DNA of 64,000 bases from a virus. The position numbers were made by a program, and so were the translations under genes. The stretch covers positions 20,509 through 84,508 of the IMG/VR virus record IMGVR_UViG_3300043444_000257; one strand, written 5' to 3'. The notes beneath the pieces are model-generated. The model had not been told where the DNA came from and did no database searches. It was given only the letters and a program-made list of their open reading frames with translations. Within the stretch, counting starts at the first letter, position 1; the number at the start of each line of letters is the position of its first letter. Shown piece by piece: positions 1 to 64,000 of this stretch.

Positions 1-323
1 ATTTCATTAACTGCGATCCTCGGATCATAGTTTATAATTTCTTCTACATCTTTACTGATAATTGTTTTAACTTCTTCTGTAAAAGGTTCAAATAATATAT
101 CCCAGATAACTGTTCCAAATTCCGGATTTTCTAACTTTTCGCCTTTGCGAATATAAAAATGATTGATTAGATCTTGCTTAACTAGGTCAACATCAAAAAG
201 TTTATAATTTCTTTTACTTTCTGACGAATTAAAACCTTTATAGGCAAAACTAGTATTACCCTGTGTGCCCACAGATGCTGTGTTATTTGCTACCACTTTT
301 TGATTATAAAGTTTATTTGCCAT
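1..323 (-). CDS. gp25: Baseplate wedge subunit gp25-like (3' end truncated by window edge)
   Basis: Not in the ORF track. Manual translation from ATG at 323: MANKLYNQ...DVDLVKQDLINHFYIRKGEKLENPEFGTVIWDILFEP...IINYDPRI, matching the gp25/GPW pattern (GER..P.FG..L..LFEP...EPRI). Directly follows the gp5-like gene. Confidence 0.85.
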   Translation of the reverse strand, partial: MANKLYNQKVVANNTASVGTQGNTSFAYKGFNSSESKRNYKLFDVDLVKQDLINHFYIRKGEKLENPEFGTVIWDILFEPFTEEVKTIISKDVEEIINYDPRIAVNE

Positions 324-325
324 TT

Positions 326-1897
326 TTAAGTTTCCCTATCAGTAAATTGCGGTGTCTGCTGGGCAGGGGCAAAATTTTCGTGTTGCGGCCAAGGTTCGTG
401 CATAGGTATTCGTTTCATTATGCTTTTAATTTTGCCGGAAATATATTTGTTTCCCCAACCTGCTTCTACGCTAGTAGCAATATTGTCATGGGTAGTTAAT
501 GGCACAACCTGTTCAGCTACTTGAGCAAGTTCTGCAAGTTTTCCATTCATATGAATTTCAGCACCGCTTTGAATTATTTCTCCTACTGCTGCAATATTTG
601 TATTGCCGGACGATGTATATCTTGCAGTGGCCGAAGTAATTAAATTCATATCCCCCGCTGATGATATTTTTGCTGTTCCACCAATTCGTTGATCCCAGTT
701 AGAAGCGACTGTTATCTTTCCGTTGGCCCCGACTGCTATTTCAAAATCCGAGCCGACATCTGCTTTAACTCGGCCGCCAGTTTTAAGATTAAAATTTCTG
801 CCTGCTTCAAAATTAATATCTCGATTAGCAAACAAGTTTAAATCAGTTTCGGTGTGAATACTAATGCTATCTTTAGCATAGATATCTATCTTACCGTTGC
901 TGGTTAATTCTACCCACGTTGTTCCTCTAGCATTGCCTATGTAAATTAGATCTTCAGAATTATGTAAAAGAATTTGATGCCCTGTTCTAGTTCTTAACCT
1001 TAAACATTCTCCAAGCGGAATTGTTGGATCTCCGGTTTCTCCTTTTAACACATCTGCATAGTCTACCGGACCTTCAGCAGCAGGTGTTTTACGTTGATAC
1101 CTCTCGTCACCGTCGTCCATGACAAATTGTGTTCCACCTAATCTACTAACCGGCACCGTAGATCTAGTTAGATCTTCTTGTTTACCAACCAATGCTTTTT
1201 TAGCACCAGGTCGTCTATCCAACGGTCCGGGTGTAGAAATTCCGTAAACTGCACTCGGAGCCTCGCGTCTAGCCGAGCTTGTTGTTACACCTCTAACATC
1301 ATCTTCTAACAATCCCTGTTCTAAAAATCTATCTGCTATAGGATGAACTGGTTTTTTAATTTTATCGGGATCTATTATCTGATTCTTAGCGTTAATTTTT
1401 TTATTAATTTCTGCCACCGGTAATGGCTGTTTGGTATTATATTTTTTCTTGTCGTCTGGATCTAAGTCAACTTCTGTAGTTCCAGCAATGCCAGGAACCA
1501 TGTTGTTAGAAAATTTAGCAGGCACACAGCCCATCCAATAACCTTGACTCGGATCTCCGTTGACAAAAAATACTAATACGTTTACACCAATGTCGGGCGG
1601 CACAAACCACATACCGTAACTTTTCTGTGTATCGTTGTAACCGTCGATGGTCTTTTTAGACGCATCGTTCTGCCCCATATATTCAAATGCTGTATAACCA
1701 AAGAACGGCATTGCACATCGAACTACATAACTTTGATTATCATCACCTATAGTGTTACCTTGTTCTCGAAGCAGCGTAACTTCTAAACTGCCCATTAAAC
1801 TAGGGTCAAGATGTCCTACGATTCTAGCTAGGTAAGGACCGTTTTCTAGATTAGAGGTTTCTTTTGTTGAGTAGGAGGTTCGTCTTTCTTGTGCCAT
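326..1897 (-). CDS. gp5: Baseplate hub/central spike protein, gp5/VgrG-like (OB-fold plus beta-helix, no lysozyme domain evident)
   Basis: N-terminal GPYLARIV..HLDP...GSLEV and WFVPPDIGVNVLVFFVNGDPSQGYWMG (gp5 OB-fold). RTRTGHQILL followed by short beta-repeat segments. Baseplate gene context. Confidence 0.75.
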   Translation of the reverse strand: MAQERRTSYSTKETSNLENGPYLARIVGHLDPSLMGSLEVTLLREQGNTIGDDNQSYVVRCAMPFFGYTAFEYMGQNDASKKTIDGYNDTQKSYGMWFVPPDIGVNVLVFFVNGDPSQGYWMGCVPAKFSNNMVPGIAGTTEVDLDPDDKKKYNTKQPLPVAEINKKINAKNQIIDPDKIKKPVHPIADRFLEQGLLEDDVRGVTTSSARREAPSAVYGISTPGPLDRRPGAKKALVGKQEDLTRSTVPVSRLGGTQFVMDDGDERYQRKTPAAEGPVDYADVLKGETGDPTIPLGECLRLRTRTGHQILLHNSEDLIYIGNARGTTWVELTSNGKIDIYAKDSISIHTETDLNLFANRDINFEAGRNFNLKTGGRVKADVGSDFEIAVGANGKITVASNWDQRIGGTAKISSAGDMNLITSATARYTSSGNTNIAAVGEIIQSGAEIHMNGKLAELAQVAEQVVPLTTHDNIATSVEAGWGNKYISGKIKSIMKRIPMHEPWPQHENFAPAQQTPQFTDRET

Positions 1898-4209
1898 TAT
1901 TCGCCTTCGCCGCCGTATATAGGTGGTTCTTGTGCAGGAGTTGCTTTATCTTTAACTTCTCCTGCTACTGATGTTGCTAAAGATTTAAGTTTGTCGACAG
2001 TTAGATTGCCAATAACATTAGGATTCTGTTTTCCATAATCCTGACTTTGACCGGGCTGTCTAACACATTTTAATTTTTGCTTGAATATGCCGTCGTTGAA
2101 CGTATTATCACATTTCGTAACTCGGTAAATTCCGCTGAACGGGCTTTCTTTTCCTGAGCTAGGCCACTGATACAATCCGGTAACGTCATCTATATCTGAA
2201 GGTGTTCTAAATGTCAAATATACAAATACATTTCCCCCTTCATAATTCATTGTGCCGTCTTCTGTTAACAATTTACTTCTATTGCTCTGTCTAGCAAAAT
2301 AATTTGATATTCCGCTGTCAATTAACCAATACGGATCTCCCATAATTTCTAAATCAATATTAACTAAATCTCCACTGCCCGACGAAACAAAAGATTTATG
2401 AAAAGCTTCAGCTATTTTTTGTTCCGTATCTTTGTCATTATTGCCGCCTGCTATAGCCTTTAACGTAGCAGGATCTTTTTTAATCCTCGCTCGGCCCATA
2501 GTAGCTTGTTGAGCTTTAGGGGCGGCTCCTTGTGTAGTTTTAGCACCCTTTACAGTATCAGGTGCAACACCCTTCTGATCTTGATTTGATACTGCTCCGC
2601 TCTTCTGCTCAGAACTAGAGTTTTTACCTGTAAAAAATAAATTATTAATCTGTATATCAAATTTTAAAACATCGACGTTTTGTCCTGTATAGATATAATT
2701 GTATTGTTTGCAGATTTGTGTTTTTATTTGTTCGTATCCTAAAGGAGCAGCAGTAGGAGGACTAAAAACAGTATGGTGCACCAGATAGGGCACTACACGA
2801 AAAATAAATTTCTGTGCATATTCTCCGATTAGTGGATCTAAATCTAATAACTGTATTTGAACGTCGATCCTCCACCATTTAATGAATCCATCCGGTGTAA
2901 GATTTTTAGGATCGATAGCTTTCTTGGCGTAAACAGAATTTAATATTACCTGATTGATGATTGATGTTAAACTTTGATTTTGCGTAAATTGAAAAACACG
3001 AGTCTTAGGATTTATCTGCATACGGTCTCTAGAAACCACGCCTGTCTTTGGATCAACTTTATCACCGTATCTAGCAAACGGATAGTTACCGCCTGTTTTC
3101 TGATCAAATCCAAAATCGCTTTTTCCTATGTCGTTAGAACCAAAATCTAACGATACTGCAACGTTTTTTCCAGCCACCGTTAATTTATCAGGTTGATTAG
3201 GATTTAGGGTAGCTTTTCTGTCGATACCAGGAATTGTGGCAGAGTTTAAAAATTCATCTGATGTCTCAGGAAACTCTATGGTATAAACATCTTTTACTTT
3301 TATCTGTCCTTCTTTGAAATATTTTTCTTCTAGATTGTTGAGATAAGCACAAAGACTTTTTTCTCCAGAAACTAGAACATCTTTTACTGTGCCTGCATCG
3401 GGCCCTGATTCGGAACAGGCGAGCTTTACATCAGTGTAAAGAATATTCGTTATATCTGAAAATCCTTTGTGGCTCATAGGCACTGCTTCTACTTTATAAA
3501 CACTGCCGTTTTCGCTGACCGAAAATGTTACCTTTGTTAACGAAACTGTCCAGAATTTAGGTTTGATCGACGTCATTATACGACCAGTTTCATCGTATCC
3601 CATAAAGTCTAATCTTAGAACGAACGGACAGGTATTGAGATAATTGTTATAACCGGATTTAACCGCAGCATTCTGCATACTCTGCAATAATAATCCCATG
3701 CTATGAGGTTCTACAATATCCCAAGTAAATTTAAATGCGTTTGAGTTGCCGGATTTATTAGTTGGGGAAATTGTTGTTTCCATAACAAAATTATTAATGA
3801 AATACTCAGGAGCACCATGAACAGTGTTCACTCGCTGACTGTCAAATCGTCCCCCTGATGAAAAGACTACATTTTTAAGTGCTGCTGGATTTCCCCTATA
3901 GCTCATTGGATCATTAAATTGCTTAGGATCTAAACAAGCAAATGTCCACATAGGAGTATAATGTGCAAAATTTTCTAAAGGATTATTAATTATGTTTGGC
4001 GGTGTGGATAAAGATTGATCAAATACTCCAGATTTTGCAAGCACGGTTGAAATTCCGCCTTTTAAAAAATCTGTAGCTTTTCCTGCGGCTAAGCCTGTTA
4101 TTACTGAAGCAGCACCTTTAGAAATAGAGTTCGCACCGGGTATAGGTAATATACCGCTTCCGTCTGGTTTTACTATATCTGTAATTGCTTTGCCAAGATT
4201 TCTAAACAT
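1897..4209 (-). CDS. Large baseplate/tail hub protein (possible gp27/gpD-like hub)
   Basis: 770-aa ORF between gp53 and gp5. C-terminal LEIMGDPYW and FSGIYRVTKCDNTFNDGIFKQKL resemble the ends of contractile-tail hub proteins. Confidence 0.55.
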   Translation of the reverse strand: MFRNLGKAITDIVKPDGSGILPIPGANSISKGAASVITGLAAGKATDFLKGGISTVLAKSGVFDQSLSTPPNIINNPLENFAHYTPMWTFACLDPKQFNDPMSYRGNPAALKNVVFSSGGRFDSQRVNTVHGAPEYFINNFVMETTISPTNKSGNSNAFKFTWDIVEPHSMGLLLQSMQNAAVKSGYNNYLNTCPFVLRLDFMGYDETGRIMTSIKPKFWTVSLTKVTFSVSENGSVYKVEAVPMSHKGFSDITNILYTDVKLACSESGPDAGTVKDVLVSGEKSLCAYLNNLEEKYFKEGQIKVKDVYTIEFPETSDEFLNSATIPGIDRKATLNPNQPDKLTVAGKNVAVSLDFGSNDIGKSDFGFDQKTGGNYPFARYGDKVDPKTGVVSRDRMQINPKTRVFQFTQNQSLTSIINQVILNSVYAKKAIDPKNLTPDGFIKWWRIDVQIQLLDLDPLIGEYAQKFIFRVVPYLVHHTVFSPPTAAPLGYEQIKTQICKQYNYIYTGQNVDVLKFDIQINNLFFTGKNSSSEQKSGAVSNQDQKGVAPDTVKGAKTTQGAAPKAQQATMGRARIKKDPATLKAIAGGNNDKDTEQKIAEAFHKSFVSSGSGDLVNIDLEIMGDPYWLIDSGISNYFARQSNRSKLLTEDGTMNYEGGNVFVYLTFRTPSDIDDVTGLYQWPSSGKESPFSGIYRVTKCDNTFNDGIFKQKLKCVRQPGQSQDYGKQNPNVIGNLTVDKLKSLATSVAGEVKDKATPAQEPPIYGGEGE

Positions 4210-4210
4210 C

Positions 4211-4510
4211 TTAGACTCCTAGAAACTTTTCTAGATTAGATTTTTTTGGAATGTAGATAGTTACTCCGGGTTCAAAATCATAAATGGGGTCTTTGATTAC
4301 TCCTAAGTTTCGCTGAACGAAAACCCACCACAACTTAGGATTACCGTAGAGGTCATATGCTAATAGATCCGGTCTGTGTCGGTATTGGCTTTCGATCACA
4401 TATCTAAAATCATCTGCTTCGGCTGGAACAGGTCTTATATCTAATAATTCAAGATACAAATTATTTTGAGGGGTGTTAGCCCAGGGACTCGATTGACTGT
4501 ATTGTGCCAT
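4211..4510 (-). CDS. gp53: Baseplate wedge protein gp53-like (LysM-like)
   Basis: RPDLLAYDLYGNPKLWWVF...IKDPIYDFEPGVTIYIP motif. Start placed at ATG 4510 (MAQYSQ), just past the stop of the upstream gene. Confidence 0.8.
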   Translation of the reverse strand: MAQYSQSSPWANTPQNNLYLELLDIRPVPAEADDFRYVIESQYRHRPDLLAYDLYGNPKLWWVFVQRNLGVIKDPIYDFEPGVTIYIPKKSNLEKFLGV

Positions 4511-4511
4511 A

Positions 4512-5636
4512 TTAGATATATCCCACGCCGCTGCTTGGAGTTCCTTGTGAATATTGCTCAAGGCTAAACTTGCGCTGCTTACGTCTGTTGTATACAGGAG
4601 CCACTGTTACAGAAATAGTGCTAACTACAGGAACCCATGTGTTCGTGTTAAATGTATTACAATTGATATAATTCACATCTTCTTTAAGGTCCACACTAAA
4701 AGATTTAATAATCACCGGCACTTTATCAAATACACTAGAACCATACCCTGTAAGGTTACATATCAACGGAGGATTGCCCGCTAACGCCCCTTCACCAAAA
4801 AACATTTTTGTAGCTGTCTTAAAAAATGTTGTAGCTGCGATCCAATAAGCAGCATCTTCTTCTGTTTCACAAGTAAACTCTCCAGAAATCTGAATGTCAT
4901 CCACTGTGCTGTTTTTATATCCATACATCTGATAATTGCTATGAATAGTGCTGATGGAATTATATTCTGCTTTGGTGCTAACAGTAATACTTGGGTTATA
5001 GGGCCAAACGACTCCTCCTGTTTTTTCTAGAAGCGTAAATAATGGCGAGTTGAAAATATTCCACTGGCAGGTGATCCTTACTCTCCAATCTCCTTTAGTC
5101 CCCGGAAACAATTGGATCGGCGTTCCTTGTTTTAAAAATAACTCACCGCCAGCAGGAAGATTCGCTCCCCTACCAAGGCTAAGAATATTGTTTAACATTC
5201 CAGCACCTTTAGAAATATTGCCTGCAAGTCCCATTAATCCACCTGCTAAATTTCCGCCGGTTAATTTATTAATGCTACCAGATATATCTGCGGTAATATT
5301 GCTGATAGATCCTGTTACAGATTGTAATGATCCTATGTTTGCGTTGACTCCGGGTAGACTTGATGCTACGTTTTGTATACCCCCAAGTGCTTTTGATGTC
5401 TGCCCAAACGCAGCCGTTAAAGTTGATCCTGTATTAGCAACCACTGTTCCGCCTACAAGACCGTTTAATCCGCTATTCAACCCGCCGCTTAAACGTGACA
5501 TTTTTGAATCTAAGTTAGCTTTGGTAACAGCGTCGCCCACTTGTGGTAGAGCTGCTTGACCTTCGTTTGTAGCCTTAGAAATGGCACTGGCTACTTGATT
5601 TACTAGCTGTGCGATAGGGTTGATAGATAGTGACAT
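4512..5636 (-). CDS. Tail tube initiator/baseplate-tube junction protein (gp48/gp54-like)
   Basis: C-terminal tube-like domain (VVWPYNPSI...HSNY...GNPPLICNLTGYG...VPVIIKSFSVDL..DVNYI) after a Gly/Asn/Ser-rich N-terminus. First gene of the baseplate operon. Confidence 0.6.
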   Translation of the reverse strand: MSLSINPIAQLVNQVASAISKATNEGQAALPQVGDAVTKANLDSKMSRLSGGLNSGLNGLVGGTVVANTGSTLTAAFGQTSKALGGIQNVASSLPGVNANIGSLQSVTGSISNITADISGSINKLTGGNLAGGLMGLAGNISKGAGMLNNILSLGRGANLPAGGELFLKQGTPIQLFPGTKGDWRVRITCQWNIFNSPLFTLLEKTGGVVWPYNPSITVSTKAEYNSISTIHSNYQMYGYKNSTVDDIQISGEFTCETEEDAAYWIAATTFFKTATKMFFGEGALAGNPPLICNLTGYGSSVFDKVPVIIKSFSVDLKEDVNYINCNTFNTNTWVPVVSTISVTVAPVYNRRKQRKFSLEQYSQGTPSSGVGYI

Positions 5637-5663
5637 TTTGAGTAAATTCCTAATGTTATACTC

Positions 5664-5669
5664 TATTTA
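5664..5669 (-). promoter_or_regulatory. Putative late promoter (TAAATA) for the baseplate operon
   Basis: Minus-strand TAAATA about 30 nt upstream of ATG 5636. The same motif recurs before most late operons. Confidence 0.55.
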
Positions 5670-5717
5670 TTTTAGTAAAAATATGCTATTATAATTTAAA
5701 TAGGAGAATTCTAATTT

Positions 5718-6566
5718 ATGAATGCACCACCAAAGATAAAATACCTAACCAACAAAGATCTGTTAAGAGAGATACACCTTAGTAAAAACACATATTGTTC
5801 CTTTACTAAACAAGAATACAGCGAGTATGACCTAATTGTTACGAGCTTAGAAAAAATCAATGTCAGAACAATAGCAGAAGCTAAACGAAATCGAGCAGCA
5901 AAACTTTCTAAGAAAGCACACGAAGCTGCTGTGCTAGCTGAAGGCAAAAAGCTCAGCGCAAAAGATTTTGAAATCGATTATAAAAAAGTTGCCAAGCAAG
6001 ATGTAGTTTTCCGCATCATGACTTTTGAACATGTGCCGCTGGCACCGGGTCGCAAAAAGACATTAAAGAATACCGCAGACAGCCACGAGAAAGTAAACTT
6101 TCCTCCTTTTCAACATTGGAAGTTTGATGACAACGACAATCTAATATTAGTAGGAAAGAGTCATTGGAAAGGCGGCTTAAAAACCGGAACATTCTCAAAA
6201 GATCACGGGCAGATGACTGATAATCTAGCTCGTATGTTTTTAAAGCTCTGCGAAAGGTATGCTACTCGTGGTAACGTCCGAGGTTATACCTACAACGACG
6301 AAATGAAAGGTCAGGCTATTTTACAGCTTACCCAGATAGGACTACAATTCGATGAAAGTAAATCTGATAATCCTTTTGCTTATTATACTGCTGCCGTTAC
6401 TAATTCATTCGTTAGAATCATCAACATCGAAAAACGTAACCAAAACATTAGAGATGACATATTGGAGATGAACGGAATGAATCCAAGTTGGACTCGCCAA
6501 AATAGCGGAGGAGGCAGCGGAGCAGCTTCGGCTCCGATTACGATCGATACCTCCGATTGGGATTGA
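5718..6566 (+). CDS. gp55: Late-transcription sigma factor gp55-like
   Basis: KYLTNKDLL, NVRGYTYNDEMKGQAI and FDESKSDNPFAYYT motifs typical of gp55. Upstream of gp47/gp46 as in T4-like phages. SD AGGAG upstream. Confidence 0.85.
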   Translation: MNAPPKIKYLTNKDLLREIHLSKNTYCSFTKQEYSEYDLIVTSLEKINVRTIAEAKRNRAAKLSKKAHEAAVLAEGKKLSAKDFEIDYKKVAKQDVVFRIMTFEHVPLAPGRKKTLKNTADSHEKVNFPPFQHWKFDDNDNLILVGKSHWKGGLKTGTFSKDHGQMTDNLARMFLKLCERYATRGNVRGYTYNDEMKGQAILQLTQIGLQFDESKSDNPFAYYTAAVTNSFVRIINIEKRNQNIRDDILEMNGMNPSWTRQNSGGGSGAASAPITIDTSDWD

Positions 6567-6591
6567 CATTTTCTCTTAATAAAGTTATTAT
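6563..6591 (+). promoter_or_regulatory. Sigma70-type promoter TTGACA-N17-TATTAT
   Basis: TTGACA at 6563-6568 and TATTAT at 6586-6591, 17-nt spacing. Predicted +1 falls at about the gp47 ATG (6598). Confidence 0.65.
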
Positions 6592-6597
6592 AATTCT

Positions 6598-7608
6598 ATG
6601 AATCTATTCAAAAAAGCAGCCTGTTTTACAGATATACATTTTGGTTTAAAGAGTGGCAGTAGAACACACAACATTGACTGTGAAGAGTTTGTCAAATGGT
6701 TTTGTGAAGCTGCTAAAGCTGAAGGTGCAGAGACTTGTATCTTCCTAGGCGACTGGCATCACAATCGCTCGACTACAGATGTCAGCACAATGAATTATAC
6801 ATTGTCTAACCTAGAACATCTAAGTCAAAACTTCGAACGTGTATATTTTATCCTAGGTAACCACGATCTATTCTATAAGGACAAGCGTGAGATTAACTCA
6901 GTTGAGTTTATGCGTCTGTTCCCTAATGTAGTTCCTATCAGAGACATCTTTACAGAAGGCGATGTAACTATCATGCCTTGGCTCGTAGGAGACGAATGGC
7001 AGAAGGTTCCTAAGATCAAAAGCAGATATATTTTTGGTCATTTAGAATTGCCGCATTTTTACATGAATGCCATGGTGCAGATGCCAGATCATGGGCAATT
7101 ACAGGATGGGCATTTTGTTAATCAAGAATACGTATTCACTGGTCACTTCCATAAGCGTCAGCACAAAGGTAAAGTTGTTTATATCGGTAATGCTTTTCCT
7201 CACAACTATGCGGATGCCGGAGACGACGAGCGTGGTATGATGCTGTTAGAATGGGGTGGGAAACCCGAGTATAAAACTTGGCCTGCTCAACCGATATATA
7301 GAACATACAAACTTAGTCAGATCATCGACACACCAGATAAGTTACTGCGTGAAAAGATGCATTGCCGCGTAACTATCGACCTTCCTATTTCTTTTGAAGA
7401 AGCTAATTTCATTAGAGATACATTTATTCCTCAATACAATCTACGAGAATTAATGTTAATTCCCGAAAAGGTAGAAGTTGAAAGTGCTTCAGTGCCTATC
7501 GATATTAAATTTGAATCAGTTGATACTATCGTCATGAATCAAATCAATGCTATCGAAAGCGAGACCTACGATAAAGCACTGCTAATGGAGATTTATAAAG
7601 AACTATGA
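6598..7608 (+). CDS. gp47: Recombination nuclease subunit gp47 (Mre11/SbcD)
   Basis: Metallophosphoesterase motifs DIHFG, GDWHH, GNHD, GH, GHFH. Confidence 0.93.
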   Translation: MNLFKKAACFTDIHFGLKSGSRTHNIDCEEFVKWFCEAAKAEGAETCIFLGDWHHNRSTTDVSTMNYTLSNLEHLSQNFERVYFILGNHDLFYKDKREINSVEFMRLFPNVVPIRDIFTEGDVTIMPWLVGDEWQKVPKIKSRYIFGHLELPHFYMNAMVQMPDHGQLQDGHFVNQEYVFTGHFHKRQHKGKVVYIGNAFPHNYADAGDDERGMMLLEWGGKPEYKTWPAQPIYRTYKLSQIIDTPDKLLREKMHCRVTIDLPISFEEANFIRDTFIPQYNLRELMLIPEKVEVESASVPIDIKFESVDTIVMNQINAIESETYDKALLMEIYKEL

Positions 7609-9383
7609 TTAAGATTAAAAATCTTACTGTAAAAAATTTCATGAGCGTGGGTAATCAAACCCAAGCCATCGACTTTGACCGTGGACAATTAACTTTAGTT
7701 CTAGGTGAAAATTTAGATCTAGGAGGTGATGACTCGGGCGCCAGAAATGGCACAGGCAAAACTACAATCATCAACGGACTAAGTTATGCAATCTACGGTC
7801 AAGCCTTAACTAACATCAAGCGTGATAATCTTATCAATAAGATTAACGGCAAAGGAATGTTAGCAACTGTGACATTTGAAAAAAATGGCATAGAGTATCA
7901 CATCGAGAGAGGTCGTAAACCTAACTTACTAAAGTTTAGTATCAACGGACAAGAACAAGAATTACAAGATCTAGACGAAAGCCAAGGTGATTCTAGAGAA
8001 ACACAAAAGTCAATCGAAGATGTTATAGAAATGAGCCACGAAATGTTTAAACATCTTGTGGCATTGAACACCTATACTGAACCTTTCTTATCGATGAAAG
8101 CTGCTGATCAGCGTAGCATCATTGAACAACTGCTGGGAATTACACAGTTATCTGAAAAAGCAGAAACGTTGAAAGAACAGATTAAGGCAACTAAAGATTC
8201 TATCTCTGCAGAAAATACTAAAATTGAAACTATCAAGGCTAGCAACGAGCGCATTCAACAAAGCATCGAAAGCCTAGAAAGAAAACAAAGGCTTTGGAAC
8301 GACACAAAAGAAAAAAGTATTGAAACTATATTAAAAAGTATCGACCATCTAAGTGATATCGACATAGAACATGAAATAGTTAATCAACGGGCTTTGGTTG
8401 AGTGGACTAAAAACAAAAAAGAAAGAGACGGTCTATTAAGTTTGATCGCAAAACAAACTGCTACCATCGATAAAGAGCAGAAAGTTTTTGATAAACTGAC
8501 AAAAGAACTGGCGTCCCTAGCTGATCATAAGTGTCATAGCTGCGGACAGGACCTGCATGACGAGAAACATAACGTCATGGTCGAATCTAAGAACAAACAG
8601 GTCAACGAAAGCCGAGAGTCTCTCAAAGAACATCAGTTAGAATTAGCAGATCTCAATGAAGCATTATTACTGTTGGGTGATCCTACTGATTGTCCTAAGG
8701 TGATTTACGACAATTTAGAAGAAGCATTAAATCATAAAAACACCATAGACGGATTAAACAAAGATCTAGAGCTTAAGAAAGCTGAAGAAAATCCCTATGA
8801 CGAACAGATCGAAGAACTAAAAAACACTGCCCTACAAGAAGTTAACTGGGATCATGTTAACGACCTAACCAAGGTTAAAGATCATCAGGAGTTCTTACAT
8901 AAACTACTGACTAACAAAGACTCGTTTGTTCGCAAACGCATCATAGATCAAAACCTAGCATTTTTGAATCAACGATTAACCTATTATCTCGACAAGATCG
9001 GCTTACCACATATCGTAGAATTTCAGAACGATCTGTCTGTGATCATAACACAGCTTGGTCAAGATCTAGACTTTGATAATCTAAGCCGTGGAGAGCGCAA
9101 TAGATTGATACTTTCTCTAAGCTGGGCGTTCCGTGATGTGTGGGAAAACCTGTATCGTCCGATCAACCTATTGTTTATCGACGAGCTAGTAGATTCGGGT
9201 ATGGATGCCAGCGGTGTTGAAAGCTCGATCGCTGTGTTAAAACGTATGACCAGAGAAAGACAAAAGAATGTATTCTTAATTTCTCACAAAGACGAACTAA
9301 TGAATCGTGTAAACCACGTATTGAAAGTGATTAAAGAAAATGGATTCACTAGTTATTCAACTGATATTGAAATATTAGAATGA
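7605..9383 (+). CDS. gp46: Recombination ATPase gp46 (Rad50/SbcC)
   Basis: Walker A NGTGKTT, coiled coil with CHSC zinc hook, signature LSRGE, Walker B LLFIDE, ISH switch. Confidence 0.95.
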   Translation: MIKIKNLTVKNFMSVGNQTQAIDFDRGQLTLVLGENLDLGGDDSGARNGTGKTTIINGLSYAIYGQALTNIKRDNLINKINGKGMLATVTFEKNGIEYHIERGRKPNLLKFSINGQEQELQDLDESQGDSRETQKSIEDVIEMSHEMFKHLVALNTYTEPFLSMKAADQRSIIEQLLGITQLSEKAETLKEQIKATKDSISAENTKIETIKASNERIQQSIESLERKQRLWNDTKEKSIETILKSIDHLSDIDIEHEIVNQRALVEWTKNKKERDGLLSLIAKQTATIDKEQKVFDKLTKELASLADHKCHSCGQDLHDEKHNVMVESKNKQVNESRESLKEHQLELADLNEALLLLGDPTDCPKVIYDNLEEALNHKNTIDGLNKDLELKKAEENPYDEQIEELKNTALQEVNWDHVNDLTKVKDHQEFLHKLLTNKDSFVRKRIIDQNLAFLNQRLTYYLDKIGLPHIVEFQNDLSVIITQLGQDLDFDNLSRGERNRLILSLSWAFRDVWENLYRPINLLFIDELVDSGMDASGVESSIAVLKRMTRERQKNVFLISHKDELMNRVNHVLKVIKENGFTSYSTDIEILE

Positions 9384-9610
9384 GCACAGACTCTCATGAT
9401 AAGATGATCGAAGCGTTCCAGCAGTATTTTAAATGGCAGGAACGCTTTGAATATAAAGGCAGCGACGAGGCAGGCATTAAGGCACGATTTTGGTTATCAG
9501 AAATACGCAACGAGGCAAGTAAAAGGCGAGTAGAAATACAGGAAAAACGTGAGGCTCGTAAATTAGCCAGAAAAGGCAAGCTAGGTCGACCGCCAAAACT
9601 AACTAAGTGA
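9380..9610 (+). CDS. Small basic helical protein, possibly Hc1/histone-H1-like DNA-binding
   Basis: 76 aa, ATGA overlap with the gp46 stop. KGSDEAGIKAR..LSEI resembles the KGNKAAG.RAR motif of Hc1-like proteins. Lys/Arg-rich tail. Confidence 0.5.
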   Translation: MSTDSHDKMIEAFQQYFKWQERFEYKGSDEAGIKARFWLSEIRNEASKRRVEIQEKREARKLARKGKLGRPPKLTK

Positions 9611-10045
9611 GTGCAGTGGACTTATCAAAATCAACCCGTAGAAGAAATACCCGAAGGCTATATTGGCTTTGTTTATCTCATCACTAATCTCACGACCGGA
9701 CAAAAATACATAGGCAAAAAACTAGCACAGTTTAAACGCACAAAACCACCACTCAAAGGCAAAAAACTTAAACGCAGGAGCACAGTAGAAAGCGATTGGC
9801 GCGATTACTGGGGTTCTAGCGATAGGTTAAACGCAGATGTCCAAGCACTAGGTCCGGCAAATTTCACTAGAGAAATACTTTATCTTTGCAAATCCAAGGC
9901 AGAAATGTCATATTTAGAGGCTAGAGAGCAGTTTGAACGCAGGGTTTTAGAAACCGACGACTATTATAATGGCATTATAAACGTCAGAGTAGGCGGATCG
10001 AACATACTTAGGCAGCGTCTTTTAGAACAAAATCAGGCAAAATAA
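9611..10045 (+). CDS. Stand-alone GIY-YIG nuclease (T4 endonuclease II/DenA-like)
   Basis: GFVYLITNLTTGQKYIGKK ... DWRDYWGSS ... YLEAREQF ... YYNGII. 144 aa with no extra DNA-binding domain. Confidence 0.8.
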   Translation: MQWTYQNQPVEEIPEGYIGFVYLITNLTTGQKYIGKKLAQFKRTKPPLKGKKLKRRSTVESDWRDYWGSSDRLNADVQALGPANFTREILYLCKSKAEMSYLEAREQFERRVLETDDYYNGIINVRVGGSNILRQRLLEQNQAK

Positions 10046-10525
10046 TGCGGTTTTTTGGCTAGCGCAGGCCTAAGTTCGTGCGCTCTAAACCTGGTCAATC
10101 GTGGTCACAGGGACGGAATTCCATGCCGCAATGGTGCTCAACTACTACCCATTTATGGATGAAGATCGCTTAAAACCTGCGATTTAGTTGTTTGAAAAGG
10201 ATTTGTAAAGGTAAAATGAGGGGAGAAAAACCCCACGTCTGCAATAATGATAGCGTATTATTGTAGGCCGCCGTTGTATAAAGACGGAGCTCGAGGTATC
10301 GGACAACCGCCTCTGTAATGCTCTAACGCTGTGTGACATGATTCGACTCGGATAATGTTTTTTCTTTGCCCGGCAACGGGCAAAGTGTGACTGAAACGAT
10401 CTGGATAATGCTAAACTTTGCGCTTCGCGCAAAAAAATTATTTCATGCATCTATGAAATAATTAAAAGAAAAGGAATAATGCGCTGAGCGTAAGCGAAAG
10501 CGCAAAAGAGCTTTAGCTCTTTCTT
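10046..10525 (+). ncRNA. Putative large structured non-coding RNA and/or replication origin (family not recognised)
   Basis: About 520 nt intergenic with no credible ORF, carrying more than 10 hairpins. Examples: 10239-10266 (11 bp, two G-U pairs), 10364-10385 (9 bp, GCAA loop), 10417-10433, 10436-10463 and 10505-10522. Confidence 0.55.
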
Positions 10526-10529
10526 CCGA

Positions 10530-10535
10530 TAAATA
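10530..10535 (+). promoter_or_regulatory. Putative late promoter TAAATA
   Basis: GATAAATA about 30 nt upstream of ATG 10564. Confidence 0.55.
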
Positions 10536-10563
10536 AACTATAATTCTTTGGATTAATGACTAA

Positions 10564-12057
10564 ATGCGAATTACCCAAGTTCAAAACTCTTATCTCTACG
10601 AAGGCCTAGATCGCTCGACATCAAATTCTATGATGTTATGGGAAAGTGCGGGTTTCAAGTTACGTGAAGCAGCACTGACAGCCGATCAAATACAACAGAT
10701 ATTCCAATCCGTAGAGCAGGGTGCTACTGATGCTGGCAGTAATCGCACATTATTGGGCAAAGGCAAAGATGCCGCTTCGGCAGTTAACAAAGCCTGGGAA
10801 GATCTAAAGACAAAAATTCAAGACAGTGGTCCTATCAAAGCCGTAGATCAAAAGTATGACGACGTTGTAGCTAAGATCGAAAAAGGACTAGGTGGTCCAG
10901 ATAACGCTATCAATAAAATAATCCAATCATATCGTAAGTTTGCCAAAGAGCATCCTATCGCACAGGGTTTCATTTACTCTGCATTGATCGCTGCTGCTGG
11001 TATTTCAGGCGCAGGACTTGGTGGTGCAGCGGTATTAGGTCTGCTGAAGATGACAGACAAACTGTTGCAAGGTGAAAAGTTTTCGTCTGCAGCCTATTCA
11101 GGCGCCAAAACTGGTGCAATGGCCTTTGCTGCTTCCAAGCTAGGTGACTTAATCAAAGGCGTTAAACCTGGTGAACAGGTTCCTGAACCCGATCCGGGCT
11201 CAGTCGCTTGGGAAAAAAGAGATTTTGAAAACTACGATTACTACATGCATCCTAACAACGGCACTGTGGTCCAAGTGCCAAAAGGTATGGGTTCACCGTT
11301 TGATTCTAGCACAGCCGCAGGACAGGCCAGAGATCAATTAATAGCAGCAAACAATGCCGCTGGATCAGGAGCGAAGTCTGCACTGAAAGATCTAGCCACT
11401 GACCCAAATCTAAGTCCTATACAACAAAAGTTAGCCGCTGACCTTGCCGCAGGAAAAAATGTGCAGGGTGCAGATGAATTTATTAGAAAGGCCATAGCCG
11501 GTGCTGCTAAACGTCAATCTATGATCGGTGATAATCCAGATGGTTCGGCAGGCGAAGCCATGCGCCAGTTCATGTCTTTACAAAGATTGCAGCAGGCAGC
11601 AATGGGCGACAGCATTATACGCACAGGGAAGAAACTGTCTGAAGGTCAAGTCTATATGATCTTCAATCGTGTCATCCGTAAAGAACTCACAGAAGGACCT
11701 ATGGACGCGATCAAAGGAGCTGCTGGCAAAGCCGCTGGTTGGTTAGCGACCAAAGGCAAGAACTTAACTACTAAAATTACCGCAGACAAATTAAATTCTG
11801 CTTGGCAGAACGCAGGATCACCATCTGACCCTGATGATTTACATAATGTTATCACTGGAACCGGAGTTGCTCCTGACCTAGTCGATGCGGTCTACAAAGA
11901 TTTAGGAATCTCTAGTGCTGTTCAGCCCGCGCCTGACGAAGAAAAAGCCAAAAGCAAGACCGACTATGCGTCAATCAAAGAATTAGTATTAAAATTAGAT
12001 AAAAAAGGTAAACAGCGCATCGCTGCTTATCTGCAAAAACAACTAGGAACCGCTTGA
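10564..12057 (+). CDS. Probable internal virion/ejection protein, Ala/Gly-rich
   Basis: 497 aa after a late motif. Multiple L-x-E sites (LYEG, LREA, LSEG, LTEG), a hydrophobic Gly/Ala segment, and a C-terminal LDKKGKQRI motif shared with the next gene. Confidence 0.5.
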   Translation: MRITQVQNSYLYEGLDRSTSNSMMLWESAGFKLREAALTADQIQQIFQSVEQGATDAGSNRTLLGKGKDAASAVNKAWEDLKTKIQDSGPIKAVDQKYDDVVAKIEKGLGGPDNAINKIIQSYRKFAKEHPIAQGFIYSALIAAAGISGAGLGGAAVLGLLKMTDKLLQGEKFSSAAYSGAKTGAMAFAASKLGDLIKGVKPGEQVPEPDPGSVAWEKRDFENYDYYMHPNNGTVVQVPKGMGSPFDSSTAAGQARDQLIAANNAAGSGAKSALKDLATDPNLSPIQQKLAADLAAGKNVQGADEFIRKAIAGAAKRQSMIGDNPDGSAGEAMRQFMSLQRLQQAAMGDSIIRTGKKLSEGQVYMIFNRVIRKELTEGPMDAIKGAAGKAAGWLATKGKNLTTKITADKLNSAWQNAGSPSDPDDLHNVITGTGVAPDLVDAVYKDLGISSAVQPAPDEEKAKSKTDYASIKELVLKLDKKGKQRIAAYLQKQLGTA

Positions 12058-12058
12058 T

Positions 12059-13156
12059 ATGAGAATAAATGAACTAATCACAGAAAGTCAACAGCTAGAC
12101 GAAGGACCATTGGCCAACAAGATCGGCTCAGCAGTAGGCAAAGGTGTAGGCACACTGGCCAAAGGCGTGGGCGCCGTAGCCGGAGGTGTAGCAGGTCTAG
12201 GTGCTGCGGTTAAGAAAGGTTTTGCCGCAGGTAAGAAAACAGTGGCAGGTGCTGGAGACGATGACAGCGGTTCTGCCACAGCTCAAGCAGCGCCAGGTAG
12301 CACCACAGGCGAACCTGCACAACCAGCACCTACAGGCGGAGCAGCAGGAGCAGATGCTCAAAGCGGAGCCGCTACCGACACAGGAGCAGCACCAGCAGGT
12401 GGCAAGAAGCCAGGTTTTGTAGCAGGTCTCAAAGCAGGACTAGCAGGTAAAAAAGGACAGCCCGCCGCTGAACCAGCTGCTGGAGGAGCAGCACCAGCAG
12501 CAGCACCCGCAGGCGGTAGCGCAGCCGCACCAGCAGCAGGAGCCGAAGAAGAGCCCGCAGCAGCCGCAGCACCAACTGCACAAGATATTAATGCACAAGG
12601 TCCTGCAGGAACTGCACCCGCAAAACAACAGACAGGAGCAGCAGCACAGGCTATACAAAAAACTGCACAGGCCACACAAGATGCTGGCACAGAAAAAGCC
12701 GGACAGACAGTTTACGCTCAGGTTAAATCACAGATTAACAATCTAGATAAAAAAGGTAAACAACGTATCCTACAACTGCTACAGAAAAGTCTAACACAAC
12801 CAGATCCTAAAGCAGCCAAAGCAGGTGCAGCACCAGCAGCAGGCGCTCAACCAGCGGCTCAACCGGCAGCGGAACCAGCTGCTCAGGCAGCACCAGCAGC
12901 AGCACCTGCAGCTCAAGCAGCACCTGCTGCTGAACCAGCGGCTCCTAAGAAGAAAGGTCGAGCTAAGAAAGCCGCAGCACCAACACAGGCAGAAATTGAT
13001 GCTGACCGCGAACGCATTATGGGTGTGACATCTGATTCAAAGATTAACGCAGGAAATCCGTTAGCTGAAGCGTTGGCTGCTAAAGTTGAACAACACAAAC
13101 GTCAAATGTTTGAACAGAGTTTGCGCAAAGGCGAATTTAAAATTTTTACAAAATGA
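12059..13156 (+). CDS. Probable internal head protein, Ala/Pro/Gly low-complexity
   Basis: Starts MRINELITE...LDEGP. Long AAPA/QPAA repeats and an LDKKGKQRI motif. Confidence 0.55.
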   Translation: MRINELITESQQLDEGPLANKIGSAVGKGVGTLAKGVGAVAGGVAGLGAAVKKGFAAGKKTVAGAGDDDSGSATAQAAPGSTTGEPAQPAPTGGAAGADAQSGAATDTGAAPAGGKKPGFVAGLKAGLAGKKGQPAAEPAAGGAAPAAAPAGGSAAAPAAGAEEEPAAAAAPTAQDINAQGPAGTAPAKQQTGAAAQAIQKTAQATQDAGTEKAGQTVYAQVKSQINNLDKKGKQRILQLLQKSLTQPDPKAAKAGAAPAAGAQPAAQPAAEPAAQAAPAAAPAAQAAPAAEPAAPKKKGRAKKAAAPTQAEIDADRERIMGVTSDSKINAGNPLAEALAAKVEQHKRQMFEQSLRKGEFKIFTK

Positions 13157-13569
13157 AAATCAATGAAATAGTTGTAGAAAGTGATGTCGGTGACATTGCC
13201 AATCTCAGTGCTAAGAATGTTGGCTCTGGTTACGACGCTGTCAACAAATTATTTTCGCCTTCACAATGGTTTAAAGGCAGTGTAAAAACTGACGACGAAC
13301 CAGCTGTTCAAAAAACCAGTCCTAAAACAATCAAACCTTCGTCGACACAGCATCTAGAAAGAGAAGCTGTGATTGACGCTAGTCAAGGTAAAGAATTATT
13401 TAGAAACGATCTAGCACAGATTAAAACTGTCTATGGAAAAATTAAGTCTGGAGATATTGCTGTAAATGATTCTAACAATACTATGTTAGCTCTTAAAGCA
13501 GTGATTAAAGGCCAACCTCTAGACGATCAACAAAAAGTGTTATTAGCCCAGCTAGCCAAACAACTTTAA
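13153..13569 (+). CDS. Probable internal head protein
   Basis: Starts MKINEIVVE, similar to the previous gene. ATGA overlap. Confidence 0.5.
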   Translation: MKINEIVVESDVGDIANLSAKNVGSGYDAVNKLFSPSQWFKGSVKTDDEPAVQKTSPKTIKPSSTQHLEREAVIDASQGKELFRNDLAQIKTVYGKIKSGDIAVNDSNNTMLALKAVIKGQPLDDQQKVLLAQLAKQL

Positions 13570-13769
13570 AAGAAAGGTAGTCCTGTCTTTTTAGTTGTTT
13601 CGAGATTTTCTTTTATAATTTCACCAACGATTTCTCGTTCTTCCCAACTTAGGCTCATGCCTTCGCTGTAAGAAAGACCCCTCATATACCAACATAGTTT
13701 GAGAACTTCTTTCTTTACAGCCCTAACGTCTTTGTCCATTTTCTTAGACAAGTCCATGATCTCAGGCAA
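13566..13769 (-). CDS. gp51-like baseplate/tail assembly protein; probably also made as the -1 frameshift extension of the upstream gene
   Basis: WYMRGLSYSEGMSLSWEEREI resembles the small gp51/gpT-type chaperone motif. The frame is open back to the slippery site at 13793-13802. No clear SD. Confidence 0.6.
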   Translation of the reverse strand: MPEIMDLSKKMDKDVRAVKKEVLKLCWYMRGLSYSEGMSLSWEEREIVGEIIKENLETTKKTGLPFF

Positions 13770-13777
13770 GGGCAGGC

Positions 13778-14644
13778 TTAAGATCTGGCGGCGAAAAAAT
13801 TTGATTGGTCCATAGTCACAGGAAGGTCAAACTGTTGATGACATTCCTCGCACTCTGCATTCTGGACTTTCATTTCCATTTGTTCTTTCACACCAGCTAC
13901 ATGTTTAGAAATTTTATCAAATATGTCTTTAGAACAGTTATTGATAAACTCTTTGATCATAGGTTTGTCAGTAACTTCACCATCGGGCGTAGAAATTTTA
14001 GCAATACAATCGCCGATGACATCAACAGTGAGTTCTGTTAGCTTAACAAAACTCTTGCCAAAGCGATCCATTTTTTCTTCATCGCTCATATCTTCGTCAT
14101 TAATGATATTAAAAATACGCTGTTGTTCTAGAGTCTTTATTGAAGTCTTGGTGATCTCTTGATAAGTGTAAGGTCTTACATGAACTGTTAAAGGATCTAC
14201 TGGAATTTCGCTAGTATATGTAAAATTGGCAAACACGTTTAACCAAAGATTAAGGTCGATGTCATAACTGTTTTCGTGATTGCAATGAGGACAGTTAGCA
14301 CCCACTTCCATTTTTTCTCCGTAGGTAGCGATTCGAATCGCGATCAACACGAAGTCTAGATCGATACTAGGCATCTTCCAAGGATCTAAGATAGCTGGAA
14401 AACAGCTCTTGATAACTTCTACAGTGCTTTGACCAGATAATAATGCATCGGGAGTTTTGAACATTAGTTCATCTTTAGCGGTCATAGCATACACAGGATA
14501 CTCTCCTGTAGTGCTGACATCTAGTGTTCCCGGAGGATAAAACTCTCCATTTGACGGAAGTTTAACGTAGATCTTTGGTTGTCTGAACCAACCAGCTAGG
14601 GGATTTTTTTTCGCTCCTGATTGCTGATTTAACAATTCACTCAT
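13778..14644 (-). CDS. gp26: Baseplate hub assembly protein gp26-like
   Basis: YVKLPS.G.FY, VYAMTAKDELMFKTPDALLSG, DLDFVLIAIRIATYGE and two CxxC pairs (CPHC, CEEC). Start set at ATG 14644 with GGAG SD; the track's upstream extension overlaps the divergent gene. Confidence 0.8.
   Translation of the reverse strand: MSELLNQQSGAKKNPLAGWFRQPKIYVKLPSNGEFYPPGTLDVSTTGEYPVYAMTAKDELMFKTPDALLSGQSTVEVIKSCFPAILDPWKMPSIDLDFVLIAIRIATYGEKMEVGANCPHCNHENSYDIDLNLWLNVFANFTYTSEIPVDPLTVHVRPYTYQEITKTSIKTLEQQRIFNIINDEDMSDEEKMDRFGKSFVKLTELTVDVIGDCIAKISTPDGEVTDKPMIKEFINNCSKDIFDKISKHVAGVKEQMEMKVQNAECEECHQQFDLPVTMDQSNFFAARS
13793..13802 (-). promoter_or_regulatory. Putative -1 programmed ribosomal frameshift site A-AAU-UUU-UUC
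   Basis: Two overlapping X-XXY-YYZ heptamers in the zero frame, a few codons before the stop. The -1 frame continues without a stop into the 13566-13769 ORF. Confidence 0.65.
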
Positions 14645-14655
14645 TTTTTCTCCAA

Positions 14656-14683
14656 TAAATACAATTAGCGTCTTGTATTTATA
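14656..14683. promoter_or_regulatory. Pair of late promoters for the divergent gp26-like and tape measure genes
   Basis: Plus-strand TAAATA at 14656-14661 and minus-strand perfect TATAAATA at 14676-14683. Confidence 0.6.
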
Positions 14684-14712
14684 TACGCATTTTTCTGGGG
14701 AAAAAATAAAAT

Positions 14713-17475
14713 ATGGCCGGTGTAATGATTGATATTCCAGGTATTGGTAACGTAGAAGCCAAAAATGCGGCCACAGAATCAACTCTCAGAGAGATACTAA
14801 AAGCGATCGAGGGTGGCGCCGGTGGCGGCTATAAAAAAGGTGGTAAGCCCGGCACCGAAGAAAAGAATAAAGGTAAAGACACCGGCGGTGGCGGTGGCAA
14901 AGAAGGCGGAGGGGGAGGTAAATCTGCTCCTAGCATGTTTGGTCTTGGGAAAGCAGTTGGTGCAGCTATAAGACCAATACAACAAGTCACTGGCGGATTT
15001 ATGGCGCTAGGAGAACAGAGCGCGAACTTAATACAAAAATTTGCCAATGTTGGAGATAGTTTCAGCGGAGCTGCTTCAGTATTTTCAGGTATTCCTGTTT
15101 TAGGCACAGTTTTTGCAGCCGTAGCTGCTGCCGCAGATAAAACACTAGCATCATATCAATCAGCTACAGCTGGTGGTGCTACATTTGGAGGTAGCATGAA
15201 TGCCTTTGCCGGAGCTGCTAGTGCAGCCGGTATGACCATGGACAAATTTGGTGCTCTGATAGCACAGAACAGTGAAGCACTGATGACATTGGGTGGAACT
15301 ACTGAAGCAGGTGCTAAACGATTTGCTGCTCTTGGAAAAGAAATTAGAAATAGTGGAGTTGGTGCTCAATTATATGGTCTTGGTATGACTACTGAACAGG
15401 TCAACCAAGGTATGGCAAACTATATTAAAATGTATGGAGCCAACGGAGCTTTACAAAATAAATCAACGAAAGAACTAGCTGCCGGTGCAGGAAATTATCT
15501 GAAAGAATTAGATGCGCTGGCAAAAATTACTGGACAGAATAGAGCAGAAATACAAAAAGAACAAGAAGCAAGGATGAAAGACTCGCAGTTCCGTGCGGCT
15601 ATTGCGAACCTCGATGCCGACCAACAAAAAATGATGAATAACTTCATCAGTCAGTTTCCTAAAGAACAACAAGAAGCTGTTAAGGATATGATCGCCACAG
15701 GAAACATAACTTCTGATGCAGCTATATTATTCAACCAGCAAATGGGCGGAACTGCACAAGAAGTTATGAACATGGGTAACATTATCAAAGGTGGAGGAAA
15801 ACTTACCCAACAACAATATGATAATGCTTACAAAGGAGCAATCAGAGAAGCTAAAGTAGCTGCTCAGTCAGACGAAGCAAGAACACAGGCTTTATATAAC
15901 AGCCAGCAGTTTGGAAATACCTATATTGGTCTCGCAGAATTAGCCAAGCGTGATATCAACGGAAAAGAAAAAGCCTTAACAGAACAAGAAAAAGCAGCAC
16001 AGGCTCAAGCGGCAGCACAGGAAAAAGCTAAACAAGCCCTTGCAGCATTTAGTAACGATTTTCAAATGGCACTGGCTAATAGTGGAATACTTAAGCTATT
16101 AATGGACGCATTTAAACTTGCAGCTGACCTTGTTATGGACTGGGTAGTTCCTGCGTTCCATATATTTTCTGCGGTGATAACAGAAGTCGGAACCTTCTTG
16201 ATCACTAATTTAAAACCAGTGTTTGAAACCGTATCATCATTTATCAAAGATACGTTATATCCTATATTCCTTGATCTTGCAGCGATAATTGTAGTAGACG
16301 TATGGCCAGCTTTACAAGCAGTAGGAGATATCATTCAAACTTACGTATGGCCTGCCTTACAGACCATAGGCGGTGTGATAATGGATTATGTATATCCGGT
16401 GTTTGAAACTATGTATACCTTTATCGCTGATAACTTACAACCTATATTATTAGCTTTAGGCACAGCCCTAGTAGCCTATGCAGGTTATGTGACCATCATG
16501 AATGGTTTAGAACTAATTCGAAACGGATTATTAATTGCATCTAGCTTAGGCCTAGGAGGATTAGCCACCGCGGCTTGGGCAGCGGCTGCACCTATACTAG
16601 CTGTCGTGGCTCCTGTTGTAGCTCTGATAGGATTATTTGTCTACCTATACAAAAACGGATGGACGCTGAGCACAGCATTCGAAGCCATTAAAGATAATAT
16701 AGAACGTTTTGGTATGAGTTTCATGGAAATGTTGGATTTTATTAGAAATAAATTACCCAATGATTGGGGTGGAATTTCTGATGAAGAAAAGAAATTAAGA
16801 GATGCAGAACGAGAAAAACGTAGAAAAGAACTAGACGAAAAAGAAAAAGACAGAGACAAAGCAAGAGCAGCCAAAGCCGAGGAACGATCATCGGAAAATA
16901 AAGCACAACAAAGAAAAGCTGCTGCTGCGAAAATTGATCAAAAGATTATAGATCTTAAGAATCAAGGCGCTGGAGGACTAGGTGCTGCTAATGCTAGAGA
17001 ACAAAAAGCTAGAGATAAAGCCGCCGAATTAAAAGAACAAGAACTTAATCTTGAAGATCCAACACAGATGTTGCTTGGATATGCTCAACAACAAAAGAGT
17101 GCATTTATTAAAAATGCAGAAGGCAAAGCCGGAGACAAATCAGCTACAAAACCAAGTGCAGTTATTAAAAATCCAGAAAGTGCCGCTACTGCTGGAGCAG
17201 AAGGAACTAAAAAAGCCATAGAAGCTAGAGCTGAAGAAAAAGCCAAAGCTGAAGAAAAAGCCAAAGCTGACGCTGCTGCAAAGAAGGAAGCAGAAGATAA
17301 AGCCAAAGGAAAAGGTCCTGCACCAGCTACTCAAGAATCGGCCGAAACCTTGTTGGCTAGCTTAAATACTAAGATGGATCAACTTATAAAAATCAATAAA
17401 GGTGTTCACGAAGTCAACGAGAAACAGCTCACTGTTCAACAGAGCTTTTCGGGCGATGTATACGCTGCTGTCTAA
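14713..17475 (+). CDS. Tape measure protein-like (gp29 analogue)
   Basis: 920 aa, Ala/Gly-rich helical, with periodic Trp/Tyr-Pro repeats (WVVPAF, LYPIF, VWPAL, VYPVF), a hydrophobic segment and a charged coiled coil. Adjacent to gp26-like. Confidence 0.7.
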   Translation: MAGVMIDIPGIGNVEAKNAATESTLREILKAIEGGAGGGYKKGGKPGTEEKNKGKDTGGGGGKEGGGGGKSAPSMFGLGKAVGAAIRPIQQVTGGFMALGEQSANLIQKFANVGDSFSGAASVFSGIPVLGTVFAAVAAAADKTLASYQSATAGGATFGGSMNAFAGAASAAGMTMDKFGALIAQNSEALMTLGGTTEAGAKRFAALGKEIRNSGVGAQLYGLGMTTEQVNQGMANYIKMYGANGALQNKSTKELAAGAGNYLKELDALAKITGQNRAEIQKEQEARMKDSQFRAAIANLDADQQKMMNNFISQFPKEQQEAVKDMIATGNITSDAAILFNQQMGGTAQEVMNMGNIIKGGGKLTQQQYDNAYKGAIREAKVAAQSDEARTQALYNSQQFGNTYIGLAELAKRDINGKEKALTEQEKAAQAQAAAQEKAKQALAAFSNDFQMALANSGILKLLMDAFKLAADLVMDWVVPAFHIFSAVITEVGTFLITNLKPVFETVSSFIKDTLYPIFLDLAAIIVVDVWPALQAVGDIIQTYVWPALQTIGGVIMDYVYPVFETMYTFIADNLQPILLALGTALVAYAGYVTIMNGLELIRNGLLIASSLGLGGLATAAWAAAAPILAVVAPVVALIGLFVYLYKNGWTLSTAFEAIKDNIERFGMSFMEMLDFIRNKLPNDWGGISDEEKKLRDAEREKRRKELDEKEKDRDKARAAKAEERSSENKAQQRKAAAAKIDQKIIDLKNQGAGGLGAANAREQKARDKAAELKEQELNLEDPTQMLLGYAQQQKSAFIKNAEGKAGDKSATKPSAVIKNPESAATAGAEGTKKAIEARAEEKAKAEEKAKADAAAKKEAEDKAKGKGPAPATQESAETLLASLNTKMDQLIKINKGVHEVNEKQLTVQQSFSGDVYAAV

Positions 17476-17488
17476 GTGATAATTCATA

Positions 17489-19195
17489 ATGAGTTGGAAA
17501 AAATACTTTACCCCTGTTAACGTAGAAAACAGCAAATCTTTAAGTCCGATCAGTGGACGAGGAAGACCGGGACCAGCACGAGCAAATTACAGCTCGTTCT
17601 TGCCTGATGTATATGCAGGAGCACCAAATCGTGTTGAACGTTATATGCAATACGATACCATGGATATGGACAGCGAAGTAAATGCTGCATTAGACATCCT
17701 TGCAGAATTCTGCACACAAAAAGACAAAGAGAATCTAACTCCGTTCCACGTAGCATTTCGCGGATCTCCTACTTCTACTGAAACTAAGATCATCAAAGAC
17801 AGTTTGCAAAAATGGTGCAAACAAAATCAGTTCGAAACTAGAATCTTCCGTATAGTTAGAAACGCATTCAAATACGGAGACTGTTTCTTTGTCAGAGATC
17901 CACAGACTAAGAAATGGTTGTTTGTCGATGCTGCTAAAGTATCTAAAATTATCGTAAACGAAAGTGAAGGTAAGATTCCTGAGCAGTATGTGTTAAAAGA
18001 TATTAACTTTAATTTCAAAGACTTAATAGCAGTAACACCGCACGGAACAGCCAACACAGCTCCTAGCGGAACAAGCTCATATACCACCGGTGGAGGGTTT
18101 GGCCGAGGCATGGTTGGAGCAGCAGCCAATCCTCCAGGAACAAGATTTCAAAATGCTCAAAACGAAATAGCTGTTGATGCAAAAAATGTTATACATATTA
18201 GCCTAAGCGAAGGCCTAGACAACAACTATCCATTTGGTAATTCTTTACTAGAATCAGTTTTCAAAGTCTACAAGCAGAAAGAACTGCTCGAAGACGCTAT
18301 CATTATCTATCGTATACAACGTGCTCCAGAAAGACGTATTTTCTATGTGGACGTTGGAAATATGCCAGCACACATGGCTATGAGCTTTGTTGAACGTGTT
18401 AAGAATGAAATCCAACAAAGACGCATTCCTTCAGCCACAGGTGGTGGAGCAAACGTCATAGACAGTAGCTATAATCCACTAAGTGTAAACGAAGATTACT
18501 TCTTCCCGCAGACTGCAGAAGGTCGTGGATCAAAAGTTGAAACACTGCCAGGAGGAACTAACCTAGGCGAAATCACAGACCTACGTTATTTTACCAATAA
18601 ATTGTTCCGTGCTCTGCGTATTCCTGCAAGCTACTTACCAACAGCGATCGATGAACAACCAAACACCATGGCCGATGGCAAAGTGGGAACAGCATACATC
18701 CAAGAATTAAGATTCAATGAATATTGTAAACGTCTACAATCTATGATCGTAGAAACATTTGATTTAGAATTTAAAATTTGGATGAACAGTCAAGGGGTTA
18801 ATATTGATTCGGGTTTATTTGAACTTAAATTCAATCAGCCCCAGAACTTTGCTGCTTATCGCCAATCAGAACTTGACACAGCAAGAGCAGCAACATTTAC
18901 ACAGGTAGTTCAAATTCCTCATCTAAGTAAACGTTTTGCTATGAAGCGTTTCTTAGGAATGACTGAAGAGGAAATCAAAGAAAACGAAAGACTATGGAGA
19001 GAAGAGAACGGTTCTACTCTTAAACCAAAAACAGATTCTGCACAAGATATGAGATCTGTAGGAGTATCCCCAGGCGGACTAGCAGCAGATGCTGCTGGAC
19101 AAGGAGCAGAAGCACCAGACGACATGGCCGCAGCAGCCGAACTTGGCGCAGAAGGCGGAGCTGAAGCAGCACCGGCTGAACCTCCTGCTCAATAA
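17489..19195 (+). CDS. gp20: Portal vertex protein gp20
   Basis: LLEDAIIIYRIQRAPERRIFYVDVGNMP, EDYFFP...GRGSKVETLPGG.NLGEI.DL.YF..KL.RAL.IP motifs. Confidence 0.95.
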   Translation: MSWKKYFTPVNVENSKSLSPISGRGRPGPARANYSSFLPDVYAGAPNRVERYMQYDTMDMDSEVNAALDILAEFCTQKDKENLTPFHVAFRGSPTSTETKIIKDSLQKWCKQNQFETRIFRIVRNAFKYGDCFFVRDPQTKKWLFVDAAKVSKIIVNESEGKIPEQYVLKDINFNFKDLIAVTPHGTANTAPSGTSSYTTGGGFGRGMVGAAANPPGTRFQNAQNEIAVDAKNVIHISLSEGLDNNYPFGNSLLESVFKVYKQKELLEDAIIIYRIQRAPERRIFYVDVGNMPAHMAMSFVERVKNEIQQRRIPSATGGGANVIDSSYNPLSVNEDYFFPQTAEGRGSKVETLPGGTNLGEITDLRYFTNKLFRALRIPASYLPTAIDEQPNTMADGKVGTAYIQELRFNEYCKRLQSMIVETFDLEFKIWMNSQGVNIDSGLFELKFNQPQNFAAYRQSELDTARAATFTQVVQIPHLSKRFAMKRFLGMTEEEIKENERLWREENGSTLKPKTDSAQDMRSVGVSPGGLAADAAGQGAEAPDDMAAAAELGAEGGAEAAPAEPPAQ

Positions 19196-19205
19196 TAAAT
19201 ACATT

Positions 19206-19451
19206 ATGCTTCTTAACGAATTTTTCTATTTTAACGAAAAAAACAACGACTTTGCTAACGATCGTAGATACGATAACAGCAGAGATAGTTCTGTTTTAGA
19301 AAAAGACGATACCCGTAAAATTCGCCTAACTCTAAAGATGATAAATCAGATGAGACTACAGAGCGAAGCTCATATGGTCGAACAAGAATCTGAACTAAAC
19401 TTTATTAGACAGATGTATGCAACACCAGCAGAAGCAGCACCAGCCCAATAA
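19206..19451 (+). CDS. Small head-module protein
   Basis: Start at ATG 19206 (MLLNEFFYF), 4 nt after TAAATA (19196-19201). Contains DTRKIRLTLKMINQMR. Confidence 0.6.
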   Translation: MLLNEFFYFNEKNNDFANDRRYDNSRDSSVLEKDDTRKIRLTLKMINQMRLQSEAHMVEQESELNFIRQMYATPAEAAPAQ

Positions 19452-20067
19452 CATCGCATTTGTAGTAGGAAACGGAATCAGCAGAAATTGTGTTGATGTT
19501 TCTAATCTCACATCTCTAGGCACAACTTACGGTTGCAATGCACAATACAGAGAATTTAACCCTCATTTTTTAGTAGCAGTTGACGTTAAAATGGTCAACG
19601 AAATCATCGCATCAGGTTGGCACAAAGAGCATCAAGTATGGACTAATGCTAACAAAGGCATTACTTCTAAACACAATATTAATTTCTTTACTCCACATAA
19701 AGGTTGGAGCTCGGGTCCTACAGCATTATGGTTCGCAGCTACTAATGGGCATAAAGAAATCTATATACTAGGCTTTGACTATCAAGGCCTAAATGGAAAG
19801 TTTAATAATGTATATGCAGATACATTCAATTATAAAAAATCCACCGATTCTGCAACCTTTTTTGGTAACTGGTTAAGTCAAACTGAAAAGGTAATTAAGG
19901 ATTTTAAGCACACTAAGTTTATTAGAGTGATAGAGCCCGGTGGTTTTATACCAGATAAATTAGGACCCACTCTTCCTAATCTTACCCATATAACTTATAA
20001 AGAATTTGGACAAAAATTCACAAACGCAGTTTATCTCGATCGTTTTGATCAAAAAACTACCATTTAA
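19417..20067 (+). CDS. Putative nucleotide-sugar/transferase-fold protein (CstII GT42/Maf/DUF115-like)
   Basis: FVVGNGISR...TYGCNA.YR...LVAVD...SSGPTAL..A...GHKEIYILGFD pattern, like CstII/Maf-type Rossmann transferases. Confidence 0.5.
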   Translation: MQHQQKQHQPNNIAFVVGNGISRNCVDVSNLTSLGTTYGCNAQYREFNPHFLVAVDVKMVNEIIASGWHKEHQVWTNANKGITSKHNINFFTPHKGWSSGPTALWFAATNGHKEIYILGFDYQGLNGKFNNVYADTFNYKKSTDSATFFGNWLSQTEKVIKDFKHTKFIRVIEPGGFIPDKLGPTLPNLTHITYKEFGQKFTNAVYLDRFDQKTTI

Positions 20068-20126
20068 AGTCATTTTTTTATCTGCGTATTAAATAAAGCA
20101 CAGCCTTGACAATTAGGAGAATAGCT

Positions 20127-20963
20127 ATGGCCGACAAAAATATTTTAGAACAGATGCTTGAGCATCTTGTTAACGACGAACAGCAAAAAGCTGAAGAATT
20201 ATTCCACGAGTATGTAGTTGCTCGTTCACGTGAAATCTACGAAGGTCTAATCCAAGAAGATTTTGATCTAGAAGAAGAAGAAGACGAAGACGACGAAGAC
20301 AAAAAAGTCGATGAAGCTTCCGACGAAGACGAAGACGACGAAGACAAAAAAGTCGATGAAGAATTCGAAGATATCGCAATCGAAGGTGATGACGAAATGG
20401 GCGATATGGGCGGAGATCCAACTGACGACCTAGAAGGTGAGTTAGACATGGGCGACGACGAAGGTGAAGAAGGTGAAAAGTCTGAAGAAGAACTTTTCCA
20501 AGACCTAGACGCTATTGTAGACGAACTACAAGCTAAGTTTGATGAATTAAAAGGTGGCGATGAGCCAGACATGGGCGGCGACGAAGAAGAAATGAAAGAC
20601 GCAATGGATCCAGAATTAGCTACAGTTCGTGAATATGTAGAAAAAGTTCAAAAACCAGCAGCTGGCGATAACGGTGCTAATGCTAAATCGATCGTAGCAG
20701 GTAAGAACGATATGGGCGGTTCTGCTAAGAACATCGCTCAAGGCACAACAGCAAACGACGGCGAAGTTGGTGCAGGCAGCAAAATTAAAGGTTCTGCTCT
20801 AAACGATCAGAATCCAAAAGAAGATAATGCTGGTAACATCAATGTTCCAGGCGGCAAAGCAGGTAATGCTTTTAGCAAGAAAGAGCCCGGACATGGTGCT
20901 GAGAAAGCTGGTGCAAAAGAATCAGCTGACAACAAGCAAAGCCTTTTCCGTGGTCGTAGATAA
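20127..20963 (+). CDS. Highly acidic prohead core/scaffold-like protein
   Basis: ATG 20127 with AGGAGA SD and TAAATA at 20090-20095. Very D/E-rich. Located between portal and protease, the position of T4 gp67/68. Confidence 0.7.
   Translation: MADKNILEQMLEHLVNDEQQKAEELFHEYVVARSREIYEGLIQEDFDLEEEEDEDDEDKKVDEASDEDEDDEDKKVDEEFEDIAIEGDDEMGDMGGDPTDDLEGELDMGDDEGEEGEKSEEELFQDLDAIVDELQAKFDELKGGDEPDMGGDEEEMKDAMDPELATVREYVEKVQKPAAGDNGANAKSIVAGKNDMGGSAKNIAQGTTANDGEVGAGSKIKGSALNDQNPKEDNAGNINVPGGKAGNAFSKKEPGHGAEKAGAKESADNKQSLFRGRR
20280..20361 (+). repeat. 37-nt exact direct repeat (45-nt period) encoding EDEDDEDKKVDE twice
   Basis: GAAGACGAAGACGACGAAGACAAAAAAGTCGATGAAG at 20280-20316 and 20325-20361. 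Confidence 0.9.
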
Positions 20964-20975
20964 TAGGACGACGAC

Positions 20976-21602
20976 GTGAAACATACCCTATCAGAACATT
21001 TGAGTTTTGACCAGGCTAAGATTGTCTTGGAGCGAGATGAGAGCGACGGCAAAAAGTCGTTGCACTTAAACGGGATTTGCATCCAAGGAGACATCCGCAA
21101 TGCAAATCAACGTGTTTATTCTTCTCAAGAAATTGGCAGGGCTGTCAAGACGCTCAACGAACAGATCTCTGGCGGATACTCAGTTCTTGGGGAAGTTGAT
21201 CACCCGCAGGATTTGAAAATCAATCTAGATCGTGTTAGTCATATGATTACCAAGATGTGGATGGACGGTCCTAACGGCTACGGAAAACTTAAAATCCTCC
21301 CTACTCCAATGGGTCAACTAGTTCAGACCATGTTAGAGTCGGGAGTTAAGTTGGGTGTTAGTAGTAGAGGTTCCGGCGAAGTAGATGGAAATGGTAATGT
21401 CAATGGTTTTGAAATTATCACAGTCGACGTAGTAGCCCAACCATCTGCCCCGGGGGCATACCCAACTCCAGTTTATGAACACTTGATGAACAACACAGGT
21501 GGCTATCAGGCATTCAGAATAGCACAAGAAGTCAAAGGCGATCCACAGGCACAAAAATACCTAGCAGAGTCCTTAAAGAGAATCATCTCAGGACTCAAAT
21601 AA
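20976..21602 (+). CDS. gp21: Prohead protease gp21
   Basis: NANQRVY, LGEVDHP, INLDRVSH, TPMGQ, GVSSRGSG, DVVAQPSAPGAY motifs. Confidence 0.95.
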   Translation: MKHTLSEHLSFDQAKIVLERDESDGKKSLHLNGICIQGDIRNANQRVYSSQEIGRAVKTLNEQISGGYSVLGEVDHPQDLKINLDRVSHMITKMWMDGPNGYGKLKILPTPMGQLVQTMLESGVKLGVSSRGSGEVDGNGNVNGFEIITVDVVAQPSAPGAYPTPVYEHLMNNTGGYQAFRIAQEVKGDPQAQKYLAESLKRIISGLK

Positions 21603-21616
21603 CGAAGGAGAATCAC

Positions 21617-22711
21617 ATGCTAGACATCGTAAAACAATTGTTCGAGAACAATGTGATTTCCGAGGAAATTAAATCGGAGATTGAATCTGCTTGGGAAGGC
21701 AGAATTCAAGAAAACCGTGATCAAGTAACAGCTGAACTCCGTGAGGAGTTTGCTCAGAAATATGAGCATGACAAGACTGCAATGGTGGAAGCCGTTGAAG
21801 CCATGTTAGCAGATCGTCTACAAGCAGAGCTAGGCGAATTAGCAGAAGACCGTCAAGGTTTAATTGAAGCTAGAGCCAAGTATGCTAAGAAAATGAAAGA
21901 TGATTCCAAAGCAATGGAATCATTTGTCTTGAATAACCTTAAGAAAGAACTAGCAGAATTACATGAAGACCGCAAGAAAGTTGCATCTAATGTAGCTAAA
22001 CTAGAATCATTCATAGTGGATGCACTAGCGAAAGAAATCGCAGAATTCCACAGTGATAAGAAAGACCTAGCTGAAACCAAAGTTAAATTGGTTCGCGAAA
22101 GCAAAGCTAAGTTTGAACAGGTTAAGAAAGAATTCATTGCTCGTTCAGCACAGTTAGTTTCAGAATCAATCTCTAAAGGATTGAAAGCTGAAATGACACA
22201 GCTACGCGAAGACATCGAAACTGCTCGTAAGAACGACTTTGGTCGCAGAATTTTTGAAAGCTTCGCAAGCGAGTATGCAGCATCTCATTTAAATGAGAAA
22301 TCTGAAACAGCTAAACTTCTACAAGTTGTTGCGACGAAAGAAGCAGAACTAGAAGAAGCAGCTAAGATTGTTGCAGAATCACAAAAACTAGTAGAAAGCA
22401 GAGAACAAGAATTACGCATCGCACGTGACCAAGCGACCCGCAAAGATTTAATGAGCGAGTTGTTAGGCCCATTAGGTGGCGACAAGCGTAGTGTTATGAG
22501 TGATTTACTAGAATCAGTTCAAACTGAAAAATTAAGATCAGCTTTCGACAAGTATCTACCAGCCGTAATGGATGGTGGAATACCGGCGAAGAAAGCATTG
22601 ACAGAAGGCAAAGAAATTACAGGCGATAAGCAGGCACAACCATCAAGCGGTCAAGAAGAGAAGACCGCTGAAATATTTGACATCCGCAGGCTTGCGGGAC
22701 TTAAAGTTTAA
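21617..22711 (+). CDS. gp22: Prohead core scaffold protein gp22
   Basis: Long Glu/Lys coiled coil between protease and major capsid genes. SD AAGGAG. Confidence 0.8.
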   Translation: MLDIVKQLFENNVISEEIKSEIESAWEGRIQENRDQVTAELREEFAQKYEHDKTAMVEAVEAMLADRLQAELGELAEDRQGLIEARAKYAKKMKDDSKAMESFVLNNLKKELAELHEDRKKVASNVAKLESFIVDALAKEIAEFHSDKKDLAETKVKLVRESKAKFEQVKKEFIARSAQLVSESISKGLKAEMTQLREDIETARKNDFGRRIFESFASEYAASHLNEKSETAKLLQVVATKEAELEEAAKIVAESQKLVESREQELRIARDQATRKDLMSELLGPLGGDKRSVMSDLLESVQTEKLRSAFDKYLPAVMDGGIPAKKALTEGKEITGDKQAQPSSGQEEKTAEIFDIRRLAGLKV

Positions 22712-22722
22712 GGAGAACTATA

Positions 22723-23904
22723 ATGTCACAATTACTCGAGTCACGCTGGTCGGAAACTAAAGAGGCTCTTTTAGAAGGCCTACAAGGTAACAAGCGTTCA
22801 GTAATGGCAGCTACTCTAGAAAATACCCGCAAGTATTTGTCAGAGAGTGCTACTGCTGGTGCTACTTCCGCCGGTAACGTTGCAACACTAAATCGTGTGA
22901 TCCTACCAGTGATCAGACGTGTCATGCCAACCGTTATTGCTAACGAGTTGGTCGGCGTTCAGCCAATGACAGGACCAGTTGGTCAGATCCATACTCTACG
23001 TGTTCGCTATGCAGATAGCTTTACAGGTAGCGCAGGTGGTTCTACTACAGCTGGAGAAGAGGCACTAAGCCCATTCAAGATTGCTGAAGGCTATTCTGGT
23101 AACACTAACGGCAAGGCAGATGCTACAGCCGCTAAAGAAGGTGTTGCTGGTAACAGACTAAGCATTCAAATCTTGAAACAAACAGTCGAAGCTAAGACAC
23201 GTAAGTTGTCAGCTCGCTGGACGTTTGAAGCTGCTCAAGATGCACAAGCCCAACAAGGTATTGACATCGAAGCAGAAATCATGGCTGCTTTAGCTCAAGA
23301 AATCACAGCAGAAATCGATCAAGAAGTTCTATCTTCATTGACAACTCTAGCTGGCACACAAAACAACCTTGCTTATGACCAGGCAGCAGTTTCTGGCACA
23401 GCAACATTTGTTGGTGACGAACACGCTGCTCTAGCTGTTGCTATCAATCGCGTAAGCAACAGAATCGCTCAGCGCACACGTCGCGGTGCAGGTAACTGGG
23501 CTGTGGTATCCCCACAAGCTCTAACAATCCTTCAAAGTGCTACAACTTCTGCGTTCGCAAGAACAACAGAAGGCACATTCGAAGCTCCAACAAACACCAA
23601 GTTCGTTGGAACATTGAACGGCGCAATGAAGATCTACGTTAACACATTTGCTACAGAAACTTCTGGCAGCGACAAAGTGTTGATTGGTTACAAAGGTTCT
23701 AGCGAATCTGACGCAGCAGCATTCTACTGCCCATACATTCCATTGATGAGCAGCGGTGTTGTTCTAGATCCTAGCACATTTGAGCCAGTAGTTAGCTTTA
23801 TGACACGTTACGGATATGTTGAGTTGACAAACACAGCATCATCTCTAGGTAACGCTGCTGACTACCTAGGAACAGTTACTATCAGTAACGCAACATTCGT
23901 TTAA
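22723..23904 (+). CDS. gp23: Major capsid protein gp23
   Basis: IRRVMPTVIANELVGVQPMTGPVGQI, AKTRKLSARWTFEAAQD, EITAEIDQE, FYCPYIPL, MTRYG motifs. Confidence 0.97.
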   Translation: MSQLLESRWSETKEALLEGLQGNKRSVMAATLENTRKYLSESATAGATSAGNVATLNRVILPVIRRVMPTVIANELVGVQPMTGPVGQIHTLRVRYADSFTGSAGGSTTAGEEALSPFKIAEGYSGNTNGKADATAAKEGVAGNRLSIQILKQTVEAKTRKLSARWTFEAAQDAQAQQGIDIEAEIMAALAQEITAEIDQEVLSSLTTLAGTQNNLAYDQAAVSGTATFVGDEHAALAVAINRVSNRIAQRTRRGAGNWAVVSPQALTILQSATTSAFARTTEGTFEAPTNTKFVGTLNGAMKIYVNTFATETSGSDKVLIGYKGSSESDAAAFYCPYIPLMSSGVVLDPSTFEPVVSFMTRYGYVELTNTASSLGNAADYLGTVTISNATFV

Positions 23905-23923
23905 TCCTAGGAAAAACGAAATC

Positions 23924-23947
23924 AAAAAGGACCTTCGGGTCCTTTTT
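23924..23947 (+). terminator. Rho-independent terminator after gp23
   Basis: AAAAAGGACC-TTCG-GGTCCTTTTT, a cUUCGg tetraloop with a U-tract. Confidence 0.9.
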
Positions 23948-23966
23948 GTTTGGCTTAAATATCTAC

Positions 23967-24236
23967 ATGCACGTAGAAAGTGACAACGACTTCCTAGAAC
24001 TAAGACGTCAATTAAGGGCGTGGCGTAAACGTTTTCCGATGTTCAACCATGACATAAATCAAATAGAGCACATCGTAGAACAGCACATACAAAATTTTGC
24101 CATAGCAGGTGTGCATTATAGACAAACTAAAAGTAAAAAATATTTAGAAATAGCGCAGAAAGAATTAGACGAAATCAATAGGGTATTGTCTATAGTAGAA
24201 AAATTAGAACTAATGGCTATGCTAAGTCAAGCATAA
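23967..24236 (+). CDS. Hypothetical helical protein
   Basis: ATG 23967 (MHVESDND) lies 5 nt after TAAATA 23956-23961. The track's start at 23946 falls within the terminator. Confidence 0.6.
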   Translation: MHVESDNDFLELRRQLRAWRKRFPMFNHDINQIEHIVEQHIQNFAIAGVHYRQTKSKKYLEIAQKELDEINRVLSIVEKLELMAMLSQA

Positions 24237-24305
24237 ATAAAGTATCTAGAAGATTGTGTGGATGCCACCATGCAGACCTAGAACGTCACTCAAAGGAGAA
24301 ATCAA

Positions 24306-24686
24306 ATGGCGAATAAATTACCAAAAAGACTGTTTGGCGCAACAGGCACAGCAGCAACACCTCATATCCCAGTAAGATTTAAATCAGGCGGCACAGTCTA
24401 CGAAGGTTATATTGTTAATCAAGTAGGTGCTCGTAGATTTAAGTGCAGCACAGACGACGGCACCACAGCAGTCCAAGTATGTAAAATAGTTCAAGGAACT
24501 AACATGGATCCAGCAAACGATGGAGAAATGACCATTGTTGGCCTACTAAATGGATCACCTGTAGCTCTAAACAAATTAAATTTTAGAACAGCAGCTGATT
24601 TTTCTAGCAATAGATATAAGTGGTCTTTAAGCGACGACTCAACAGAAACTCTAATAATACTAACAGCGTTTAATCCATCAGTATAA
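24306..24686 (+). CDS. Virion structural protein (hypothetical)
   Basis: Strong SD AAGGAG. Late motif at 24234-24239 followed by a hairpin leader. Confidence 0.65.
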   Translation: MANKLPKRLFGATGTAATPHIPVRFKSGGTVYEGYIVNQVGARRFKCSTDDGTTAVQVCKIVQGTNMDPANDGEMTIVGLLNGSPVALNKLNFRTAADFSSNRYKWSLSDDSTETLIILTAFNPSV

Positions 24687-24695
24687 TATAAATTT

Positions 24696-25682
24696 ATGGG
24701 ACAGTTTATTCAAACCAACGGCGACTACACCATTAAAACTGGTGAAGGCGGCCAACTTAAATTAGATACAGGTGCTGGCGTAGGCCAAGTCTATATCACC
24801 GGCGACCTTGTAGTCGTTGGTCAACAATTAACTGTCCAAGCAACGGATTTAAACGTTGAAGATAATATTATTATTCTCAACTATGGAGAAACAGGGTCCG
24901 GAGTAACACTACGTTATTCCGGTATCCAAGTTGATAGAGGCAGTGCATCAGCTGCTTCGATCGTCTATGATGAAACTACAGATACTTGGTTAATAGGTCA
25001 GGGCACAGCGACCAGCGGTGCATTAAACTATTCAAATAGTAAAATTAAATTAAAAGAAATTTTAACAGATTCGTCTACCGACGGCGGTGACTTATTATTA
25101 CTAGGGTCTGACAGCAGCAGCGGAGCTGTAAAGGTTAGAACAGAAGGTGGTGATGGCACAGAGTATCAGGCAAATGTAACTGATCCTAACCATATACCAA
25201 ATAAGAAATATGTAGACGAAGCGATTCGTAATAATCCTACATTCCAAATTATCGACGATAACACTCGTGTTATTGTCACAGACAAAGATGTTACAGGTTC
25301 TCTAGCTTATCTTTCTGCACAGACAGGATACAGCACATTTGGAGAAAGTGGTATTTCTGTGATAGTTGACGGAACATTGACTACGCAATTTTATAAAAAT
25401 CGTGCCTATATACAGAATTTAGAATTTATTGGTAACGAAATTACCAATAACGATACCAACGGAAACATTAGCATAAGAACACAAGGAACAGGTAAACTTC
25501 AAACTAACTACGCACTACAGTTTGATAACATAGGCACAGTTCCTGCATATGTTTCAGATGCTACACTAGTGTATGGTGCTCAGCCTAGTGTCGGTTCAAC
25601 AGGTTTATATTTTGTTAACTCTACCCGCAACGGAGAGCTAATTAATAAGAATAGAGCATTATTATTCAGCATGATATTTTAA
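24696..25682 (+). CDS. Virion fibre/appendage protein
   Basis: Beta-rich Gly/Thr/Ser sequence with VEDNIIILN..ETGSG...GIQVDRG and IPNKKYVD, typical of fibre shafts. Confidence 0.6.
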   Translation: MGQFIQTNGDYTIKTGEGGQLKLDTGAGVGQVYITGDLVVVGQQLTVQATDLNVEDNIIILNYGETGSGVTLRYSGIQVDRGSASAASIVYDETTDTWLIGQGTATSGALNYSNSKIKLKEILTDSSTDGGDLLLLGSDSSSGAVKVRTEGGDGTEYQANVTDPNHIPNKKYVDEAIRNNPTFQIIDDNTRVIVTDKDVTGSLAYLSAQTGYSTFGESGISVIVDGTLTTQFYKNRAYIQNLEFIGNEITNNDTNGNISIRTQGTGKLQTNYALQFDNIGTVPAYVSDATLVYGAQPSVGSTGLYFVNSTRNGELINKNRALLFSMIF

Positions 25683-25691
25683 GAGACGGAT

Positions 25692-26069
25692 ATGATAAAC
25701 AGCACATTAGTTACATCAACATCAGTGACAGTTCCAGTGAAAGTATTCACAAGCTCAACCACAGGAGCAGCCATTGGCGGTGCTGTTACAGCTCAAGATA
25801 GAGCAATCACTACTATGATTCTTTGCAATACCGGAGCTCCTAACCTTACAGACGAAACAATTAACACAGTCAGCGTTAATGTTTATCTAGTTAAATCTGG
25901 ATCGAGCTACGGAACAAATAATTTAATTGTTAGTAGTTTGATAGTTCCGGCAGGCGAAACAGTATTCTTTTCAGATGAAAAAATCATATTAGATGGCGGC
26001 GATGAAGTTTGGATTGGAACATCTGTAGGTAGTTTATTATCAGTAACGGTTAGCACATTACCAGTATGA
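25692..26069 (+). CDS. Small virion protein (paralog of 30033 and 44165)
   Basis: ILCN...VNVYLV...IVPAGET...EKIILDGGD pattern shared with the two paralogs. Confidence 0.6.
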   Translation: MINSTLVTSTSVTVPVKVFTSSTTGAAIGGAVTAQDRAITTMILCNTGAPNLTDETINTVSVNVYLVKSGSSYGTNNLIVSSLIVPAGETVFFSDEKIILDGGDEVWIGTSVGSLLSVTVSTLPV

Positions 26070-26566
26070 AATTTCTTAAACAAAAAACTATTTCTCGTTA
26101 TAGCCCTAGTGACAATGCTCTGTTCACTAATCACTACGGCCGTGCTGTGATGGACCTAACAGGCGGACTAAGACTGCCTAAAGGAACAACTGCTGAGAGG
26201 CCAGATCTATCCGGAGTAAGAACACCTAATGGCCCGAACGGATATATCCGTTATAACACAGATAATAATACCATCGAAGGCTATGTTGCTGGTGTATGGG
26301 AAATCGTTACAGCTCCCGGATCGACTGGTATTACTAAGCAAACATTAGGACCGGGCAACGATACAGATACGATCTTTGGTCCGTTAACATTGATTCCTGC
26401 TTCCGAAAACAGTATCTTAGTATTTGTAGAAAACGTATTTCAGATATCAGATACTAACTTCAACCTTCTTTACAATTATCTAGGATCGGGTAATACCTAC
26501 ATAGAGTTTACCAGCGCAGTTCCTCTAGACAAATATATCACTATCTACTTCGGCTTCACAACATAA
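26066..26566 (+). CDS. Virion structural protein
   Basis: LPKGTTAERP...GYIRYNTD..IEGY...W module plus an ILVFVENVFQ...IEFTSAVP domain. Confidence 0.6.
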   Translation: MKFLKQKTISRYSPSDNALFTNHYGRAVMDLTGGLRLPKGTTAERPDLSGVRTPNGPNGYIRYNTDNNTIEGYVAGVWEIVTAPGSTGITKQTLGPGNDTDTIFGPLTLIPASENSILVFVENVFQISDTNFNLLYNYLGSGNTYIEFTSAVPLDKYITIYFGFTT

Positions 26567-26608
26567 CGAAGTTTTGGGTAAATATACGTATCATAACGGA
26601 GATACGTA

Positions 26609-27349
26609 ATGGCCTTGGTTTTTGCCGATAGAGTTAAAGTAAGAGCTCACACTACAGGGTTAGGTAGTTTTACCTTAGCCGACACAGTTCCGGGATTTCA
26701 AAGTTTTACAGCCGTAGGCAACGGCAACGAGACCTATTACGGTATCGTAGATCAAGTAGGAAACTGGGAAATCGGTCGTGGAACTTTTGTTGCACCTTCT
26801 ACTTTAACCAGAGATACTGTGGTCAGCAGTTCAAATGCTGGCGCAAAAGTAAATTTCCCCGCAGGCGGAAAAAATGTATATTCAACATTCCCAGCAAGCA
26901 TAGCACAGACTATTGTTACAGAATCAGTCGGTAGCTTTAGCTTTGTGGGCAGCACTATATCTACCACAGATAGCACTTCTATTTCTGTAGCACAACCTAC
27001 TAGATTTTTTGGCAACGTTCAAATAGATGGCGACTTGACGCTGGCGGGCGACGAATTAGTTTTTGCCAATAATGTAATATTTCAAAGTAGAATCGAAGCA
27101 GATATGCAAGGTTCTGTGTTTGCCGACGACTCGTCAAAAATCATAGACGGAACGACTAGTGAAGTAGCAGCTACCGGTATCACTGCAACAAAATTTATTA
27201 AATTTCCTATATACGCAGACACCGCAGCTAGAGATTCTGCATTACCAAACGGCACTGTAGAAGAAGGAATGGTAGTATACGTTTCAGATGTTAACAAATT
27301 ACAGATTAACACAGATTCTACCACAGCAGGTTGGGCAAATCTCAACTAA
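26609..27349 (+). CDS. Virion structural/fibre protein
   Basis: ADRVK...TTG.GSFTL...WEIGRGT...TLTR..V.SSN N-terminal domain seen in fibre genes. Late motif at 26579-26584. Confidence 0.6.
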   Translation: MALVFADRVKVRAHTTGLGSFTLADTVPGFQSFTAVGNGNETYYGIVDQVGNWEIGRGTFVAPSTLTRDTVVSSSNAGAKVNFPAGGKNVYSTFPASIAQTIVTESVGSFSFVGSTISTTDSTSISVAQPTRFFGNVQIDGDLTLAGDELVFANNVIFQSRIEADMQGSVFADDSSKIIDGTTSEVAATGITATKFIKFPIYADTAARDSALPNGTVEEGMVVYVSDVNKLQINTDSTTAGWANLN

Positions 27350-27358
27350 GGAGCGACA

Positions 27359-28825
27359 ATGACAGGACCTTTTAGTATCGGAGTATTTGGAGAAGATCCT
27401 AGTAACTCTAATGAAGATAATTTTACCGCAGCTCTAGGTAGAATTAGTGGTAAAGCACTTAAAGACAATCTAAATAGAAATGGTTCTGATCTTACTTTTA
27501 GAAACAGGATAGGTGATCCTGATCTATTATATCTAGATGTTAACAATATGAGAGTGGGTGTTAATACAGACACTCCTGCTTATGATTTAGACATCAACTC
27601 TAATATCAATACTACCAACGGCTCTGTTACCGGCCAAGCGAATCTAGATAACGTTATAATCAATGCTGCTGGTTATTTTTCTACATCGGTGGGATCCTTG
27701 CATATACAACCAACCGGCGCAGGGACGATGATAGAACATGAAAGGATGACCACTGCTAATTTAGAATTTAACGACAATTTCGTTGGCAGTTTTTCAAACA
27801 GTAATATAGTATTAGATCCGAACGGTGCAGGAACTATTGAATTCCAAGCAACTACAAATATTTCTTTAGATCTTTCTGTTACGGGCAATATTCAAACAGC
27901 CGGCGATCTGAGCACCGCTAGTCAATTGATCATCGGTGACAGTCCATTAGACGTGGTAGTAATTGCACCAGATTTTACACAGAGCATTATTCCTGGAACA
28001 TCTAGCACCTACGATTTAGGAACTCCACTGAAAAAGTGGAGTAGGGTTTATTCTCCAGATCTTACTAACGTAACTAGAGTAAGGCCCAATGCTGCTAATT
28101 ATAGCGACCAAGTTAGAATAGACGGTGTTAATAAAACAATATTCGCTATGCAGAGCAACGACGATGTTCACTTAGATCCTTCAACCGGAATTACTTACAT
28201 TGAAGAATTAAAATTTCAAGGTAACGATATTACCAATAGTAGATCTGTTAGAGCATTAAGTGGATCTGCTATCGCAGCAGGATTACTGGCCGGAGATCCG
28301 TTTTGGGATACATCTGTTACAGGTAATGAATATTTTCTTGGTGGTGGCACTACATTGATAACTTCGCGAACTTCTAAGTTAGGAGATATTCGAAATGATT
28401 TGGATAACCCCGGAGTAATTAATGCTGACGATGCCAACTTAGTTTTATCCATCGATGCTAAAACCAGCGGAACATTAAATGAACAACTATGGTATCATGA
28501 AGTGATAAAACCAGCAGTGTTCGCCAACCCAACCGCAACTACAGCATATTCTAATGGTGTTTCATCGTCAAATCTACCAATGACTTTTATATCGTCTGGA
28601 ACTGGATATGTAAAATTTGATGGAACTAATGCTATGATTATTCCTGCAGGAACATCGGCAGAACGAACATATTCCGAAATAGGTGATACTCGTTGGAATA
28701 CAGAACTTAACTATCTAGAATGCTATGACGGAGATAGATACATCATATCAACTGGTTCTGGCGAAGTTGTTAGCACCGACCTCATGACAGACCTAGCTAT
28801 TACTAGGGCTCTAATACTCACTTAA
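27359..28825 (+). CDS. Virion fibre protein (paralog of 28974)
   Basis: GRISG..LK.NL.R.G..L.F...DLLYLDVNN.RVGVN shared with 28974. YDLG....W and C-terminal GTSAER modules. Confidence 0.65.
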   Translation: MTGPFSIGVFGEDPSNSNEDNFTAALGRISGKALKDNLNRNGSDLTFRNRIGDPDLLYLDVNNMRVGVNTDTPAYDLDINSNINTTNGSVTGQANLDNVIINAAGYFSTSVGSLHIQPTGAGTMIEHERMTTANLEFNDNFVGSFSNSNIVLDPNGAGTIEFQATTNISLDLSVTGNIQTAGDLSTASQLIIGDSPLDVVVIAPDFTQSIIPGTSSTYDLGTPLKKWSRVYSPDLTNVTRVRPNAANYSDQVRIDGVNKTIFAMQSNDDVHLDPSTGITYIEELKFQGNDITNSRSVRALSGSAIAAGLLAGDPFWDTSVTGNEYFLGGGTTLITSRTSKLGDIRNDLDNPGVINADDANLVLSIDAKTSGTLNEQLWYHEVIKPAVFANPTATTAYSNGVSSSNLPMTFISSGTGYVKFDGTNAMIIPAGTSAERTYSEIGDTRWNTELNYLECYDGDRYIISTGSGEVVSTDLMTDLAITRALILT

Positions 28826-28838
28826 TTTCCAATCTGAC

Positions 28839-28965
28839 TAAATACACTTAATGCGACAAACAGGCCAAGTTTTCGCAAATTAAACTGTGGTAAACCAGCA
28901 AAGAGCCGTAAAAGCGGATGCGGAGCAATCCAAAATTGGTTAACCGTGTAACACGGGGTTATTAG
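28839..28965 (+). promoter_or_regulatory. Late promoter plus a structured ~125-nt 5' leader (candidate cis-regulatory RNA)
   Basis: TAAATA at 28839-28844. Hairpins at 28852-28877, 28906-28917, 28922-28931 (GCAA loop) and 28944-28956 next to the AGGAG SD. Confidence 0.45.
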
Positions 28966-28973
28966 GAGAGCAA

Positions 28974-30026
28974 ATGGCTATTGGTCGTATTTCAGGGCCG
29001 CTCTTAAAGCAGAATCTCATCAGAGATGGTGTGAATCTAGCTTTTGAGACCGACCTTCTCTATCTTGATGTAAACAACTCTCGCATAGGCGTAAACAATG
29101 CCTCTCCAACGACAGCCCTCGATGTAGTCGGCACCACAAGATCGACAACACTAACAGTAGATAATCAACTTGACGTTGGTAATTTACACATCACCGGTAA
29201 TACCATCAGCAGTGATTTACAAACAATCACATTTCAACCTGCTGCCGGTAACCCAACAATTTATCATTCTAAATTACAAGTAGACGATCTGCAATTCAGC
29301 GGAAATACGATTTCTACTACAGTGTCTAATTCTAATTTAGAATTCCGTCCTAACGGCACAGGACAATTAACAGTAGTAGGAAATACAAATATTACAGGAA
29401 ACTTATACGTCTCTGGTAATATCCAAGCTACTGGTAATATCACAATCGGCGGTAACATCACGATAGGTGACGCACTAACTGATAGTATTACAATTAATGC
29501 CAGCATACAAAGTAGCCTAATCCCTGAAGTAACAGATACTTGGGATCTAGGTTCTGCATCGTTTAGATGGAGAACAATGTATGTCGATGATATGTATGCC
29601 GATACTCTAAATCTTCCAACATTGGACATTGGACAGTTAGAATTTAGAGACAACAGGATTACTACAAAGTCAGGACAAGATTTATACATCGACGGCAACT
29701 CTGCTGGCGGAGTAAGATTAGGTAACTTTAAAATCGCAGATAACATCATCACTAACGTGGTAGTTAATGCTATAACACAGATTGTTCATACAGGTAACGG
29801 TTATTTTAAAATAGCAGGAACTAACGGATTTGTTCCGCCAATTGGTTCTGACGCACAGCGTCCTACCGCTTATGCTGTAACTGGTATGACACGATACAAC
29901 ACAAATTCAAAAGCCTTGGAAATCTGGGACGGATTGGCCTGGGCAAGCCCTGCAGGTAGTTCGGGTGCTGTGTCTGAAACAGACGCTAACGAAATTGCAG
30001 CTATATACTCAATTATTCTAGGATGA
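28974..30026 (+). CDS. Virion fibre protein
   Basis: Repeated GN.I...NL motifs and a C-terminal GSDAQRP..GMTRYNT module. Paralog of 27359. Confidence 0.65.
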   Translation: MAIGRISGPLLKQNLIRDGVNLAFETDLLYLDVNNSRIGVNNASPTTALDVVGTTRSTTLTVDNQLDVGNLHITGNTISSDLQTITFQPAAGNPTIYHSKLQVDDLQFSGNTISTTVSNSNLEFRPNGTGQLTVVGNTNITGNLYVSGNIQATGNITIGGNITIGDALTDSITINASIQSSLIPEVTDTWDLGSASFRWRTMYVDDMYADTLNLPTLDIGQLEFRDNRITTKSGQDLYIDGNSAGGVRLGNFKIADNIITNVVVNAITQIVHTGNGYFKIAGTNGFVPPIGSDAQRPTAYAVTGMTRYNTNSKALEIWDGLAWASPAGSSGAVSETDANEIAAIYSIILG

Positions 30027-30032
30027 TTAACT

Positions 30033-30365
30033 ATGCCAACCGTATTTAGAATGATTACAGCCACAGACGTGGGCACAACACCGATCGATGTTCTACAGAT
30101 TGCCGAAGGTGTTAGAGCTACTGTGATTGGTTGTAATCTATCAAACACAACAACTTACGATACTGTAAACGTAAACGTTTACGTAGTTGATGAAAACTCG
30201 ACAGCAGCTACATTTGTTAAAAATGTTATTATTCCGCCCAACACTGCGGTTAAATTAATCACAGGCGGAGAAAAATTAATTTTACCAGAAACAGCAGGTC
30301 TTAGAGTAGAAAGCTCAATAGATAACAGCGTTGACGCTGTGGTCAGTTACGTTGAGATATCATAA
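30033..30365 (+). CDS. Small virion protein (paralog of 25692 and 44165)
   Basis: CNLSN...VNVNVYVV...IIPPNT...EKLIL...VSYVEI. Confidence 0.6.
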   Translation: MPTVFRMITATDVGTTPIDVLQIAEGVRATVIGCNLSNTTTYDTVNVNVYVVDENSTAATFVKNVIIPPNTAVKLITGGEKLILPETAGLRVESSIDNSVDAVVSYVEIS

Positions 30366-30375
30366 GGAGCGATAA

Positions 30376-30738
30376 ATGAGTTACTTTGGAAGAACCCCTG
30401 CAGACATATTAGGAAACAGTCCACAGTATTTCTATGCTCTGCGCAGAAACGAGGACGGCGAATTATATTTTATTCGCAGCGATCAGCTCACAGATAACGA
30501 CACTGTGGTAATCAACAATCCAGGAGCATCAACTGACAACTTCGATGATTTTGAAGCAGGTGTTGATTATTTTGAAGGTATTGACGAGGATCACAATATA
30601 GTTTTTCCTAACATGAAGTATCCTCAATATCGTTGGGATAATAGATCCATGCTGTATTATGTTGACGACGAAGGAAGATTGGTTCAACGAATTAATAAAA
30701 CATACGAATACCCAGCTGGGGTTTCATCAAACGGATAA
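30376..30738 (+). CDS. Hypothetical structural protein
   Basis: 120 aa with AAGGAG SD, within the fibre operon. Tyr/Asp-rich. Confidence 0.6.
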   Translation: MSYFGRTPADILGNSPQYFYALRRNEDGELYFIRSDQLTDNDTVVINNPGASTDNFDDFEAGVDYFEGIDEDHNIVFPNMKYPQYRWDNRSMLYYVDDEGRLVQRINKTYEYPAGVSSNG

Positions 30739-30750
30739 TGGAATTAAAAA

Positions 30751-33700
30751 ATGGCAGAGTTTAAGATTAATAAATTTGCTTACACTTGGAAAGGAAACTG
30801 GACAAGTGGCACAGCATATATCAAAGACGACATTGTAAGATACGGTGGCAAATCCTTCGTATGTATTAGACAACATACAGCAGATTCAGATTTTTATTCT
30901 GATCTTTATTATGTTTTTCCTGGCGATACTAGCCAAAGCCCAGCATGGGTAAAGATGACCGATGGTTTTTCTTACAGAGAAACGTGGACTGCTACAACAA
31001 AATATAATCTAGGTGACATCGTTCAATATGGTGGCCGCCTGTATTTGGTCATTGAAGACCACACATCTACAACAATATTTGACGACAATATCGGCAAACA
31101 TTCTGTCTATGCAGAAGGTTCTTCTTGGAATAACAACTGGGCTCCGGCAACAAGATACGGTATTGGAGATCTTGTAAAATATAACGGTATAGTTTATCGA
31201 TGCATAACAGGTCACACTTCTGCTACAACATCTTTAGGTTTAGAATCAGACCAAGCTAAATGGTCTACTTACTATGAAGGCATCGAATATAAAGGTGCTT
31301 ATACATCAGGAACAAGATATAGATTAAACGATTTAGTTAAATTTGGCGGCAGCATCTTACGTTGCACCCAAGGCCATACTTCAACTTCTACAATTGATAA
31401 CGCATACTGGACCATAGATCTACCAGGAAATAATCCTGTAGGAGATTGGGTTGTTACTACACAGTATGCTATCGGTGATATCGTTAAACACGGCGGCTAT
31501 ATGTATGTCGCAAAAACTAATCACACTGGAATTAGTCCTGGAGACGAAGACCTTGGCTCAGCTAACTGGACAATAATCTCAAAAGGACAGAACTTTAGAG
31601 GTGCTTGGGATGCAGAAGCAACTTATAAGACCGGTGATGTTGTTCAACGTGGCGGACAGGTATATGTTGCTACTCTTGACAGTTCTACTGACGGCAGTTC
31701 GTTAGATTATCTAGAAGCAGGATCGTGGGAAGTTATAGTTCCTGGCGAAAACTGGAGAAATTACTGGTCTAGTAATGCAGAATATGCTGTAGGTGATGTA
31801 GTTATATTCGACGGCTCTTCATATAGATGTAGCTATGCTCACACTGCTGATAGTCAAAATTACCCAGGAGATAACGGGTCGGGTTTTGTTTATTGGACAT
31901 TGTTGCTGCAATCTGGACCAAACATTGGTCTAAGACAACGAGGCGATTTGTTAACATACGATCTTCAAAGAGGACTTGCTGGCGATACCAGCACGTTTGG
32001 TCCGACAGCCGTTGAGATAGGAACAAAAACTCATTTGTTAACTATTAACGATGAAGACAGTTTATACTATAAAGCATTTAACGAATTAGCAAGAGCACTA
32101 TATGTTGCACCAAATGGGTTTGACGAACCCGGCCGTGGACATAGTATCTTTAATCCTTTTAAAACTATTAGATATGCCTGTGAACGTGCTGAAGAATTAG
32201 GAGATTCAGTTGAAACTAACATTTATGTTAGAACTGGAAAATATCAAGAAATACTTCCTATCATAGTTCCTAGCAAAACAGCGTTACAGGGAGAAGAAGT
32301 CCGAGGAGTTATTGTTGAACCTAATGAACCAATAGCAGCATTAGCCAATGACGACACTTATACTTTAGATATACTTTCTAGAATGCGAGAAATTTTGCCT
32401 GACATCATCAAAGGCGATTTAATTACTCCAGTAACTGGTAATAATATAGATCAAGTAGTGTTATCAGGTTTAAGTGATGATGCAACAGGAGTAACTCTTA
32501 TTGGTTTAGTTGATGACGTCAGCGACTATATTAATTTTAAATTTAACAACGGACAGAGTAACCCGACAGTGACTGGTTCTAATGATCCATCAACAGATTC
32601 GATGGTTATTAATGCTACGCTTCAATTAGAAGCAAATATTGAATTCTTGCAAGAAGAAGCAGTAGCATTTATGAATTATTATTATCCTAACTATACATTT
32701 GATTCAAATCTTTGCAGAAGAGATATTGACAGATATATCAGGGCCTTCGTTTATGATTTAACGTATACAGGTAATTACAAATCGATCATGGCAGCAAGAT
32801 ATTATTGTAATGCTGTCACGGGTTCGAATCACGAAGACATGTTCTATGTTCGAAACGCAACTGGTATTCGAAACATGACTTTACAAGGCTTAGTCGGTGA
32901 ATTAAGCGAAGAATTATATAATGGATTATATCGTAAGCCAACGGGTGGTTCTTATGTTTCGTTAGATCCAGGATGGGGACCGGCCGATGAAAGATGCTGG
33001 ATCACTTCGAGATCTTGTTATGTTCAAAACGTAGCAACATTCGGTTACGGCGCTACTGGTCAAAAGATCGACGGCGCTTTACATAATGGCGGAAATAAAT
33101 CTATTGTTTCCAACGACTTTACGCAAGTTATCAGTGACGGTATCGGTGCGTGGGTTCTCAACGACGGTAGAGCTGAACTTGTTTCGGTGTTTACATATTA
33201 TTCTCATGTAGGCTATTTGGCTGAGAATGGCGGTAAGATTCGTGCTACCAATGGTAATAACTCATACGGCGATTTTGGATCTTTAGCAGTTGGCAATGAT
33301 CCGTTAGAAACTCCCAAGTATGGAAGTGTTAACAACAGAAACAATGAAGCTACAGTTATATCAGCATTCGCGGGTGAAGTCAACGATTTTATCTTAACAT
33401 TAGAATTTGAAAATGCAGGACAAAACTACACACAGGCCAGCTATAGCATCATTGGTTCGGGAGTAGGAGCCAGTGTAATTCAAGATGACTTTAGAGACAA
33501 GGCTGTATTTTATCCTAAACTGATAAACCCTCAAGACTCGTCCTTACCTGGCGGTTCTGGATACATTGTGGTTCAAAACAACGCTCAGAGCGGCGGCCCA
33601 ACATCAATCACGATCGCTTCAAATGATTCTAACGAAGAATCCGCATACCTAGGTATGAGGATTGTTATTACATCGGGTGTTGGAACAGGACAATACGGTA

Positions 33701-36222
33701 TCATCACAGGTTATAATACATTAACTAAAGTAGTCACAGTTAAGAGAGAAAGCGACGGTGTCGCAGGATGGGATCATGTAGTTCCAGGATATCCGATAGC
33801 ACCGTTGTTGATTAACTCGACAACATATAGAATTGAAGCATTGGTAACATTTGCTGCGCCTCCTTATATCACACAGGCTATAACAATTCCGGTAAGCACA
33901 TATTGGAGTAATATTGTGTATGGCGAAACTAGAGAATCCTACACAAATGTTCTAGGTTCAGCACCTTCTGGAACTACAATTGACATACCAGTATCAGTGG
34001 CTGCATGGAACGTGGTTAAAAACGGAAGAACATATACAGTAACCATAGGAGGTTCTGCTGGAGCAGGTTATGCATTAGGACAAACTGTGATCTTAACAGG
34101 TGATGACCTAGGAGGTATTACTCCAGATAACGATATTACTATTACAATCACAGGAATATCTAACGATAGCACGAACTCAATCACAGCATATACCTATGAA
34201 GGAATAGCAGCTAGTGGACGATTTGTAATGATTCCGTCAACCGGAACTAGCGGAATAGCATCAACGGATGGCATTAACTGGGTAAGCTCAACCCTACCAG
34301 CTAGCCGAGCATGGAAAGGTTTAGCAGCAGGCGGCAACAGATTTGTTACAGTTGGTTATAACTCTGCATCGGTCGCACAATCCACAGATGGCAAAACATG
34401 GACTGAAAGATCTATAGCAAGTAGATTCTGGAATGCAGTAGCATACGGTGACGGTGTATTTGTCGCAGTAGCTGGCAATTTAAACAGCTCAGGAAGAAGC
34501 ACAGACCTAGGAACATCGTGGACTGTGTCAAATAACTTACCAACTTTAGGCGATTCAACGATTAATGAATGGGTTGATGTCACCTACGGTAAAGGAATGT
34601 TCGTGGCTATTGCAAACAGCAATAACGTATATGCTATGAGTAACGACGGTGGAGCGACATGGACCGGCGGAATCATGGATGTGATCGATGATTCTTCACA
34701 GAAAGATTGGATTAGCATAGCATATGGAAGAGATCGTTTTGTGGCTATAAGCAGCCAAGGTGATATTGCCTACAGTTTTGATACTGTTACATGGTATCCT
34801 GCTTCTATGCCTACACAAGACGGCTCTACATCAATGAATTGGAAGAGCATCAAATACGGAAACGGAGTATTTTTAGCTGTTTGCGATACAGGCAGCAAAG
34901 ATATTTTTGGCGATCCTACTTCCGGACCGACAAACTTTATAGCTACTTCCGAAGACGGTATTGTATGGACAGGTAGAGAAGTATCCAGCTTCCAAAATTG
35001 GATTGGAGCAGCCTACGGTAATCCAGATATTACCTATGACGATTCCACAGTTAGAGATGTTGGCAACAATACACCGACTTGGGTTCTAATATCGGGTGAT
35101 CAAAGTAACGTTATTGATGTGGTTAAAACTGGTGCTCGAGCCAAAGGTCGTGTAATACTAGCCAGCGGACGAGTTGGAGGAATTAAATTATGGGATCCGG
35201 GCTCCGGTTACGTCAGCGGTGGTCCTGAAGTTACGGTATACGATCCAAATAGAGCAGCTGAACCATTCTTTGATAATAGGATTGGTGATGGCGTTCTAGG
35301 TCAGCCGAGCTGGTTAAACAGAGGCAGTGCATATAAGACTTCAACAACTAGAGTTACTATATCAGGCGATGGATTTGCTGATGTTATTCCTGCTAATAGA
35401 TACATAACTATCAGCGGTATGACACAATATCCAACCCCTGGTGCGCAGTTGAGATTTGACGGTAACCCAAATCTTTATACAGCAGTTATAGTAACTCCGA
35501 TCACAGGAACTACATTCGATGGTCTAACAGCTAGATTCCAGATCCAACCGTATTTTGATGTGGACAACGGACCTGTGCATAATACCTTTGTTGAAATTAG
35601 AGAAAGATATTCACAATGTCGTATTACTGGACACGATTTCTTAGATATTGGAACAGGTAATTTCTTAGAAACTAACTACCCAGAATTATATTCTACAGGG
35701 GATTTCTTCAAAGCTCCTGAGAATGAAATTGCTGAGACAGATGGCGGTCGTGTATTCTATACATCAACTGACCAAGACGGTAACTTTAGAGCTGGTGAAT
35801 TGTTCGCTGTTGAACAGGCAACTGGTATTGTAACAATCAGTGCTGATTATTTTGACTTAAACGGATTATCAGAACTGAGACTAGGTGGAGTTAGATTAGG
35901 CGGAACCGGCACAGTTATTAGAGAATTTTCAACAGATCCTCTATTCAGTGCTGATAGTAATAATGTAATTCCAACACAACGAGCTATCAAAGCATATTTG
36001 GCCAACAGATTAAGCGTTGGTGGTGCAGATATTGCTACAGCTAGCTTTATCGCTGGAACAGTTAAAGTAGGTCCTGGCGAAATTCGCAGCACAATTAACG
36101 GCCATACAGTATTCCCACAAAGGATGGACTTCTATGGCCCAGACGCAACTGGTAGAAATGGTTCGGTCACTGGAACAATTTTAGCTCAAACGCTGTTCTA
36201 TAGATCGTTTAAACACAGATAA
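30751..36222 (+). CDS. Large virion structural protein with N-terminal CBM5/12 (ChtBD3)-like repeats, a beta-helix region and BNR/propeller-like repeats
   Basis: About 7 W....Y..GD.V.Y.G repeats, YVAPNG.D...PFKTIRYACE, SNDFTQ.ISDGIG, and W..IAYG.G.FVA / S.DG..W repeats. Paralog of 36259. Confidence 0.75.
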   Translation: MAEFKINKFAYTWKGNWTSGTAYIKDDIVRYGGKSFVCIRQHTADSDFYSDLYYVFPGDTSQSPAWVKMTDGFSYRETWTATTKYNLGDIVQYGGRLYLVIEDHTSTTIFDDNIGKHSVYAEGSSWNNNWAPATRYGIGDLVKYNGIVYRCITGHTSATTSLGLESDQAKWSTYYEGIEYKGAYTSGTRYRLNDLVKFGGSILRCTQGHTSTSTIDNAYWTIDLPGNNPVGDWVVTTQYAIGDIVKHGGYMYVAKTNHTGISPGDEDLGSANWTIISKGQNFRGAWDAEATYKTGDVVQRGGQVYVATLDSSTDGSSLDYLEAGSWEVIVPGENWRNYWSSNAEYAVGDVVIFDGSSYRCSYAHTADSQNYPGDNGSGFVYWTLLLQSGPNIGLRQRGDLLTYDLQRGLAGDTSTFGPTAVEIGTKTHLLTINDEDSLYYKAFNELARALYVAPNGFDEPGRGHSIFNPFKTIRYACERAEELGDSVETNIYVRTGKYQEILPIIVPSKTALQGEEVRGVIVEPNEPIAALANDDTYTLDILSRMREILPDIIKGDLITPVTGNNIDQVVLSGLSDDATGVTLIGLVDDVSDYINFKFNNGQSNPTVTGSNDPSTDSMVINATLQLEANIEFLQEEAVAFMNYYYPNYTFDSNLCRRDIDRYIRAFVYDLTYTGNYKSIMAARYYCNAVTGSNHEDMFYVRNATGIRNMTLQGLVGELSEELYNGLYRKPTGGSYVSLDPGWGPADERCWITSRSCYVQNVATFGYGATGQKIDGALHNGGNKSIVSNDFTQVISDGIGAWVLNDGRAELVSVFTYYSHVGYLAENGGKIRATNGNNSYGDFGSLAVGNDPLETPKYGSVNNRNNEATVISAFAGEVNDFILTLEFENAGQNYTQASYSIIGSGVGASVIQDDFRDKAVFYPKLINPQDSSLPGGSGYIVVQNNAQSGGPTSITIASNDSNEESAYLGMRIVITSGVGTGQYGIITGYNTLTKVVTVKRESDGVAGWDHVVPGYPIAPLLINSTTYRIEALVTFAAPPYITQAITIPVSTYWSNIVYGETRESYTNVLGSAPSGTTIDIPVSVAAWNVVKNGRTYTVTIGGSAGAGYALGQTVILTGDDLGGITPDNDITITITGISNDSTNSITAYTYEGIAASGRFVMIPSTGTSGIASTDGINWVSSTLPASRAWKGLAAGGNRFVTVGYNSASVAQSTDGKTWTERSIASRFWNAVAYGDGVFVAVAGNLNSSGRSTDLGTSWTVSNNLPTLGDSTINEWVDVTYGKGMFVAIANSNNVYAMSNDGGATWTGGIMDVIDDSSQKDWISIAYGRDRFVAISSQGDIAYSFDTVTWYPASMPTQDGSTSMNWKSIKYGNGVFLAVCDTGSKDIFGDPTSGPTNFIATSEDGIVWTGREVSSFQNWIGAAYGNPDITYDDSTVRDVGNNTPTWVLISGDQSNVIDVVKTGARAKGRVILASGRVGGIKLWDPGSGYVSGGPEVTVYDPNRAAEPFFDNRIGDGVLGQPSWLNRGSAYKTSTTRVTISGDGFADVIPANRYITISGMTQYPTPGAQLRFDGNPNLYTAVIVTPITGTTFDGLTARFQIQPYFDVDNGPVHNTFVEIRERYSQCRITGHDFLDIGTGNFLETNYPELYSTGDFFKAPENEIAETDGGRVFYTSTDQDGNFRAGELFAVEQATGIVTISADYFDLNGLSELRLGGVRLGGTGTVIREFSTDPLFSADSNNVIPTQRAIKAYLANRLSVGGADIATASFIAGTVKVGPGEIRSTINGHTVFPQRMDFYGPDATGRNGSVTGTILAQTLFYRSFKHR

Positions 36223-36258
36223 TAGTTAGTGATAAATAATGTAACTTGGAGCATTTAA

Positions 36259-39200
36259 ATGGCAGAATTTAAATTAGGTAGAATTAGATTTGTATGGAAA
36301 GGTAACTGGACCACAGGAACCGAATACTACAAGGACGATGTTGTTCGTCAGGGTGGTAAAACTTTTATCTGCACGGTAGGACATACCGCAGCAGCAGATT
36401 TTTACACAGATCTAAACTTTGTTCCTACAAAATGGAACCAAATGACCGATGGTCAAGAGTGGAGAGGCAATTGGACTACATCTACTTCTTATAAAGTAGG
36501 AGATTTAGTCAAGTATGGTGGAACAGTATACGTCTGTAATACTTCCCATACATCTGCATCTACAAGTGCTCTAGGTTTAGAAAATAGCATCGCTAACTGG
36601 GATACATTTGCTGAAGGGTTTGACTGGAAGAGTGATTGGGCGATTAATACAAGATACAAGCCCAACGACGTGGTTAGTTATGGTGGGATCACTTATATCT
36701 GCGTAACAGGTCACACATCGGCAGCTACAACAACATTAGGTCTAGAAGATGCTTCTGCAAACTGGCAAGAATGGAACACTGGTTTAGAATACAAGGGTGC
36801 TTGGAGCGGTTCTAGTGTTCGATACAAAGTTAACGACATTGTTAAGTATGGTGGCGGAACATGGATCTGTGTAACTGCACACACTTCTCAAGCAGCATTC
36901 ACCACAGACGAAGCCAAGTGGAATCAATTTAACGAAGGTATTGAGTTCGAAGGCGATTGGTCAAGTGCCACAGCCTACCAAATCGGTGATATCGTTCGTT
37001 ATGGTGGTAATCAATATGTTGCTAAAACAAATAATACAAACGAAAATCCAAGAACAGCAACTACAGAGTGGGATTTATTCGCAGAAGGTTTCAAATATAG
37101 AGGCGCTCATGCACTGACTACAAACTACCTAATCGGTGATGTAGTTAGAAATGCAGGTCATGTATATCTAGCTTCAACTGATTCCACAGCATTACAATTT
37201 ACCTGCACCAGTGTATTGGGCGCATCTGATAGATTTGTAATGTCTACACCAACTGCTGATGTTCAAGTAGGACAGGCAGTTCGTTTTTCTGGAACTACAT
37301 TTGGCGGTATCATAGCAGGCGCGACTTATTATGTTAAGACTGTAGTAAGTCCTACAGATATCACGATTTCTACAACTCCAGGAGGCACAACATTTAACAT
37401 TCCTGGTAATGCGTCTGGATCGATGACTGTAGATATTGGCTGGATTCCTAGCCAAGCTGCTGCGTCCAGCGTATGGACAAGATTAAACAGCGGATTAAAC
37501 TGGTCTGGAGAATGGTTAGATGACACAGAATATGACATCGGTGATGTTGTTCGTTATGGTTCTAACGCATATGTGTGTGTAAGCCGCCACAGATCAGAAG
37601 GCGATGATGGTTCAACAGTGGGGACAGAGGGCGGCGGACAATCGAATAGCCGTCCAGATAGAGATTCCACAGGAACATATTGGAACATTCTATCTATCGG
37701 AACAGAAACTAGCCTACTAACCACAAGAGGTGATTTGGTTTACTTCGGCGGTGCTGGCCCAACACGCTTGCCGGTTGGTGTTGAAGGACAAGTTCTTCGT
37801 GTCAGCGAAGACGACATTCCAGAATGGTTTACTATCGGTAAGGTTGATCATGTTTACTATGTGGCTAATCACGGAACAGATCATCCTGCTCCGATTCACG
37901 GTTTAACTGTTGACAAACCTTGGGCTAGCATACGTTATGCCTGCGAACAGGTTTTAGCAGGACCAAGAAATCTAAGCGCCGCAAGATTATTAGAATTGAA
38001 TAGAGCATTTATTCAGCGTGAAACTGTTGAATGGATCGACTATCAAGTAACAAATAATATTTCTCCGTTTTCAACTTCTTTTACTTACAAAGATGATCGT
38101 TGCGAAAGAGATATCGGATATATCATTGACGCAGTGATTTGGGATATCCGCCACGGCGGAAATAAGAAAACTAGAGAGTCTGCACTATCATATGTGAATG
38201 ATGCACCGGCTGTTTACACACTGGGTCAAGAAGCAGAAACAGTAGCAGCTATTAACTATGCCCTATCTGTAATGGACAATGTTTTAGATCAGACAGCACC
38301 GGCTGCAAACTATCAAACATTAAACGGTGATAACTCTACTGCAATCGTAGCACAGTGGACAGACGCTGCTATCGCTGCCGAAGACGGTGTTAAAACTACA
38401 GTAGCAGGTCTAGTAGAAATCGTAACAGATGCTATCACTGCTGGTGTTGACACTGATATTCCAGCTGAATACCTACCAAGCACTATCATCCATATCAAGA
38501 CTGGAAGATATCTTGAAGAGTTACCAATCATTGTTCCGGAAGGCTGCTGCTTACTAGGCGATGAAGTTCGTTCAGTTAATGCTGGACCAAGCGCAGGCAC
38601 AACTAATATTGCTGATGCCTACTACTCGTTACAATCTCTAAGTAGAATGGAATCTATCGTTGGAGATATTGTAGTGGGATCGACAGTGACTAAGACCGCA
38701 GGAAATACTGCTAGCCAGTCACAGCTATTCCCATACGCTGATACAGATCAACAATCTACAGTTAAACAGTTAGTAAGAATGATCCGCCACAATATCGATT
38801 GGCGTTTAGGCACCATGAACTTAGTTTCATATACTGATCCTACTAACTATAATTCATCATATTTGGTAGGTTACGGCGATGCTAGAACACAACTACTATT
38901 AAACAAAGAATATTTTAAAGTAGAAGTTACAGCATATATCGATGCGAACTATCCAGACGTATACTACAGCAGAACTAAGTGTCAACAAGACGTTGGCTAT
39001 ATCATCGATTCTTTAGTCTACGATTTAACCTACGGTGGATATCAACAGTCTATTAATGCTGGTCTAGCATACTTCAACGGTTCGGGTGGCGCGATGGCCA
39101 TCGATTCAGAAGAATTAACTGCGACGATCGCAGCTATGAATCATTTGAAAGCTATGGTTCAAGATGCGATAGCACTAACACCAACAGGCGGCGATCAAAG

Positions 39201-42200
39201 TGAGATTCCGCAGTGGAGAACAGGCACAGCTGGTTCAGCAGGATCTATCACATTTGTTGGCCAAGCAATGGATTACATTATATCTATTGTAACCAACGGC
39301 ACTACAGGAGCTCCGACAGCGACTATCACAACTATCGCTAGCGGAACTACAATTACTACAGCAATAGCACACGGTCTACAAGTAGGAGATACATTTACTC
39401 CAAGAACTTCAGCTAACGGTTTAGTTAAGGGAGTTACTTATTTTGTTAAGACTGTGCCAACAACTACACAGATAACACTAGCACCAAGTTTTGATGGAAC
39501 AGCTATCACATCTTTAACTAACGGAACTGGCTTATCTATCGTTTGTGATATTGTTAACTGGCCTGCAACTTCTTGGGCAACTGGTTCTCAAGTAACAGCA
39601 TTTACGATCCTAAGTGCTGCACAAGAATCTATCATTCAAAATGTTATCGACGACTTGAATGCAGTAGCATGGCACACTGATTTCGTAGTTGATTCGACAT
39701 CATTAACAACTACTCAATTCCGTGTTTATGTAGGTAAGACAGATCTAGTGCATACATATGTCAGCGGCGGAACTGTAACTAAATCAGACGGCACAGAATT
39801 AGCCATCACAGGATTTACCTACAATGAATCAACAGGTTATGCTGTAGTAACTACAGCAACACACGGGCTAGCAGCAGGTGACATCGTTGATATCGAAGGC
39901 GTTATAGTAACCTGCACATCATCAGGCGCAAGTCCAAACACATTGACAGCAACATTCCCAAGCGGCACAGGAACAAGAAATGGAGTAACTAAAGTTAGTT
40001 ACATCCAGAATAAGTGTATCCGTGACATTAGAATCATCCTAAACGCAGTTGGCTACGATGTGATGTTTAACGGTAACTACCAATCACTAAGAGCAGCTTA
40101 TTCATATCTAAGATCTACTGCTACAGAAGTGTTCAGTTTAGGTCAGAAAGCTGTAACCAGAGATGCATTAACTAACGTCAAGACAGAAGCTAAGGCTAAT
40201 GTTGGGGGCGATTCAACAGCTCAGTCACGCATTGAAACATTAATGACCCTAATCGATGACATTATTTTCAGCGGATCTATGGAAGGTAGCAACCAGACTA
40301 CTGGTTCGAGAAACTTACATTATGCTGCTCGTCAATTAGAACTTAACAAGAGCTTCATGGTTGCAGAGATTTCTGCTTATATCACTGCTACATTTACAGG
40401 CACAGCAACAGCCACAGCTGGAGCAACAGAATATATTACCTGTGGTAGCACCAGCTGGTTAAAAAGAAATGCAGCTATTAGATTCACAGGAACTACATTT
40501 GGTGGAATTGAAACAGGAACAACGTATTATGTAAGAGAAATTGTAAGCTCAACAGTGTTCACAGTATCTCTAACACCATATGGCAGTGCTGTAAATCTAA
40601 GCACAGCAACAGGAACGATGGGCTTTGCACTGTATTACAATTCAGCTCTATGTTTAAGAGACGTAGAAGCATATACAGATGCTCTAAAATATGACCTAGT
40701 ATATCCAGGTAACTATAAGTCAGCTATGGCTGCTAGATATTACGCTAACTCCGTAAAAGGCAGCTTAGAAGAAGACATGTATTATCTAAGAAATACCACA
40801 GGTATTAGAAATCAAACCTTAGAAGGATTAACTGGTGATCTAACATCGAATAACGATTACGGAACACGCAGAGTTACAGCAGGTGCATACTGCTCGCTTG
40901 ATCCGGGCTGGGGCCCAGACGACGAGAGCACATGGATTAGAACACGTTCTCCATATGTTCAAAACGTAGCAACATTTGGTTATGCTGCTATCGGTCAGAA
41001 GATCGACGGAAGTCTACACAACGGTGGTAATTGTTCTATCGTTTCCAACGACTTTACACAGTTGATCAGTGACGGTATTGGTGCATGGGTAACTAACAAT
41101 GGTAGAGCAGAACTTGTTTCTGTGTTCACATACTACTCACACATCGGCTACCTAGCTGAGAACGGTGGTAAGATCCGCGGCACTAACGGTAACAACTCAT
41201 ACGGTGATTTTGGTTCTGTAGCAGAAGGTTTTGACGCTACTGAAACTCCAAACACAGGTATTGTTGATAACAAGTATCAGTTCGTTGCAACTGTAGGGTC
41301 TGCATTCCCAGACGGTGCTAGTGTTTTACAATTAGAATTTGATAACGCAGGTTCAGAATATACCACCGCTACAATGAATGTAACAGGAGCTGGAACTAGT
41401 GCATCAGTTGAAGCAGACGAATTCCGCGATGACGCTGTATTCCAAGTTAGACTATTAGACCTAGGTAACGATTCTTCAGGACAGTTTGGCGGAGAAGGTT
41501 ATATAACCAACAGCAACACTGCTCAGGGTGGAACTACAACAAGTATCACTATCGCTGCTACTGATCAAGAGATTAACTCTGCCTATATTGGCATGAAAGT
41601 TTATCTAACAGGCGGAACTGGTGCAGGACAATACGGTATCATTACTGCTTATAACGCAGGAACTAAACTAGCCAGCGTTCAGAAAGAGTCAACAGGCGCC
41701 AGCGGATGGGATCATTTAGTTCCAGGAACTACAATTTCTGCCCCCGACGCTTCAACAACTTACACAATCGAACCTAGAATTACGTTCTCAGCACCTAGCT
41801 ATGCATCAACAGCTAGCACATTGAATGATTCTGCAACATGGGATGATGTAAATTATTCTAATATCAGCAAAGGTTATGACAATGTCACAGGAACAACTGA
41901 TGGTTCTGGAACAGGAGCTACATTCTTAGTTCTTAAGAAAGGCACAAAATATAATGTGATATCTAAAGTAGCAGGCACAGGCTATGCTAGATTAGATACT
42001 ATCACTATCGACGGAACTAGCGTCGGCGGTGCATCAACAACTAACGACATAACATTAACGATCACCGCGGTTAACTCAACAACAGGTGCTATCCAAGCAT
42101 TTGACACAGAAGGTTACGGACAAGGCGGCCATTATGTGGCTATTGCTTCAGGTGCTACTACAACCAACATTTCACCAAACGGAACTAGCTGGATTGCTGG

Positions 42201-44151
42201 TGGCGCACTACCAAGTTCAACAACATGGACCAGTGTAGCAGGCGGCGATTTAACTGCAACTGAAACAGGTTCATCATTTGTAGTTGGTAGAGCATACACA
42301 ATCGCTACTTTAGGTAATACAAACTGGCTTGCAGTAGGTGCTCCTAGTGTAACAGTTGGTGCATCGTTTATCGCTACTAGCTCAGGTGGAACAGGAACCG
42401 CAACACCAACAGCATCTGCTGTGGTAGCTATCGCTGCTACAGGTGCTACTGCATATTCATATGACGGTGGATCGACATGGACTGCCGGTGCAAACTTACC
42501 AACCAGCACAGGTTCATGGATTTCTGTAAAATATGCCAAAGGTATATGGGTCGCAGTAACATTTGGCGATAACAAAACAGCTTATTCTACTAACAACGGC
42601 GTGTCATGGTCAGCTGGCGGAACATTACCAAGCTCAGCTAACTGGATTGACATTACCTATGGTAAGGGCCGTTGGGTAGTTGTTGCTCAAGGCGGCACTG
42701 ATGCAGCCTACACATTAGACAATGGTTCCGTTTGGATAGCAGCTACAATGCCATCAAGCAGTAACTGGAGTTCAGTTGCTTATGGTAACAACAGATTCGT
42801 TGCTGTATCTAGCACTAGCGGAACTGTAGCAGCCTACAGCTTAACTGGTGTTACATGGGTAGCATCAACATTGCCAGCAACAGCTAGCTGGACTGATATC
42901 ACTTACGGTCAGGGTGTATTCCTAGCAGTAAGTCAAAGCACACAGGCAGCATCATCTGAAGATGGTATCGTATGGACTTCTAGAACAAGTTCAACAGCAG
43001 CCAACGGATTTAGCGGTGTAACATTTGGTAATCCAAATAGATACGGTTTATTCGTAGCTGTTCAAAGATCTACAGCAGGCACAGTGGCTTCATACTTTAG
43101 AACCGGTGCTACTGCAAGAGGTCGTGCATTTGTAAGCCAAGAGAAGATCTTTGCAGTCCGCTTACACGAACCTGGATCAGGATACGCCAGCGCACCAACA
43201 ATGACTATCACAGATCCTAACAACATCTATGAAATGCCATTTACAGTGAGAATCGGCAAAGGTGCTATAGCTAACCCAAGCTTCGTTAACAGAGGCATTG
43301 GTTATGTGACTGCTAACGGTGAAGTTTCATCGGGTGATGGTTATGGCGATTTCTACCAAAGCGGTTCATATGTAGCTGTAAGAAGATTAACACAGCGTCC
43401 AGTGGCTGGTTCTAACGTTGTATTAAGCAACTTACCAGGAAGAACATTTAAACTAGTTAACGTTGTATCGTTTAGAGGATCATATGATGGTTCTTATACA
43501 GCGTTCTTCCAGATCAGTCCACAAATAGCAGTCAGCGAGTCCCCAGAACATGGAGATTCAGTAACTACTAGAATCCGTTATTCACAGGTTCGACTAACTG
43601 GACACGACTTCTTGAGCATTGGATCAGGAAACTTTACGGATACCAACTATCCAAATGATTTCACACAAGATCCTGCTCAAGCTAATGAAACTGTAGAAAA
43701 TAACGGCGGACGAGTATTCTTTACATCAACCGACCAAGACGGTAACTTCCGAGTTGGCGACTTGTTTACGATTGAACAGTCCACTGGTATCGCGACATTG
43801 AACGCTGATGCGTTTAACATCGCAGGTCTACAAGAACTTACTCTGGGCGAAGTAACGCTAGGTGGAGCTTCTGCAAGTATTACAGAATTCTCTACAGATC
43901 CGTTCTTTACCGCAGATTCAGATTCTGTTGTTCCTACACAACGAGCAATTAAAGCCTACATTTCCGCACAAATTGGTGGCGGTGGTGCGTCATTGAACGT
44001 AAATAGTGTAACAGCTGGTTTTATCTATATTAGTAATAATCAGATCACTACTACAACAAACACACCTATCCAGATGAAGGCAAGATTTGATTTCCGTGGT
44101 GGCGTAACAGGATATCCAGTAGCTTGGAACTACTTTTTAAATAACAGATAA
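36259..44151 (+). CDS. Very large (2630 aa) virion structural protein, paralog of 30751 with extra inserted domains
   Basis: Same N-terminal repeats, SNDFTQLISDGIG and C-terminal GGRVFFTSTDQDGNFRVG...EFSTDP. Additional C.RD...I.DA..YDL helical repeats. Late motif at 36233-36238. Confidence 0.75.
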   Translation: MAEFKLGRIRFVWKGNWTTGTEYYKDDVVRQGGKTFICTVGHTAAADFYTDLNFVPTKWNQMTDGQEWRGNWTTSTSYKVGDLVKYGGTVYVCNTSHTSASTSALGLENSIANWDTFAEGFDWKSDWAINTRYKPNDVVSYGGITYICVTGHTSAATTTLGLEDASANWQEWNTGLEYKGAWSGSSVRYKVNDIVKYGGGTWICVTAHTSQAAFTTDEAKWNQFNEGIEFEGDWSSATAYQIGDIVRYGGNQYVAKTNNTNENPRTATTEWDLFAEGFKYRGAHALTTNYLIGDVVRNAGHVYLASTDSTALQFTCTSVLGASDRFVMSTPTADVQVGQAVRFSGTTFGGIIAGATYYVKTVVSPTDITISTTPGGTTFNIPGNASGSMTVDIGWIPSQAAASSVWTRLNSGLNWSGEWLDDTEYDIGDVVRYGSNAYVCVSRHRSEGDDGSTVGTEGGGQSNSRPDRDSTGTYWNILSIGTETSLLTTRGDLVYFGGAGPTRLPVGVEGQVLRVSEDDIPEWFTIGKVDHVYYVANHGTDHPAPIHGLTVDKPWASIRYACEQVLAGPRNLSAARLLELNRAFIQRETVEWIDYQVTNNISPFSTSFTYKDDRCERDIGYIIDAVIWDIRHGGNKKTRESALSYVNDAPAVYTLGQEAETVAAINYALSVMDNVLDQTAPAANYQTLNGDNSTAIVAQWTDAAIAAEDGVKTTVAGLVEIVTDAITAGVDTDIPAEYLPSTIIHIKTGRYLEELPIIVPEGCCLLGDEVRSVNAGPSAGTTNIADAYYSLQSLSRMESIVGDIVVGSTVTKTAGNTASQSQLFPYADTDQQSTVKQLVRMIRHNIDWRLGTMNLVSYTDPTNYNSSYLVGYGDARTQLLLNKEYFKVEVTAYIDANYPDVYYSRTKCQQDVGYIIDSLVYDLTYGGYQQSINAGLAYFNGSGGAMAIDSEELTATIAAMNHLKAMVQDAIALTPTGGDQSEIPQWRTGTAGSAGSITFVGQAMDYIISIVTNGTTGAPTATITTIASGTTITTAIAHGLQVGDTFTPRTSANGLVKGVTYFVKTVPTTTQITLAPSFDGTAITSLTNGTGLSIVCDIVNWPATSWATGSQVTAFTILSAAQESIIQNVIDDLNAVAWHTDFVVDSTSLTTTQFRVYVGKTDLVHTYVSGGTVTKSDGTELAITGFTYNESTGYAVVTTATHGLAAGDIVDIEGVIVTCTSSGASPNTLTATFPSGTGTRNGVTKVSYIQNKCIRDIRIILNAVGYDVMFNGNYQSLRAAYSYLRSTATEVFSLGQKAVTRDALTNVKTEAKANVGGDSTAQSRIETLMTLIDDIIFSGSMEGSNQTTGSRNLHYAARQLELNKSFMVAEISAYITATFTGTATATAGATEYITCGSTSWLKRNAAIRFTGTTFGGIETGTTYYVREIVSSTVFTVSLTPYGSAVNLSTATGTMGFALYYNSALCLRDVEAYTDALKYDLVYPGNYKSAMAARYYANSVKGSLEEDMYYLRNTTGIRNQTLEGLTGDLTSNNDYGTRRVTAGAYCSLDPGWGPDDESTWIRTRSPYVQNVATFGYAAIGQKIDGSLHNGGNCSIVSNDFTQLISDGIGAWVTNNGRAELVSVFTYYSHIGYLAENGGKIRGTNGNNSYGDFGSVAEGFDATETPNTGIVDNKYQFVATVGSAFPDGASVLQLEFDNAGSEYTTATMNVTGAGTSASVEADEFRDDAVFQVRLLDLGNDSSGQFGGEGYITNSNTAQGGTTTSITIAATDQEINSAYIGMKVYLTGGTGAGQYGIITAYNAGTKLASVQKESTGASGWDHLVPGTTISAPDASTTYTIEPRITFSAPSYASTASTLNDSATWDDVNYSNISKGYDNVTGTTDGSGTGATFLVLKKGTKYNVISKVAGTGYARLDTITIDGTSVGGASTTNDITLTITAVNSTTGAIQAFDTEGYGQGGHYVAIASGATTTNISPNGTSWIAGGALPSSTTWTSVAGGDLTATETGSSFVVGRAYTIATLGNTNWLAVGAPSVTVGASFIATSSGGTGTATPTASAVVAIAATGATAYSYDGGSTWTAGANLPTSTGSWISVKYAKGIWVAVTFGDNKTAYSTNNGVSWSAGGTLPSSANWIDITYGKGRWVVVAQGGTDAAYTLDNGSVWIAATMPSSSNWSSVAYGNNRFVAVSSTSGTVAAYSLTGVTWVASTLPATASWTDITYGQGVFLAVSQSTQAASSEDGIVWTSRTSSTAANGFSGVTFGNPNRYGLFVAVQRSTAGTVASYFRTGATARGRAFVSQEKIFAVRLHEPGSGYASAPTMTITDPNNIYEMPFTVRIGKGAIANPSFVNRGIGYVTANGEVSSGDGYGDFYQSGSYVAVRRLTQRPVAGSNVVLSNLPGRTFKLVNVVSFRGSYDGSYTAFFQISPQIAVSESPEHGDSVTTRIRYSQVRLTGHDFLSIGSGNFTDTNYPNDFTQDPAQANETVENNGGRVFFTSTDQDGNFRVGDLFTIEQSTGIATLNADAFNIAGLQELTLGEVTLGGASASITEFSTDPFFTADSDSVVPTQRAIKAYISAQIGGGGASLNVNSVTAGFIYISNNQITTTTNTPIQMKARFDFRGGVTGYPVAWNYFLNNR

Positions 44152-44164
44152 TGGAGATTAACAA

Positions 44165-44485
44165 ATGGCAACAGGAAGATTAGGAACAGCAGACCTATCA
44201 GCAGCAACAAATACTACGGTCTACACAGTGCCGGCAGACACGTTTGCTGTGGTTTCTGTGAACTTATGTAACAGAGGCGCAACAGCAGCACAGGTTCGCA
44301 TCGCAGTGGCAACTTCTGCAACACCGGGTAATGCTGAGTTCATCGAATATGATGCTCAGATCACAGCCAACGGTGTTCTAGAAAGAACAGGTCTAGTATT
44401 AGATGCTGGTAAATTGATTGTGGTGCGTTCGAGCGCAATTAACGTTTCTGCTGTGGTGTATGGTATCGAAACATCAACAGCTTAA
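44165..44485 (+). CDS. Small virion protein (paralog of 25692 and 30033)
   Basis: VYTVPA...VNLCNR...VRIAV...LERTGLVL.AG..IVV...VYGIE. Confidence 0.65.
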   Translation: MATGRLGTADLSAATNTTVYTVPADTFAVVSVNLCNRGATAAQVRIAVATSATPGNAEFIEYDAQITANGVLERTGLVLDAGKLIVVRSSAINVSAVVYGIETSTA

Positions 44486-44500
44486 TAGGAGCGTAAAAAC

Positions 44501-44956
44501 ATGGGAAGAATAGTATCATTAGGTATCCAGGCAACAATGTCTGCCAATATCATGGGGACAACTGCCGAACGCCCAACAGCGGTAAACCCAGGGGTTACCT
44601 TTTATAATCAATCGACAGGACAGTTGGAAATTTACAACGGCAGTGCTTGGGTAACAGTGGGTGATTTTCAACGAGTTGATATCACTTCGAGTCAAACTGT
44701 AGTGTCTAATAGATCATATTGGGTTAACACTACCAGCGCGGCAGTTACACTAACTCTTCCTGCTAGTCCATCCGCTGGAGATTTTATCAAAGTCACGGAC
44801 GTTGGTGGGACATTCGGAACAAATAACTGCACGATTAACCCCAACGGTGGAAGAATTATGCGTCAAGCAGACTCGATGACAATCAGCACCAATGGTGCTA
44901 GTGTTAGAATGGTCTATTATGATGCAACAAGAGGTTGGTTACTAGAAGCTATCTAA
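44501..44956 (+). CDS. Fibre connector protein
   Basis: GTTAERP...YNQSTGQLEIYNGSAW module plus a VNTTSAAVTLTLPASPSAGD..DVGGTF..NNCTI..NG..I domain of T4-like fibres. Confidence 0.65.
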   Translation: MGRIVSLGIQATMSANIMGTTAERPTAVNPGVTFYNQSTGQLEIYNGSAWVTVGDFQRVDITSSQTVVSNRSYWVNTTSAAVTLTLPASPSAGDFIKVTDVGGTFGTNNCTINPNGGRIMRQADSMTISTNGASVRMVYYDATRGWLLEAI

Positions 44957-44966
44957 GGAATAAAGA

Positions 44967-45818
44967 ATGCCGTTCAATTATCAGTCATTAAAAAACTTAA
45001 CAGATCAAGCTATCGTTGACGGCTCTATCGATTCAGTTGATATAGCAGATGGTGCTGTCACAGGCACAAAAATACAACTCGGAAACGTAACATCTGGTAA
45101 ACTAGCATCCGGAGCCGTAGATTTAGGATCTTCGACTACCACAGGAACTATGCCTATTAATAAAGGAGGAACTAATGTTACTTCGTTAGGTGGAGCATAT
45201 CGAGCACTTTACAGCGACGGATCAAATTTACAGTTTAATCCTCACGGTATACAAGGCATGCAGGTATTTACAGGTTCAGGAACCTGGAATAGACCTAGCG
45301 GTGTTAGATACATCCGTGTGCAAGTTCAAGGAGCGGGTGGTGGTGGTAGTGGTCACGGTGAGGGCGGCGGAGCAGGTGGTTATTCAGAGAGATATCTAGA
45401 TGTTACAGGTATTTCGTCTGTGTCAGTATATGTTGGTGGCGGAGGTGGTGGCACATATTATGCCAACGCTGGCGGCAACGGAGACTATGCAGGCTTTGGC
45501 CCATATTGTTCAGCGGGCGGCGGCCATGGAGCCAATAGACAAAATCAACATAGCGGTGGAGTCAGTGGTGTAGGATCGGGCGGAAACCTAAATCTACACC
45601 AAGGTGGCGGATTTAGTCACCATGCGTATAGTGCTCAATCTAACGCTGATACCTTCTGGGGTGGTGGTGCACCGAGCAGCCATCCACAAGGTGGACACTT
45701 TGCACACAATCACCAAACGCACTGTTCTCCGGGCACAGGCGGCGCAGGAGCGCACTTTCATGGACACAGAGGTTCAGATGGAAGACCTGGTTTAGTTGTT
45801 GTTACTAGTTTTTATTAA
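44967..45818 (+). CDS. Gly/His-rich tail fibre-tip protein, paralog 1
   Basis: MPFNYQ.LKN start, DGAVT..K repeats, VFTGSGTW.RPSGV..I.V..QGAGGGG glycine-rich domain, HPQGGHFAHNHQ. Confidence 0.7.
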   Translation: MPFNYQSLKNLTDQAIVDGSIDSVDIADGAVTGTKIQLGNVTSGKLASGAVDLGSSTTTGTMPINKGGTNVTSLGGAYRALYSDGSNLQFNPHGIQGMQVFTGSGTWNRPSGVRYIRVQVQGAGGGGSGHGEGGGAGGYSERYLDVTGISSVSVYVGGGGGGTYYANAGGNGDYAGFGPYCSAGGGHGANRQNQHSGGVSGVGSGGNLNLHQGGGFSHHAYSAQSNADTFWGGGAPSSHPQGGHFAHNHQTHCSPGTGGAGAHFHGHRGSDGRPGLVVVTSFY

Positions 45819-45829
45819 GAGAGAAATCG

Positions 45830-46687
45830 ATGCCATTTAATTACCAATCATTAAAAAACATAAGTCAAGCGGCATTGGTCAATGATGCTATCATTGGTGC
45901 AGACCTAACAACCAATGCTGTTACTAACGCTAAACTTTCAAATTCGACCATTTCTTCTAGTGAATTAGGCACAGGAGCAGTTGATGTAACACAGGCATCT
46001 GTTAGCGGAACATTGCCAGTCGGAAAAGGCGGAACTGGTTTAACTGGTTTCAGCGGAGCATATAGAGTTTTAGCAGCCAATTCTGGAAATAATGCTTTAG
46101 AATTTGCTCCTACTGGAATTTATAGGATGGTCGTGTTTACCGGTAACGGAACATGGAATAGACCTAGCGGTGTTCGATACATCAAGGTTCAGGTCCAAGG
46201 TGGCGGCGGTGGCGGTGGCGGCCATGGAGAATCTGGTGCAGCCGGCGGTTATGCAGAACGTGTATTAGATGTCACGGGCATTTCATCGGTAGGAATTACT
46301 ATCGGGGGTGGCGGCGGTGGCACATATTATAATAATGCCGGCGGCAACGGTGCATCAAGTTCTTTTGGACCGTATGTATCAGCAGGTGGTGGTCATGGCT
46401 GCAACAGGCATAATAATCACAACGGTGGACTTGCCGGTGCTGGCTCCGGTGGCGACTTAAATTTATATGGTGGCTGCGGTGGTGGTCACGAACAGCGATC
46501 TTCAGGTATGGGAGGATCTACTTATTTCGGCGGAGCTGCACCTAGCGGGCATCCGCAAGGCGGGCATTTCGCACACAATCACCAAGGACACAGTGCTCCG
46601 GGCACAGGTGGAACATCGGGATATTTCAGCGGACACAGAGGTTCTGACGGAAGGCCTGGCATTATTGTGATAACAGAATATTATTAA
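45830..46687 (+). CDS. Gly/His-rich tail fibre-tip protein, paralog 2
   Basis: Colinear with 44967 and 46700; same motifs. Confidence 0.7.
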   Translation: MPFNYQSLKNISQAALVNDAIIGADLTTNAVTNAKLSNSTISSSELGTGAVDVTQASVSGTLPVGKGGTGLTGFSGAYRVLAANSGNNALEFAPTGIYRMVVFTGNGTWNRPSGVRYIKVQVQGGGGGGGGHGESGAAGGYAERVLDVTGISSVGITIGGGGGGTYYNNAGGNGASSSFGPYVSAGGGHGCNRHNNHNGGLAGAGSGGDLNLYGGCGGGHEQRSSGMGGSTYFGGAAPSGHPQGGHFAHNHQGHSAPGTGGTSGYFSGHRGSDGRPGIIVITEYY

Positions 46688-46699
46688 TAGAGTGAGAAT

Positions 46700-47554
46700 A
46701 TGCCATTTAATTATCAAACACTTAAAAATTTAACCGGTGCTGCGATTATCGATCTGCAGATCGGTTCTAGTCAAATTACAGACAGGTCTATTCCTGACGC
46801 TGATATCACAGCCGGAGCAGTTACATCTGGAAAGATGGCATCCTCTGCTGTAAGTTTGAGTTCATCAACAGTAACTGGAACTTTACCAGTTACCAAAGGC
46901 GGAACCGGTATAACCAGCATTGGTGGAAACAATACCGTGCTTAGAACCAACAGTTCTAATAACGGGTTAGAATATGCTGTAGCAGGATTTTCTGGCATGC
47001 AGGTATTTACAGGTTCAGGAACCTGGAATAGACCAAGTGGAGTTCGATATATTCGTGTAAAAGTCCAAGCTGCAGGTGGCGGTGGATCCGGACACGGAGA
47101 ATCAGGCGCAGCTGGCGGATATTCGGAACGTGTATTAGATGTGTCGGGAATCAGCTCAGTTAGTGTAACTGTTGGCGGCGGCGGCGGCGGAACATATTAC
47201 TCTGGTGCCGGTGGCAACGGAAACGGTAGTTCATTTGGACCATATGCTAGTGCTCAAGGCGGTCACGGAGCCAATAGACAAAATCAACACAGCGGTGGAG
47301 TCAGTGGAGGTGCTGGCGGTGGAGATTTAAATATTCACACAGGGTCGGGCGGATCTCACCACCATAGTTTTGGACCTGGCGGGACTAGCCATTTTGGAGG
47401 TCCTGCACCTAGCGGACACCCACAAGGCGGCCACTTTGCACACAATCATCAAAATCATAGCGCACCCGGAACGGGTGGCACAGGTGGATACTTCCATGGA
47501 CACAGAGGCTCAGACGGCCGTCCGGGAATCGTAGTAGTTGAAGAATATAAATAA
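46700..47554 (+). CDS. Gly/His-rich tail fibre-tip protein, paralog 3
   Basis: Colinear with the two preceding genes. Shares a 41-nt identical DNA stretch with paralog 1. Confidence 0.7.
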   Translation: MPFNYQTLKNLTGAAIIDLQIGSSQITDRSIPDADITAGAVTSGKMASSAVSLSSSTVTGTLPVTKGGTGITSIGGNNTVLRTNSSNNGLEYAVAGFSGMQVFTGSGTWNRPSGVRYIRVKVQAAGGGGSGHGESGAAGGYSERVLDVSGISSVSVTVGGGGGGTYYSGAGGNGNGSSFGPYASAQGGHGANRQNQHSGGVSGGAGGGDLNIHTGSGGSHHHSFGPGGTSHFGGPAPSGHPQGGHFAHNHQNHSAPGTGGTGGYFHGHRGSDGRPGIVVVEEYK

Positions 47555-47572
47555 TCTGGGAGATTAATAGTT

Positions 47573-48070
47573 ATGAAAAAAGCATTAGTAGGATATCAAG
47601 GCTGGGTTTCTCAGGTCGTAGAACCAGGCGAAGATCACGAAATTTATGAAGGTCCAGGAGCAACCATGATGTGGGTCGATGCTCCTGATGATATCACTAT
47701 GGACTGGACATTAGAATGGAGTCCTGGCCAACAGAAGATGATATGGGTCGAGCGAGATGGCCCGTTTACTAGCAATGATGTAGCTCGGAAAGTGGCTTAC
47801 GGAGAAGTAGGCGCACAGTTAGGGATGATATTTGATGCTATCAAAGATAACGGAGTGTTAGATACCAATAGCGAATGGTTTCAGCATCAGGTTATGGTTA
47901 AATCAATGATTCCAAAGCCAACTGGGGATAAGTTCTTAATGACTAATGAAGAATATATCGAAGCTATGGCAAATACTGAGCCTAGCGCAGATCGTCAACC
48001 AGTTCCATCTACAGCAGAACTTCCTTCTTGGGTGAGATATCCAGGGTGGAAAGGGTATCAAGGTCGATAA
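47573..48070 (+). CDS. Possible tail fibre assembly/chaperone protein
   Basis: Last gene of the fibre operon. ARKVAYGEVGAQLGMIF...W......VKSMIPKP resembles the R..AYP.I.EQLD...W...VK..YPKP pattern of fibre-associated proteins. Confidence 0.45.
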   Translation: MKKALVGYQGWVSQVVEPGEDHEIYEGPGATMMWVDAPDDITMDWTLEWSPGQQKMIWVERDGPFTSNDVARKVAYGEVGAQLGMIFDAIKDNGVLDTNSEWFQHQVMVKSMIPKPTGDKFLMTNEEYIEAMANTEPSADRQPVPSTAELPSWVRYPGWKGYQGR

Positions 48071-48086
48071 GTTGTTCTAACACAAG

Positions 48087-48113
48087 AAAAGGCATCTTTG
48101 GATGCCTTTTTTT
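48087..48113 (+). terminator. Rho-independent terminator ending the fibre operon
   Basis: AAAAGGCATC-TTTG-GATGCCTTTTTTT. Confidence 0.85.
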
Positions 48114-48134
48114 ATTTCGACCATAAAATACGTA

Positions 48135-48142
48135 TATAAATA
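48135..48142 (+). promoter_or_regulatory. T4-type late promoter TATAAATA for the halogenase/oxygenase operon
   Basis: Perfect consensus just after the terminator and 26 nt upstream of ATG 48169. Confidence 0.7.
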
Positions 48143-48168
48143 CTTCACCATCGGTATAAGGATTAATC

Positions 48169-49788
48169 ATGCAGATTAAAAAAGTAACAATCATAGGAGG
48201 CGGTAGTTCGGGCTGGATGACCGCCGCAGCTCTTTCAAAACTATGTAAACATTTAGAAATTACAGTAGTTGAATCGTCAAAAGTAGGCACAGTTGGGGTC
48301 GGAGAAAGCACACTAGGTCATATTAATAAATTTCTAAAATTATTAGGGTTAAAAGATGAAGATTGGATGGCCGCTTGTAACGCCACATATAAGAATTCTA
48401 TTCGTTTTACTAATTTTAGAGAAGGCAACGGCGAATTTTTCGAATATCCGTTCAGTGCCGGTTTAGATTTCACAGACAAACCGCACGGTCTCCAGGCATG
48501 GAGTGAATTGGCCACGTTATATCCAGATGAATACACTCCCCAGACATTCGCAGAATTTTATTGCACAGGCAATACATTACTTGCAAAGTATGCCAAAGAA
48601 ACTAGAGACGAGAAGGGTATTTTAAGAAATTATAATTTTGATTATGATACTGCATATCATCTTGATGCACAACTGTTCGGACAATGGTTGAAGAACAACA
48701 TAGCTATTCCCAATGGTGTTAAACATATTATTAATGACATCCATAGCTTTAAGAAAGATCATTTAGGTAATATCACACAGATAATGTGTGCCGACGCATC
48801 TATATTACCTCAAACAGATCTTTGGGTAGACTGCACAGGTTTTAAATCTATCTTATTAGAAGGTTGGATGGGTCAGCAGTTTCAATCGTTTGACAAATAT
48901 CTAGCCAACGATCGAGCATGGGCATGTAGATTACCGTATACTGACAGAGAACGTCAAATGTTAAACGTCACTGACTGCCATGCTCTCAATAATGGATGGG
49001 TTTGGTATATTCCTTTATGGAATAGAATTGGCACTGGATATGTATATTCAACTAGATTTACTACTCCCGAAGAAGCAAAAAGAGAATTTAGAGAACATAT
49101 CGCCAAACAGCACAGTCCCGAAGTTGCAGAAAATGCAGAAATGTTTGAAGTAGTAATCAAACACGGAAAACGTCGCAGGGCCTGGGTGAATAACGTAGTG
49201 GGTGTAGGATTGAGTTACGGTTTTGTTGAACCTCTAGAATCTACAGGATTATTAACTACACATGAAAATATCATAAAACTTGTAGAAAATCTAAATCGCC
49301 GAAACGGCTATGTCACACGCAGCGAAATTGAAGGTTTTAATTTTGCTGTCGACTATGACGTTACAAAATTTAGAGATTTTGTAGCACAGCATTATGCATT
49401 ATCTATGAGGACTGACACGCCTTATTGGCGCTGGTGCACTCAGTTAAACGAATATTGCCCAGAGATGCAAGGGGATACGATGTTAAAACAAGCTCAATTC
49501 CCGAACCTTTTAGGAAATCTTGTAGGCAATCAGAGTTATTTTCCGGAGTATACAGGAAATATGTTTATCGCTGCTGGTATGGGAGTTAAGTCTATTTCTA
49601 CTCCAGAATTGATTTATTTCAGCGGAGACCGAATGGATGTTATTCGTAAAGAAGAAGAAATCAATTATACAAAACGTAGATATGAAGAATACAGAGATTT
49701 TGTGATAGAACATATCAAAACATTGCCGAGTCATTATCAATTCTTAAAAGATAATATCTACGGTGGAAAAGATGACCACGCTGTGTAA
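48169..49788 (+). CDS. Flavin-dependent tryptophan halogenase-like enzyme (PrnA/RebH family)
   Basis: GGGSSG FAD motif, GVGEST, CNATYK (Lys equivalent to PrnA K79), DCTGF, WVWYIP, FVEPLESTG. Confidence 0.88.
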   Translation: MQIKKVTIIGGGSSGWMTAAALSKLCKHLEITVVESSKVGTVGVGESTLGHINKFLKLLGLKDEDWMAACNATYKNSIRFTNFREGNGEFFEYPFSAGLDFTDKPHGLQAWSELATLYPDEYTPQTFAEFYCTGNTLLAKYAKETRDEKGILRNYNFDYDTAYHLDAQLFGQWLKNNIAIPNGVKHIINDIHSFKKDHLGNITQIMCADASILPQTDLWVDCTGFKSILLEGWMGQQFQSFDKYLANDRAWACRLPYTDRERQMLNVTDCHALNNGWVWYIPLWNRIGTGYVYSTRFTTPEEAKREFREHIAKQHSPEVAENAEMFEVVIKHGKRRRAWVNNVVGVGLSYGFVEPLESTGLLTTHENIIKLVENLNRRNGYVTRSEIEGFNFAVDYDVTKFRDFVAQHYALSMRTDTPYWRWCTQLNEYCPEMQGDTMLKQAQFPNLLGNLVGNQSYFPEYTGNMFIAAGMGVKSISTPELIYFSGDRMDVIRKEEEINYTKRRYEEYRDFVIEHIKTLPSHYQFLKDNIYGGKDDHAV

Positions 49789-50575
49789 ACGTTTATTCGG
49801 TTGGATGAAGAAAGAAAAAAAATCTTATGTAAGATTTTATTCTTTGGAACCGGGTGTTGCTGATATATTTCCGATCGTTAACTCGGCAAGTATTAAGAGA
49901 AATTTTATGCTTGCCGATCAAATCGGAGATAGGCCAGAAACACTTAGTTCAAAAAATTGTCCAGGAATTAGAAAAATAATTTCCTCTGGTTGGATCGTGC
50001 CTGCCCCTGCAGATTTTATAATACAAACCAACGGTGACGGAGTTAGCATGGAATGGGCAGAGCCTTACAGATTTAGCAAGGTTAGTCCTGGTAGAGATTC
50101 TTATGTTTCATCCCACACTAGAAGTCAGGCAGAGCCTCTGCTCGACGATCCCGATACTACCCTTAAAACTGTAGTAAAGCTAGAGACTCCGTGGAGGATT
50201 GAAGCCAGCGATGATGTTGTATTATTGTTCATGCCAGTTACATATAACAACGAACATAGGTTCCAGGCAGCGCATGGAATACTTGATACAAAATACGGTC
50301 ACGTATTGAATATACAGTTATTTTGGAAAGACATGAATTCTAAAACTTTAGTCAAGGCCGGAACCCCACTGGTTCAAATAATACCTATACCGAGACAAAG
50401 CCTTAGCTTATCTAACTACGATGTTATCATTGAAAAGTTTCGAGAGGAAGATTTAGAAAAAGAAAGAGCATTTAATTATGCTGCTAATTGTGTTTTTTTA
50501 AATTCAGATAGTTTAGCTAATAGATTAACGAGATCTGTTTCTATACTTAAACAATATAAAAAGGAGAAATTATGA
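49772..50575 (+). CDS. Hypothetical protein, possibly dUTPase-like beta fold
   Basis: K.CPGI......GW..PAP.D, KL.TPW and GTPLVQIIP. Canonical dUTPase motifs are incomplete. Confidence 0.45.
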   Translation: MTTLCKRLFGWMKKEKKSYVRFYSLEPGVADIFPIVNSASIKRNFMLADQIGDRPETLSSKNCPGIRKIISSGWIVPAPADFIIQTNGDGVSMEWAEPYRFSKVSPGRDSYVSSHTRSQAEPLLDDPDTTLKTVVKLETPWRIEASDDVVLLFMPVTYNNEHRFQAAHGILDTKYGHVLNIQLFWKDMNSKTLVKAGTPLVQIIPIPRQSLSLSNYDVIIEKFREEDLEKERAFNYAANCVFLNSDSLANRLTRSVSILKQYKKEKL

Positions 50576-50820
50576 GTTACTTAAAAGTTATGCAACAAAC
50601 ATTGGAAAGTGTTACAGCTGAAAAAATTACAAAAGAAGAAGAGCTAAAAAAACTAGAAGAAGAATTCGCTAATGTAAAATTAAATCCGTATGGAATTACT
50701 TCTATCGACTTCAGCAAGAGGCAAGATCTAGCCGCTGATGTTTTAAAAATGGAAGGGGTTATCATGGGCATTACATTGGCTATCGAAACCTTCGGAGAAA
50801 CACAGGGTGTTACAGCTTAA
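50572..50820 (+). CDS. Small coiled-coil hypothetical protein
   Basis: 82 aa, AAGGAG SD, overlapping both neighbours. Confidence 0.6.
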   Translation: MSYLKVMQQTLESVTAEKITKEEELKKLEEEFANVKLNPYGITSIDFSKRQDLAADVLKMEGVIMGITLAIETFGETQGVTA

Positions 50821-51391
50821 TGACGGAAGCGTTTTTGCATTTCCTCCTTATATATGGAAATTTCAATACGATTTTGAATACGACAAATTAAAAAATAAAA
50901 TCGATGATTTGTTCAATCTGGTAGAAAATAATTCAACTCTAGAAAAGGGAGATGCGATTTCAACAGTATCAGTCGATCAGTCTCTACAACCACACACCTG
51001 GGAAGAGCTAGCCGACTTTCAAAATTGGTTAGGATATACCTTTGAACGTATCAAAGATACTTATAGATTTGTCGAAAGACAATCTAATGTAACGCAGTCT
51101 TGGATTAATCGTCATGGCCACGGCGGAATCACAGAGGAGCATAATCACAATTATTCTACATTCGTTGTGAGTTGTTATCTAAAATGTCCTCAAAACTCTG
51201 GAAATATTGAATTTAAAGATCCTTTAGAATATCACTTTACTAGTTGGCCCATAGAACCCGAAGAGATTCTATATAAAGAATTTCCAGTATCGACTAACGA
51301 TGTATTAATTTTTCCAGGTTGGTTACGACATAGGGTCCAGCCAAACCTTTCTCAAGAAAATAGATACGTCATGACATTTAACATAAAATGA
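50807..51391 (+). CDS. 2OG-Fe(II) oxygenase (TIGR02466-like)
   Basis: W.N...HNH...VSCYL, IFPGWLRH.V.PN....R...TFN. Confidence 0.8.
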   Translation: MLQLNDGSVFAFPPYIWKFQYDFEYDKLKNKIDDLFNLVENNSTLEKGDAISTVSVDQSLQPHTWEELADFQNWLGYTFERIKDTYRFVERQSNVTQSWINRHGHGGITEEHNHNYSTFVVSCYLKCPQNSGNIEFKDPLEYHFTSWPIEPEEILYKEFPVSTNDVLIFPGWLRHRVQPNLSQENRYVMTFNIK

Positions 51392-52185
51392 TAGATTTTA
51401 AAGTTTGTTATCCTGATGCTAACAATTTCAATAAAGTTATTGAGATAAAAAATCTCAATGACTGGAATGTTGAATACGTGCATCTTGAAGATGATATAGG
51501 ATATTGGATAACTGATTTACCTTTTGAAAATAACTTATTAGATGTCTACAAAAATTTAATAGCAACATTTCCTATACAAAAAGATAACAGTCACCCAGAT
51601 AACTTTGATCCAAATCCCTTTGACACTATACATTTACCCGACTGGATTTATAAAGATATTTGTTTCTTGATAAGAGATTTTTATATAAAAAATGTAACAA
51701 ACAATATACTCGACCCTCAGATCCACGAATGGGGAAACCTATATAGAAAGAGTATAAACAGACCCATTTCCTGCTGGAGGATACCTCATATTGATTACGT
51801 CCACGGCATAGTAGCTAATATGTGGTTCACTGATCACGATATAAAGGACAGTTCTACAAAACTTTATAAGTATACAGGCAAAATGAATCGAGAGATATAT
51901 GATTTCCAAATAGATCCCGATCATAAAATGTTTAAAGAATGGATAGCAATGGCAGAAAATCCTAAAAGAGTTGATTGGTTCAACTATCCTGAAGAAGAAT
52001 TAAAACGTTGGGGATTTGAATTAGTAGGAGAAGCTCCGACAAAAGTAAACACAATGACTATGTATCGTGCAAATATACATCATGTGGCCTACGTCGGTAA
52101 TAATGTAGATTTTAGATGGAGCCATGCTTTTTCATTTAGCCACGAATTAGCTAAAGAAATGTCGGTGAGAGAAATATTTTTATGA
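51388..52185 (+). CDS. 2OG-Fe(II) oxygenase-like protein
   Basis: IPHID (HxD) and distal NTMTMY.ANIHH...R. Confidence 0.65.
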   Translation: MIDFKVCYPDANNFNKVIEIKNLNDWNVEYVHLEDDIGYWITDLPFENNLLDVYKNLIATFPIQKDNSHPDNFDPNPFDTIHLPDWIYKDICFLIRDFYIKNVTNNILDPQIHEWGNLYRKSINRPISCWRIPHIDYVHGIVANMWFTDHDIKDSSTKLYKYTGKMNREIYDFQIDPDHKMFKEWIAMAENPKRVDWFNYPEEELKRWGFELVGEAPTKVNTMTMYRANIHHVAYVGNNVDFRWSHAFSFSHELAKEMSVREIFL

Positions 52186-52814
52186 ATTTAGATTATTATT
52201 TTCCAACCCCAGTGTGGTGGGAGCAGACTGAAATTGATAATACGCCGATTGAAAAATTAGCGTATCGATTAAGAGAAGAAGACCCCGTTGGTAGAAAATT
52301 AAGTAACCAGGGCGGCTGGCAAAGTATGGATTTTAGACCAGGCACTTATGTAGAAGTAGCTGAGTTAGAAAAAAAGATTTTGGATCAAGCAGCCAATTGT
52401 TATCGTGACTACGGATACAAAGAAAATTGCTGTATCATAGCTATGGAAAATATGTGGATAAACATCAACGAAAAGGGATGCACTAATTCTGTTCACATAC
52501 ACGATAACAGCTTTGTTTCGGGAGCATATTATGTTAAGGCGAAAAAAGGACATGGTAATCTAACATTCTATAAAAGTTATTATCAAGATTACATAGTAGC
52601 ATCACAGGCTGCGGTTGATAGATACACTCCCATAAGCGCCAGTGCTATTACATTCGAACCCTCTAGCGGCAAACTTATAATGTTTCCGGGGTTTTTACCT
52701 CATGGAGTCGAAAGAAACGAATTAGATGAAGATCGTATTTCTATTTCATTTAATATAAAATTAATCAGGACAGACGATGAACGATATTGGCCAGAGGCTT
52801 CTCAACGAAACTAA
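52182..52814 (+). CDS. 2OG-Fe(II) oxygenase (TIGR02466-like)
   Basis: FPTPV, SNQGGWQS, WININ...HIH....SGAYY, MFPGFLPHGV....RISISFN. Confidence 0.85.
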   Translation: MNLDYYFPTPVWWEQTEIDNTPIEKLAYRLREEDPVGRKLSNQGGWQSMDFRPGTYVEVAELEKKILDQAANCYRDYGYKENCCIIAMENMWININEKGCTNSVHIHDNSFVSGAYYVKAKKGHGNLTFYKSYYQDYIVASQAAVDRYTPISASAITFEPSSGKLIMFPGFLPHGVERNELDEDRISISFNIKLIRTDDERYWPEASQRN

Positions 52815-53496
52815 TCTCTTAATAGACGACAAGCCACATTTCTTTAAACAACTGGTCAAGAATCCGGAAGAATATCTCACATGGTCGGATGTAGAAAGTT
52901 GTTTGAATAACCCGTATCTATATCAATTTGAAATGATAGATCAATATAATACCAAGATTGATATTCCTCAACATAAAAAAGCATGGATATGGGATAGAGA
53001 GATACAAGATAAACGATTTCTCTTTGATAAATTCCATCAAGGTCACGGTCTTGTAATAATGAATTACGGATTTCACAGTCAACGAACCATGGAATTATTA
53101 AAAGTTTTCGAAACTCTTTATCAGGTTAATTCTGCTATTCACGTTTACTGTGGATTGCAAAATTCTAAATCATTCACTATACATGACGATTATCCTTGCA
53201 ATTTTATTATTCAGGTAGAAGGAAGGACTCGCTGGAAAATTTTTAATAACAGAATATCATATATGTATAGAACAGGAACTATGAATGGTAGATTGCGAGA
53301 AGAAGATCTCGAAGTTGCTATTGATGTTACCTTAGAGCCCGGGGATGGTCTTTATATTCCTAGTAGAATGTATCATTGTGCCTACCCTGAAGGAAAAAGA
53401 TTAAGTATGAGTATACCGTGTTGGAATCGTTTTCCTAATGATCCACCGACAAATGCAGTAGATAGAAATTTTTATAGGATCGATTTAGATGTTTAA
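52777..53496 (+). CDS. JmjC/cupin-4 protein hydroxylase (YcfD/ROX-like)
   Basis: SF..HDD...NFIIQVEG...W.I and LEPGD.LYIP...YH.A, the JmjC HxD...H pattern. Confidence 0.8.
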   Translation: MNDIGQRLLNETNLLIDDKPHFFKQLVKNPEEYLTWSDVESCLNNPYLYQFEMIDQYNTKIDIPQHKKAWIWDREIQDKRFLFDKFHQGHGLVIMNYGFHSQRTMELLKVFETLYQVNSAIHVYCGLQNSKSFTIHDDYPCNFIIQVEGRTRWKIFNNRISYMYRTGTMNGRLREEDLEVAIDVTLEPGDGLYIPSRMYHCAYPEGKRLSMSIPCWNRFPNDPPTNAVDRNFYRIDLDV

Positions 53497-54070
53497 ACCA
53501 ATTGAAATATTTGATGTTGTTGATAAAGATTACCAGAATCAAATCTATAATTATGTCACGGATGTGAAATTTCCTTGGCATTTTTTAGGCGATACTACAT
53601 TTGAATATGCTACTAACGACCCGCAGACATCAACCCCAGGATTTGTAAATTTAGTATATCACCCCAATAACGAAGTAAATCCACATCTTGATTTTTTTAT
53701 GCCTTTATTAAATCAATGTTTAGATAAAGCCGGATTTAAATTAATCAATCTGTTAAGAATGCGAATGGGATTTTTACTGAATACAAAATATGTATTTCCG
53801 AGCCTACCTTACAAATACAATAGCCCCCACAGAGATTTTGACCAGGAACATTATACTCTAGTCTATTATGTTAATAAGTCCGACGGCGATACAGTAGTGT
53901 TTAAAGAAATTGAAGAATCTGAGAAATATAATATTTTACATCGAAGCACCCCGGATCAAGGAAAAATGTTATTATTCAATGGCTGGCACTATCATGCCAG
54001 CACTTGTCCTAAGATGTTTACAAAGCGTATAGCATTAACTATCAATTTTACAGCTGAAAAAAATGGATAA
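53489..54070 (+). CDS. 2OG-Fe(II) oxygenase
   Basis: PHRD, YYVN.SDGDT, LLFNG..YHAS..P....RI....N. Confidence 0.8.
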   Translation: MFKPIEIFDVVDKDYQNQIYNYVTDVKFPWHFLGDTTFEYATNDPQTSTPGFVNLVYHPNNEVNPHLDFFMPLLNQCLDKAGFKLINLLRMRMGFLLNTKYVFPSLPYKYNSPHRDFDQEHYTLVYYVNKSDGDTVVFKEIEESEKYNILHRSTPDQGKMLLFNGWHYHASTCPKMFTKRIALTINFTAEKNG

Positions 54071-54767
54071 GCACGTAGAACAATTAAAACAAATGAATTC
54101 TAAGAGTGCAGAATTCATTAAAAACTCCGGAATTAAAAATAGATATGTATTTCCGTATCTACCGACTATGGTCTTTGATAATTTTTATGAAGATCCCGAT
54201 GTGTGGAGAGACTTTGCATTAAATCAAGAATATTTTAAAGGCGATCGCGGAAGTTGGCCAGGCCTAAGAACCAAAATGCTGCATGAAATTGATGAAAACA
54301 TATTTCGTGTAACTATGAGAAAATTATTAATGATAGTTCGTCAATATGGGTTTACTTATTTTGATGAGCTACAAACCACATTTCAATATATAGATGGCAC
54401 ATATGGGAGAGGTTGGGTTCACGACGACGATCCAAAATTAAATATCGCTGGATTAATTTATTTGAATAAAGACGCCCCTTTAGGATCGGGAACTGTGATT
54501 TATCAAGATCAAGACGACTTCAACGGAGACCAATATACAGAATTGTTTATGAATGATGTATTGTTGTCTGATCCTATAGAAAGAGAAAAGTTTGCAAAAT
54601 ATAGACAAGAACAGGTTCAACACTTTACAAAAAGTATAGAAATTGAAAACGTTTACAATAGATGTATTATATTTGATCCTAGAAACTGGCACAGTGCTGA
54701 ACATTTCTTTGGAACTAACATAACAGAATCTAGATTAACACAAGTGTTTTTTATTAGAGCAAGATGA
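54063..54767 (+). CDS. 2OG-Fe(II) oxygenase-like (paralog of 54764)
   Basis: DNFYEDPD..R..AL, WPGLRT, GWVHDD, AGLIYL, NRCIIF....WHSA, RLTQVFF. Confidence 0.75.
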   Translation: MDKHVEQLKQMNSKSAEFIKNSGIKNRYVFPYLPTMVFDNFYEDPDVWRDFALNQEYFKGDRGSWPGLRTKMLHEIDENIFRVTMRKLLMIVRQYGFTYFDELQTTFQYIDGTYGRGWVHDDDPKLNIAGLIYLNKDAPLGSGTVIYQDQDDFNGDQYTELFMNDVLLSDPIEREKFAKYRQEQVQHFTKSIEIENVYNRCIIFDPRNWHSAEHFFGTNITESRLTQVFFIRAR

Positions 54768-55375
54768 AAATACCATATACTCCTATTAAAGTAATAGATA
54801 CATTTTTAGAATCTCCAGAGCTTTGGAGAGAGTTTGCGTTGCGCCAAGAATTTACTAGAGATAACGAATCGCCGTGGCCGGGACTAAGGACTAAACTATT
54901 GACAGAAATTAATACAGATTTATTCTCGTCGTTTGCTAGTAAATTAATAAAACACTGTCACGGCGGTAGCGGGTTTACTAATCTAGAAGTTTCATTCGCC
55001 TTAGTTGATGAAACTTATAAAACTGGATGGTTGCATCAAGATGAACCTCATTATAATATTGCTGGAATAATTTTTTTAAATCCTTATCCTGAAAAAAGTT
55101 CTGGAACTAGTTTTTATCATACGGTTAACCCTGCTCAAGAATCTTTCACACATTTACTTCAAGAAGAGTTTGCAACACCAGTTAACGAAAGAAGAGATTA
55201 TACTGAGGATAAGCAGAGACAAAGAAGTTATTTTAAAAAAAATATGTCTGTCGAAAATGAATTTAATAGATGTGTGATGTTCCATCCTAATGAATGGCAT
55301 GCAGCCGACGGGTTCTTTGGATCAACACTTCACGATTCTAGATTAACTATAAATTTTTTCGGAACATGGAAATAA
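54764..55375 (+). CDS. 2OG-Fe(II) oxygenase-like (paralog of 54063)
   Basis: WPGLRT, GWLHQD, NRCVMF....WHAA, RLTINFF. Confidence 0.75.
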   Translation: MKIPYTPIKVIDTFLESPELWREFALRQEFTRDNESPWPGLRTKLLTEINTDLFSSFASKLIKHCHGGSGFTNLEVSFALVDETYKTGWLHQDEPHYNIAGIIFLNPYPEKSSGTSFYHTVNPAQESFTHLLQEEFATPVNERRDYTEDKQRQRSYFKKNMSVENEFNRCVMFHPNEWHAADGFFGSTLHDSRLTINFFGTWK

Positions 55376-55992
55376 ATTCAACACAGTTTGGTAATTTTGC
55401 AAATTACGGATTTATAAAGGCTCGTGTTCCTGACGACTTATTGATCAATCTACGAAAAGAAATCTCAGAATTAGATTTTAAAAAATCGGTTCCTTTTAAT
55501 AATAACCTGGCCGGAAATATTAATTTAGAATTTAAACTTGAAAAAAATAAAGATCAATTAGAAAAATTCTTAGTTGAGCAGTGCCAGGAGTATTCTAAGA
55601 ATTGGAATATCACTTATACTACTAGAGATTTAAGAACTGATGATTTAGAATTATATAGTCATTGGGTTAACATACAGTATAAAAACGAATTTAATCCTAT
55701 GCATAGTCATGATGGAATTTTTAGTTTTGCAATGTGGATATCAGTTCCATATTTTATTGGAGACGAATTAAGCAGAGAAAACTGTAAGAATTCAAATTCA
55801 CCTAGAGCAGGAATGTTTTCTTTTATATACACTAATATATTTGGAGAAATAAGAGAAGCAGAATTTCCTGTTGATAAAACATACGAAGGATATATGTTTA
55901 TATTTCCTAGTTGTTTGCAGCATACAGTGTATCCTTTTGCATCATCAGACGAGCCAAGAATATCTATTTCGGGGAATATAAAAAGACGATGA
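55366..55992 (+). CDS. 2OG-Fe(II) oxygenase
   Basis: LAGNI, WVN.Q...EFNPMHSH.G..SF, IFPS.LQH.VYPF.....RISISGN. Confidence 0.8.
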   Translation: MEINSTQFGNFANYGFIKARVPDDLLINLRKEISELDFKKSVPFNNNLAGNINLEFKLEKNKDQLEKFLVEQCQEYSKNWNITYTTRDLRTDDLELYSHWVNIQYKNEFNPMHSHDGIFSFAMWISVPYFIGDELSRENCKNSNSPRAGMFSFIYTNIFGEIREAEFPVDKTYEGYMFIFPSCLQHTVYPFASSDEPRISISGNIKRR

Positions 55993-56594
55993 ATGAAATT
56001 ATAGAAGTAGAAAATATTATACCCTTAGACTATCAGCGCCATATCGAAACGGTTATGACGGGCCTTGAATTTCCCTGGGTTTTTAATAAAAACATGGTAT
56101 CGGGCGACGATGTATTTTTAGATAATAAAAACAATCATGCGGGATTTAATCATTTTTTCTTTGAACATCAAAAGACACAAAGTAATTTTTTCCAACTGTT
56201 CTATCCATTAGTGTTGAGCATAACTAGCAAAACTGATCTGCCTTTCAACATGTTGATTAGGATGCGAGCTAATATGACCTTAGCCAATCCAGAGTCAACT
56301 TTGGATTGGCATATGCCTCACATTGATAGTTTTATGCCTCACTATAATGCTATCTATTATGTAAATGATTCGGACGGAGACACTGTTATTTTTAATGAAA
56401 CAAATGAAGATTACGATCCTGGACAAAGTGATATTAATAAAATACAAGAAAATAAATTCACAGTAAAATATAGAGTCACTCCTAAGAGAGGAAAGATGGT
56501 TGTATTTCCAGGAAAATATTATCATAGTTCTAGTCCTGTAAGACAACACAAATATCGCTGTGTGATTAACATGAACCTAGGAAAAGTTCTATGA
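55989..56594 (+). CDS. 2OG-Fe(II) oxygenase (paralog of 53489)
   Basis: Start at ATG 55989 (ATGA overlap). PHID, YYVNDSDGDT, FPG.YYHSSS, R.VIN.N. Confidence 0.8.
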   Translation: MNEIIEVENIIPLDYQRHIETVMTGLEFPWVFNKNMVSGDDVFLDNKNNHAGFNHFFFEHQKTQSNFFQLFYPLVLSITSKTDLPFNMLIRMRANMTLANPESTLDWHMPHIDSFMPHYNAIYYVNDSDGDTVIFNETNEDYDPGQSDINKIQENKFTVKYRVTPKRGKMVVFPGKYYHSSSPVRQHKYRCVINMNLGKVL

Positions 56595-57202
56595 CAGATA
56601 TCAAATTAAACTATCAAGTTCCGTCGGGATACTCATTTGATAAAGGTGCTGATGATTATATCACACATCAGTGCGATTTTATCGCAGATAATTTAACAGA
56701 TATATTTGAAGATCTTAGAGTAGCACACGAAAATTTTAAACGTTTGTTTCCTAATGAGGACTCGACATGGGCATATTCTAAATATAATATATTTGCTTTA
56801 ACAGCCCCATCTACTAATTTCTATAGAATTTTTTCAGAACTAAGAACAGTTATTAGATCGCAGTTAGGGTGGGAAAGACCGTTGTGGATTGAAGCTTGGT
56901 TGAATTTTCATACAGCTGATCAAGTTCTTGATTGGCATCATCACGATTTTGATCATCACGGGTATATTTCAATAGATCCAAAAAATACAAAAACCATATT
57001 TGAATCTTATGAAATAATAAACAAACCAGGACAAATATATTTTGGTCCGGGACATCGATTGCATAAAGTTGAAGTATTAGAATCATTTGAGGGAGTAAGA
57101 ACTACTTTAGGTTACGATGTTCATACTATACCTAATAGCAGTATAATTAGGAATTATACAGAACGACCTTTTATGAACATGAGTTTAATTCCGTTGCCAT
57201 GA
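56591..57202 (+). CDS. 2OG-Fe(II) oxygenase-like protein
   Basis: WLN....VLDWHHH....HGY, distal HKV, and RTTLGYD. Confidence 0.65.
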   Translation: MTDIKLNYQVPSGYSFDKGADDYITHQCDFIADNLTDIFEDLRVAHENFKRLFPNEDSTWAYSKYNIFALTAPSTNFYRIFSELRTVIRSQLGWERPLWIEAWLNFHTADQVLDWHHHDFDHHGYISIDPKNTKTIFESYEIINKPGQIYFGPGHRLHKVEVLESFEGVRTTLGYDVHTIPNSSIIRNYTERPFMNMSLIPLP

Positions 57203-57831
57203 ACAAAGATTATATTATAATAAAAAATGCATTATCTAAAGAATTGTGTAAGTTTATATCTTTAGAATTTGAAATGATGGAGGCGGTCTGTAAGCAGATC
57301 TATCCCGGAGCGAATCTAGCAGATCTTTGCGAAAATACATTTGCTCGGTATAGCCCATTGATGATGGAAGCTCTGAGTGTTTGGCTTCAACCGCAGATCG
57401 AGGAAGCTGTAGGTATGCAATTATATCCTACATATTCTTATGCTAGAATTTATTACAAAGGGTCAGAACTACAAAGACACTTTGACAGAGAAAGTTCTGA
57501 AGTAACAGTGTCTATATGTTTGCAAAAAGACGTTGACTGGTCGTTGTATGTTAAAAACGATCATGGAGAAATACATAGTATAAATCTCGAAGTTGGAGAT
57601 ATGGGGATCTATAGCGGTAGAAAACACGAGCATTGGAGAGACCCGCTATCTGGCGAAAAACAGATACAGGCGTTTTTGCAATATGTAGATGCTAACGGGA
57701 CAAGCGCATGGCTTAAGTGGGATACTAGACCAGTATTAGGAATGCCTTTTGAATCGGCAGATTTTAAAGTTCAAGATGAAATCAAAAGAATAGCCAGTGT
57801 AAGAGACATGCTCAAAAACACTGGCTTATAA
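57199..57831 (+). CDS. 2OG-Fe(II) oxygenase (prolyl-hydroxylase-like)
   Basis: PTYSYARIY..GS.L.RHFDR.SSE.TVS, GD..IYSG....HWR, Q.FLQYV. Confidence 0.8.
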   Translation: MNKDYIIIKNALSKELCKFISLEFEMMEAVCKQIYPGANLADLCENTFARYSPLMMEALSVWLQPQIEEAVGMQLYPTYSYARIYYKGSELQRHFDRESSEVTVSICLQKDVDWSLYVKNDHGEIHSINLEVGDMGIYSGRKHEHWRDPLSGEKQIQAFLQYVDANGTSAWLKWDTRPVLGMPFESADFKVQDEIKRIASVRDMLKNTGL

Positions 57832-57834
57832 GAA

Positions 57835-58005
57835 TTAGCTTGGATTTTCTACTTTCATCGGGCCAGCAACAACTCGGCCGTTTCCGTGACGTTCTTCGAA
57901 GATCTTTTGAGCTTCATCTCTAGATTTTGCTTCGCAGAAATCTTCCTCAACAGCTAAAGTTCCTGGCGGTTCAGCTTTTCTTAAAATCATTTTATAGGTT
58001 GGCAT
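57835..58005 (-). CDS. Small 56-aa protein with its own late promoter
   Basis: ATG 58005 (MPTYKMILRK...) with AAGGAG SD and TAAATA at 58026-58031 (minus strand). Confidence 0.7.
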   Translation of the reverse strand: MPTYKMILRKAEPPGTLAVEEDFCEAKSRDEAQKIFEERHGNGRVVAGPMKVENPS

Positions 58006-58028
58006 TGTAATCTCCTTACAGTAAGTAT

Positions 58029-59585
58029 TTATGCTGTCCTTTGGATCCACTCGTCAATTGTCCAAAATGGAGCGACAAGTTCCCTATATCGGGTTTCATT
58101 GATATTTAGCACTTTTTCTCCTATCGGCAGTGCTTTTTTATGTATACTAGATAGTAATCGATAATCGAATACCTGCAATCCTTGTAAAACCATTAACCAA
58201 GCAGTTGGGCTGTAACCATGTAACCACGGTTCTCCTTTAGTCCCATTATAATAATCTGCCCATTGCGTAAGTTTTTCTTTCAGAGAATCTGGAATTCGAA
58301 AACTATCTTCTCCGTGACTGCGCCAAAATTCAGTATCTCTTCGATGTCCCCTATAATGTAGGGCTAGGAAATCTTTGATATCTTCGGTGATATTCCATAT
58401 GCGTTGATTAAACCTGTCTCGGCGTTCCTTTCTTAAGAAATTATCAACCGGCCTCCAGTGGTCTTCTAAACAATATAGACTTTCGATAATAACTGCAACT
58501 CCATTAGCTTCTAAAGGTTCTAAAAATCCTGTGCTTAGGCCAACACCTATTACATTGTTTTTCCATGCTTCGCGCATCATACCTGGAGTAAATTGAAAAT
58601 TAGCGATAGGTTCTATATGCTGCCCGAATGATTCTCTAGCTTCGTCTAGTGCTTGATCAAGAGTTAGATGATCGGGATCATAGATGTAACCATTACCCGA
58701 CCTATGCCGTAGATTAATATTCCATGACCATCCGTATTTCATAGCAGTAGCATTAGTAGTCACACAATAACAAGGTTTATCCCACCATGCTACTACTGCT
58801 CTAGCTGGAAAATAATCTGTATAATCGACTAGTTTTTCTTCTAAAACTTTTCCTAATAACAATCTGGCAAACCCCGAGCAATCAAAGAACCAATCGGCAG
58901 ATAGATCGATTCCTTCTTCTAAATGAATAGTTTCTATATCGCCATTTTCTTTTTGAGTCGCGTGTGTGTATACCCCTTCAACTAATTTGATTCCTCGAGA
59001 CAATGCTATTTTTTTAAAATAAGCAGCAGCGCCACGACTTTCAAAATGCCACATAGGCACACAAGGAAGGATTGATTCTGAACCTATAGGAACTTTTTGA
59101 TTCTTTATAAACTGCGTAGCATAGAACGCACGAGCTAACGGGATGTCGTTGGCTATGATTGTTTTTAAATAAAGATCTTTTTCTTGTTCTCTATTCATTA
59201 TAGAAAACAAGGTTCCGAGATTTAATTCTTCTTCAGTGGCAGTTTTAACATAGTCGCTCCACCCGTCTAGCCAGGGAGCATAATCGGTCTGTAAAGAATG
59301 AATAAATTCAGTCCCCATACCATTCCAATTTTTAAAATGTCCTCCCACTTTAGGTGTAGCGTTTACATTTTTAATAAAATCGTTGATGTCTATTTTTAAG
59401 TTTTTTAAAAGACTAACAAATGTAGTAGTCCCGCTTTCACCTGCAATGATAGGAGGCTGTTTAGGATTTTCTACAACAATGATATCTACATTAGGATAAT
59501 GCCGATCGACAAATAATGCTGTTAACCAACCGGCCGTTCCGCCCCCTAAAATTATAGCTTTAGAGTTTATAGCTAAGTTCTTCAT
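58029..59585 (-). CDS. Flavin-dependent halogenase-like enzyme, divergent
   Basis: GGGTAG, AGESG, NATPK, DCSGF, WSWNIN (variant of WxWxIP), FLEPLEANG. Confidence 0.82.
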   Translation of the reverse strand: MKNLAINSKAIILGGGTAGWLTALFVDRHYPNVDIIVVENPKQPPIIAGESGTTTFVSLLKNLKIDINDFIKNVNATPKVGGHFKNWNGMGTEFIHSLQTDYAPWLDGWSDYVKTATEEELNLGTLFSIMNREQEKDLYLKTIIANDIPLARAFYATQFIKNQKVPIGSESILPCVPMWHFESRGAAAYFKKIALSRGIKLVEGVYTHATQKENGDIETIHLEEGIDLSADWFFDCSGFARLLLGKVLEEKLVDYTDYFPARAVVAWWDKPCYCVTTNATAMKYGWSWNINLRHRSGNGYIYDPDHLTLDQALDEARESFGQHIEPIANFQFTPGMMREAWKNNVIGVGLSTGFLEPLEANGVAVIIESLYCLEDHWRPVDNFLRKERRDRFNQRIWNITEDIKDFLALHYRGHRRDTEFWRSHGEDSFRIPDSLKEKLTQWADYYNGTKGEPWLHGYSPTAWLMVLQGLQVFDYRLLSSIHKKALPIGEKVLNINETRYRELVAPFWTIDEWIQRTA

Positions 59586-61068
59586 AACGTCCTTTTAATC
59601 TATTAATTGCTTCTCTGTGAGTGAAAACATCGACATCTAAGTTTTCAGTTTGCTTGGCGTTTGTTATATTGTGTATAGAAAGATCGGTATACTTATTAAG
59701 ATGCTTTTTATATTTGTCTTTTATAGAATTATAGTCAAACATCCTTAACCCGTGCATAACTTGTGCATAATTTAAATGACTGAAAAGAATCAACGGCACA
59801 TTAAAATAGTAGCCATTTGGGAATCCCTTTTTAAAATAATCTAAATTCTCTCTATTAAAATCTGTTTTAACTATTTCGTGCTTACACCAACGCCAAAATT
59901 CTGTGTCATTTCTTTCAGTGAAATAATGTAGTTGGATAAAGTCTACAATGTTTGATGCTATCTGAGACATATGATCGTTATATCGTTTAGCAGTTAGGTT
60001 TTCTCCTTTTTCATAGAAGAAAATCGAAGGTGTTAAAATAAAACATTGTTGTATGGTAGTTCCAATACTGCTGGCTTCTAAAGGTTCTACAAATATTCCG
60101 CTAAGGCCTATTTGAACACAATTCTTAATCCAAAATTCTTTGACATATCCTGCACCAAATTTAACTTTCCTTCCGATCTTTAATTCGTCTGATATATTAA
60201 GATTGTCTTTGTAGTGTTTGCTAACTTCAGCATAAGCCTCATCTTCGTCGATAAAGTCATCGCAGAATACATATCCATTCCCATATCTTTCCTGTGTGGG
60301 AATACGCCAGACCCAACCGCTGCCTAATGCGGTGGCTTCTGTGTAGCTAGGAATGTCTTCGGTATACCCCGTAGGAAAAGCAATAGCAGAGTTCATCGGT
60401 AATTGTTTTGTGCAATCTACCCATTGAGTGCCTAATGCTGTTCCTATAATTCTTCTAAATCCGCTGCAATCTATATAAAAATCGTAGGCATGTGTGTTAT
60501 TTTCTGAGTCTTTTAATTCTTTCACATAGCCTTGGTCATCTAAAATTACTTGTTCTATTTCTGTATCTACAAAGCTGATTCCTCTTTCTTGACATTTTCT
60601 ATGTAAAAAATCGTTAAGTTTAAAAGTGTCGAAGTGATACTGTGCTAATATATCGTGTAATGGTTCTACGTGTATACTTTTTTGACTTAATGCCCACGAT
60701 GTATCTAACGGATCTAGATTTTCTCCAGCCATATAAATCCAAGTCACTGGTAATCCACTTTCCTTGGAATGATGACCATATTGTTCGCTGATGCTGTGGA
60801 AGTAACTAGTGCCATCACCGTGCCAATTAGTAAACTTAATACCAATTTTAAAAGTAGCACCGCATTCTCGCATAAGTTCTGGAACAGAAATACCAACATG
60901 CTCTATAAATTTTTTCCAATGTTCTGTAGATCCTTCACCGACTCCTATGATGCCTATCTTGCTAGATTCTATTACAGTAACTTTTAATTCGGAGTAAGCG
61001 TGTTTAAGCATCAATGCAGCGACTAATCCGCTGGTTCCTCCGCCAACAATACATAATGAATCGATCAT
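59560..61068 (-). CDS. Flavin-dependent tryptophan halogenase-like enzyme
   Basis: GGGTSG, GVGEGS, CGATFK, DCSGF, WVWRIP, FVEPLEAS. Confidence 0.87.
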   Translation of the reverse strand: MIDSLCIVGGGTSGLVAALMLKHAYSELKVTVIESSKIGIIGVGEGSTEHWKKFIEHVGISVPELMRECGATFKIGIKFTNWHGDGTSYFHSISEQYGHHSKESGLPVTWIYMAGENLDPLDTSWALSQKSIHVEPLHDILAQYHFDTFKLNDFLHRKCQERGISFVDTEIEQVILDDQGYVKELKDSENNTHAYDFYIDCSGFRRIIGTALGTQWVDCTKQLPMNSAIAFPTGYTEDIPSYTEATALGSGWVWRIPTQERYGNGYVFCDDFIDEDEAYAEVSKHYKDNLNISDELKIGRKVKFGAGYVKEFWIKNCVQIGLSGIFVEPLEASSIGTTIQQCFILTPSIFFYEKGENLTAKRYNDHMSQIASNIVDFIQLHYFTERNDTEFWRWCKHEIVKTDFNRENLDYFKKGFPNGYYFNVPLILFSHLNYAQVMHGLRMFDYNSIKDKYKKHLNKYTDLSIHNITNAKQTENLDVDVFTHREAINRLKGRYEELSYKL

Positions 61069-62564
61069 AATTTATATTCCGTTTTAATATTACTCATACT
61101 TTTAACATAATTAATAGCATCTCTACAGGTCATCCAACCTTTTATAGGCTCTTGTTCTATTTGACCGAGCATCTGTTCGTCGTCGTAGCGTCGATGACCG
61201 TATCTCTGTTCATATAATTTTTTGATACTAGCAGTATCAAACATTCTTAGCCCGTGCATGACCTGTATCCAGTTTAGGCAATCATAAATTCTAAAATTGC
61301 TCATTAGACCGTCTTCTGGTAGCAGGGTTTGATTGACAAAATTCTTTTTAAAATTTTCTAAATTTTCTTTGTTGAAATCGGTCATGGTCATTTCGTTCTT
61401 ACACCAACGCCAGAATTCTGTGTCATTACGTTCAGTGAAATAATGCAGTTGTATAAAATCAAGGATATTATACATCATGTCATCGACTACCCTATTGTAT
61501 TCTTTGATAGTGCCAGTATCTGATCTACTCCAGTTCCAAATAGATGCTGTCAACATTTGAAGTTGTTTAATAGTTGTAGAAATACTAGATGCTTCTAAAG
61601 GTTCTACAAAGTTACTGCTGAGTCCTATGCTGACACAGTTTTTAATCCAAGCACGATTTACTTTACCTGACACATAGTTAATCTTACGACCTACATGTAT
61701 GGTATCTTTAAAATGCTTTTGTATTTCATCTAAAGCCTGTTGCTCTGTGATAAAGTTGTCACTGAACACATAACCGTTGCCAAATCTATCCTGCACAGGA
61801 CTGCGCCAGTGCCAACCTGCATCCATAGCTCTAGCTAGGGTGTATGGCGGAATCTTTTCTTCATAGGCAGTTTGAAAAGCGATAGCAGAGTTTAACGGAA
61901 GATATTTGGTCCAATCAACCCACTCAGCTCCTAATTTAGATGCTACAACTCTTTTGAATCCACTGCTGTCAATGAAAAAGTCTGCAGAATATCGCTGTCC
62001 TTGATCATCAACAATAGCGTCAACAAATCCCTCAGAGTCTAAAATTGGACCCACTATTTCAGCATCTATAATTTCTATTTCTAACGAACGACATTTCTTT
62101 TCTAAGAAAGCATTTAGTTTTTCGCTGTCAAAGTGAAATTGGTAATAGTCAGTGAGAGGTTCACGGACATAGCCCTGCATAGGTAAATCCCAATGTAGTT
62201 TATCACTAGGAACACCGTTGGCTATCATGCCCATCATAGTGTAAGGAGCACCAGAATAGCTGTCCATCCATATTAGAAATTCTGGCAGACTGTGAAAGTA
62301 ACTAGTGCCATCACCGTGCCAATTTTCAAATTTGATTCCTATCTTGATAGTGGCACCACATTCGTTAATAAGGTCTATGATATTGATACCGACTGCATGT
62401 GCGAATCTAGTCCAGTGTTCTGTGCTGCCTTCTCCTACACCTATAGTTCCTATCTTTTTAGATTTTATCAGTTTTATCTTTAATTCGGGTAGTGCTGTTT
62501 TTAGATACAAAGCTGCCATTAATCCGGCATTACCTCCACCTAACACTATAACGTCATTGATCAT
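61065..62564 (-). CDS. Flavin-dependent tryptophan halogenase-like enzyme (close paralog of 59560)
   Basis: GGGNAG, GVGEGSTEHW, CGATIK, WHWRSP, FVEPLEASSI. Shares NWHGDGTSYFHS and LHYFTERNDTEFWRWCK with 59560. Confidence 0.87.
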   Translation of the reverse strand: MINDVIVLGGGNAGLMAALYLKTALPELKIKLIKSKKIGTIGVGEGSTEHWTRFAHAVGINIIDLINECGATIKIGIKFENWHGDGTSYFHSLPEFLIWMDSYSGAPYTMMGMIANGVPSDKLHWDLPMQGYVREPLTDYYQFHFDSEKLNAFLEKKCRSLEIEIIDAEIVGPILDSEGFVDAIVDDQGQRYSADFFIDSSGFKRVVASKLGAEWVDWTKYLPLNSAIAFQTAYEEKIPPYTLARAMDAGWHWRSPVQDRFGNGYVFSDNFITEQQALDEIQKHFKDTIHVGRKINYVSGKVNRAWIKNCVSIGLSSNFVEPLEASSISTTIKQLQMLTASIWNWSRSDTGTIKEYNRVVDDMMYNILDFIQLHYFTERNDTEFWRWCKNEMTMTDFNKENLENFKKNFVNQTLLPEDGLMSNFRIYDCLNWIQVMHGLRMFDTASIKKLYEQRYGHRRYDDEQMLGQIEQEPIKGWMTCRDAINYVKSMSNIKTEYKL

Positions 62565-63168
62565 TTACAATCCTTATTGTTGCTCTCGAGTCAGTTGCTA
62601 AATTATGATTGATTTTTCCATTAGGTAGACAATTAAAACTGATAATATATCTATTTTTATCTCCGTAGTGGGTCAAACTACTGTGATACATCCAACTAGG
62701 AAAAATTACTAGCTTTCCAGGTTCCGGGTTAAAATTATAAAACGGATGATAATCAAATCTAAGAACTTCTAACTGTGCTTGGGTCCTGTGTATCACTGGA
62801 TCTTCAAATACTGTAGGAGAACCTTCAGACAGGTAATACACGGCACTGAGTAAACTCATCGAATGCCTGTGAACATTTTGATACATTTTGTAATCTGCAA
62901 GGGCCACATTAAACCAGCTGCTAGAAATTTCTAAACTATCACAATCATATTTCATGTAATCTTTAACAGAATTTAAACAATGATCAAACCAAGAAAACAA
63001 TTCTTTAAATTCGTCATGCTTTCTTAGATCCTCTAACATACTAAGAGTGGATGTTTTTTTAATTTCTATATTTTCAAGTTTATCTAGATAAGAAATCAAC
63101 TGTTGATTATCAACAGTGGTATTTTTAAAAACAAAAAGTTCTGTAGGGAATAAACTTAGAACTTCCAT
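62554..63168 (-). CDS. 2OG-Fe(II) oxygenase (TIGR02466-like)
   Basis: LFPT, SWFN...HRH....SAVYY, IFPSWMYH, RYIISFN. Start at ATG 63168. Confidence 0.8.
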   Translation of the reverse strand: MEVLSLFPTELFVFKNTTVDNQQLISYLDKLENIEIKKTSTLSMLEDLRKHDEFKELFSWFDHCLNSVKDYMKYDCDSLEISSSWFNVALADYKMYQNVHRHSMSLLSAVYYLSEGSPTVFEDPVIHRTQAQLEVLRFDYHPFYNFNPEPGKLVIFPSWMYHSSLTHYGDKNRYIISFNCLPNGKINHNLATDSRATIRIVNDQ

Positions 63169-63746
63169 TAAAATTCTACCCACCCGGTTAATAGATACTT
63201 TTCCCCGCTCAACGGAGGATTGCCTCTATGAGCATGTGTAAATCCTGCTGGCCAAATCACTAAATTTCCCTGTATAGCAGGAATCCTGATGCCTTGATAT
63301 AGAAATTCAGTTTCTCCGCCCTGTTCGATGGTGTTAAGATACAGTCCCCAAGCACAGATACGGCCTGCACGTTCTAAACTATCCGACTCAAAATGCCAGA
63401 TATGATACCCTTGTCCGGGCAGGGTTTTTTGCAATTTCATCATGCGCACCTGATGCTTACTGGCTTCGGTTAATACGCTGTAATGATCCATGTATTGATT
63501 ATAGCAGTTCCAAAAGCGTTCCATAAATTGGGTGATAAAACTAGTATCAGGTGTGAATCTAAGGCTCTGTTGTTCTAAAACAAAAACAGCTTTATCATTT
63601 TTTCTATGGCTTGGAGCATCGCCGATCTGCAGCCTGCTATAACTTAGGTTCAGTCCAGCCATACTCTCGTAATGATCTATCAAAACCTGGCATTCTTTTT
63701 CGGTCATTATGCCTTCAAAAACAGCGATATCTTTATTTAGATCCAT
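63168..63746 (-). CDS. 2OG-Fe(II) oxygenase (P4H-like)
   Basis: GYHIWHFE, YLN...GGETEF, IWPAGFTH.HRGNPP...KY..TGW. Late motif at 63767-63772 (minus strand). Confidence 0.85.
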   Translation of the reverse strand: MDLNKDIAVFEGIMTEKECQVLIDHYESMAGLNLSYSRLQIGDAPSHRKNDKAVFVLEQQSLRFTPDTSFITQFMERFWNCYNQYMDHYSVLTEASKHQVRMMKLQKTLPGQGYHIWHFESDSLERAGRICAWGLYLNTIEQGGETEFLYQGIRIPAIQGNLVIWPAGFTHAHRGNPPLSGEKYLLTGWVEF

Positions 63747-63854
63747 GTTTAAATTATCCTCAAGGGTATTTATGTGTGTAGTTTATCAGCGTTTTTAAAG
63801 ACGAACACCGTTTTTAACTCCGCGATAAATACACTATCATAATGGATTTCAAAC

Positions 63855-64000
63855 ATGGCGACAGATCGTAACCCTATTCTAGACAGCGTAAGAATAATAC
63901 CAAGAGATCAAGAATTTCTAAATAGAAAAGTCGGTTCTAGGGGTGAAATTTTCTACGATAGAGAAGATAATGCCCTAAGACTATTCGACGGTGTAGAGCC
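63855..64000 (+). CDS. Start of a probable virion structural gene (truncated)
   Basis: MATDRNPILDSVRIIPRDQEFLNRKVGSRGEIFYDREDNALRLFDG..., a GE..YD.....L...DG fibre-type module. TAAATA at 63826-63831. Confidence 0.55.
   Translation, partial: MATDRNPILDSVRIIPRDQEFLNRKVGSRGEIFYDREDNALRLFDGVE

What the first reader, a model, noticed from the sequence alone, without database searches (positions are those of the whole stretch)
9611..10563. GIY-YIG nuclease followed immediately by a ~520-nt densely structured non-coding element
Seen: the largest intergenic gap in the window starts right at the nuclease stop and holds many stems. These are AGCGCA/TGCGCT (10061-10084), CAACTA/TAGTTG enclosing two inner stems (~10139-10190), an 11-bp stem with two G-U pairs (10239-10266, favouring plus-strand RNA), nested GAGC/GAGG/CGG stems (~10286-10323) and a 9-bp stem with a GCAA tetraloop (10364-10385). 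I do not recognise tRNA, tmRNA, RNase P or group I/II intron cores. Inference: an unclassified large ncRNA co-transcribed with gp47-gp46-nuclease, possibly forming an RNP with the small nuclease (which has no separate DNA-binding domain but a basic KRTKPPLKGKKLKRR insert), or an R-loop/primer RNA for replication.
Basis: partly seen in the sequence, partly recalled or inferred. Interest (0 to 1): 0.8.

Follow-up and report, generated by a model that had tools for sequence, protein, structure and literature searches.

The report
Large knotted phage RNA behind nuclease
The gene-free stretch behind a small nuclease gene of this uncultured freshwater T4-like phage encodes a real, heavily knotted non-coding RNA of roughly 450-480 bases whose first third is an already catalogued orphan motif, and nothing shows that it guides the nuclease.

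Summary
10046-10563 is the longest stretch without an ORF of 100 aa or more.

It is not unclassified: 10057-10193 is a full-length match to Rfam RF01718, the Polynucleobacter-1 RNA (100.6 bits), an orphan motif of 2010. The RNA is about three times longer than that model. In 117 of 119 related viral loci the gap is conserved. Of 101 proposed pairs, 72 show compensatory changes, including four pseudoknots.

The RNA starts two bases after the nuclease stop codon and ends in a terminator-like hairpin just before a late-promoter-like GATAAATA. Its 3' part carries two identical, fast-evolving short boxes with no partner in cis.

A guide or RNP role for the GIY-YIG nuclease is not supported:
- The RNA also occurs behind an unrelated PD-(D/E)XK nuclease.
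- It occurs with no nuclease in another phage type.
- It occurs near a mini tyrosine recombinase on a bacterial MAG contig.
- Three cultured-phage homologues of the nuclease that I looked at have no such RNA behind them.

Its function is unknown. This scan has reported the same RNA before on other DNA.

The parts
9611..10045 (+). SegE-type GIY-YIG nuclease gene, 144 aa, catalytic domain only. It is the neighbour of the RNA, not shown to be its partner.
   Evidence: Pfam PF19835, E=3.2e-36. PHROG 447, E=5.7e-40. Invariant in 71 distinct homologues: G19, V21, Y22, Y33, G35, R87, E103, N120.
10047..10051 (+). 5' strand of pseudoknot PKa. It pairs with the loop 10125-10129 of hairpin P3 and marks the 5' limit of the RNA, two bases after the stop codon.
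   Evidence: Cognate variants GCGGU:GCCGC, GCAGU:GCUGC, UCAGU:GCUGA, ACAGU:GCUGU, GUAGU:GCUAC, CCAUCAU:GUGAUGG. Three of 4 pairs show changes on both sides.
10057..10193 (+). Module A, the Rfam RF01718 Polynucleobacter-1 motif. Helices: P1 10061-66/10079-84, P2 10090-93/10108-11, P3 10121-24/10131-34, P4 10139-44/10185-90, P4a, P4b 10164-69/10179-84. Also the short pairing 10057-59/10068-70.
   Evidence: cmscan 100.6 bits, model positions 1-141 of 141. Covariation in P1 (4 of 6 pairs), P4 (5 of 6) and P4b (4 of 6).
10220..10332 (+). Module B, not in Rfam. It holds hairpin P5 (10220-23/10231-34) and hairpin P6 (10237-48/10257-68), whose stem is hypervariable. Pseudoknot PKc joins the P6 loop 10250-56 to 10326-32. 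P7 is 10287-90/10320-23 and P8 is 10293-97/10309-13. Pseudoknot PKd is 10273-76/10304-07.
   Evidence: P6, 12 of 12 pairs with changes on both sides. PKc, 6 of 7, 98.2% of cells paired. P7, 4 of 4. PKd, 2 of 4, 98.1% paired. Also.
10331..10357 (+). Unit 1 of the twin-box module: GUGUGAC, a linker, ACUC, then box 1 (GGAUAAU, 10350-10356).
   Evidence: The box 6-mer is identical to that of unit 2 in the window and in all 153 loci that the script kept. Columns 10350/10403, 10351/10404 and 10354/10407 hold the same letter in 119 of 119 distinct sequences, and 10356/10409 in 118 of 119.
10364..10385 (+). Hairpin P10 between the two units (9 bp, GCAA loop in the window).
   Evidence: Sequence and MFE fold. 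Pairs 10367/10382 and 10368/10381 covary. The A1 alignment is shifted here, so only 58% of cells pair.
10385..10410 (+). Unit 2 of the twin-box module: GUGUGAC, a linker, AUCU, then box 2 (GGAUAAU, 10403-10409).
   Evidence: In one search, 53 of 55 protein-seeded loci have a twin 7-mer, against 0 of 1100 shuffles.
10417..10433 (+). Hairpin P11 (UUUGCG-CUUCG-CGCAAA). Its stem varies and its loop is kept.
   Evidence: Pairs 10420/10430, 10421/10429 and 10422/10428 covary. Listed as terminator-like by the simple scan.
10434..10476 (+). A/U-rich variable spacer. In the window it holds an 11-bp hairpin at 10436-46/10453-63.
   Evidence: 72% gaps and 14% identity to the window at 10437-10456 across 80 sequences. 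The hairpin appears in the fold.
10481..10503 (+). Module D: stem 10481-85/10499-503 around an internal loop UGA / GAAA, and a 2-bp GC-GUAA-GC cap.
   Evidence: All 5 outer pairs have changes on both sides, and 97-99% of cells pair (helices 18-20). Conserved also in the sister clade with a different 5' domain.
10505..10526 (+). Terminator-like hairpin P13 (10505-11/10516-22) with a short U-rich tail. Probable 3' end of the RNA; not shown.
   Evidence: Pairs 10505/22, 10506/21, 10507/20, 10508/19, 10509/18 and 10510/17 covary. The window's tail is too poor in U for the scan. Many relatives read GCUCGUUUUU.
10528..10535 (+). GATAAATA, resembling the T4 late promoter (consensus TATAAATA, recalled), 29 nt before the ATG at 10564. 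It belongs to the downstream gene, not to the RNA.
   Evidence: Sequence. ATAAATAA is kept at this place in the closer relatives (columns about 626-633).

Best explanation
The gap encodes one modular, + strand, multiply pseudoknotted non-coding RNA of about 450-480 nt. It runs from 10047 to the hairpin at 10505-10522.

Transcription. The RNA is most likely transcribed as the 3' end of the gp47-gp46-orf76-nuclease operon. No promoter or conserved sequence lies between the stop codon and the first pseudoknot strand. It is closed by a terminator-like hairpin just before the late-promoter-like GATAAATA of the next gene.

Modules.
- The first third is the catalogued orphan motif Polynucleobacter-1.
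- A second knotted domain, a twin-box module and a 3' stem-loop module follow. None of these is catalogued.
- The modules recombine. A sister clade keeps the twin-box and 3' modules behind a different structured 5' domain.

Independence from the nuclease. The RNA is a self-contained gene. The same RNA sits behind a PD-(D/E)XK nuclease, behind a winged-helix gene in a different phage backbone, and upstream of a mini tyrosine recombinase on a bacterial MAG contig.

How it works (inferred, not shown). It acts in trans as a folded RNA. The knotted 5' domains give a stable scaffold or a binding surface. The two always-identical, fast-changing boxes are read by base pairing with a short target that is not encoded next to the RNA.

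Why nucleases sit next to it (inferred). A gene conserved at the nucleotide level makes a good landing site for selfish DNA-cutting or DNA-joining genes. I recall the T4 homing endonuclease gene segB, inside the tRNA gene cluster, as a precedent.
For: RNA and structure (shown):
- Rfam match at 100.6 bits.
- 117 of 119 viral loci found through a motif pattern match the gap. In 54 the match is at least 479 nt long at 72.5-95.0% identity, and in 42 it is 300-478 nt.
- Of 101 pairs in 21 helices, 88.5% of cells pair, against 77.1% after shuffling and 37-45% with slid partners. 72 pairs have changes on both sides. The covariation score is 0.348 against 0.151, reached by 0 of 500 shuffles.
- Pseudoknots PKa, PKc and PKd covary.
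- Fold z-score is -4.64 on + and -2.45 on -.
- The region is non-coding.

Autonomy (shown):
- Among the 119 pattern-seeded loci, 112 have the GIY-YIG gene directly upstream (4 of them cut by a contig end), 2 have a PD-(D/E)XK gene, 2 have neither, and 3 have no upstream DNA.
- Pfam on the replacement genes: PF24608, E=1.9e-25, and HTH_39.
- No GIY-YIG homologue anywhere in the 121-kb record of L068 or the 19.8-kb record of L012.
- L123 has the Rfam module, a twin box and a recombinase (PF00589, E=1.9e-23).
- Homologues of the nuclease in cultured phages have no such gap.

Modularity (shown):
- Six loci of the group whose nuclease is 77-80% identical were tested with the full-length profile. 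They match only the equivalent of 10338-10527.
- Their 5' domain is different, has no Rfam hit, and is itself structured: 19 of 53 predicted pairs are compensatory in 11 sequences.

Twin boxes (shown):
- Identical in every locus that the script kept.
- 53 of 55 protein-seeded loci have them, against 0 of 1100 shuffles.
- The word on L123 is quite different, AUCGAAAU.

Expression (weak):
- Contigs of 3 of the 4 RNA runs laid cover the RNA. One 1149-nt contig spans 9261-10405.
Against: - No transcript ends are known. The runs laid were contigs, not reads, and the tool warns that RNA libraries can hold DNA.
- The window's P13 hairpin has a poor U tail and fails the terminator scan.
- Within this clade the nuclease and the RNA are almost inseparable: 112 of 116 loci with upstream DNA, and 53 of 55 the other way round. 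The nuclease keeps its catalytic residues. That is not the sporadic pattern of a selfish homing gene, so a functional tie cannot be excluded.
- No reader of the boxes was found. There is no Watson-Crick partner column in the RNA. Further copies within 3 kb are not in excess: 54 seen, about 48 expected. The 84.5-kb record holds no convincing complement.
- The trans-acting role is inference only.
Confidence: 0.6

Rival explanations
1. Nuclease-RNA system. The RNA binds the neighbouring DNA-cutting or DNA-joining enzyme and aims or regulates it, with the two boxes as programmable recognition segments.
For: - Very tight linkage. The GIY-YIG gene ends a median of 16 nt before the Rfam module in 112 of 116 loci with upstream DNA. 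53 of 55 loci seeded with the nuclease carry the twin-box RNA.
- Where GIY-YIG is missing in a T4-like backbone, another nuclease (PD-(D/E)XK) fills the same slot. On a bacterial MAG contig a 194-aa tyrosine recombinase lies about 800 nt downstream.
- The nuclease has no separate DNA-binding domain.
- The boxes are identical within an RNA and differ between RNAs.
Against: - Three unrelated enzyme folds would have to use one RNA.
- L012 and L081 carry the full RNA with no nuclease beside it and no GIY-YIG homologue in the 19.8-kb record.
- The nuclease family is in 487 cultured-phage records. In the three I looked at, no such RNA follows it.
- The basic stretch is part of the ordinary SegE_GIY-YIG profile.
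- No sequence complementary to the boxes is enriched nearby.
- The boxes are only 6-8 nt long.
Confidence: 0.12
2. Cis-regulatory leader or attenuator, riboswitch-like. A ligand- or protein-binding 5' domain controls termination at 10505-10526 and so controls read-through into the downstream genes. Weinberg et al. 2010 marked the motif 'y y ?'. As I recall, the second mark stands for 'cis-regulatory'.
For: - Invariant junction sequences such as CUAAACCUGG and CACAGGGA-GGAA look like a binding pocket.
- A terminator-like hairpin closes the element.
- 5' domains are swapped in front of a constant 3' platform.
- Table entry in PMC2864571.
Against: - About 310 nt and several stable hairpins separate the Rfam module from the terminator-like hairpin.
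- The next gene has its own late-promoter-like site, and it differs between loci: orf365-like, orf497-like or others. The upstream gene is constant.
- No alternative pairing partner for either box was found.
Confidence: 0.12
3. A DNA-level element, not an RNA: a replication origin or R-loop primer region, or simply the recognition site of the adjacent homing-type nuclease.
For: - A/T-rich palindromes at 10436-10463 and several perfect hairpins in 10417-10526.
- As I recall, T4 origins use a transcript as primer.
- Nuclease genes of two families sit at the same border.
Against: - Compensatory changes keep RNA pairs, G-U pairs included, in 72 of 101 pairs.
- The + strand folds far better than the - strand.
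- Long-range pseudoknots covary.
- The A/T-rich palindrome lies in the least conserved part, with 72% gaps.
Confidence: 0.06

Closest known systems
Polynucleobacter-1 RNA motif (Rfam RF01718; Weinberg et al. 2010, Genome Biol 11:R31, PMC2864571; I read table passages only)
   Same: 10057-10193 matches the whole 141-position model at 100.6 bits. The habitat fits: the paper's table lists fresh water and estuary, and the DNA runs that hold the stretch are labelled mostly freshwater or aquatic. The function is unknown in both.
   Different: The Rfam model covers only the first third. Here a further pseudoknot strand lies 5' of the model (10047-51), and about 330 nt of covarying structure follow it. 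No other Rfam family matches those parts. The carriers here are T4-like phage contigs. Only 3 hits were found in 185,579 species genomes, all on MAG contigs.
Large ornate phage-associated RNAs GOLLD and ROOL (search listing and start of the abstract of bioRxiv 10.1101/2024.12.08.627333; the rest is recalled)
   Same: Several hundred nucleotides long, many helices and pseudoknots, carried by phages, found by comparative genomics, function unknown.
   Different: There is no sequence or model match: no Rfam hit of these families. This RNA is smaller. It is linked to nuclease or recombinase genes, not to tRNA genes. Nothing is known here about multimer formation.
Free-standing homing endonuclease genes beside RNA genes, e.g. 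T4 segB in the tRNA cluster (recalled, no call)
   Same: A GIY-YIG gene of the Seg type lies directly beside a highly conserved structured-RNA gene. A second nuclease family can occupy the same slot.
   Different: This nuclease lacks a DNA-binding domain (144 aa). It is present in 112 of 116 loci, not sporadically. It diverges in step with gp46, at 52-97% against 52-99% identity. Its homologues form a widespread phage family. Cleavage of this DNA is untested.
RNA-guided mobile-element enzymes: IS110 bridge RNA, the omega RNAs of IscB and TnpB (recalled, no call)
   Same: A structured RNA encoded next to a DNA-cutting or DNA-joining enzyme. It carries short segments that vary between elements. 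Bridge RNAs also have two recognition loops.
   Different: The enzymes here are GIY-YIG, PD-(D/E)XK or a tyrosine recombinase, none known to be RNA-guided. The two boxes are identical to each other, only 6-8 nt long, and no matching target was found. The RNA also occurs without such an enzyme beside it.

Membership tests
Rfam RF01718 Polynucleobacter-1 RNA | Covariance-model score at or above the curated gathering score (37 bits) | tested here: met
   100.6 bits, E=1.4e-20 over the whole window. The same score in the own-genome search.
Rfam RF01718 Polynucleobacter-1 RNA | Full-length match with the model's helices kept | tested here: met
   Model positions 1-141 of 141, not truncated. P1, P4 and P4b covary across 80 sequences.
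Rfam RF01718 Polynucleobacter-1 RNA | A stand-alone element of about 140 nt, as modelled | tested here: not met
   Covarying structure continues 5' (10047-51) and about 330 nt 3' of the model. On the MAG contig L123 too, a twin box follows the module at +337 and +395.
GIY-YIG nuclease, SegE type (Pfam PF19835) | Profile match above the curated cut-off (25 bits) | tested here: met
   124.7 bits, E=3.2e-36, residues 3-123.
GIY-YIG nuclease, SegE type (Pfam PF19835) | Conserved motif residues: the two Tyr of GIY and YIG, then Arg, Glu and Asn (roles recalled) | tested here: met
   Y22, Y33, R87, E103 and N120 are invariant in 71 distinct homologues and in alignment A2. Which Arg is catalytic is my assignment.
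Free-standing homing endonuclease (Seg-like) | A separate DNA-binding domain that gives long-site specificity | tested here: not met
   144 aa, of which 121 lie in the catalytic-domain profile. Lengths are 141-162 aa in 71 homologues.
Free-standing homing endonuclease (Seg-like) | Sporadic presence or absence among close relatives | tested here: not met
   Present in 112 of 116 loci that have upstream DNA. Replaced, not absent, in 2.
Free-standing homing endonuclease (Seg-like) | Cuts the allele that lacks the gene, close to its own insertion site | not testable with these tools
   Needs cleavage assays.
RNA-guided nuclease systems (omega RNA or bridge RNA type) | The RNA always goes with its enzyme, and a variable segment matches a target | tested here: not met
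   The RNA occurs without an adjacent enzyme in L012 and L081. The enzyme family occurs without the RNA in three cultured phages. No target match is enriched.
Riboswitch or cis-regulatory leader | Aptamer directly coupled to an expression platform in front of a consistent set of regulated genes | tested here: inconclusive
   A terminator-like hairpin exists. But the downstream genes vary, a late-promoter-like site intervenes, and no alternative pairing was found.
tRNA, tmRNA, RNase P RNA, group I or II intron, known ribozymes | Match to the respective detector or Rfam model | tested here: not met
   ARAGORN found 0 genes in the window. Apart from RF01718, no Rfam family reached its gathering score in the window or scored above 19.1 bits at E up to 10 in 9900-10700.
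Type III toxin-antitoxin (ToxIN-like) | An array of RNA repeats upstream of an endoribonuclease toxin (recalled definition) | tested here: not met
   The RNA lies downstream. There are only two short boxes. The protein is a GIY-YIG domain.

The most novel reading that the evidence does not exclude
The twin-box RNA is a programmable recognition RNA for mobile DNA. Its two identical, fast-evolving boxes pair with a short DNA or RNA word. In this way it aims or licenses whichever small DNA-cutting or DNA-joining enzyme is encoded beside it: GIY-YIG, PD-(D/E)XK or a mini tyrosine recombinase. That would be a new class of RNA-directed nuclease and recombinase systems, shared by T4-like phages and bacterial islands.
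Probability: 0.06. Interest if true: 0.9.

Novelty: new variant of a known kind. Interest (0 to 1): 0.55.

Why it matters
An orphan 141-nt Rfam motif from 2010 turns out to be the 5' third of a much larger RNA with four pseudoknots. That RNA is carried by hundreds of uncultured freshwater T4-like phage contigs, and in a variant form by a sister clade.

RNAs of this size and complexity are rare in bacteria and phages, and have usually turned out to do something unusual.

The modular build gives concrete handles for experiments: exchangeable 5' domains, and a constant 3' module with two identical boxes that change together. So does the recurrent position beside nuclease and recombinase genes.

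For annotation, two points follow. The gap should be marked as an RNA gene. The neighbouring protein family, named 'NAD synthetase' in many GenBank phage records, is a GIY-YIG nuclease domain.

Tried and rejected
Tried and rejected, or led nowhere:
- tRNA or tmRNA: ARAGORN found none.
- Other Rfam families in the gap: only chance-level hits of 19.1 bits or less. None in the sister-clade version.
- A protein gene on the minus strand (88-aa ORF 10184-10450). Stop-free stretches are common on that strand, but their position and frame are not conserved and the translations align only in short pieces.
- Reading the boxes as 'sense codon + stop codon', that is, translational bypass with take-off and landing sites. 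In most loci the word is NNAURA. But L024 and L111 carry GGAAAAU and L123 carries AUCGAAAU. In several loci no ORF with a start codon reads into unit 1 (my reading).
- A partner for the boxes inside the RNA. Mutual information over 119 and over 80 sequences gives only the other box as partner, with no Watson-Crick column.
- Local hairpins formed by each unit: RNAalifold gives none.
- Extra copies of the box word within 3 kb: 54 found in 83 distinct loci, about 48 expected, with no preferred place.
- A complement of box plus GUGAC in the 84.5-kb record: 2 places, about what I estimate for chance. No TTATCC followed by GGG.
- A third copy of the box on the 6.5-kb L123 contig: none.
- Cultured phages. 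blastn of 9380-10700 against 50,697 records found no match. Melnitz has no RF01718 match and no twin-box RNA behind its nuclease homologue.
- Relatives with solved structures: none by sequence. The best profile hit has E=0.17.
- RNA-seq depth cannot be used to rank genes, because the runs were contigs. The higher summed depth on the nuclease gene is not a finding.
- The runs X15-X20 hold only a small share of the stretch. I name no habitat from them.
- Literature. Full-text searches for 'Polynucleobacter-1' (1 paper), for GOLLD + ROOL + phage (9 papers) and for GIY-YIG + noncoding RNA + T4-like (3 papers) gave nothing on this RNA beyond Weinberg 2010. That paper's additional files were not open to me. 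They may show whether the authors saw the 3' extension or the gene neighbourhood.
Full report
**What lies at the coordinates.** The window comes from an 84.5-kb IMG/VR virus record with a T4-like gene order:
- a gp55-like ORF at 5718-6566;
- gp47 at 6598-7608 (Metallophos);
- gp46 at 7605-9383 (AAA_23/SMC_N);
- a 76-aa ORF at 9380-9610;
- a 144-aa ORF at 9611-10045 that matches Pfam SegE_GIY-YIG at E=3.2e-36.

The next long ORF starts at 10564. With ORFs of 100 aa or more, 10046-10563 is the longest uncovered stretch of the window: 518 nt, against 401 nt for the next. The + strand of 10046-10530 folds at -152.7 kcal/mol, z -4.64, and none of 100 shuffles is as good. The - strand reaches only z -2.45.

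**Known part.** A scan of the whole window against Rfam 15 gives one hit. 10057-10193 (+) is a full-length match (positions 1-141 of 141) to RF01718, the Polynucleobacter-1 RNA, at 100.6 bits against a gathering score of 37.
- Nothing else in 9900-10700 scores above 19.1 bits at E up to 10.
- ARAGORN finds no tRNA or tmRNA.
- In the paper library, only Weinberg et al. 2010 (PMC2864571) holds the name.

- blastn of the 518-nt gap matches 117 of the 119 loci.
- In 54 the match is at least 479 nt long, at 72.5-95.0% identity.
- In 42 it is 300-478 nt, at 68.7-84.1% identity.
- In 21 it is shorter; some of these are cut by contig ends.
- L024 and L111 are too diverged for blastn.

Of 100 sequences that span the region, 80 are distinct. 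Identity to the window stays at 0.62-0.90 in all but one 20-nt bin from 10057 to 10416 (0.49 at 10357-10376). It collapses in an indel-rich spacer (10437-10456: 72% gaps) and recovers at 10477-10536. The last 60 nt of the nuclease ORF are less conserved, at 0.57-0.64.

**Structure.** RNAalifold on the 80 sequences (alignment A1) predicts 54 pairs, 32 of them with compensatory changes. An all-against-all search for stacked, covarying pairs added long-range helices. I then wrote a model of 101 pairs in 21 helices with pseudoknots and had it counted on A1:
- 88.5% of cells form standard pairs, against 77.1% after shuffling and 37-45% when the 3' partners are slid by 1-3 columns.
- 72 pairs have changes on both sides, against 53.5 in shuffles.
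- The covariation score is 0.348 against 0.151, reached by 0 of 500 shuffles.

The best supported new elements are:
- hairpin P6 (10237-48/10257-68), with 12 of 12 pairs changed on both sides;
- pseudoknot PKc between its loop (10250-56) and 10326-32, with 6 of 7 pairs and 98.2% of cells paired;
- P7 (10287-90/10320-23), with 4 of 4;
- pseudoknot PKd (10273-76/10304-07), with 2 of 4 and 98.1% paired;
- the 3' stem 10481-85/10499-503, with 5 of 5.

Helices 16, 17 and 21 score lower in A1 because the alignment is shifted there. In a separate alignment of 119 distinct sequences of the 3' part, their pairs covary clearly.

A further pseudoknot, PKa, joins 10047-51 to the loop of hairpin P3 (10125-29). 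Cognate variants are GCGGU:GCCGC, GCAGU:GCUGC, UCAGU:GCUGA, ACAGU:GCUGU, GUAGU:GCUAC and CCAUCAU:GUGAUGG. The folded RNA therefore begins two bases after the stop codon TAA at 10043-45, outside the Rfam model.

The region is not coding. Indels against the window fall 134/978/323 into length classes 0/1/2 mod 3, and the minus-strand ORF is not conserved in place or frame.

**Modules.** The RNA reads as:
- A, the PKa strand plus the Rfam motif (10047-10193);
- B, the knotted domain (10220-10332);
- C, two units around hairpin P10 (10331-10410);
- hairpin P11 (10417-33);
- a variable A/U-rich spacer;
- D, a stem with a UGA/GAAA internal loop (10481-10503);
- a terminator-like hairpin (10505-22).

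GATAAATA at 10528-35 follows. It resembles the T4 late promoter TATAAATA (recalled) and lies 29 nt before the next ATG.

The modules recombine. I seeded a search with the nuclease protein and kept the 80 best of at least 596 relatives. A profile of modules A to C finds the RNA in 54 of them; 8 have too little downstream DNA; 18 give no hit. Those 18 have nucleases 76-80% identical to the window's. In those with enough downstream DNA, a gap of about 490 nt follows the gene. With a full-length profile, the six of them that I tested match only the equivalent of 10338-10527, that is modules C and D and the terminator. Their 5' part is different. It has no Rfam hit and is itself structured: 19 of 53 predicted pairs are compensatory in 11 sequences. 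L132, L134, L162 and L168 lack parts of the 5' modules.

**Twin boxes.** Each unit of module C reads GUGUGAC, a linker, ACUC (unit 1) or AUCU (unit 2), and then a short box. In the window the box is GGAUAAU, at 10350-56 and 10403-09.
- In the window and in all 153 loci that the script kept, the first six letters of the two boxes are the same. The script's own filter favoured like boxes. The words are GGAUAA, GCAUAA, AGAUAA, AGAUGA, ACAUGA and others.
- In 119 distinct sequences, the column pairs 10350/10403, 10351/10404 and 10354/10407 always hold the same letter, and 10356/10409 does in 118 of 119. They rank among the highest mutual-information pairs of the region. No column pairs with them in Watson-Crick fashion.
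- Of 55 protein-seeded loci with at least 480 nt downstream, 53 carry such a twin 7-mer, against 0 of 1100 shuffled segments.
- On the bacterial MAG contig L123 the word is AUCGAAAU, at +337 and +395 from the start of the Rfam module, again around a hairpin.

Identity, not complementarity, of two words that change together is most simply explained by one reader that recognises both by base pairing.

**Neighbours.** The 119 pattern-seeded loci were chosen without regard to the nuclease. Among them:
- 108 have the complete GIY-YIG gene and 4 a copy cut by the contig end. Its last aligned residue lies a median of 16 nt before the Rfam module.
- 2 (L068, L072) have a 171-aa PD-(D/E)XK endonuclease gene in the same slot, ending 8-10 nt before the module (PF24608, E=1.9e-25).
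- 2 (L012, L081, one phage type) have neither.
- 3 have no upstream DNA.

The 121-kb record of L068 holds no homologue of the GIY-YIG protein. L012 has a different backbone: cell-wall hydrolase, ATP-dependent DNA ligase, WYL_2, a winged-helix gene just upstream, and a D-Ala-D-Ala carboxypeptidase downstream. It still carries the RNA over profile positions 9-444 of 461.

In 185,579 species genomes the pattern occurs three times, always on MAG contigs. Two are short contigs with orf76 and the nuclease, so they are probably phage DNA. The third is L123, where a 194-aa tyrosine recombinase (PF00589, E=1.9e-23) lies about 800 nt downstream on the same strand.

**The nuclease.**
- Its identity to the window's protein runs from 52 to 97%, in step with gp46 at 52-99%.
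- G19, V21, Y22, Y33, G35, R87, E103 and N120 are invariant in 71 distinct sequences. It is therefore under selection as an enzyme; the catalytic roles are recalled.
- Residues 3-123 align colinearly with all 123 positions of the Pfam profile.
- The family is PHROG 447, named 'NAD synthetase' there. It occurs in 487 cultured-phage records, mostly cyanophages, and many of those records use the same name.
- In Melnitz-3 (66% identity), P-SSM7 and phiM19, no large gap follows the gene. Melnitz has no RF01718 match.
- No solved structure is related by sequence.

**Expression.** Twenty public runs hold the stretch or part of it. Six are on record as RNA, each with a small share. I laid four RNA runs from four studies; all are kept as contigs. 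Contigs of X15, X16 and X18 cover the RNA. One 1149-nt contig of X18 spans 9261-10405, which is orf76, the nuclease gene and the RNA up to unit 2. A 212-nt contig of X15 runs from 10047 to 10240, with a relative's nuclease 3' end before it. This fits co-transcription. It gives no ends and no strand, and does not exclude DNA carried in the libraries.

**Reading.**
- Shown: a conserved, + strand, multiply knotted RNA gene whose first third is RF01718; its modular build; its twin boxes; its occurrence with three different kinds of neighbour and with none.
- Inferred: it is made as the tail of the early or middle operon that ends with the nuclease gene. It works in trans. The boxes are read by base pairing. 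Nuclease and recombinase genes gather beside it because a gene conserved at the nucleotide level is a good landing site.
- Against the last point stands the near-fixed presence of an intact nuclease in this clade. That keeps a functional tie possible, so I leave the RNP reading at 0.12 and the bolder programmable-guide version at 0.06.

**Relation to earlier notes of this scan.** After I looked up the scan's notes. Several follow-up reports on other genomes describe the same RNA. One reports it beside small recombinases on bacterial islands. My reached the same picture independently. The notes led me to test L123 for the recombinase and for a twin box. So this finding is a further instance of something the scan has reported before on other DNA.

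Noticed in passing
L068:1124-1639 (-) and L072:4127-4642 (+): In two T4-like loci a 171-aa PD-(D/E)XK endonuclease gene (PF24608) replaces the GIY-YIG gene directly in front of the RNA. In L068 a 338-aa radical-SAM/SPASM ORF, and before it a 301-aa ORF with a CxxxCxxC-like start and no Pfam match, lie between gp46 and this nuclease.
   Followed up: partly
window 9611-10045 and GenBank records listed: The protein family of this nuclease (PHROG 447; 'T4-LIKE GC: 213' in P-SSM7) is named 'NAD synthetase' in many cultured-phage records. Pfam places it in the SegE-type GIY-YIG domain, so the name looks like a propagated misannotation.
   Followed up: partly
A1 columns about 340-380 (between window 10318 and 10320); loci L003, L008, L020, L071, L045, L103: Some relatives carry insertions of about 15 to 45 nt, A/T-rich and partly palindromic, on the 3' side of the P7 domain just before its closing strand. 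The RNA tolerates expansion there.
   Followed up: no
window 9380-9610: The 76-aa ORF between gp46 and the nuclease has a very basic C-terminal half and overlaps or abuts both neighbours (ATGA at 9380-9383; TGA then GTG at 9608-9613). It is found only in the closer clade (43-99% identity). It has no Pfam or PHROG match.
   Followed up: no
window 10564-13569: The three ORFs after the RNA (497, 365 and 138 aa) have no family match. They are the most variable part of the neighbourhood: in different loci, different combinations of them follow the RNA. The 365-aa protein is largely Ala/Pro/Gly-rich low-complexity sequence.
   Followed up: no
window 23905-24305: The second-largest stretch without an ORF of 100 aa or more (401 nt) in the window. 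I did not examine it.
   Followed up: no
L180:2951-3440 and the other loci of the group L177-L203: A sister clade has a different, also covarying, 5' RNA domain with invariant blocks such as AUGUCGACGUAGGUUGGGAAAGGUCAGAGCCCAUUG. It sits in front of the same twin-box and 3' modules, and no Rfam family matches it.
   Followed up: partly

What the first reader, a model, noticed from the sequence alone, without database searches (positions are those of the whole stretch)
48135..63772. Late-promoter cluster of 4 flavin halogenases and 13 2OG-Fe(II)/JmjC oxygenases: possible virion-protein or peptide modification system
Seen: about 15.6 kb consisting almost entirely of oxidative tailoring enzymes in two convergent, tightly overlapped operons. 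Each starts at a T4-late motif (TATAAATA 48135-48142; TAAATA 63767-63772 on minus), and the cluster is flanked by fibre genes on both sides. All four halogenase-like proteins keep the FAD GxGxxG and the Lys equivalent to PrnA K79. No flavin reductase, NRPS/PKS or transporter lies in the window. Known: T4-like cyanophages carry 2OG-Fe(II) oxygenases and PrnA-like genes (the cyanophage halogenase VirX1 is active in vitro), but native substrates are unclear to me. Inference: late timing, position and the diversity of paralogs fit post-translational decoration (halogenation, hydroxylation) of the neighbouring Trp/Tyr-rich and His/Asn/Gly-rich fibre proteins better than small-molecule metabolism.
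Basis: partly seen in the sequence, partly recalled or inferred. Interest (0 to 1): 0.85.

Follow-up and report, generated by a model that had tools for sequence, protein, structure and literature searches.

The report
Fibre-tip genes with halogenase-oxygenase array
A giant uncultured freshwater phage carries, between its tail-fibre genes, a conserved block of four halogenase and thirteen oxygenase-type genes that always travels with one fibre-tip gene family, which makes those fibre proteins a testable but unproven candidate target of these puzzling viral enzymes.

Summary
Window 48135-63772 holds 4 flavin-dependent halogenase genes, 13 Fe/2OG-type oxygenase genes (10 over Pfam cut-offs, 3 inferred) and 3 genes of unknown function. 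They form two convergent, overlapping operons between tail-fibre genes.

It is not a new kind. The plus-strand operon is collinear with the Syn9 gp38-gp54 dioxygenase/halogenase array of Iyer et al. 2010 (PMC2938197). H1 is an orthologue of the iodinase VirX1 (PDB 6qgm, E 1e-191). This scan has noted near-identical clusters on other DNA (e1-5667366, e1-6068276).

- The contig is not a T4-like cyanophage. Its capsid protein is 66-69% identical to jumbo phages such as PA5oct and Serratia BF, and I found no psbA or hli.
- Exact TATAAATA is not enriched, but ATAAATA lies 20-67 nt upstream of a start codon in 10 of 12 cases, including fibre genes and both enzyme operons.
- The fibre-tip genes T1-T3 and the Trp-rich gp40-like gene U occur only with a VirX1-type halogenase beside them: 20 of 20 cultured-phage records and 66 of 66 evaluable IMG/VR loci. 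The enzymes also occur without T or U.

Modification of T or U is my best reading (about 0.4) and is unproven. Small-molecule tailoring remains a real rival.

The parts
30751..44151 (+). F1 (30751-36222) and F2 (36259-44151), long tail-fibre proteins; context to the left of the module
   Evidence: phrog_9851 tail fibre, E 3e-161 and 3e-167. ATAAATA lies 21 nt upstream of F2.
44165..44956 (+). f3 (44165-44485) and f4 (44501-44956), small fibre-associated proteins
   Evidence: PHROG tail-fibre or tail families. They are syntenic in 5 of 5 long relatives and in the IMG/VR loci.
44967..47554 (+). T1, T2 and T3: three Gly/His-rich fibre-tip paralogues (283, 285 and 284 aa), orthologues of Syn9 gp38/gp39
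   Evidence: phrog_863 at E 4e-47 to 2e-54. Pfam Gly_rich_2 at 30.9 bits. 50-66% identity to Syn9 and S-CREM1. Each paralogue has its own orthologue in relatives.
47546..47553 (+). TATAAATA, 20 nt upstream of U and overlapping the end of T3
47573..48070 (+). U: gp40-family protein of 165 aa with 8 Trp. Candidate fibre chaperone, adaptor or substrate.
   Evidence: 52% identical to Syn9 gp40. Six Trp are at least 98% conserved in 55 sequences, including the C-terminal motif PxWxRYPGWxGY. Atlas places it in the 'Gp40 family'; the Caudo_TAP leads are weak at 0.85-0.86.
48087..48115 (+). Terminator-like hairpin plus T run after U
   Evidence: Read; the scan lists the stem. A like hairpin is present in 5 of 6 clade members examined.
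48135..48142 (+). TATAAATA, a late-promoter-like motif 27 nt upstream of H1
   Evidence: ATAAATA or TAAATA is kept at this place in 6 of 6 clade members.
48169..49788 (+). H1: flavin-dependent halogenase, orthologue of VirX1
   Evidence: Pfam Trp_halogenase E 1e-100. PDB 6qgm VirX1 E 1.2e-191 over the full length. 53% identical to Syn9 gp42 and 61% to S-CREM1_69.
49763..50575 (+). A: gp43-family protein (an ATG at 49805 is an alternative start)
   Evidence: phrog_7084. 51-53% identical to Syn9 gp43 and S-CREM1_70. Cys66 and many charged residues are invariant. Atlas gives Gp43 family, with DUF6065 in 17-30% of members.
50572..50820 (+). B: 82-aa protein, orthologue of Syn9 gp44
   Evidence: No family found.
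50807..57831 (+). Eleven oxygenase-type genes in tandem: O1 50807-51391, O2 51388-52185, O3 52182-52814, O4 (JmjC) 52777-53496, O5 53489-54070, O6 54063-54767, O7 54764-55375, O8 55366-55992, O9 55989-56594 (the ORF opens at 55911), C 56591-57202, O10 57199-57831
   Evidence: Pfam, PHROGs, conserved metal motifs, hhalign grouping, collinearity with Syn9 gp45-gp54.
57835..58005 (-). S: conserved 56-aa protein with its own ATAAATA motif (58026-58032, minus strand) and an AAGGAG ribosome-binding site
   Evidence: No Pfam or PHROG family.
58029..62564 (-). H2 (58029-59585), H3 (59560-61068) and H4 (61065-62564): three halogenases of a non-VirX1 subgroup
   Evidence: Pfam E 3e-86, 1e-104 and 7e-101. 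H3 is about as close to PrnA, BrvH and RebH as to any other solved halogenase, and VirX1 ranks last of 30. The best phage hits are S-SCSM2R PrnA at 41% and S-H38 at 37%.
62554..63746 (-). O11 (62554-63183) and O12 (63168-63746), oxygenases at the head of the minus-strand operon
   Evidence: Pfam 2OG-FeII_Oxy_5 at 55.1 bits and 2OG-FeII_Oxy_3 at 34.6 bits. O12 matches Bacillus anthracis prolyl 4-hydroxylase at E 0.002.
63767..63773 (-). ATAAATA (as CATAAATA), 21 nt upstream of O12
   Evidence: Kept in 6 of 9 sequences examined, the window included.
63825..64000 (+). ATAAATA (63825-63831) and the start (63855) of a fibre-like gene R that is cut by the contig end
   Evidence: In relatives the gene at this place is up to 2160 aa and F2-like.

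Best explanation
WHAT IT IS (high confidence). This is an expanded copy of the Syn9-type fibre-tip plus dioxygenase/halogenase module. Its order is three Gly/His-rich fibre-tip proteins (T1-T3), a Trp-rich gp40-like protein (U), a VirX1-orthologous halogenase (H1), gp43-like and gp44-like proteins (A, B) and eleven tandem oxygenases. Facing it is a second operon with a small protein S, three more halogenases and two oxygenases. The host phage is a roughly 370-kb freshwater jumbo phage, not a demonstrated cyanophage.

HOW IT MOST LIKELY WORKS (inferred, about 0.4). The enzymes are made together with the virion proteins from ATAAATA late-type promoters. They act in the cytoplasm on phage-made proteins of the same module. 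They would hydroxylate (JmjC, P4H-like and other Fe/2OG enzymes) and halogenate (the flavin enzymes, using host-reduced FAD and halide) side chains of the fibre-tip adhesins T1-T3, of U, or of both. The most concrete candidate sites are the exposed, invariant C-terminal PxWxRYPGWxGY tail of U and the invariant His clusters of T. The result would be a chemically tailored receptor-binding tip.

SHOWN: gene identities, catalytic motifs, synteny, co-occurrence and the position of the promoter motif.
INFERRED: the timing, the substrate and every chemical step.
For: 1. IDENTITY. Pfam. H1 matches VirX1 (6qgm) at E 1.2e-191. The catalytic Lys and Glu are invariant in all four halogenases. Metal motifs are conserved in all 13 oxygenase-type families.
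2. HOMOLOGY OF THE MODULE. The window genes T, U, H1, A, B, O1, O2, C, O3, O4, O5, O6/O7, O9 and O10 are collinear with Syn9 gp38-gp54 and S-CREM1_67-80 at 33-66% identity.
3. LINKAGE IN CULTURED PHAGES. U occurs in 20 of 50,697 phage records and T in 20. These are the same 20 records. T lies within about 1.7 kb upstream of U, and a halogenase follows U. A distant member of the U family finds the same 20 records plus only 4 short motif matches.
4. LINKAGE IN UNCULTURED PHAGES. In 80 IMG/VR loci, T3 lies directly upstream of U in 73 of 73 evaluable. H1 is the next gene in 61 of 66 evaluable, and follows after one extra oxygenase in the other 5. All 5 long relatives have the same order.
5. ASYMMETRY. 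Halogenases occur in 70 phage records, VirX1-type ones in 26 and JmjC O4-like genes in 27. So T and U never occur without the enzymes, but the enzymes occur without T and U. That is the pattern expected if T or U depends on the enzymes.
6. DISTRIBUTION ACROSS PHAGE GROUPS. The module sits in two very different phage groups. The window's capsid protein is 66-69% identical to PA5oct, Serratia BF, fHe-Yen9-04 and Phosso-type jumbo phages. None of those appears among the T, U or H1 hits.
7. PROMOTER MOTIF. ATAAATA lies 20-67 nt upstream of a start in 10 of 12 cases (0.33 expected). The starts include F2, U, H1, S, O12 and R. The motif is conserved in relatives, and in Syn9 it lies upstream of gp40.
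8. NO SCAFFOLD-BUILDING ENZYME. The 20 cluster genes are 4 halogenases, 13 oxygenase-type genes and A, B and S.
9. NEAREST SOLVED RELATIVES. O4 is nearest to the peptidyl hydroxylases NO66 (E 5e-8) and YcfD (E 4e-4). O12 weakly matches a prolyl 4-hydroxylase.
10. VIRX1. It is described as having a large, accessible active site and no known natural product (review PMC8407142, passages read).
11. TRP CONTENT. U has the highest Trp content of the 29 proteins tabulated (4.8%), and 6 of its 8 Trp are at least 98% conserved.
Against: No modified residue has been seen, and no expression data exist for this phage. Synteny within the jumbo clade is inherited and is not independent evidence, so the independent lineages number only about two groups. 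Block transfer plus insertion into the known variable region behind the fibre genes could keep these genes together without shared function.

VirX1's reported substrates are small aromatic molecules. No flavin halogenase acting on a folded virion protein is known to me. The one peptide-acting solved halogenase (5uao) is among the weakest PDB matches of H1 and H3.

Iyer et al. read the Syn9 array as secondary-metabolite synthesis. Thirteen different oxygenases seem many for four small proteins. The X-Pro-Gly motif at the C-terminus of T is not invariant: it is absent in L043. Loss of O12 in G001 is not matched by loss of that motif. So the one co-variation test I tried failed.

The weak Atlas leads suggest that U may simply be a fibre-assembly chaperone. 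Distant relatives of A sit beside thymidylate synthase and DNA polymerase in haloviruses, which points to nucleotides rather than proteins.
Confidence: 0.4

Rival explanations
1. Small-molecule tailoring. The array hydroxylates and halogenates a free amino acid, a short peptide or another host metabolite, giving a secondary metabolite such as an antibiotic-like or siderophore-like compound. This is what Iyer et al. 2010 proposed for Syn9. The fibre genes would be neighbours only.
For: This is the published reading of the homologous Syn9 array, and related bacterial neighbourhoods combine JmjC, 2OGFeDO, Trp halogenases, SapC and TonB receptors (passages). VirX1 halogenates many small aromatics in vitro. 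Halogenases and oxygenases occur in phages without T or U. A has many invariant charged residues plus an invariant Cys, as an enzyme would.
Against: The module has no NRPS, PKS, ATP-grasp or other scaffold-forming enzyme and no exporter. T and U are never found without the halogenase: 20 of 20 records, 66 of 66 loci. The promoter motif is shared with virion genes. A lytic jumbo phage gains little from a late-made antibiotic.
Confidence: 0.25
2. Receptor-matched host modification. The enzymes alter the host receptor, the host envelope, or a ligand of the receptor that T recognises, late in infection. This would prevent superinfection or stop progeny being trapped on debris. Such enzymes would have to co-evolve with T and so would travel with it.
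For: It explains the tight linkage between T/U and the enzymes and the late-type motif as well as the best explanation does. Linkage of receptor-blocking genes to receptor-binding genes is known in other phages (recalled, for example T5 llp next to its receptor-binding gene; not checked here).
Against: None of the 20 proteins was found to match a secretion-related family, and I ran no signal-peptide predictor. Fe/2OG and flavin enzymes need cytoplasmic cofactors. No glycan- or lipid-handling enzyme lies in the module.
Confidence: 0.1
3. Host-protein modification. The JmjC, P4H-like and other oxygenases hydroxylate host ribosomal proteins, translation factors or other host proteins to reprogramme the cell.
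For: The nearest solved relatives of O4 are the ribosomal oxygenases NO66 and YcfD. PF13640 is the prolyl-hydroxylase type of family.
Against: Host take-over is normally an early function, whereas these operons carry the motif shared with virion genes. It does not explain the exclusive linkage to T and U, nor the four halogenases.
Confidence: 0.08
4. Nucleobase or nucleotide modification. The dUTPase-fold protein A binds a pyrimidine nucleotide, and the halogenases and oxygenases modify bases, giving phage DNA or RNA hypermodification.
For: Iyer et al. assign gp43 (my A) a dUTPase-like fold. The A profile's only PDB match is the WSSV protein wsv112, which I recall to be a dUTPase, at a non-significant E of 1.2. 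Distant A homologues in Halorubrum viruses lie beside thymidylate synthase and DNA polymerase. Some Fe/2OG families act on bases (introduction passage).
Against: The module lies in the fibre region, not the replication module. The promoter motif is of late type. No TET/JBP or AlkB family match was found (the only AlkB-type family, 2OG-FeII_Oxy_2, scores 19.4 against a cut-off of 31.2 in O10). The linkage to T and U is unexplained.
Confidence: 0.07
5. Turnover of 2-oxoglutarate. The oxygenases mainly consume 2OG (or O2) to manipulate host nitrogen-status signalling, as Sullivan et al. 2010 suggested for cyanomyoviruses.
For: The proposal is published (PMC3037559, passages).
Against: Thirteen deeply diverged families, each kept as its own orthologue across relatives at 40-99% identity, argue for distinct substrates rather than bulk 2OG drain. 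It does not explain the halogenases or the T/U linkage. The host here is not shown to be a cyanobacterium.
Confidence: 0.05

Closest known systems
Syn9 gp38-gp54 neighbourhood: a tandem array of ten dioxygenases, two Trp halogenases and a dUTPase-fold Cys protein (Iyer, Abhiman, de Souza, Aravind 2010, NAR, PMC2938197); also present in Syn10 and S-CREM1
   Same: The gene order is the same, gene for gene: fibre-tip T, gp40-like U, halogenase, gp43-like A, gp44-like B, then oxygenases including the MINA/NO66-type JmjC. Identity is 33-66%. ATAAATA lies upstream of gp40 in Syn9.
   Different: The host phage is a jumbo phage with a PA5oct/BF-type capsid protein and no psbA or hli. There are three T paralogues instead of two, and one VirX1-type halogenase instead of two. 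A terminator plus promoter lies between U and H1. A whole second convergent operon (S, H2-H4, O11, O12) is absent from Syn9. The published paper does not, in the passages I read, link the array to the fibre-tip genes.
VirX1, the iodinating flavin-dependent halogenase of cyanophage Syn10 (PDB 6qgm)
   Same: H1 aligns over its full length at E 1.2e-191. It keeps GxGxxG, WxWxIP and the catalytic Lys and Glu, and it occupies the same place in the module.
   Different: Identity to the Syn9/Syn10 gene is about 53%. Activity, halide preference and substrate are untested. H2-H4 are not VirX1-like: VirX1 ranks last of 30 PDB matches for H3.
Ribosomal oxygenases NO66/MINA53 and YcfD (JmjC_2, PF08007)
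   Same: O4 passes the JmjC_2 cut-off at 60 bits and matches NO66 at E 5e-8 and YcfD at E 4e-4. Its HxD...H motif is conserved. Iyer et al. place its orthologue Syn9 gp49 in the MINA clade.
   Different: O4 has 239 aa and only the catalytic core aligns (residues 103-213). The dimerisation and winged-helix parts of NO66 and YcfD are absent. The substrate is unknown.
Proteobacterial JmjC / 2OGFeDO / Trp-halogenase / SapC / TonB-receptor neighbourhoods (Iyer et al. 2010)
   Same: They combine the same enzyme families. According to the paper, the gp52-like family (my O6/O7, DUF6445) is shared.
   Different: The window has no TonB receptor and no SapC. I could not fetch bacterial loci to compare (one search failed).
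Host recognition cluster, or hyperplastic region, behind the fibre genes of cyano- and pelagimyophages (PMC7029224; PMC2984593)
   Same: It is a variable island in the fibre region that mixes fibre genes with enzymes that seem unrelated to them (passages).
   Different: Here the island is not variable. Its order is kept across relatives down to about 45% protein identity.

Membership tests
Flavin-dependent (Trp-type) halogenase, PF04820 | Whole-protein Pfam score over the curated cut-off | tested here: met
   The four proteins score 338, 290, 351 and 339 bits against a cut-off of 21.
Flavin-dependent (Trp-type) halogenase, PF04820 | FAD-binding GxGxxG near the N-terminus | tested here: met
   G10, G11, G12 and G15 (H1 numbering) are invariant in H1-H4.
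Flavin-dependent (Trp-type) halogenase, PF04820 | Catalytic Lys (PrnA K79) and Glu (PrnA E346) | tested here: met
   In the H3-PrnA alignment, H3 K74 pairs with K79 and the second E of EPLE pairs with E346. Both columns are invariant in H1-H4.
Flavin-dependent (Trp-type) halogenase, PF04820 | WxWxIP motif | tested here: inconclusive
   H1 has WVWYIP and H3 has WVWRIP, both intact. H2 has WSWNIN and H4 has WHWRSP. Both Trp are invariant; Ile/Pro are not.
Flavin-dependent (Trp-type) halogenase, PF04820 | Halogenating activity with FADH2, O2 and halide | not testable with these tools
   This needs an enzyme assay. No phage flavin reductase (PF01613) was found in 5 records.
VirX1 orthologue (H1 only) | Full-length best match to VirX1 and the same position in the module | tested here: met
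   6qgm E 1.2e-191, residues 2-533 against 3-529; the next match is E 6e-78. H1 is collinear with Syn9 gp42.
Fe(II)/2OG oxygenase (double-stranded beta-helix) | Family model over the cut-off | tested here: inconclusive
   Ten of 13 are over the cut-off: O1, O3, O5, O8, O9, O11, O12, O4 (JmjC_2), O6 and O7 (DUF6445). O2, C and O10 are not. hhalign links only {O1, O3, O8, O11}, {O5, O9} and {O6, O7}; C to O1 has probability 38%.
Fe(II)/2OG oxygenase (double-stranded beta-helix) | HxD/E...H iron-binding triad | tested here: inconclusive
   It is conserved at 95% or more in O2, O4, O5, O6, O7, O9, O10 and O12. O1, O3, O8, O11 and C instead keep HxH...H. None has HxG/A, the radical-halogenase type.
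Syn9-type dioxygenase/halogenase array (Iyer et al. 2010) | Tandem array of diverse dioxygenases including a MINA/NO66-type JmjC, Trp halogenase(s), and the gp43-type protein with a conserved Cys | tested here: met
   Collinear with Syn9 and S-CREM1. O4 is 58% identical to gp49. A is 51% identical to gp43 and has an invariant Cys.
T4-type late promoter | TATAAATA-like -10 element placed just upstream of late (virion) genes | tested here: inconclusive
   The exact 8-mer is not enriched: 3 against 6.2 expected. ATAAATA is positional: 10 of 12 against 0.33. It is conserved in relatives. NATAAATA is the cyanomyovirus late motif according to PMC2984593.
T4-type late promoter | Late timing and dependence on a gp55-type sigma factor | not tested
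   No RNA data were available, and I made no search for gp55, gp33 or gp45 homologues.
   The best capsid-protein matches, at 66-69%, are jumbo phages of Sinorhizobium, Vibrio, Pseudomonas, Yersinia, Erwinia and Serratia. There are 0 of 5 records with psbA and 0 of 5 with hli; the largest record is 265 kb and 72% complete. The records are incomplete, so absence is not proven.

The most novel reading that the evidence does not exclude
The receptor-binding tip of a phage tail fibre is chemically tailored after translation by a dedicated enzyme battery. Halogenated Trp or Tyr and hydroxylated His, Pro, Asn or Lys would be installed on the Gly/His-rich tip proteins T1-T3, on the Trp-rich gp40-like protein U, or on both. 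That would make these proteins the long-sought natural substrates of VirX1-type viral halogenases and of the many cyanophage 2OG oxygenases. It would be the first enzymatic halogenation of a virus-particle protein and a new way for phages to diversify host recognition without changing the fibre sequence.
Probability: 0.3. Interest if true: 0.9.

Novelty: new variant of a known kind. Interest (0 to 1): 0.6.

Why it matters
Marine and freshwater phages carry very many 2OG-oxygenase genes and a good number of halogenase genes. One review counts 76 and 20 of 153 cyanophage genomes respectively. Their natural role has been open since at least 2005-2010. VirX1 is used as a biocatalyst, yet the review's enzyme table lists no natural product for it.

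The comparative result here is that one fibre-tip gene family and its gp40-like partner never occur without a VirX1-type halogenase, while the reverse does not hold. This turns a vague 'auxiliary metabolic gene' label into one specific experiment on cultured phages that already exist (Syn9, Syn10, S-CREM1, P-TIM40, S-RIM44). If the experiment is positive, it reveals a new layer of host-range determination. If it is negative, it pushes the field towards a phage-made small molecule.

The window also shows that the module has spread beyond cyanophages into an abundant clade of roughly 370-kb jumbo phages. U-family proteins form 238 clusters at 90% identity, on contigs of up to 381 kb.

Tried and rejected
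- MEGABLAST of the 15.7-kb cluster against the phage collection found no match.
No fold evidence was obtained, and fold search was never used.
- U. Its profile against PDB gave only chance-level matches. No fused or longer forms were found (weak evidence by the tool's own note). Pfam at E up to 1 gave nothing.
- A. Its profile against PDB gave only wsv112 at E 1.2, which is not significant. Pfam on 19 members gave nothing useful.
- OXYGENASES AGAINST PDB. O5 had no match. O3 matched only uncharacterised structural-genomics proteins.
- BACTERIAL LOCI for the DUF6445 family. The alignment was too diverse for the search for related loci on genome contigs.
Three related-loci scans with distant members returned mostly the same clade, one locus cut at the contig end (L136) and one locus with no match to any window protein (L137). 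Whether distant U relatives also sit beside halogenases is therefore unknown.
- CO-VARIATION of the X-Pro-Gly motif in T with the P4H-like O12. Rejected: G001 lacks O12 but keeps the motif, and G004 lacks both.
- SIGMA-70-LIKE PROMOTERS AND TERMINATORS in 44100-64000 are not above shuffled expectation: 73 against 69.7, and 12 against 11.8.
- SEQUENCING RUNS. No RNA holder is listed. The holders are freshwater or aquatic DNA metagenomes.
- PAPERS NOT HELD. Doron et al. 2016 (Syn9 transcriptome) and Gkotsi et al. 2019 (VirX1). Weigele et al. 2007 (Syn9 virion proteome) was not looked up; I saw it only as a reference-list entry without a PMC id. So the expression class of Syn9 gp38-gp54, and whether gp38-gp40 are in the virion, could not be checked.
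- SUPPLEMENTS are closed. Sullivan 2010 Tables S4 and S6, the Iyer 2010 Supplementary Data and S-CREM1 Tables S1-S3 may bear on the family assignments.
- LITERATURE SEARCHES for a published link between fibres and halogenases. 'tail fiber' + halogenase + phage gave 8 papers and 'jumbo phage' + halogenase gave 2. I read passages of PMC7824862, PMC2984593 and PMC12801897 and saw only the listings of the rest. None that I read states such a link.
- I considered S and B as RiPP-like precursor peptides and rejected this. Neither has Trp, S looks like a small folded protein, and B is predicted by eye to be helical.

Full report
WHAT IS THERE

The window is the last 64 kb of an 84.5-kb IMG/VR viral contig that CheckV rates 23% complete. 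Between 48135 and 63772 lie 20 genes in two convergent operons whose neighbouring genes overlap by 4-38 nt.

The plus-strand operon runs H1, A, B, O1, O2, O3, O4, O5, O6, O7, O8, O9, C, O10. Read in its own direction, the minus-strand operon runs O12, O11, H4, H3, H2, S.

Pfam on 19 of these ORFs gave:
- 4 Trp_halogenase matches (E 1e-100 to 3e-86);
- 7 matches over the cut-off to 2OG-FeII_Oxy_3 or Oxy_5;
- 1 JmjC_2 match;
- 2 DUF6445 matches;
- 5 ORFs without a family over the cut-off.

The small ORF S was scanned later and matched nothing.

All four halogenases keep GxGxxG and the residues aligned with PrnA K79 and E346. WxWxIP is altered in H2 and H4.

In alignments of 8-49 orthologues, all 13 oxygenase-type families keep metal-binding motifs. 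Eight have HxD/E...H. Five (O1, O3, O8, O11, C) have HxH...H. None has the HxG/A of radical halogenases. hhalign links only three groups among them. The array is therefore made of deeply diverged families, not recent duplicates.

THE PHAGE

The major capsid protein is 66-69% identical to jumbo phages of Sinorhizobium, Vibrio, Pseudomonas (PA5oct), Yersinia, Erwinia and Serratia. A related contig of 265 kb is rated 72% complete, which implies a genome of about 370 kb. U-family proteins lie on contigs of up to 381 kb.

No psbA, hli or flavin reductase was found in the contig or in four related records. Runs that hold the DNA are freshwater or aquatic metagenomes. 'T4-like cyanophage' is therefore not supported for this contig. 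The host is unknown.

IT IS A KNOWN KIND OF CLUSTER

A note from this scan on another genome (e1-5667366) pointed me to Iyer, Abhiman, de Souza and Aravind 2010 (PMC2938197). I read its passages. The paper describes a tandem array in cyanophage Syn9 of ten dioxygenases, including the MINA/NO66-type gp49. The array also has two Trp halogenases and a dUTPase-fold protein with a conserved Cys. The authors suggest organohalogen secondary metabolism.

I tested the homology directly. tblastn of the window proteins on the Syn9 and S-CREM1 regions shows gene-for-gene collinearity at 33-66% identity:
- T with gp38/39
- U with gp40
- H1 with gp42
- A with gp43
- B with gp44
- O1 with gp45
- O2 with gp46
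- C with gp47
- O3 with gp48
- O4 with gp49
- O5 with gp50/51
- O6 and O7 with gp52
- O9 with gp53
- O10 with gp54

H1 matches the Syn10 enzyme VirX1 (PDB 6qgm) at E 1.2e-191. H3 does not: VirX1 ranks last of its 30 PDB matches. H2-H4 are nearest to the PrnA-like genes of S-SCSM2R and S-H38, at 37-41%.

Large oxygenase arrays are also on record. S-CREM1 has ten, and S-SCSM1 is said to have 24 (PMC9964418, passage).

CONSERVATION

Thirty-one IMG/VR loci found with H3 show the same order wherever the contig reaches, at 40-99% protein identity, and each paralogue matches its own orthologue. There are variants:
- Seven loci (L022-L025, L033, L035, L036) have a second A-like gene and an O3-like gene where O12 and O11 stand. 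A further five (L018, L019, L029, L031, L032) have extra genes of those kinds next to O12 and O11.
- L020 and L021 have an extra H1-like halogenase.
- L034 has only H3 on that arm.

Five long relatives all show F, f3, f4, T1, T2, T3, U, H1.

THE LINKAGE THAT MATTERS

In 50,697 phage records, U is found in 20 (E up to 1e-5) and T in 20 (E up to 1e-8). These are the same 20 records: Syn9 (2), Syn10, S-CREM1, P-TIM40 (2), P-RSM6 (2), S-RIM44 (5), Sf-FR1, S-SZBM1 (2), S-WAM1 (2), Sf-FP1 and Sf-CH3.

In each, T lies within about 1.7 kb upstream of U and a halogenase follows U. In Syn10 and S-RIM44 the VirX1-type copy comes after a second place or annotated halogenase, whose position the calls do not give.

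VirX1-type halogenases (E up to 1e-60) occur in 26 records. The six without T or U are S-B64 (2), S-H35 (2), Sf-CH11 and Sf-CH1a. Any halogenase occurs in 70 records and O4-like JmjC genes in 27.

In 80 IMG/VR loci found with a U profile (118 stretches matched, the best 80 kept):
- T3 is directly upstream of U in 73 of 73 evaluable loci;
- H1 is the next gene in 61 of 66 evaluable loci;
- in the other 5 it follows one extra oxygenase.

Most of these loci belong to the same jumbo clade. They show stability rather than independent events. The independent comparison is jumbo clade against Kyanoviridae.

A caveat applies: BLAST's low-complexity filter and my E-value limits could hide distant Gly-rich relatives of T.

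U AND THE OTHER NON-ENZYME GENES

U has 8 Trp in 165 residues (4.8%), the highest share of the 29 proteins tabulated. Six of these Trp are at least 98% conserved in 55 sequences. Two of them sit in an invariant C-terminal PxWxRYPGWxGY that follows a variable linker.

The Atlas calls U a 'Gp40 family' protein. Its nearest named clusters are tail-assembly-chaperone families, at scores of only 0.85-0.86, which the tool rates as leads. A full HMMER scan found 162 representatives. Most are 100-150 aa and match only the N-terminal 120 residues.

A belongs to the gp43 family. It has an invariant Cys and many invariant charged residues. Its weak relatives in Halorubrum viruses lie beside thymidylate synthase and DNA polymerase.

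S is a conserved 56-aa protein. It has its own ATAAATA, which overlaps the stop codon of H2, and a strong ribosome-binding site.

PROMOTERS

Exact TATAAATA occurs 3 times against 6.2 expected. The 7-mer ATAAATA occurs 12 times, and 10 of these lie 20-67 nt upstream of one of the 60 start codons I listed. Random placement gives 0.33.

The genes served include a virion structural protein (start at 5636, minus strand), F2, U, H1, S, O12 and the right-hand fibre gene R. The motif is kept at the H1 position in 6 of 6 clade members, at S in 7 of 8 and at O12 in 6 of 9. In Syn9 it lies upstream of gp40.

NATAAATA is the reported late motif of cyanomyoviruses (PMC2984593, passage). Timing itself is not shown: no RNA data exist for this phage, and the Syn9 transcriptome paper is not held.

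INTERPRETATION

Four points favour a phage-made protein of the module as substrate:
- the one-way dependence, in which T and U never occur without the enzymes but the enzymes occur without T and U;
- the shared promoter class;
- the absence of any scaffold-building enzyme;
- the peptidyl-hydroxylase affinities of O4 and, weakly, O12.

VirX1's large, accessible pocket, and the dash under 'natural product' in the review's enzyme table (PMC8407142, passages), are compatible with a bulky substrate.

Several points count against this reading. There is no chemical evidence. All known VirX1 substrates are small molecules. Iyer et al. read the array as metabolite synthesis. Thirteen oxygenases are many for four small proteins. 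The one co-variation test I could run failed. U may be only a chaperone, and A hints at nucleotides.

I put the fibre-module-protein reading at about 0.4 and small-molecule tailoring at about 0.25. The rest is spread over receptor or envelope modification, host-protein modification, nucleobase modification and 2OG drain.

NOVELTY AND VERDICT

The cluster type, the VirX1 family and multi-copy phage oxygenases are all published, and this scan has already reported near-identical clusters on other DNA (e1-5667366 and e1-6068276). What this window adds:
- a member in a non-cyanophage jumbo lineage;
- a second halogenase operon;
- quantified evidence for the tie between fibre tip, U and halogenase;
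- evidence for the ATAAATA motif.

It is a new variant of a known kind. Its interest lies in making the old question of what these viral enzymes act on directly testable in cultured phages.

Noticed in passing
window 57835-58032 (minus strand): The small conserved ORF S (56 aa) has its own ATAAATA motif overlapping the stop codon of H2 and a strong AAGGAG site. The motif is kept in 7 of 8 sequences examined. No family was found and its function is unknown.
   Followed up: partly
window 50807-51391, 52182-52814, 55366-55992, 56591-57202, 62554-63183: Five of the 13 oxygenase-type proteins (O1, O3, O8, C, O11; four PF13759-type plus C, which has no Pfam family) keep HxH...H instead of the usual HxD/E...H iron triad. 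This may be a feature of the whole family rather than of this phage.
   Followed up: partly
window 44967-47554: The T1-T3 fibre-tip paralogues share near-invariant His clusters (GHGE; HPQGG; H.H..H) and, in most members, a collagen-like C-terminal GHRGSDGRPG. The Pro-Gly part is lost in one lineage (L043).
   Followed up: partly
window 48087-48142: A terminator hairpin followed by ATAAATA separates U from H1 in the jumbo clade. In Syn9 and S-CREM1, U and the halogenase are only 16-40 nt apart with no such signals. The two groups therefore differ in operon structure.
   Followed up: partly
window 48001-58000 against 44001-48000: G+C falls from 0.45-0.48 in the T region to 0.32-0.38 across the enzyme array. 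This may reflect Gly codons in T, or a different origin for the array.
   Followed up: no
L018, L022-L025, L031-L033, L035, L036: A second, diverged copy of the gp43-like gene (276 aa, 38-42% identical to A) and an O3-like gene stand at or next to the place of O12 and O11 in one sub-clade.
   Followed up: no
L125 (Halovirus HSTV-2, gene 40) and other Halorubrum tailed viruses: Weak homologues of the gp43-like protein A (26-28% identity over about 65% of the protein) lie next to thymidylate synthase and DNA polymerase genes.
   Followed up: partly
L044 (G005), L060, L063, L064, L096, L110-L112, L122, L124, L135: Some relatives carry two halogenase genes in tandem after U, as Syn9 does. L068, L072, L076, L077 and L088 carry an extra oxygenase between U and H1.
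   Followed up: no
P0210 (1857 aa) and P0229 (717 aa): Two long proteins hold 7-8 repeats that match a short stretch of the N-terminal domain of U (profile positions 20-80 and 15-40).
   Followed up: no
PMC12801897 (S-SCSM2R virion proteome): A 2OG-Fe(II) oxygenase annotated as prolyl 3,4-dihydroxylase was detected by mass spectrometry in CsCl-purified virions of a cyanomyovirus. The authors think it is carried in the virion or highly expressed.
   Followed up: no
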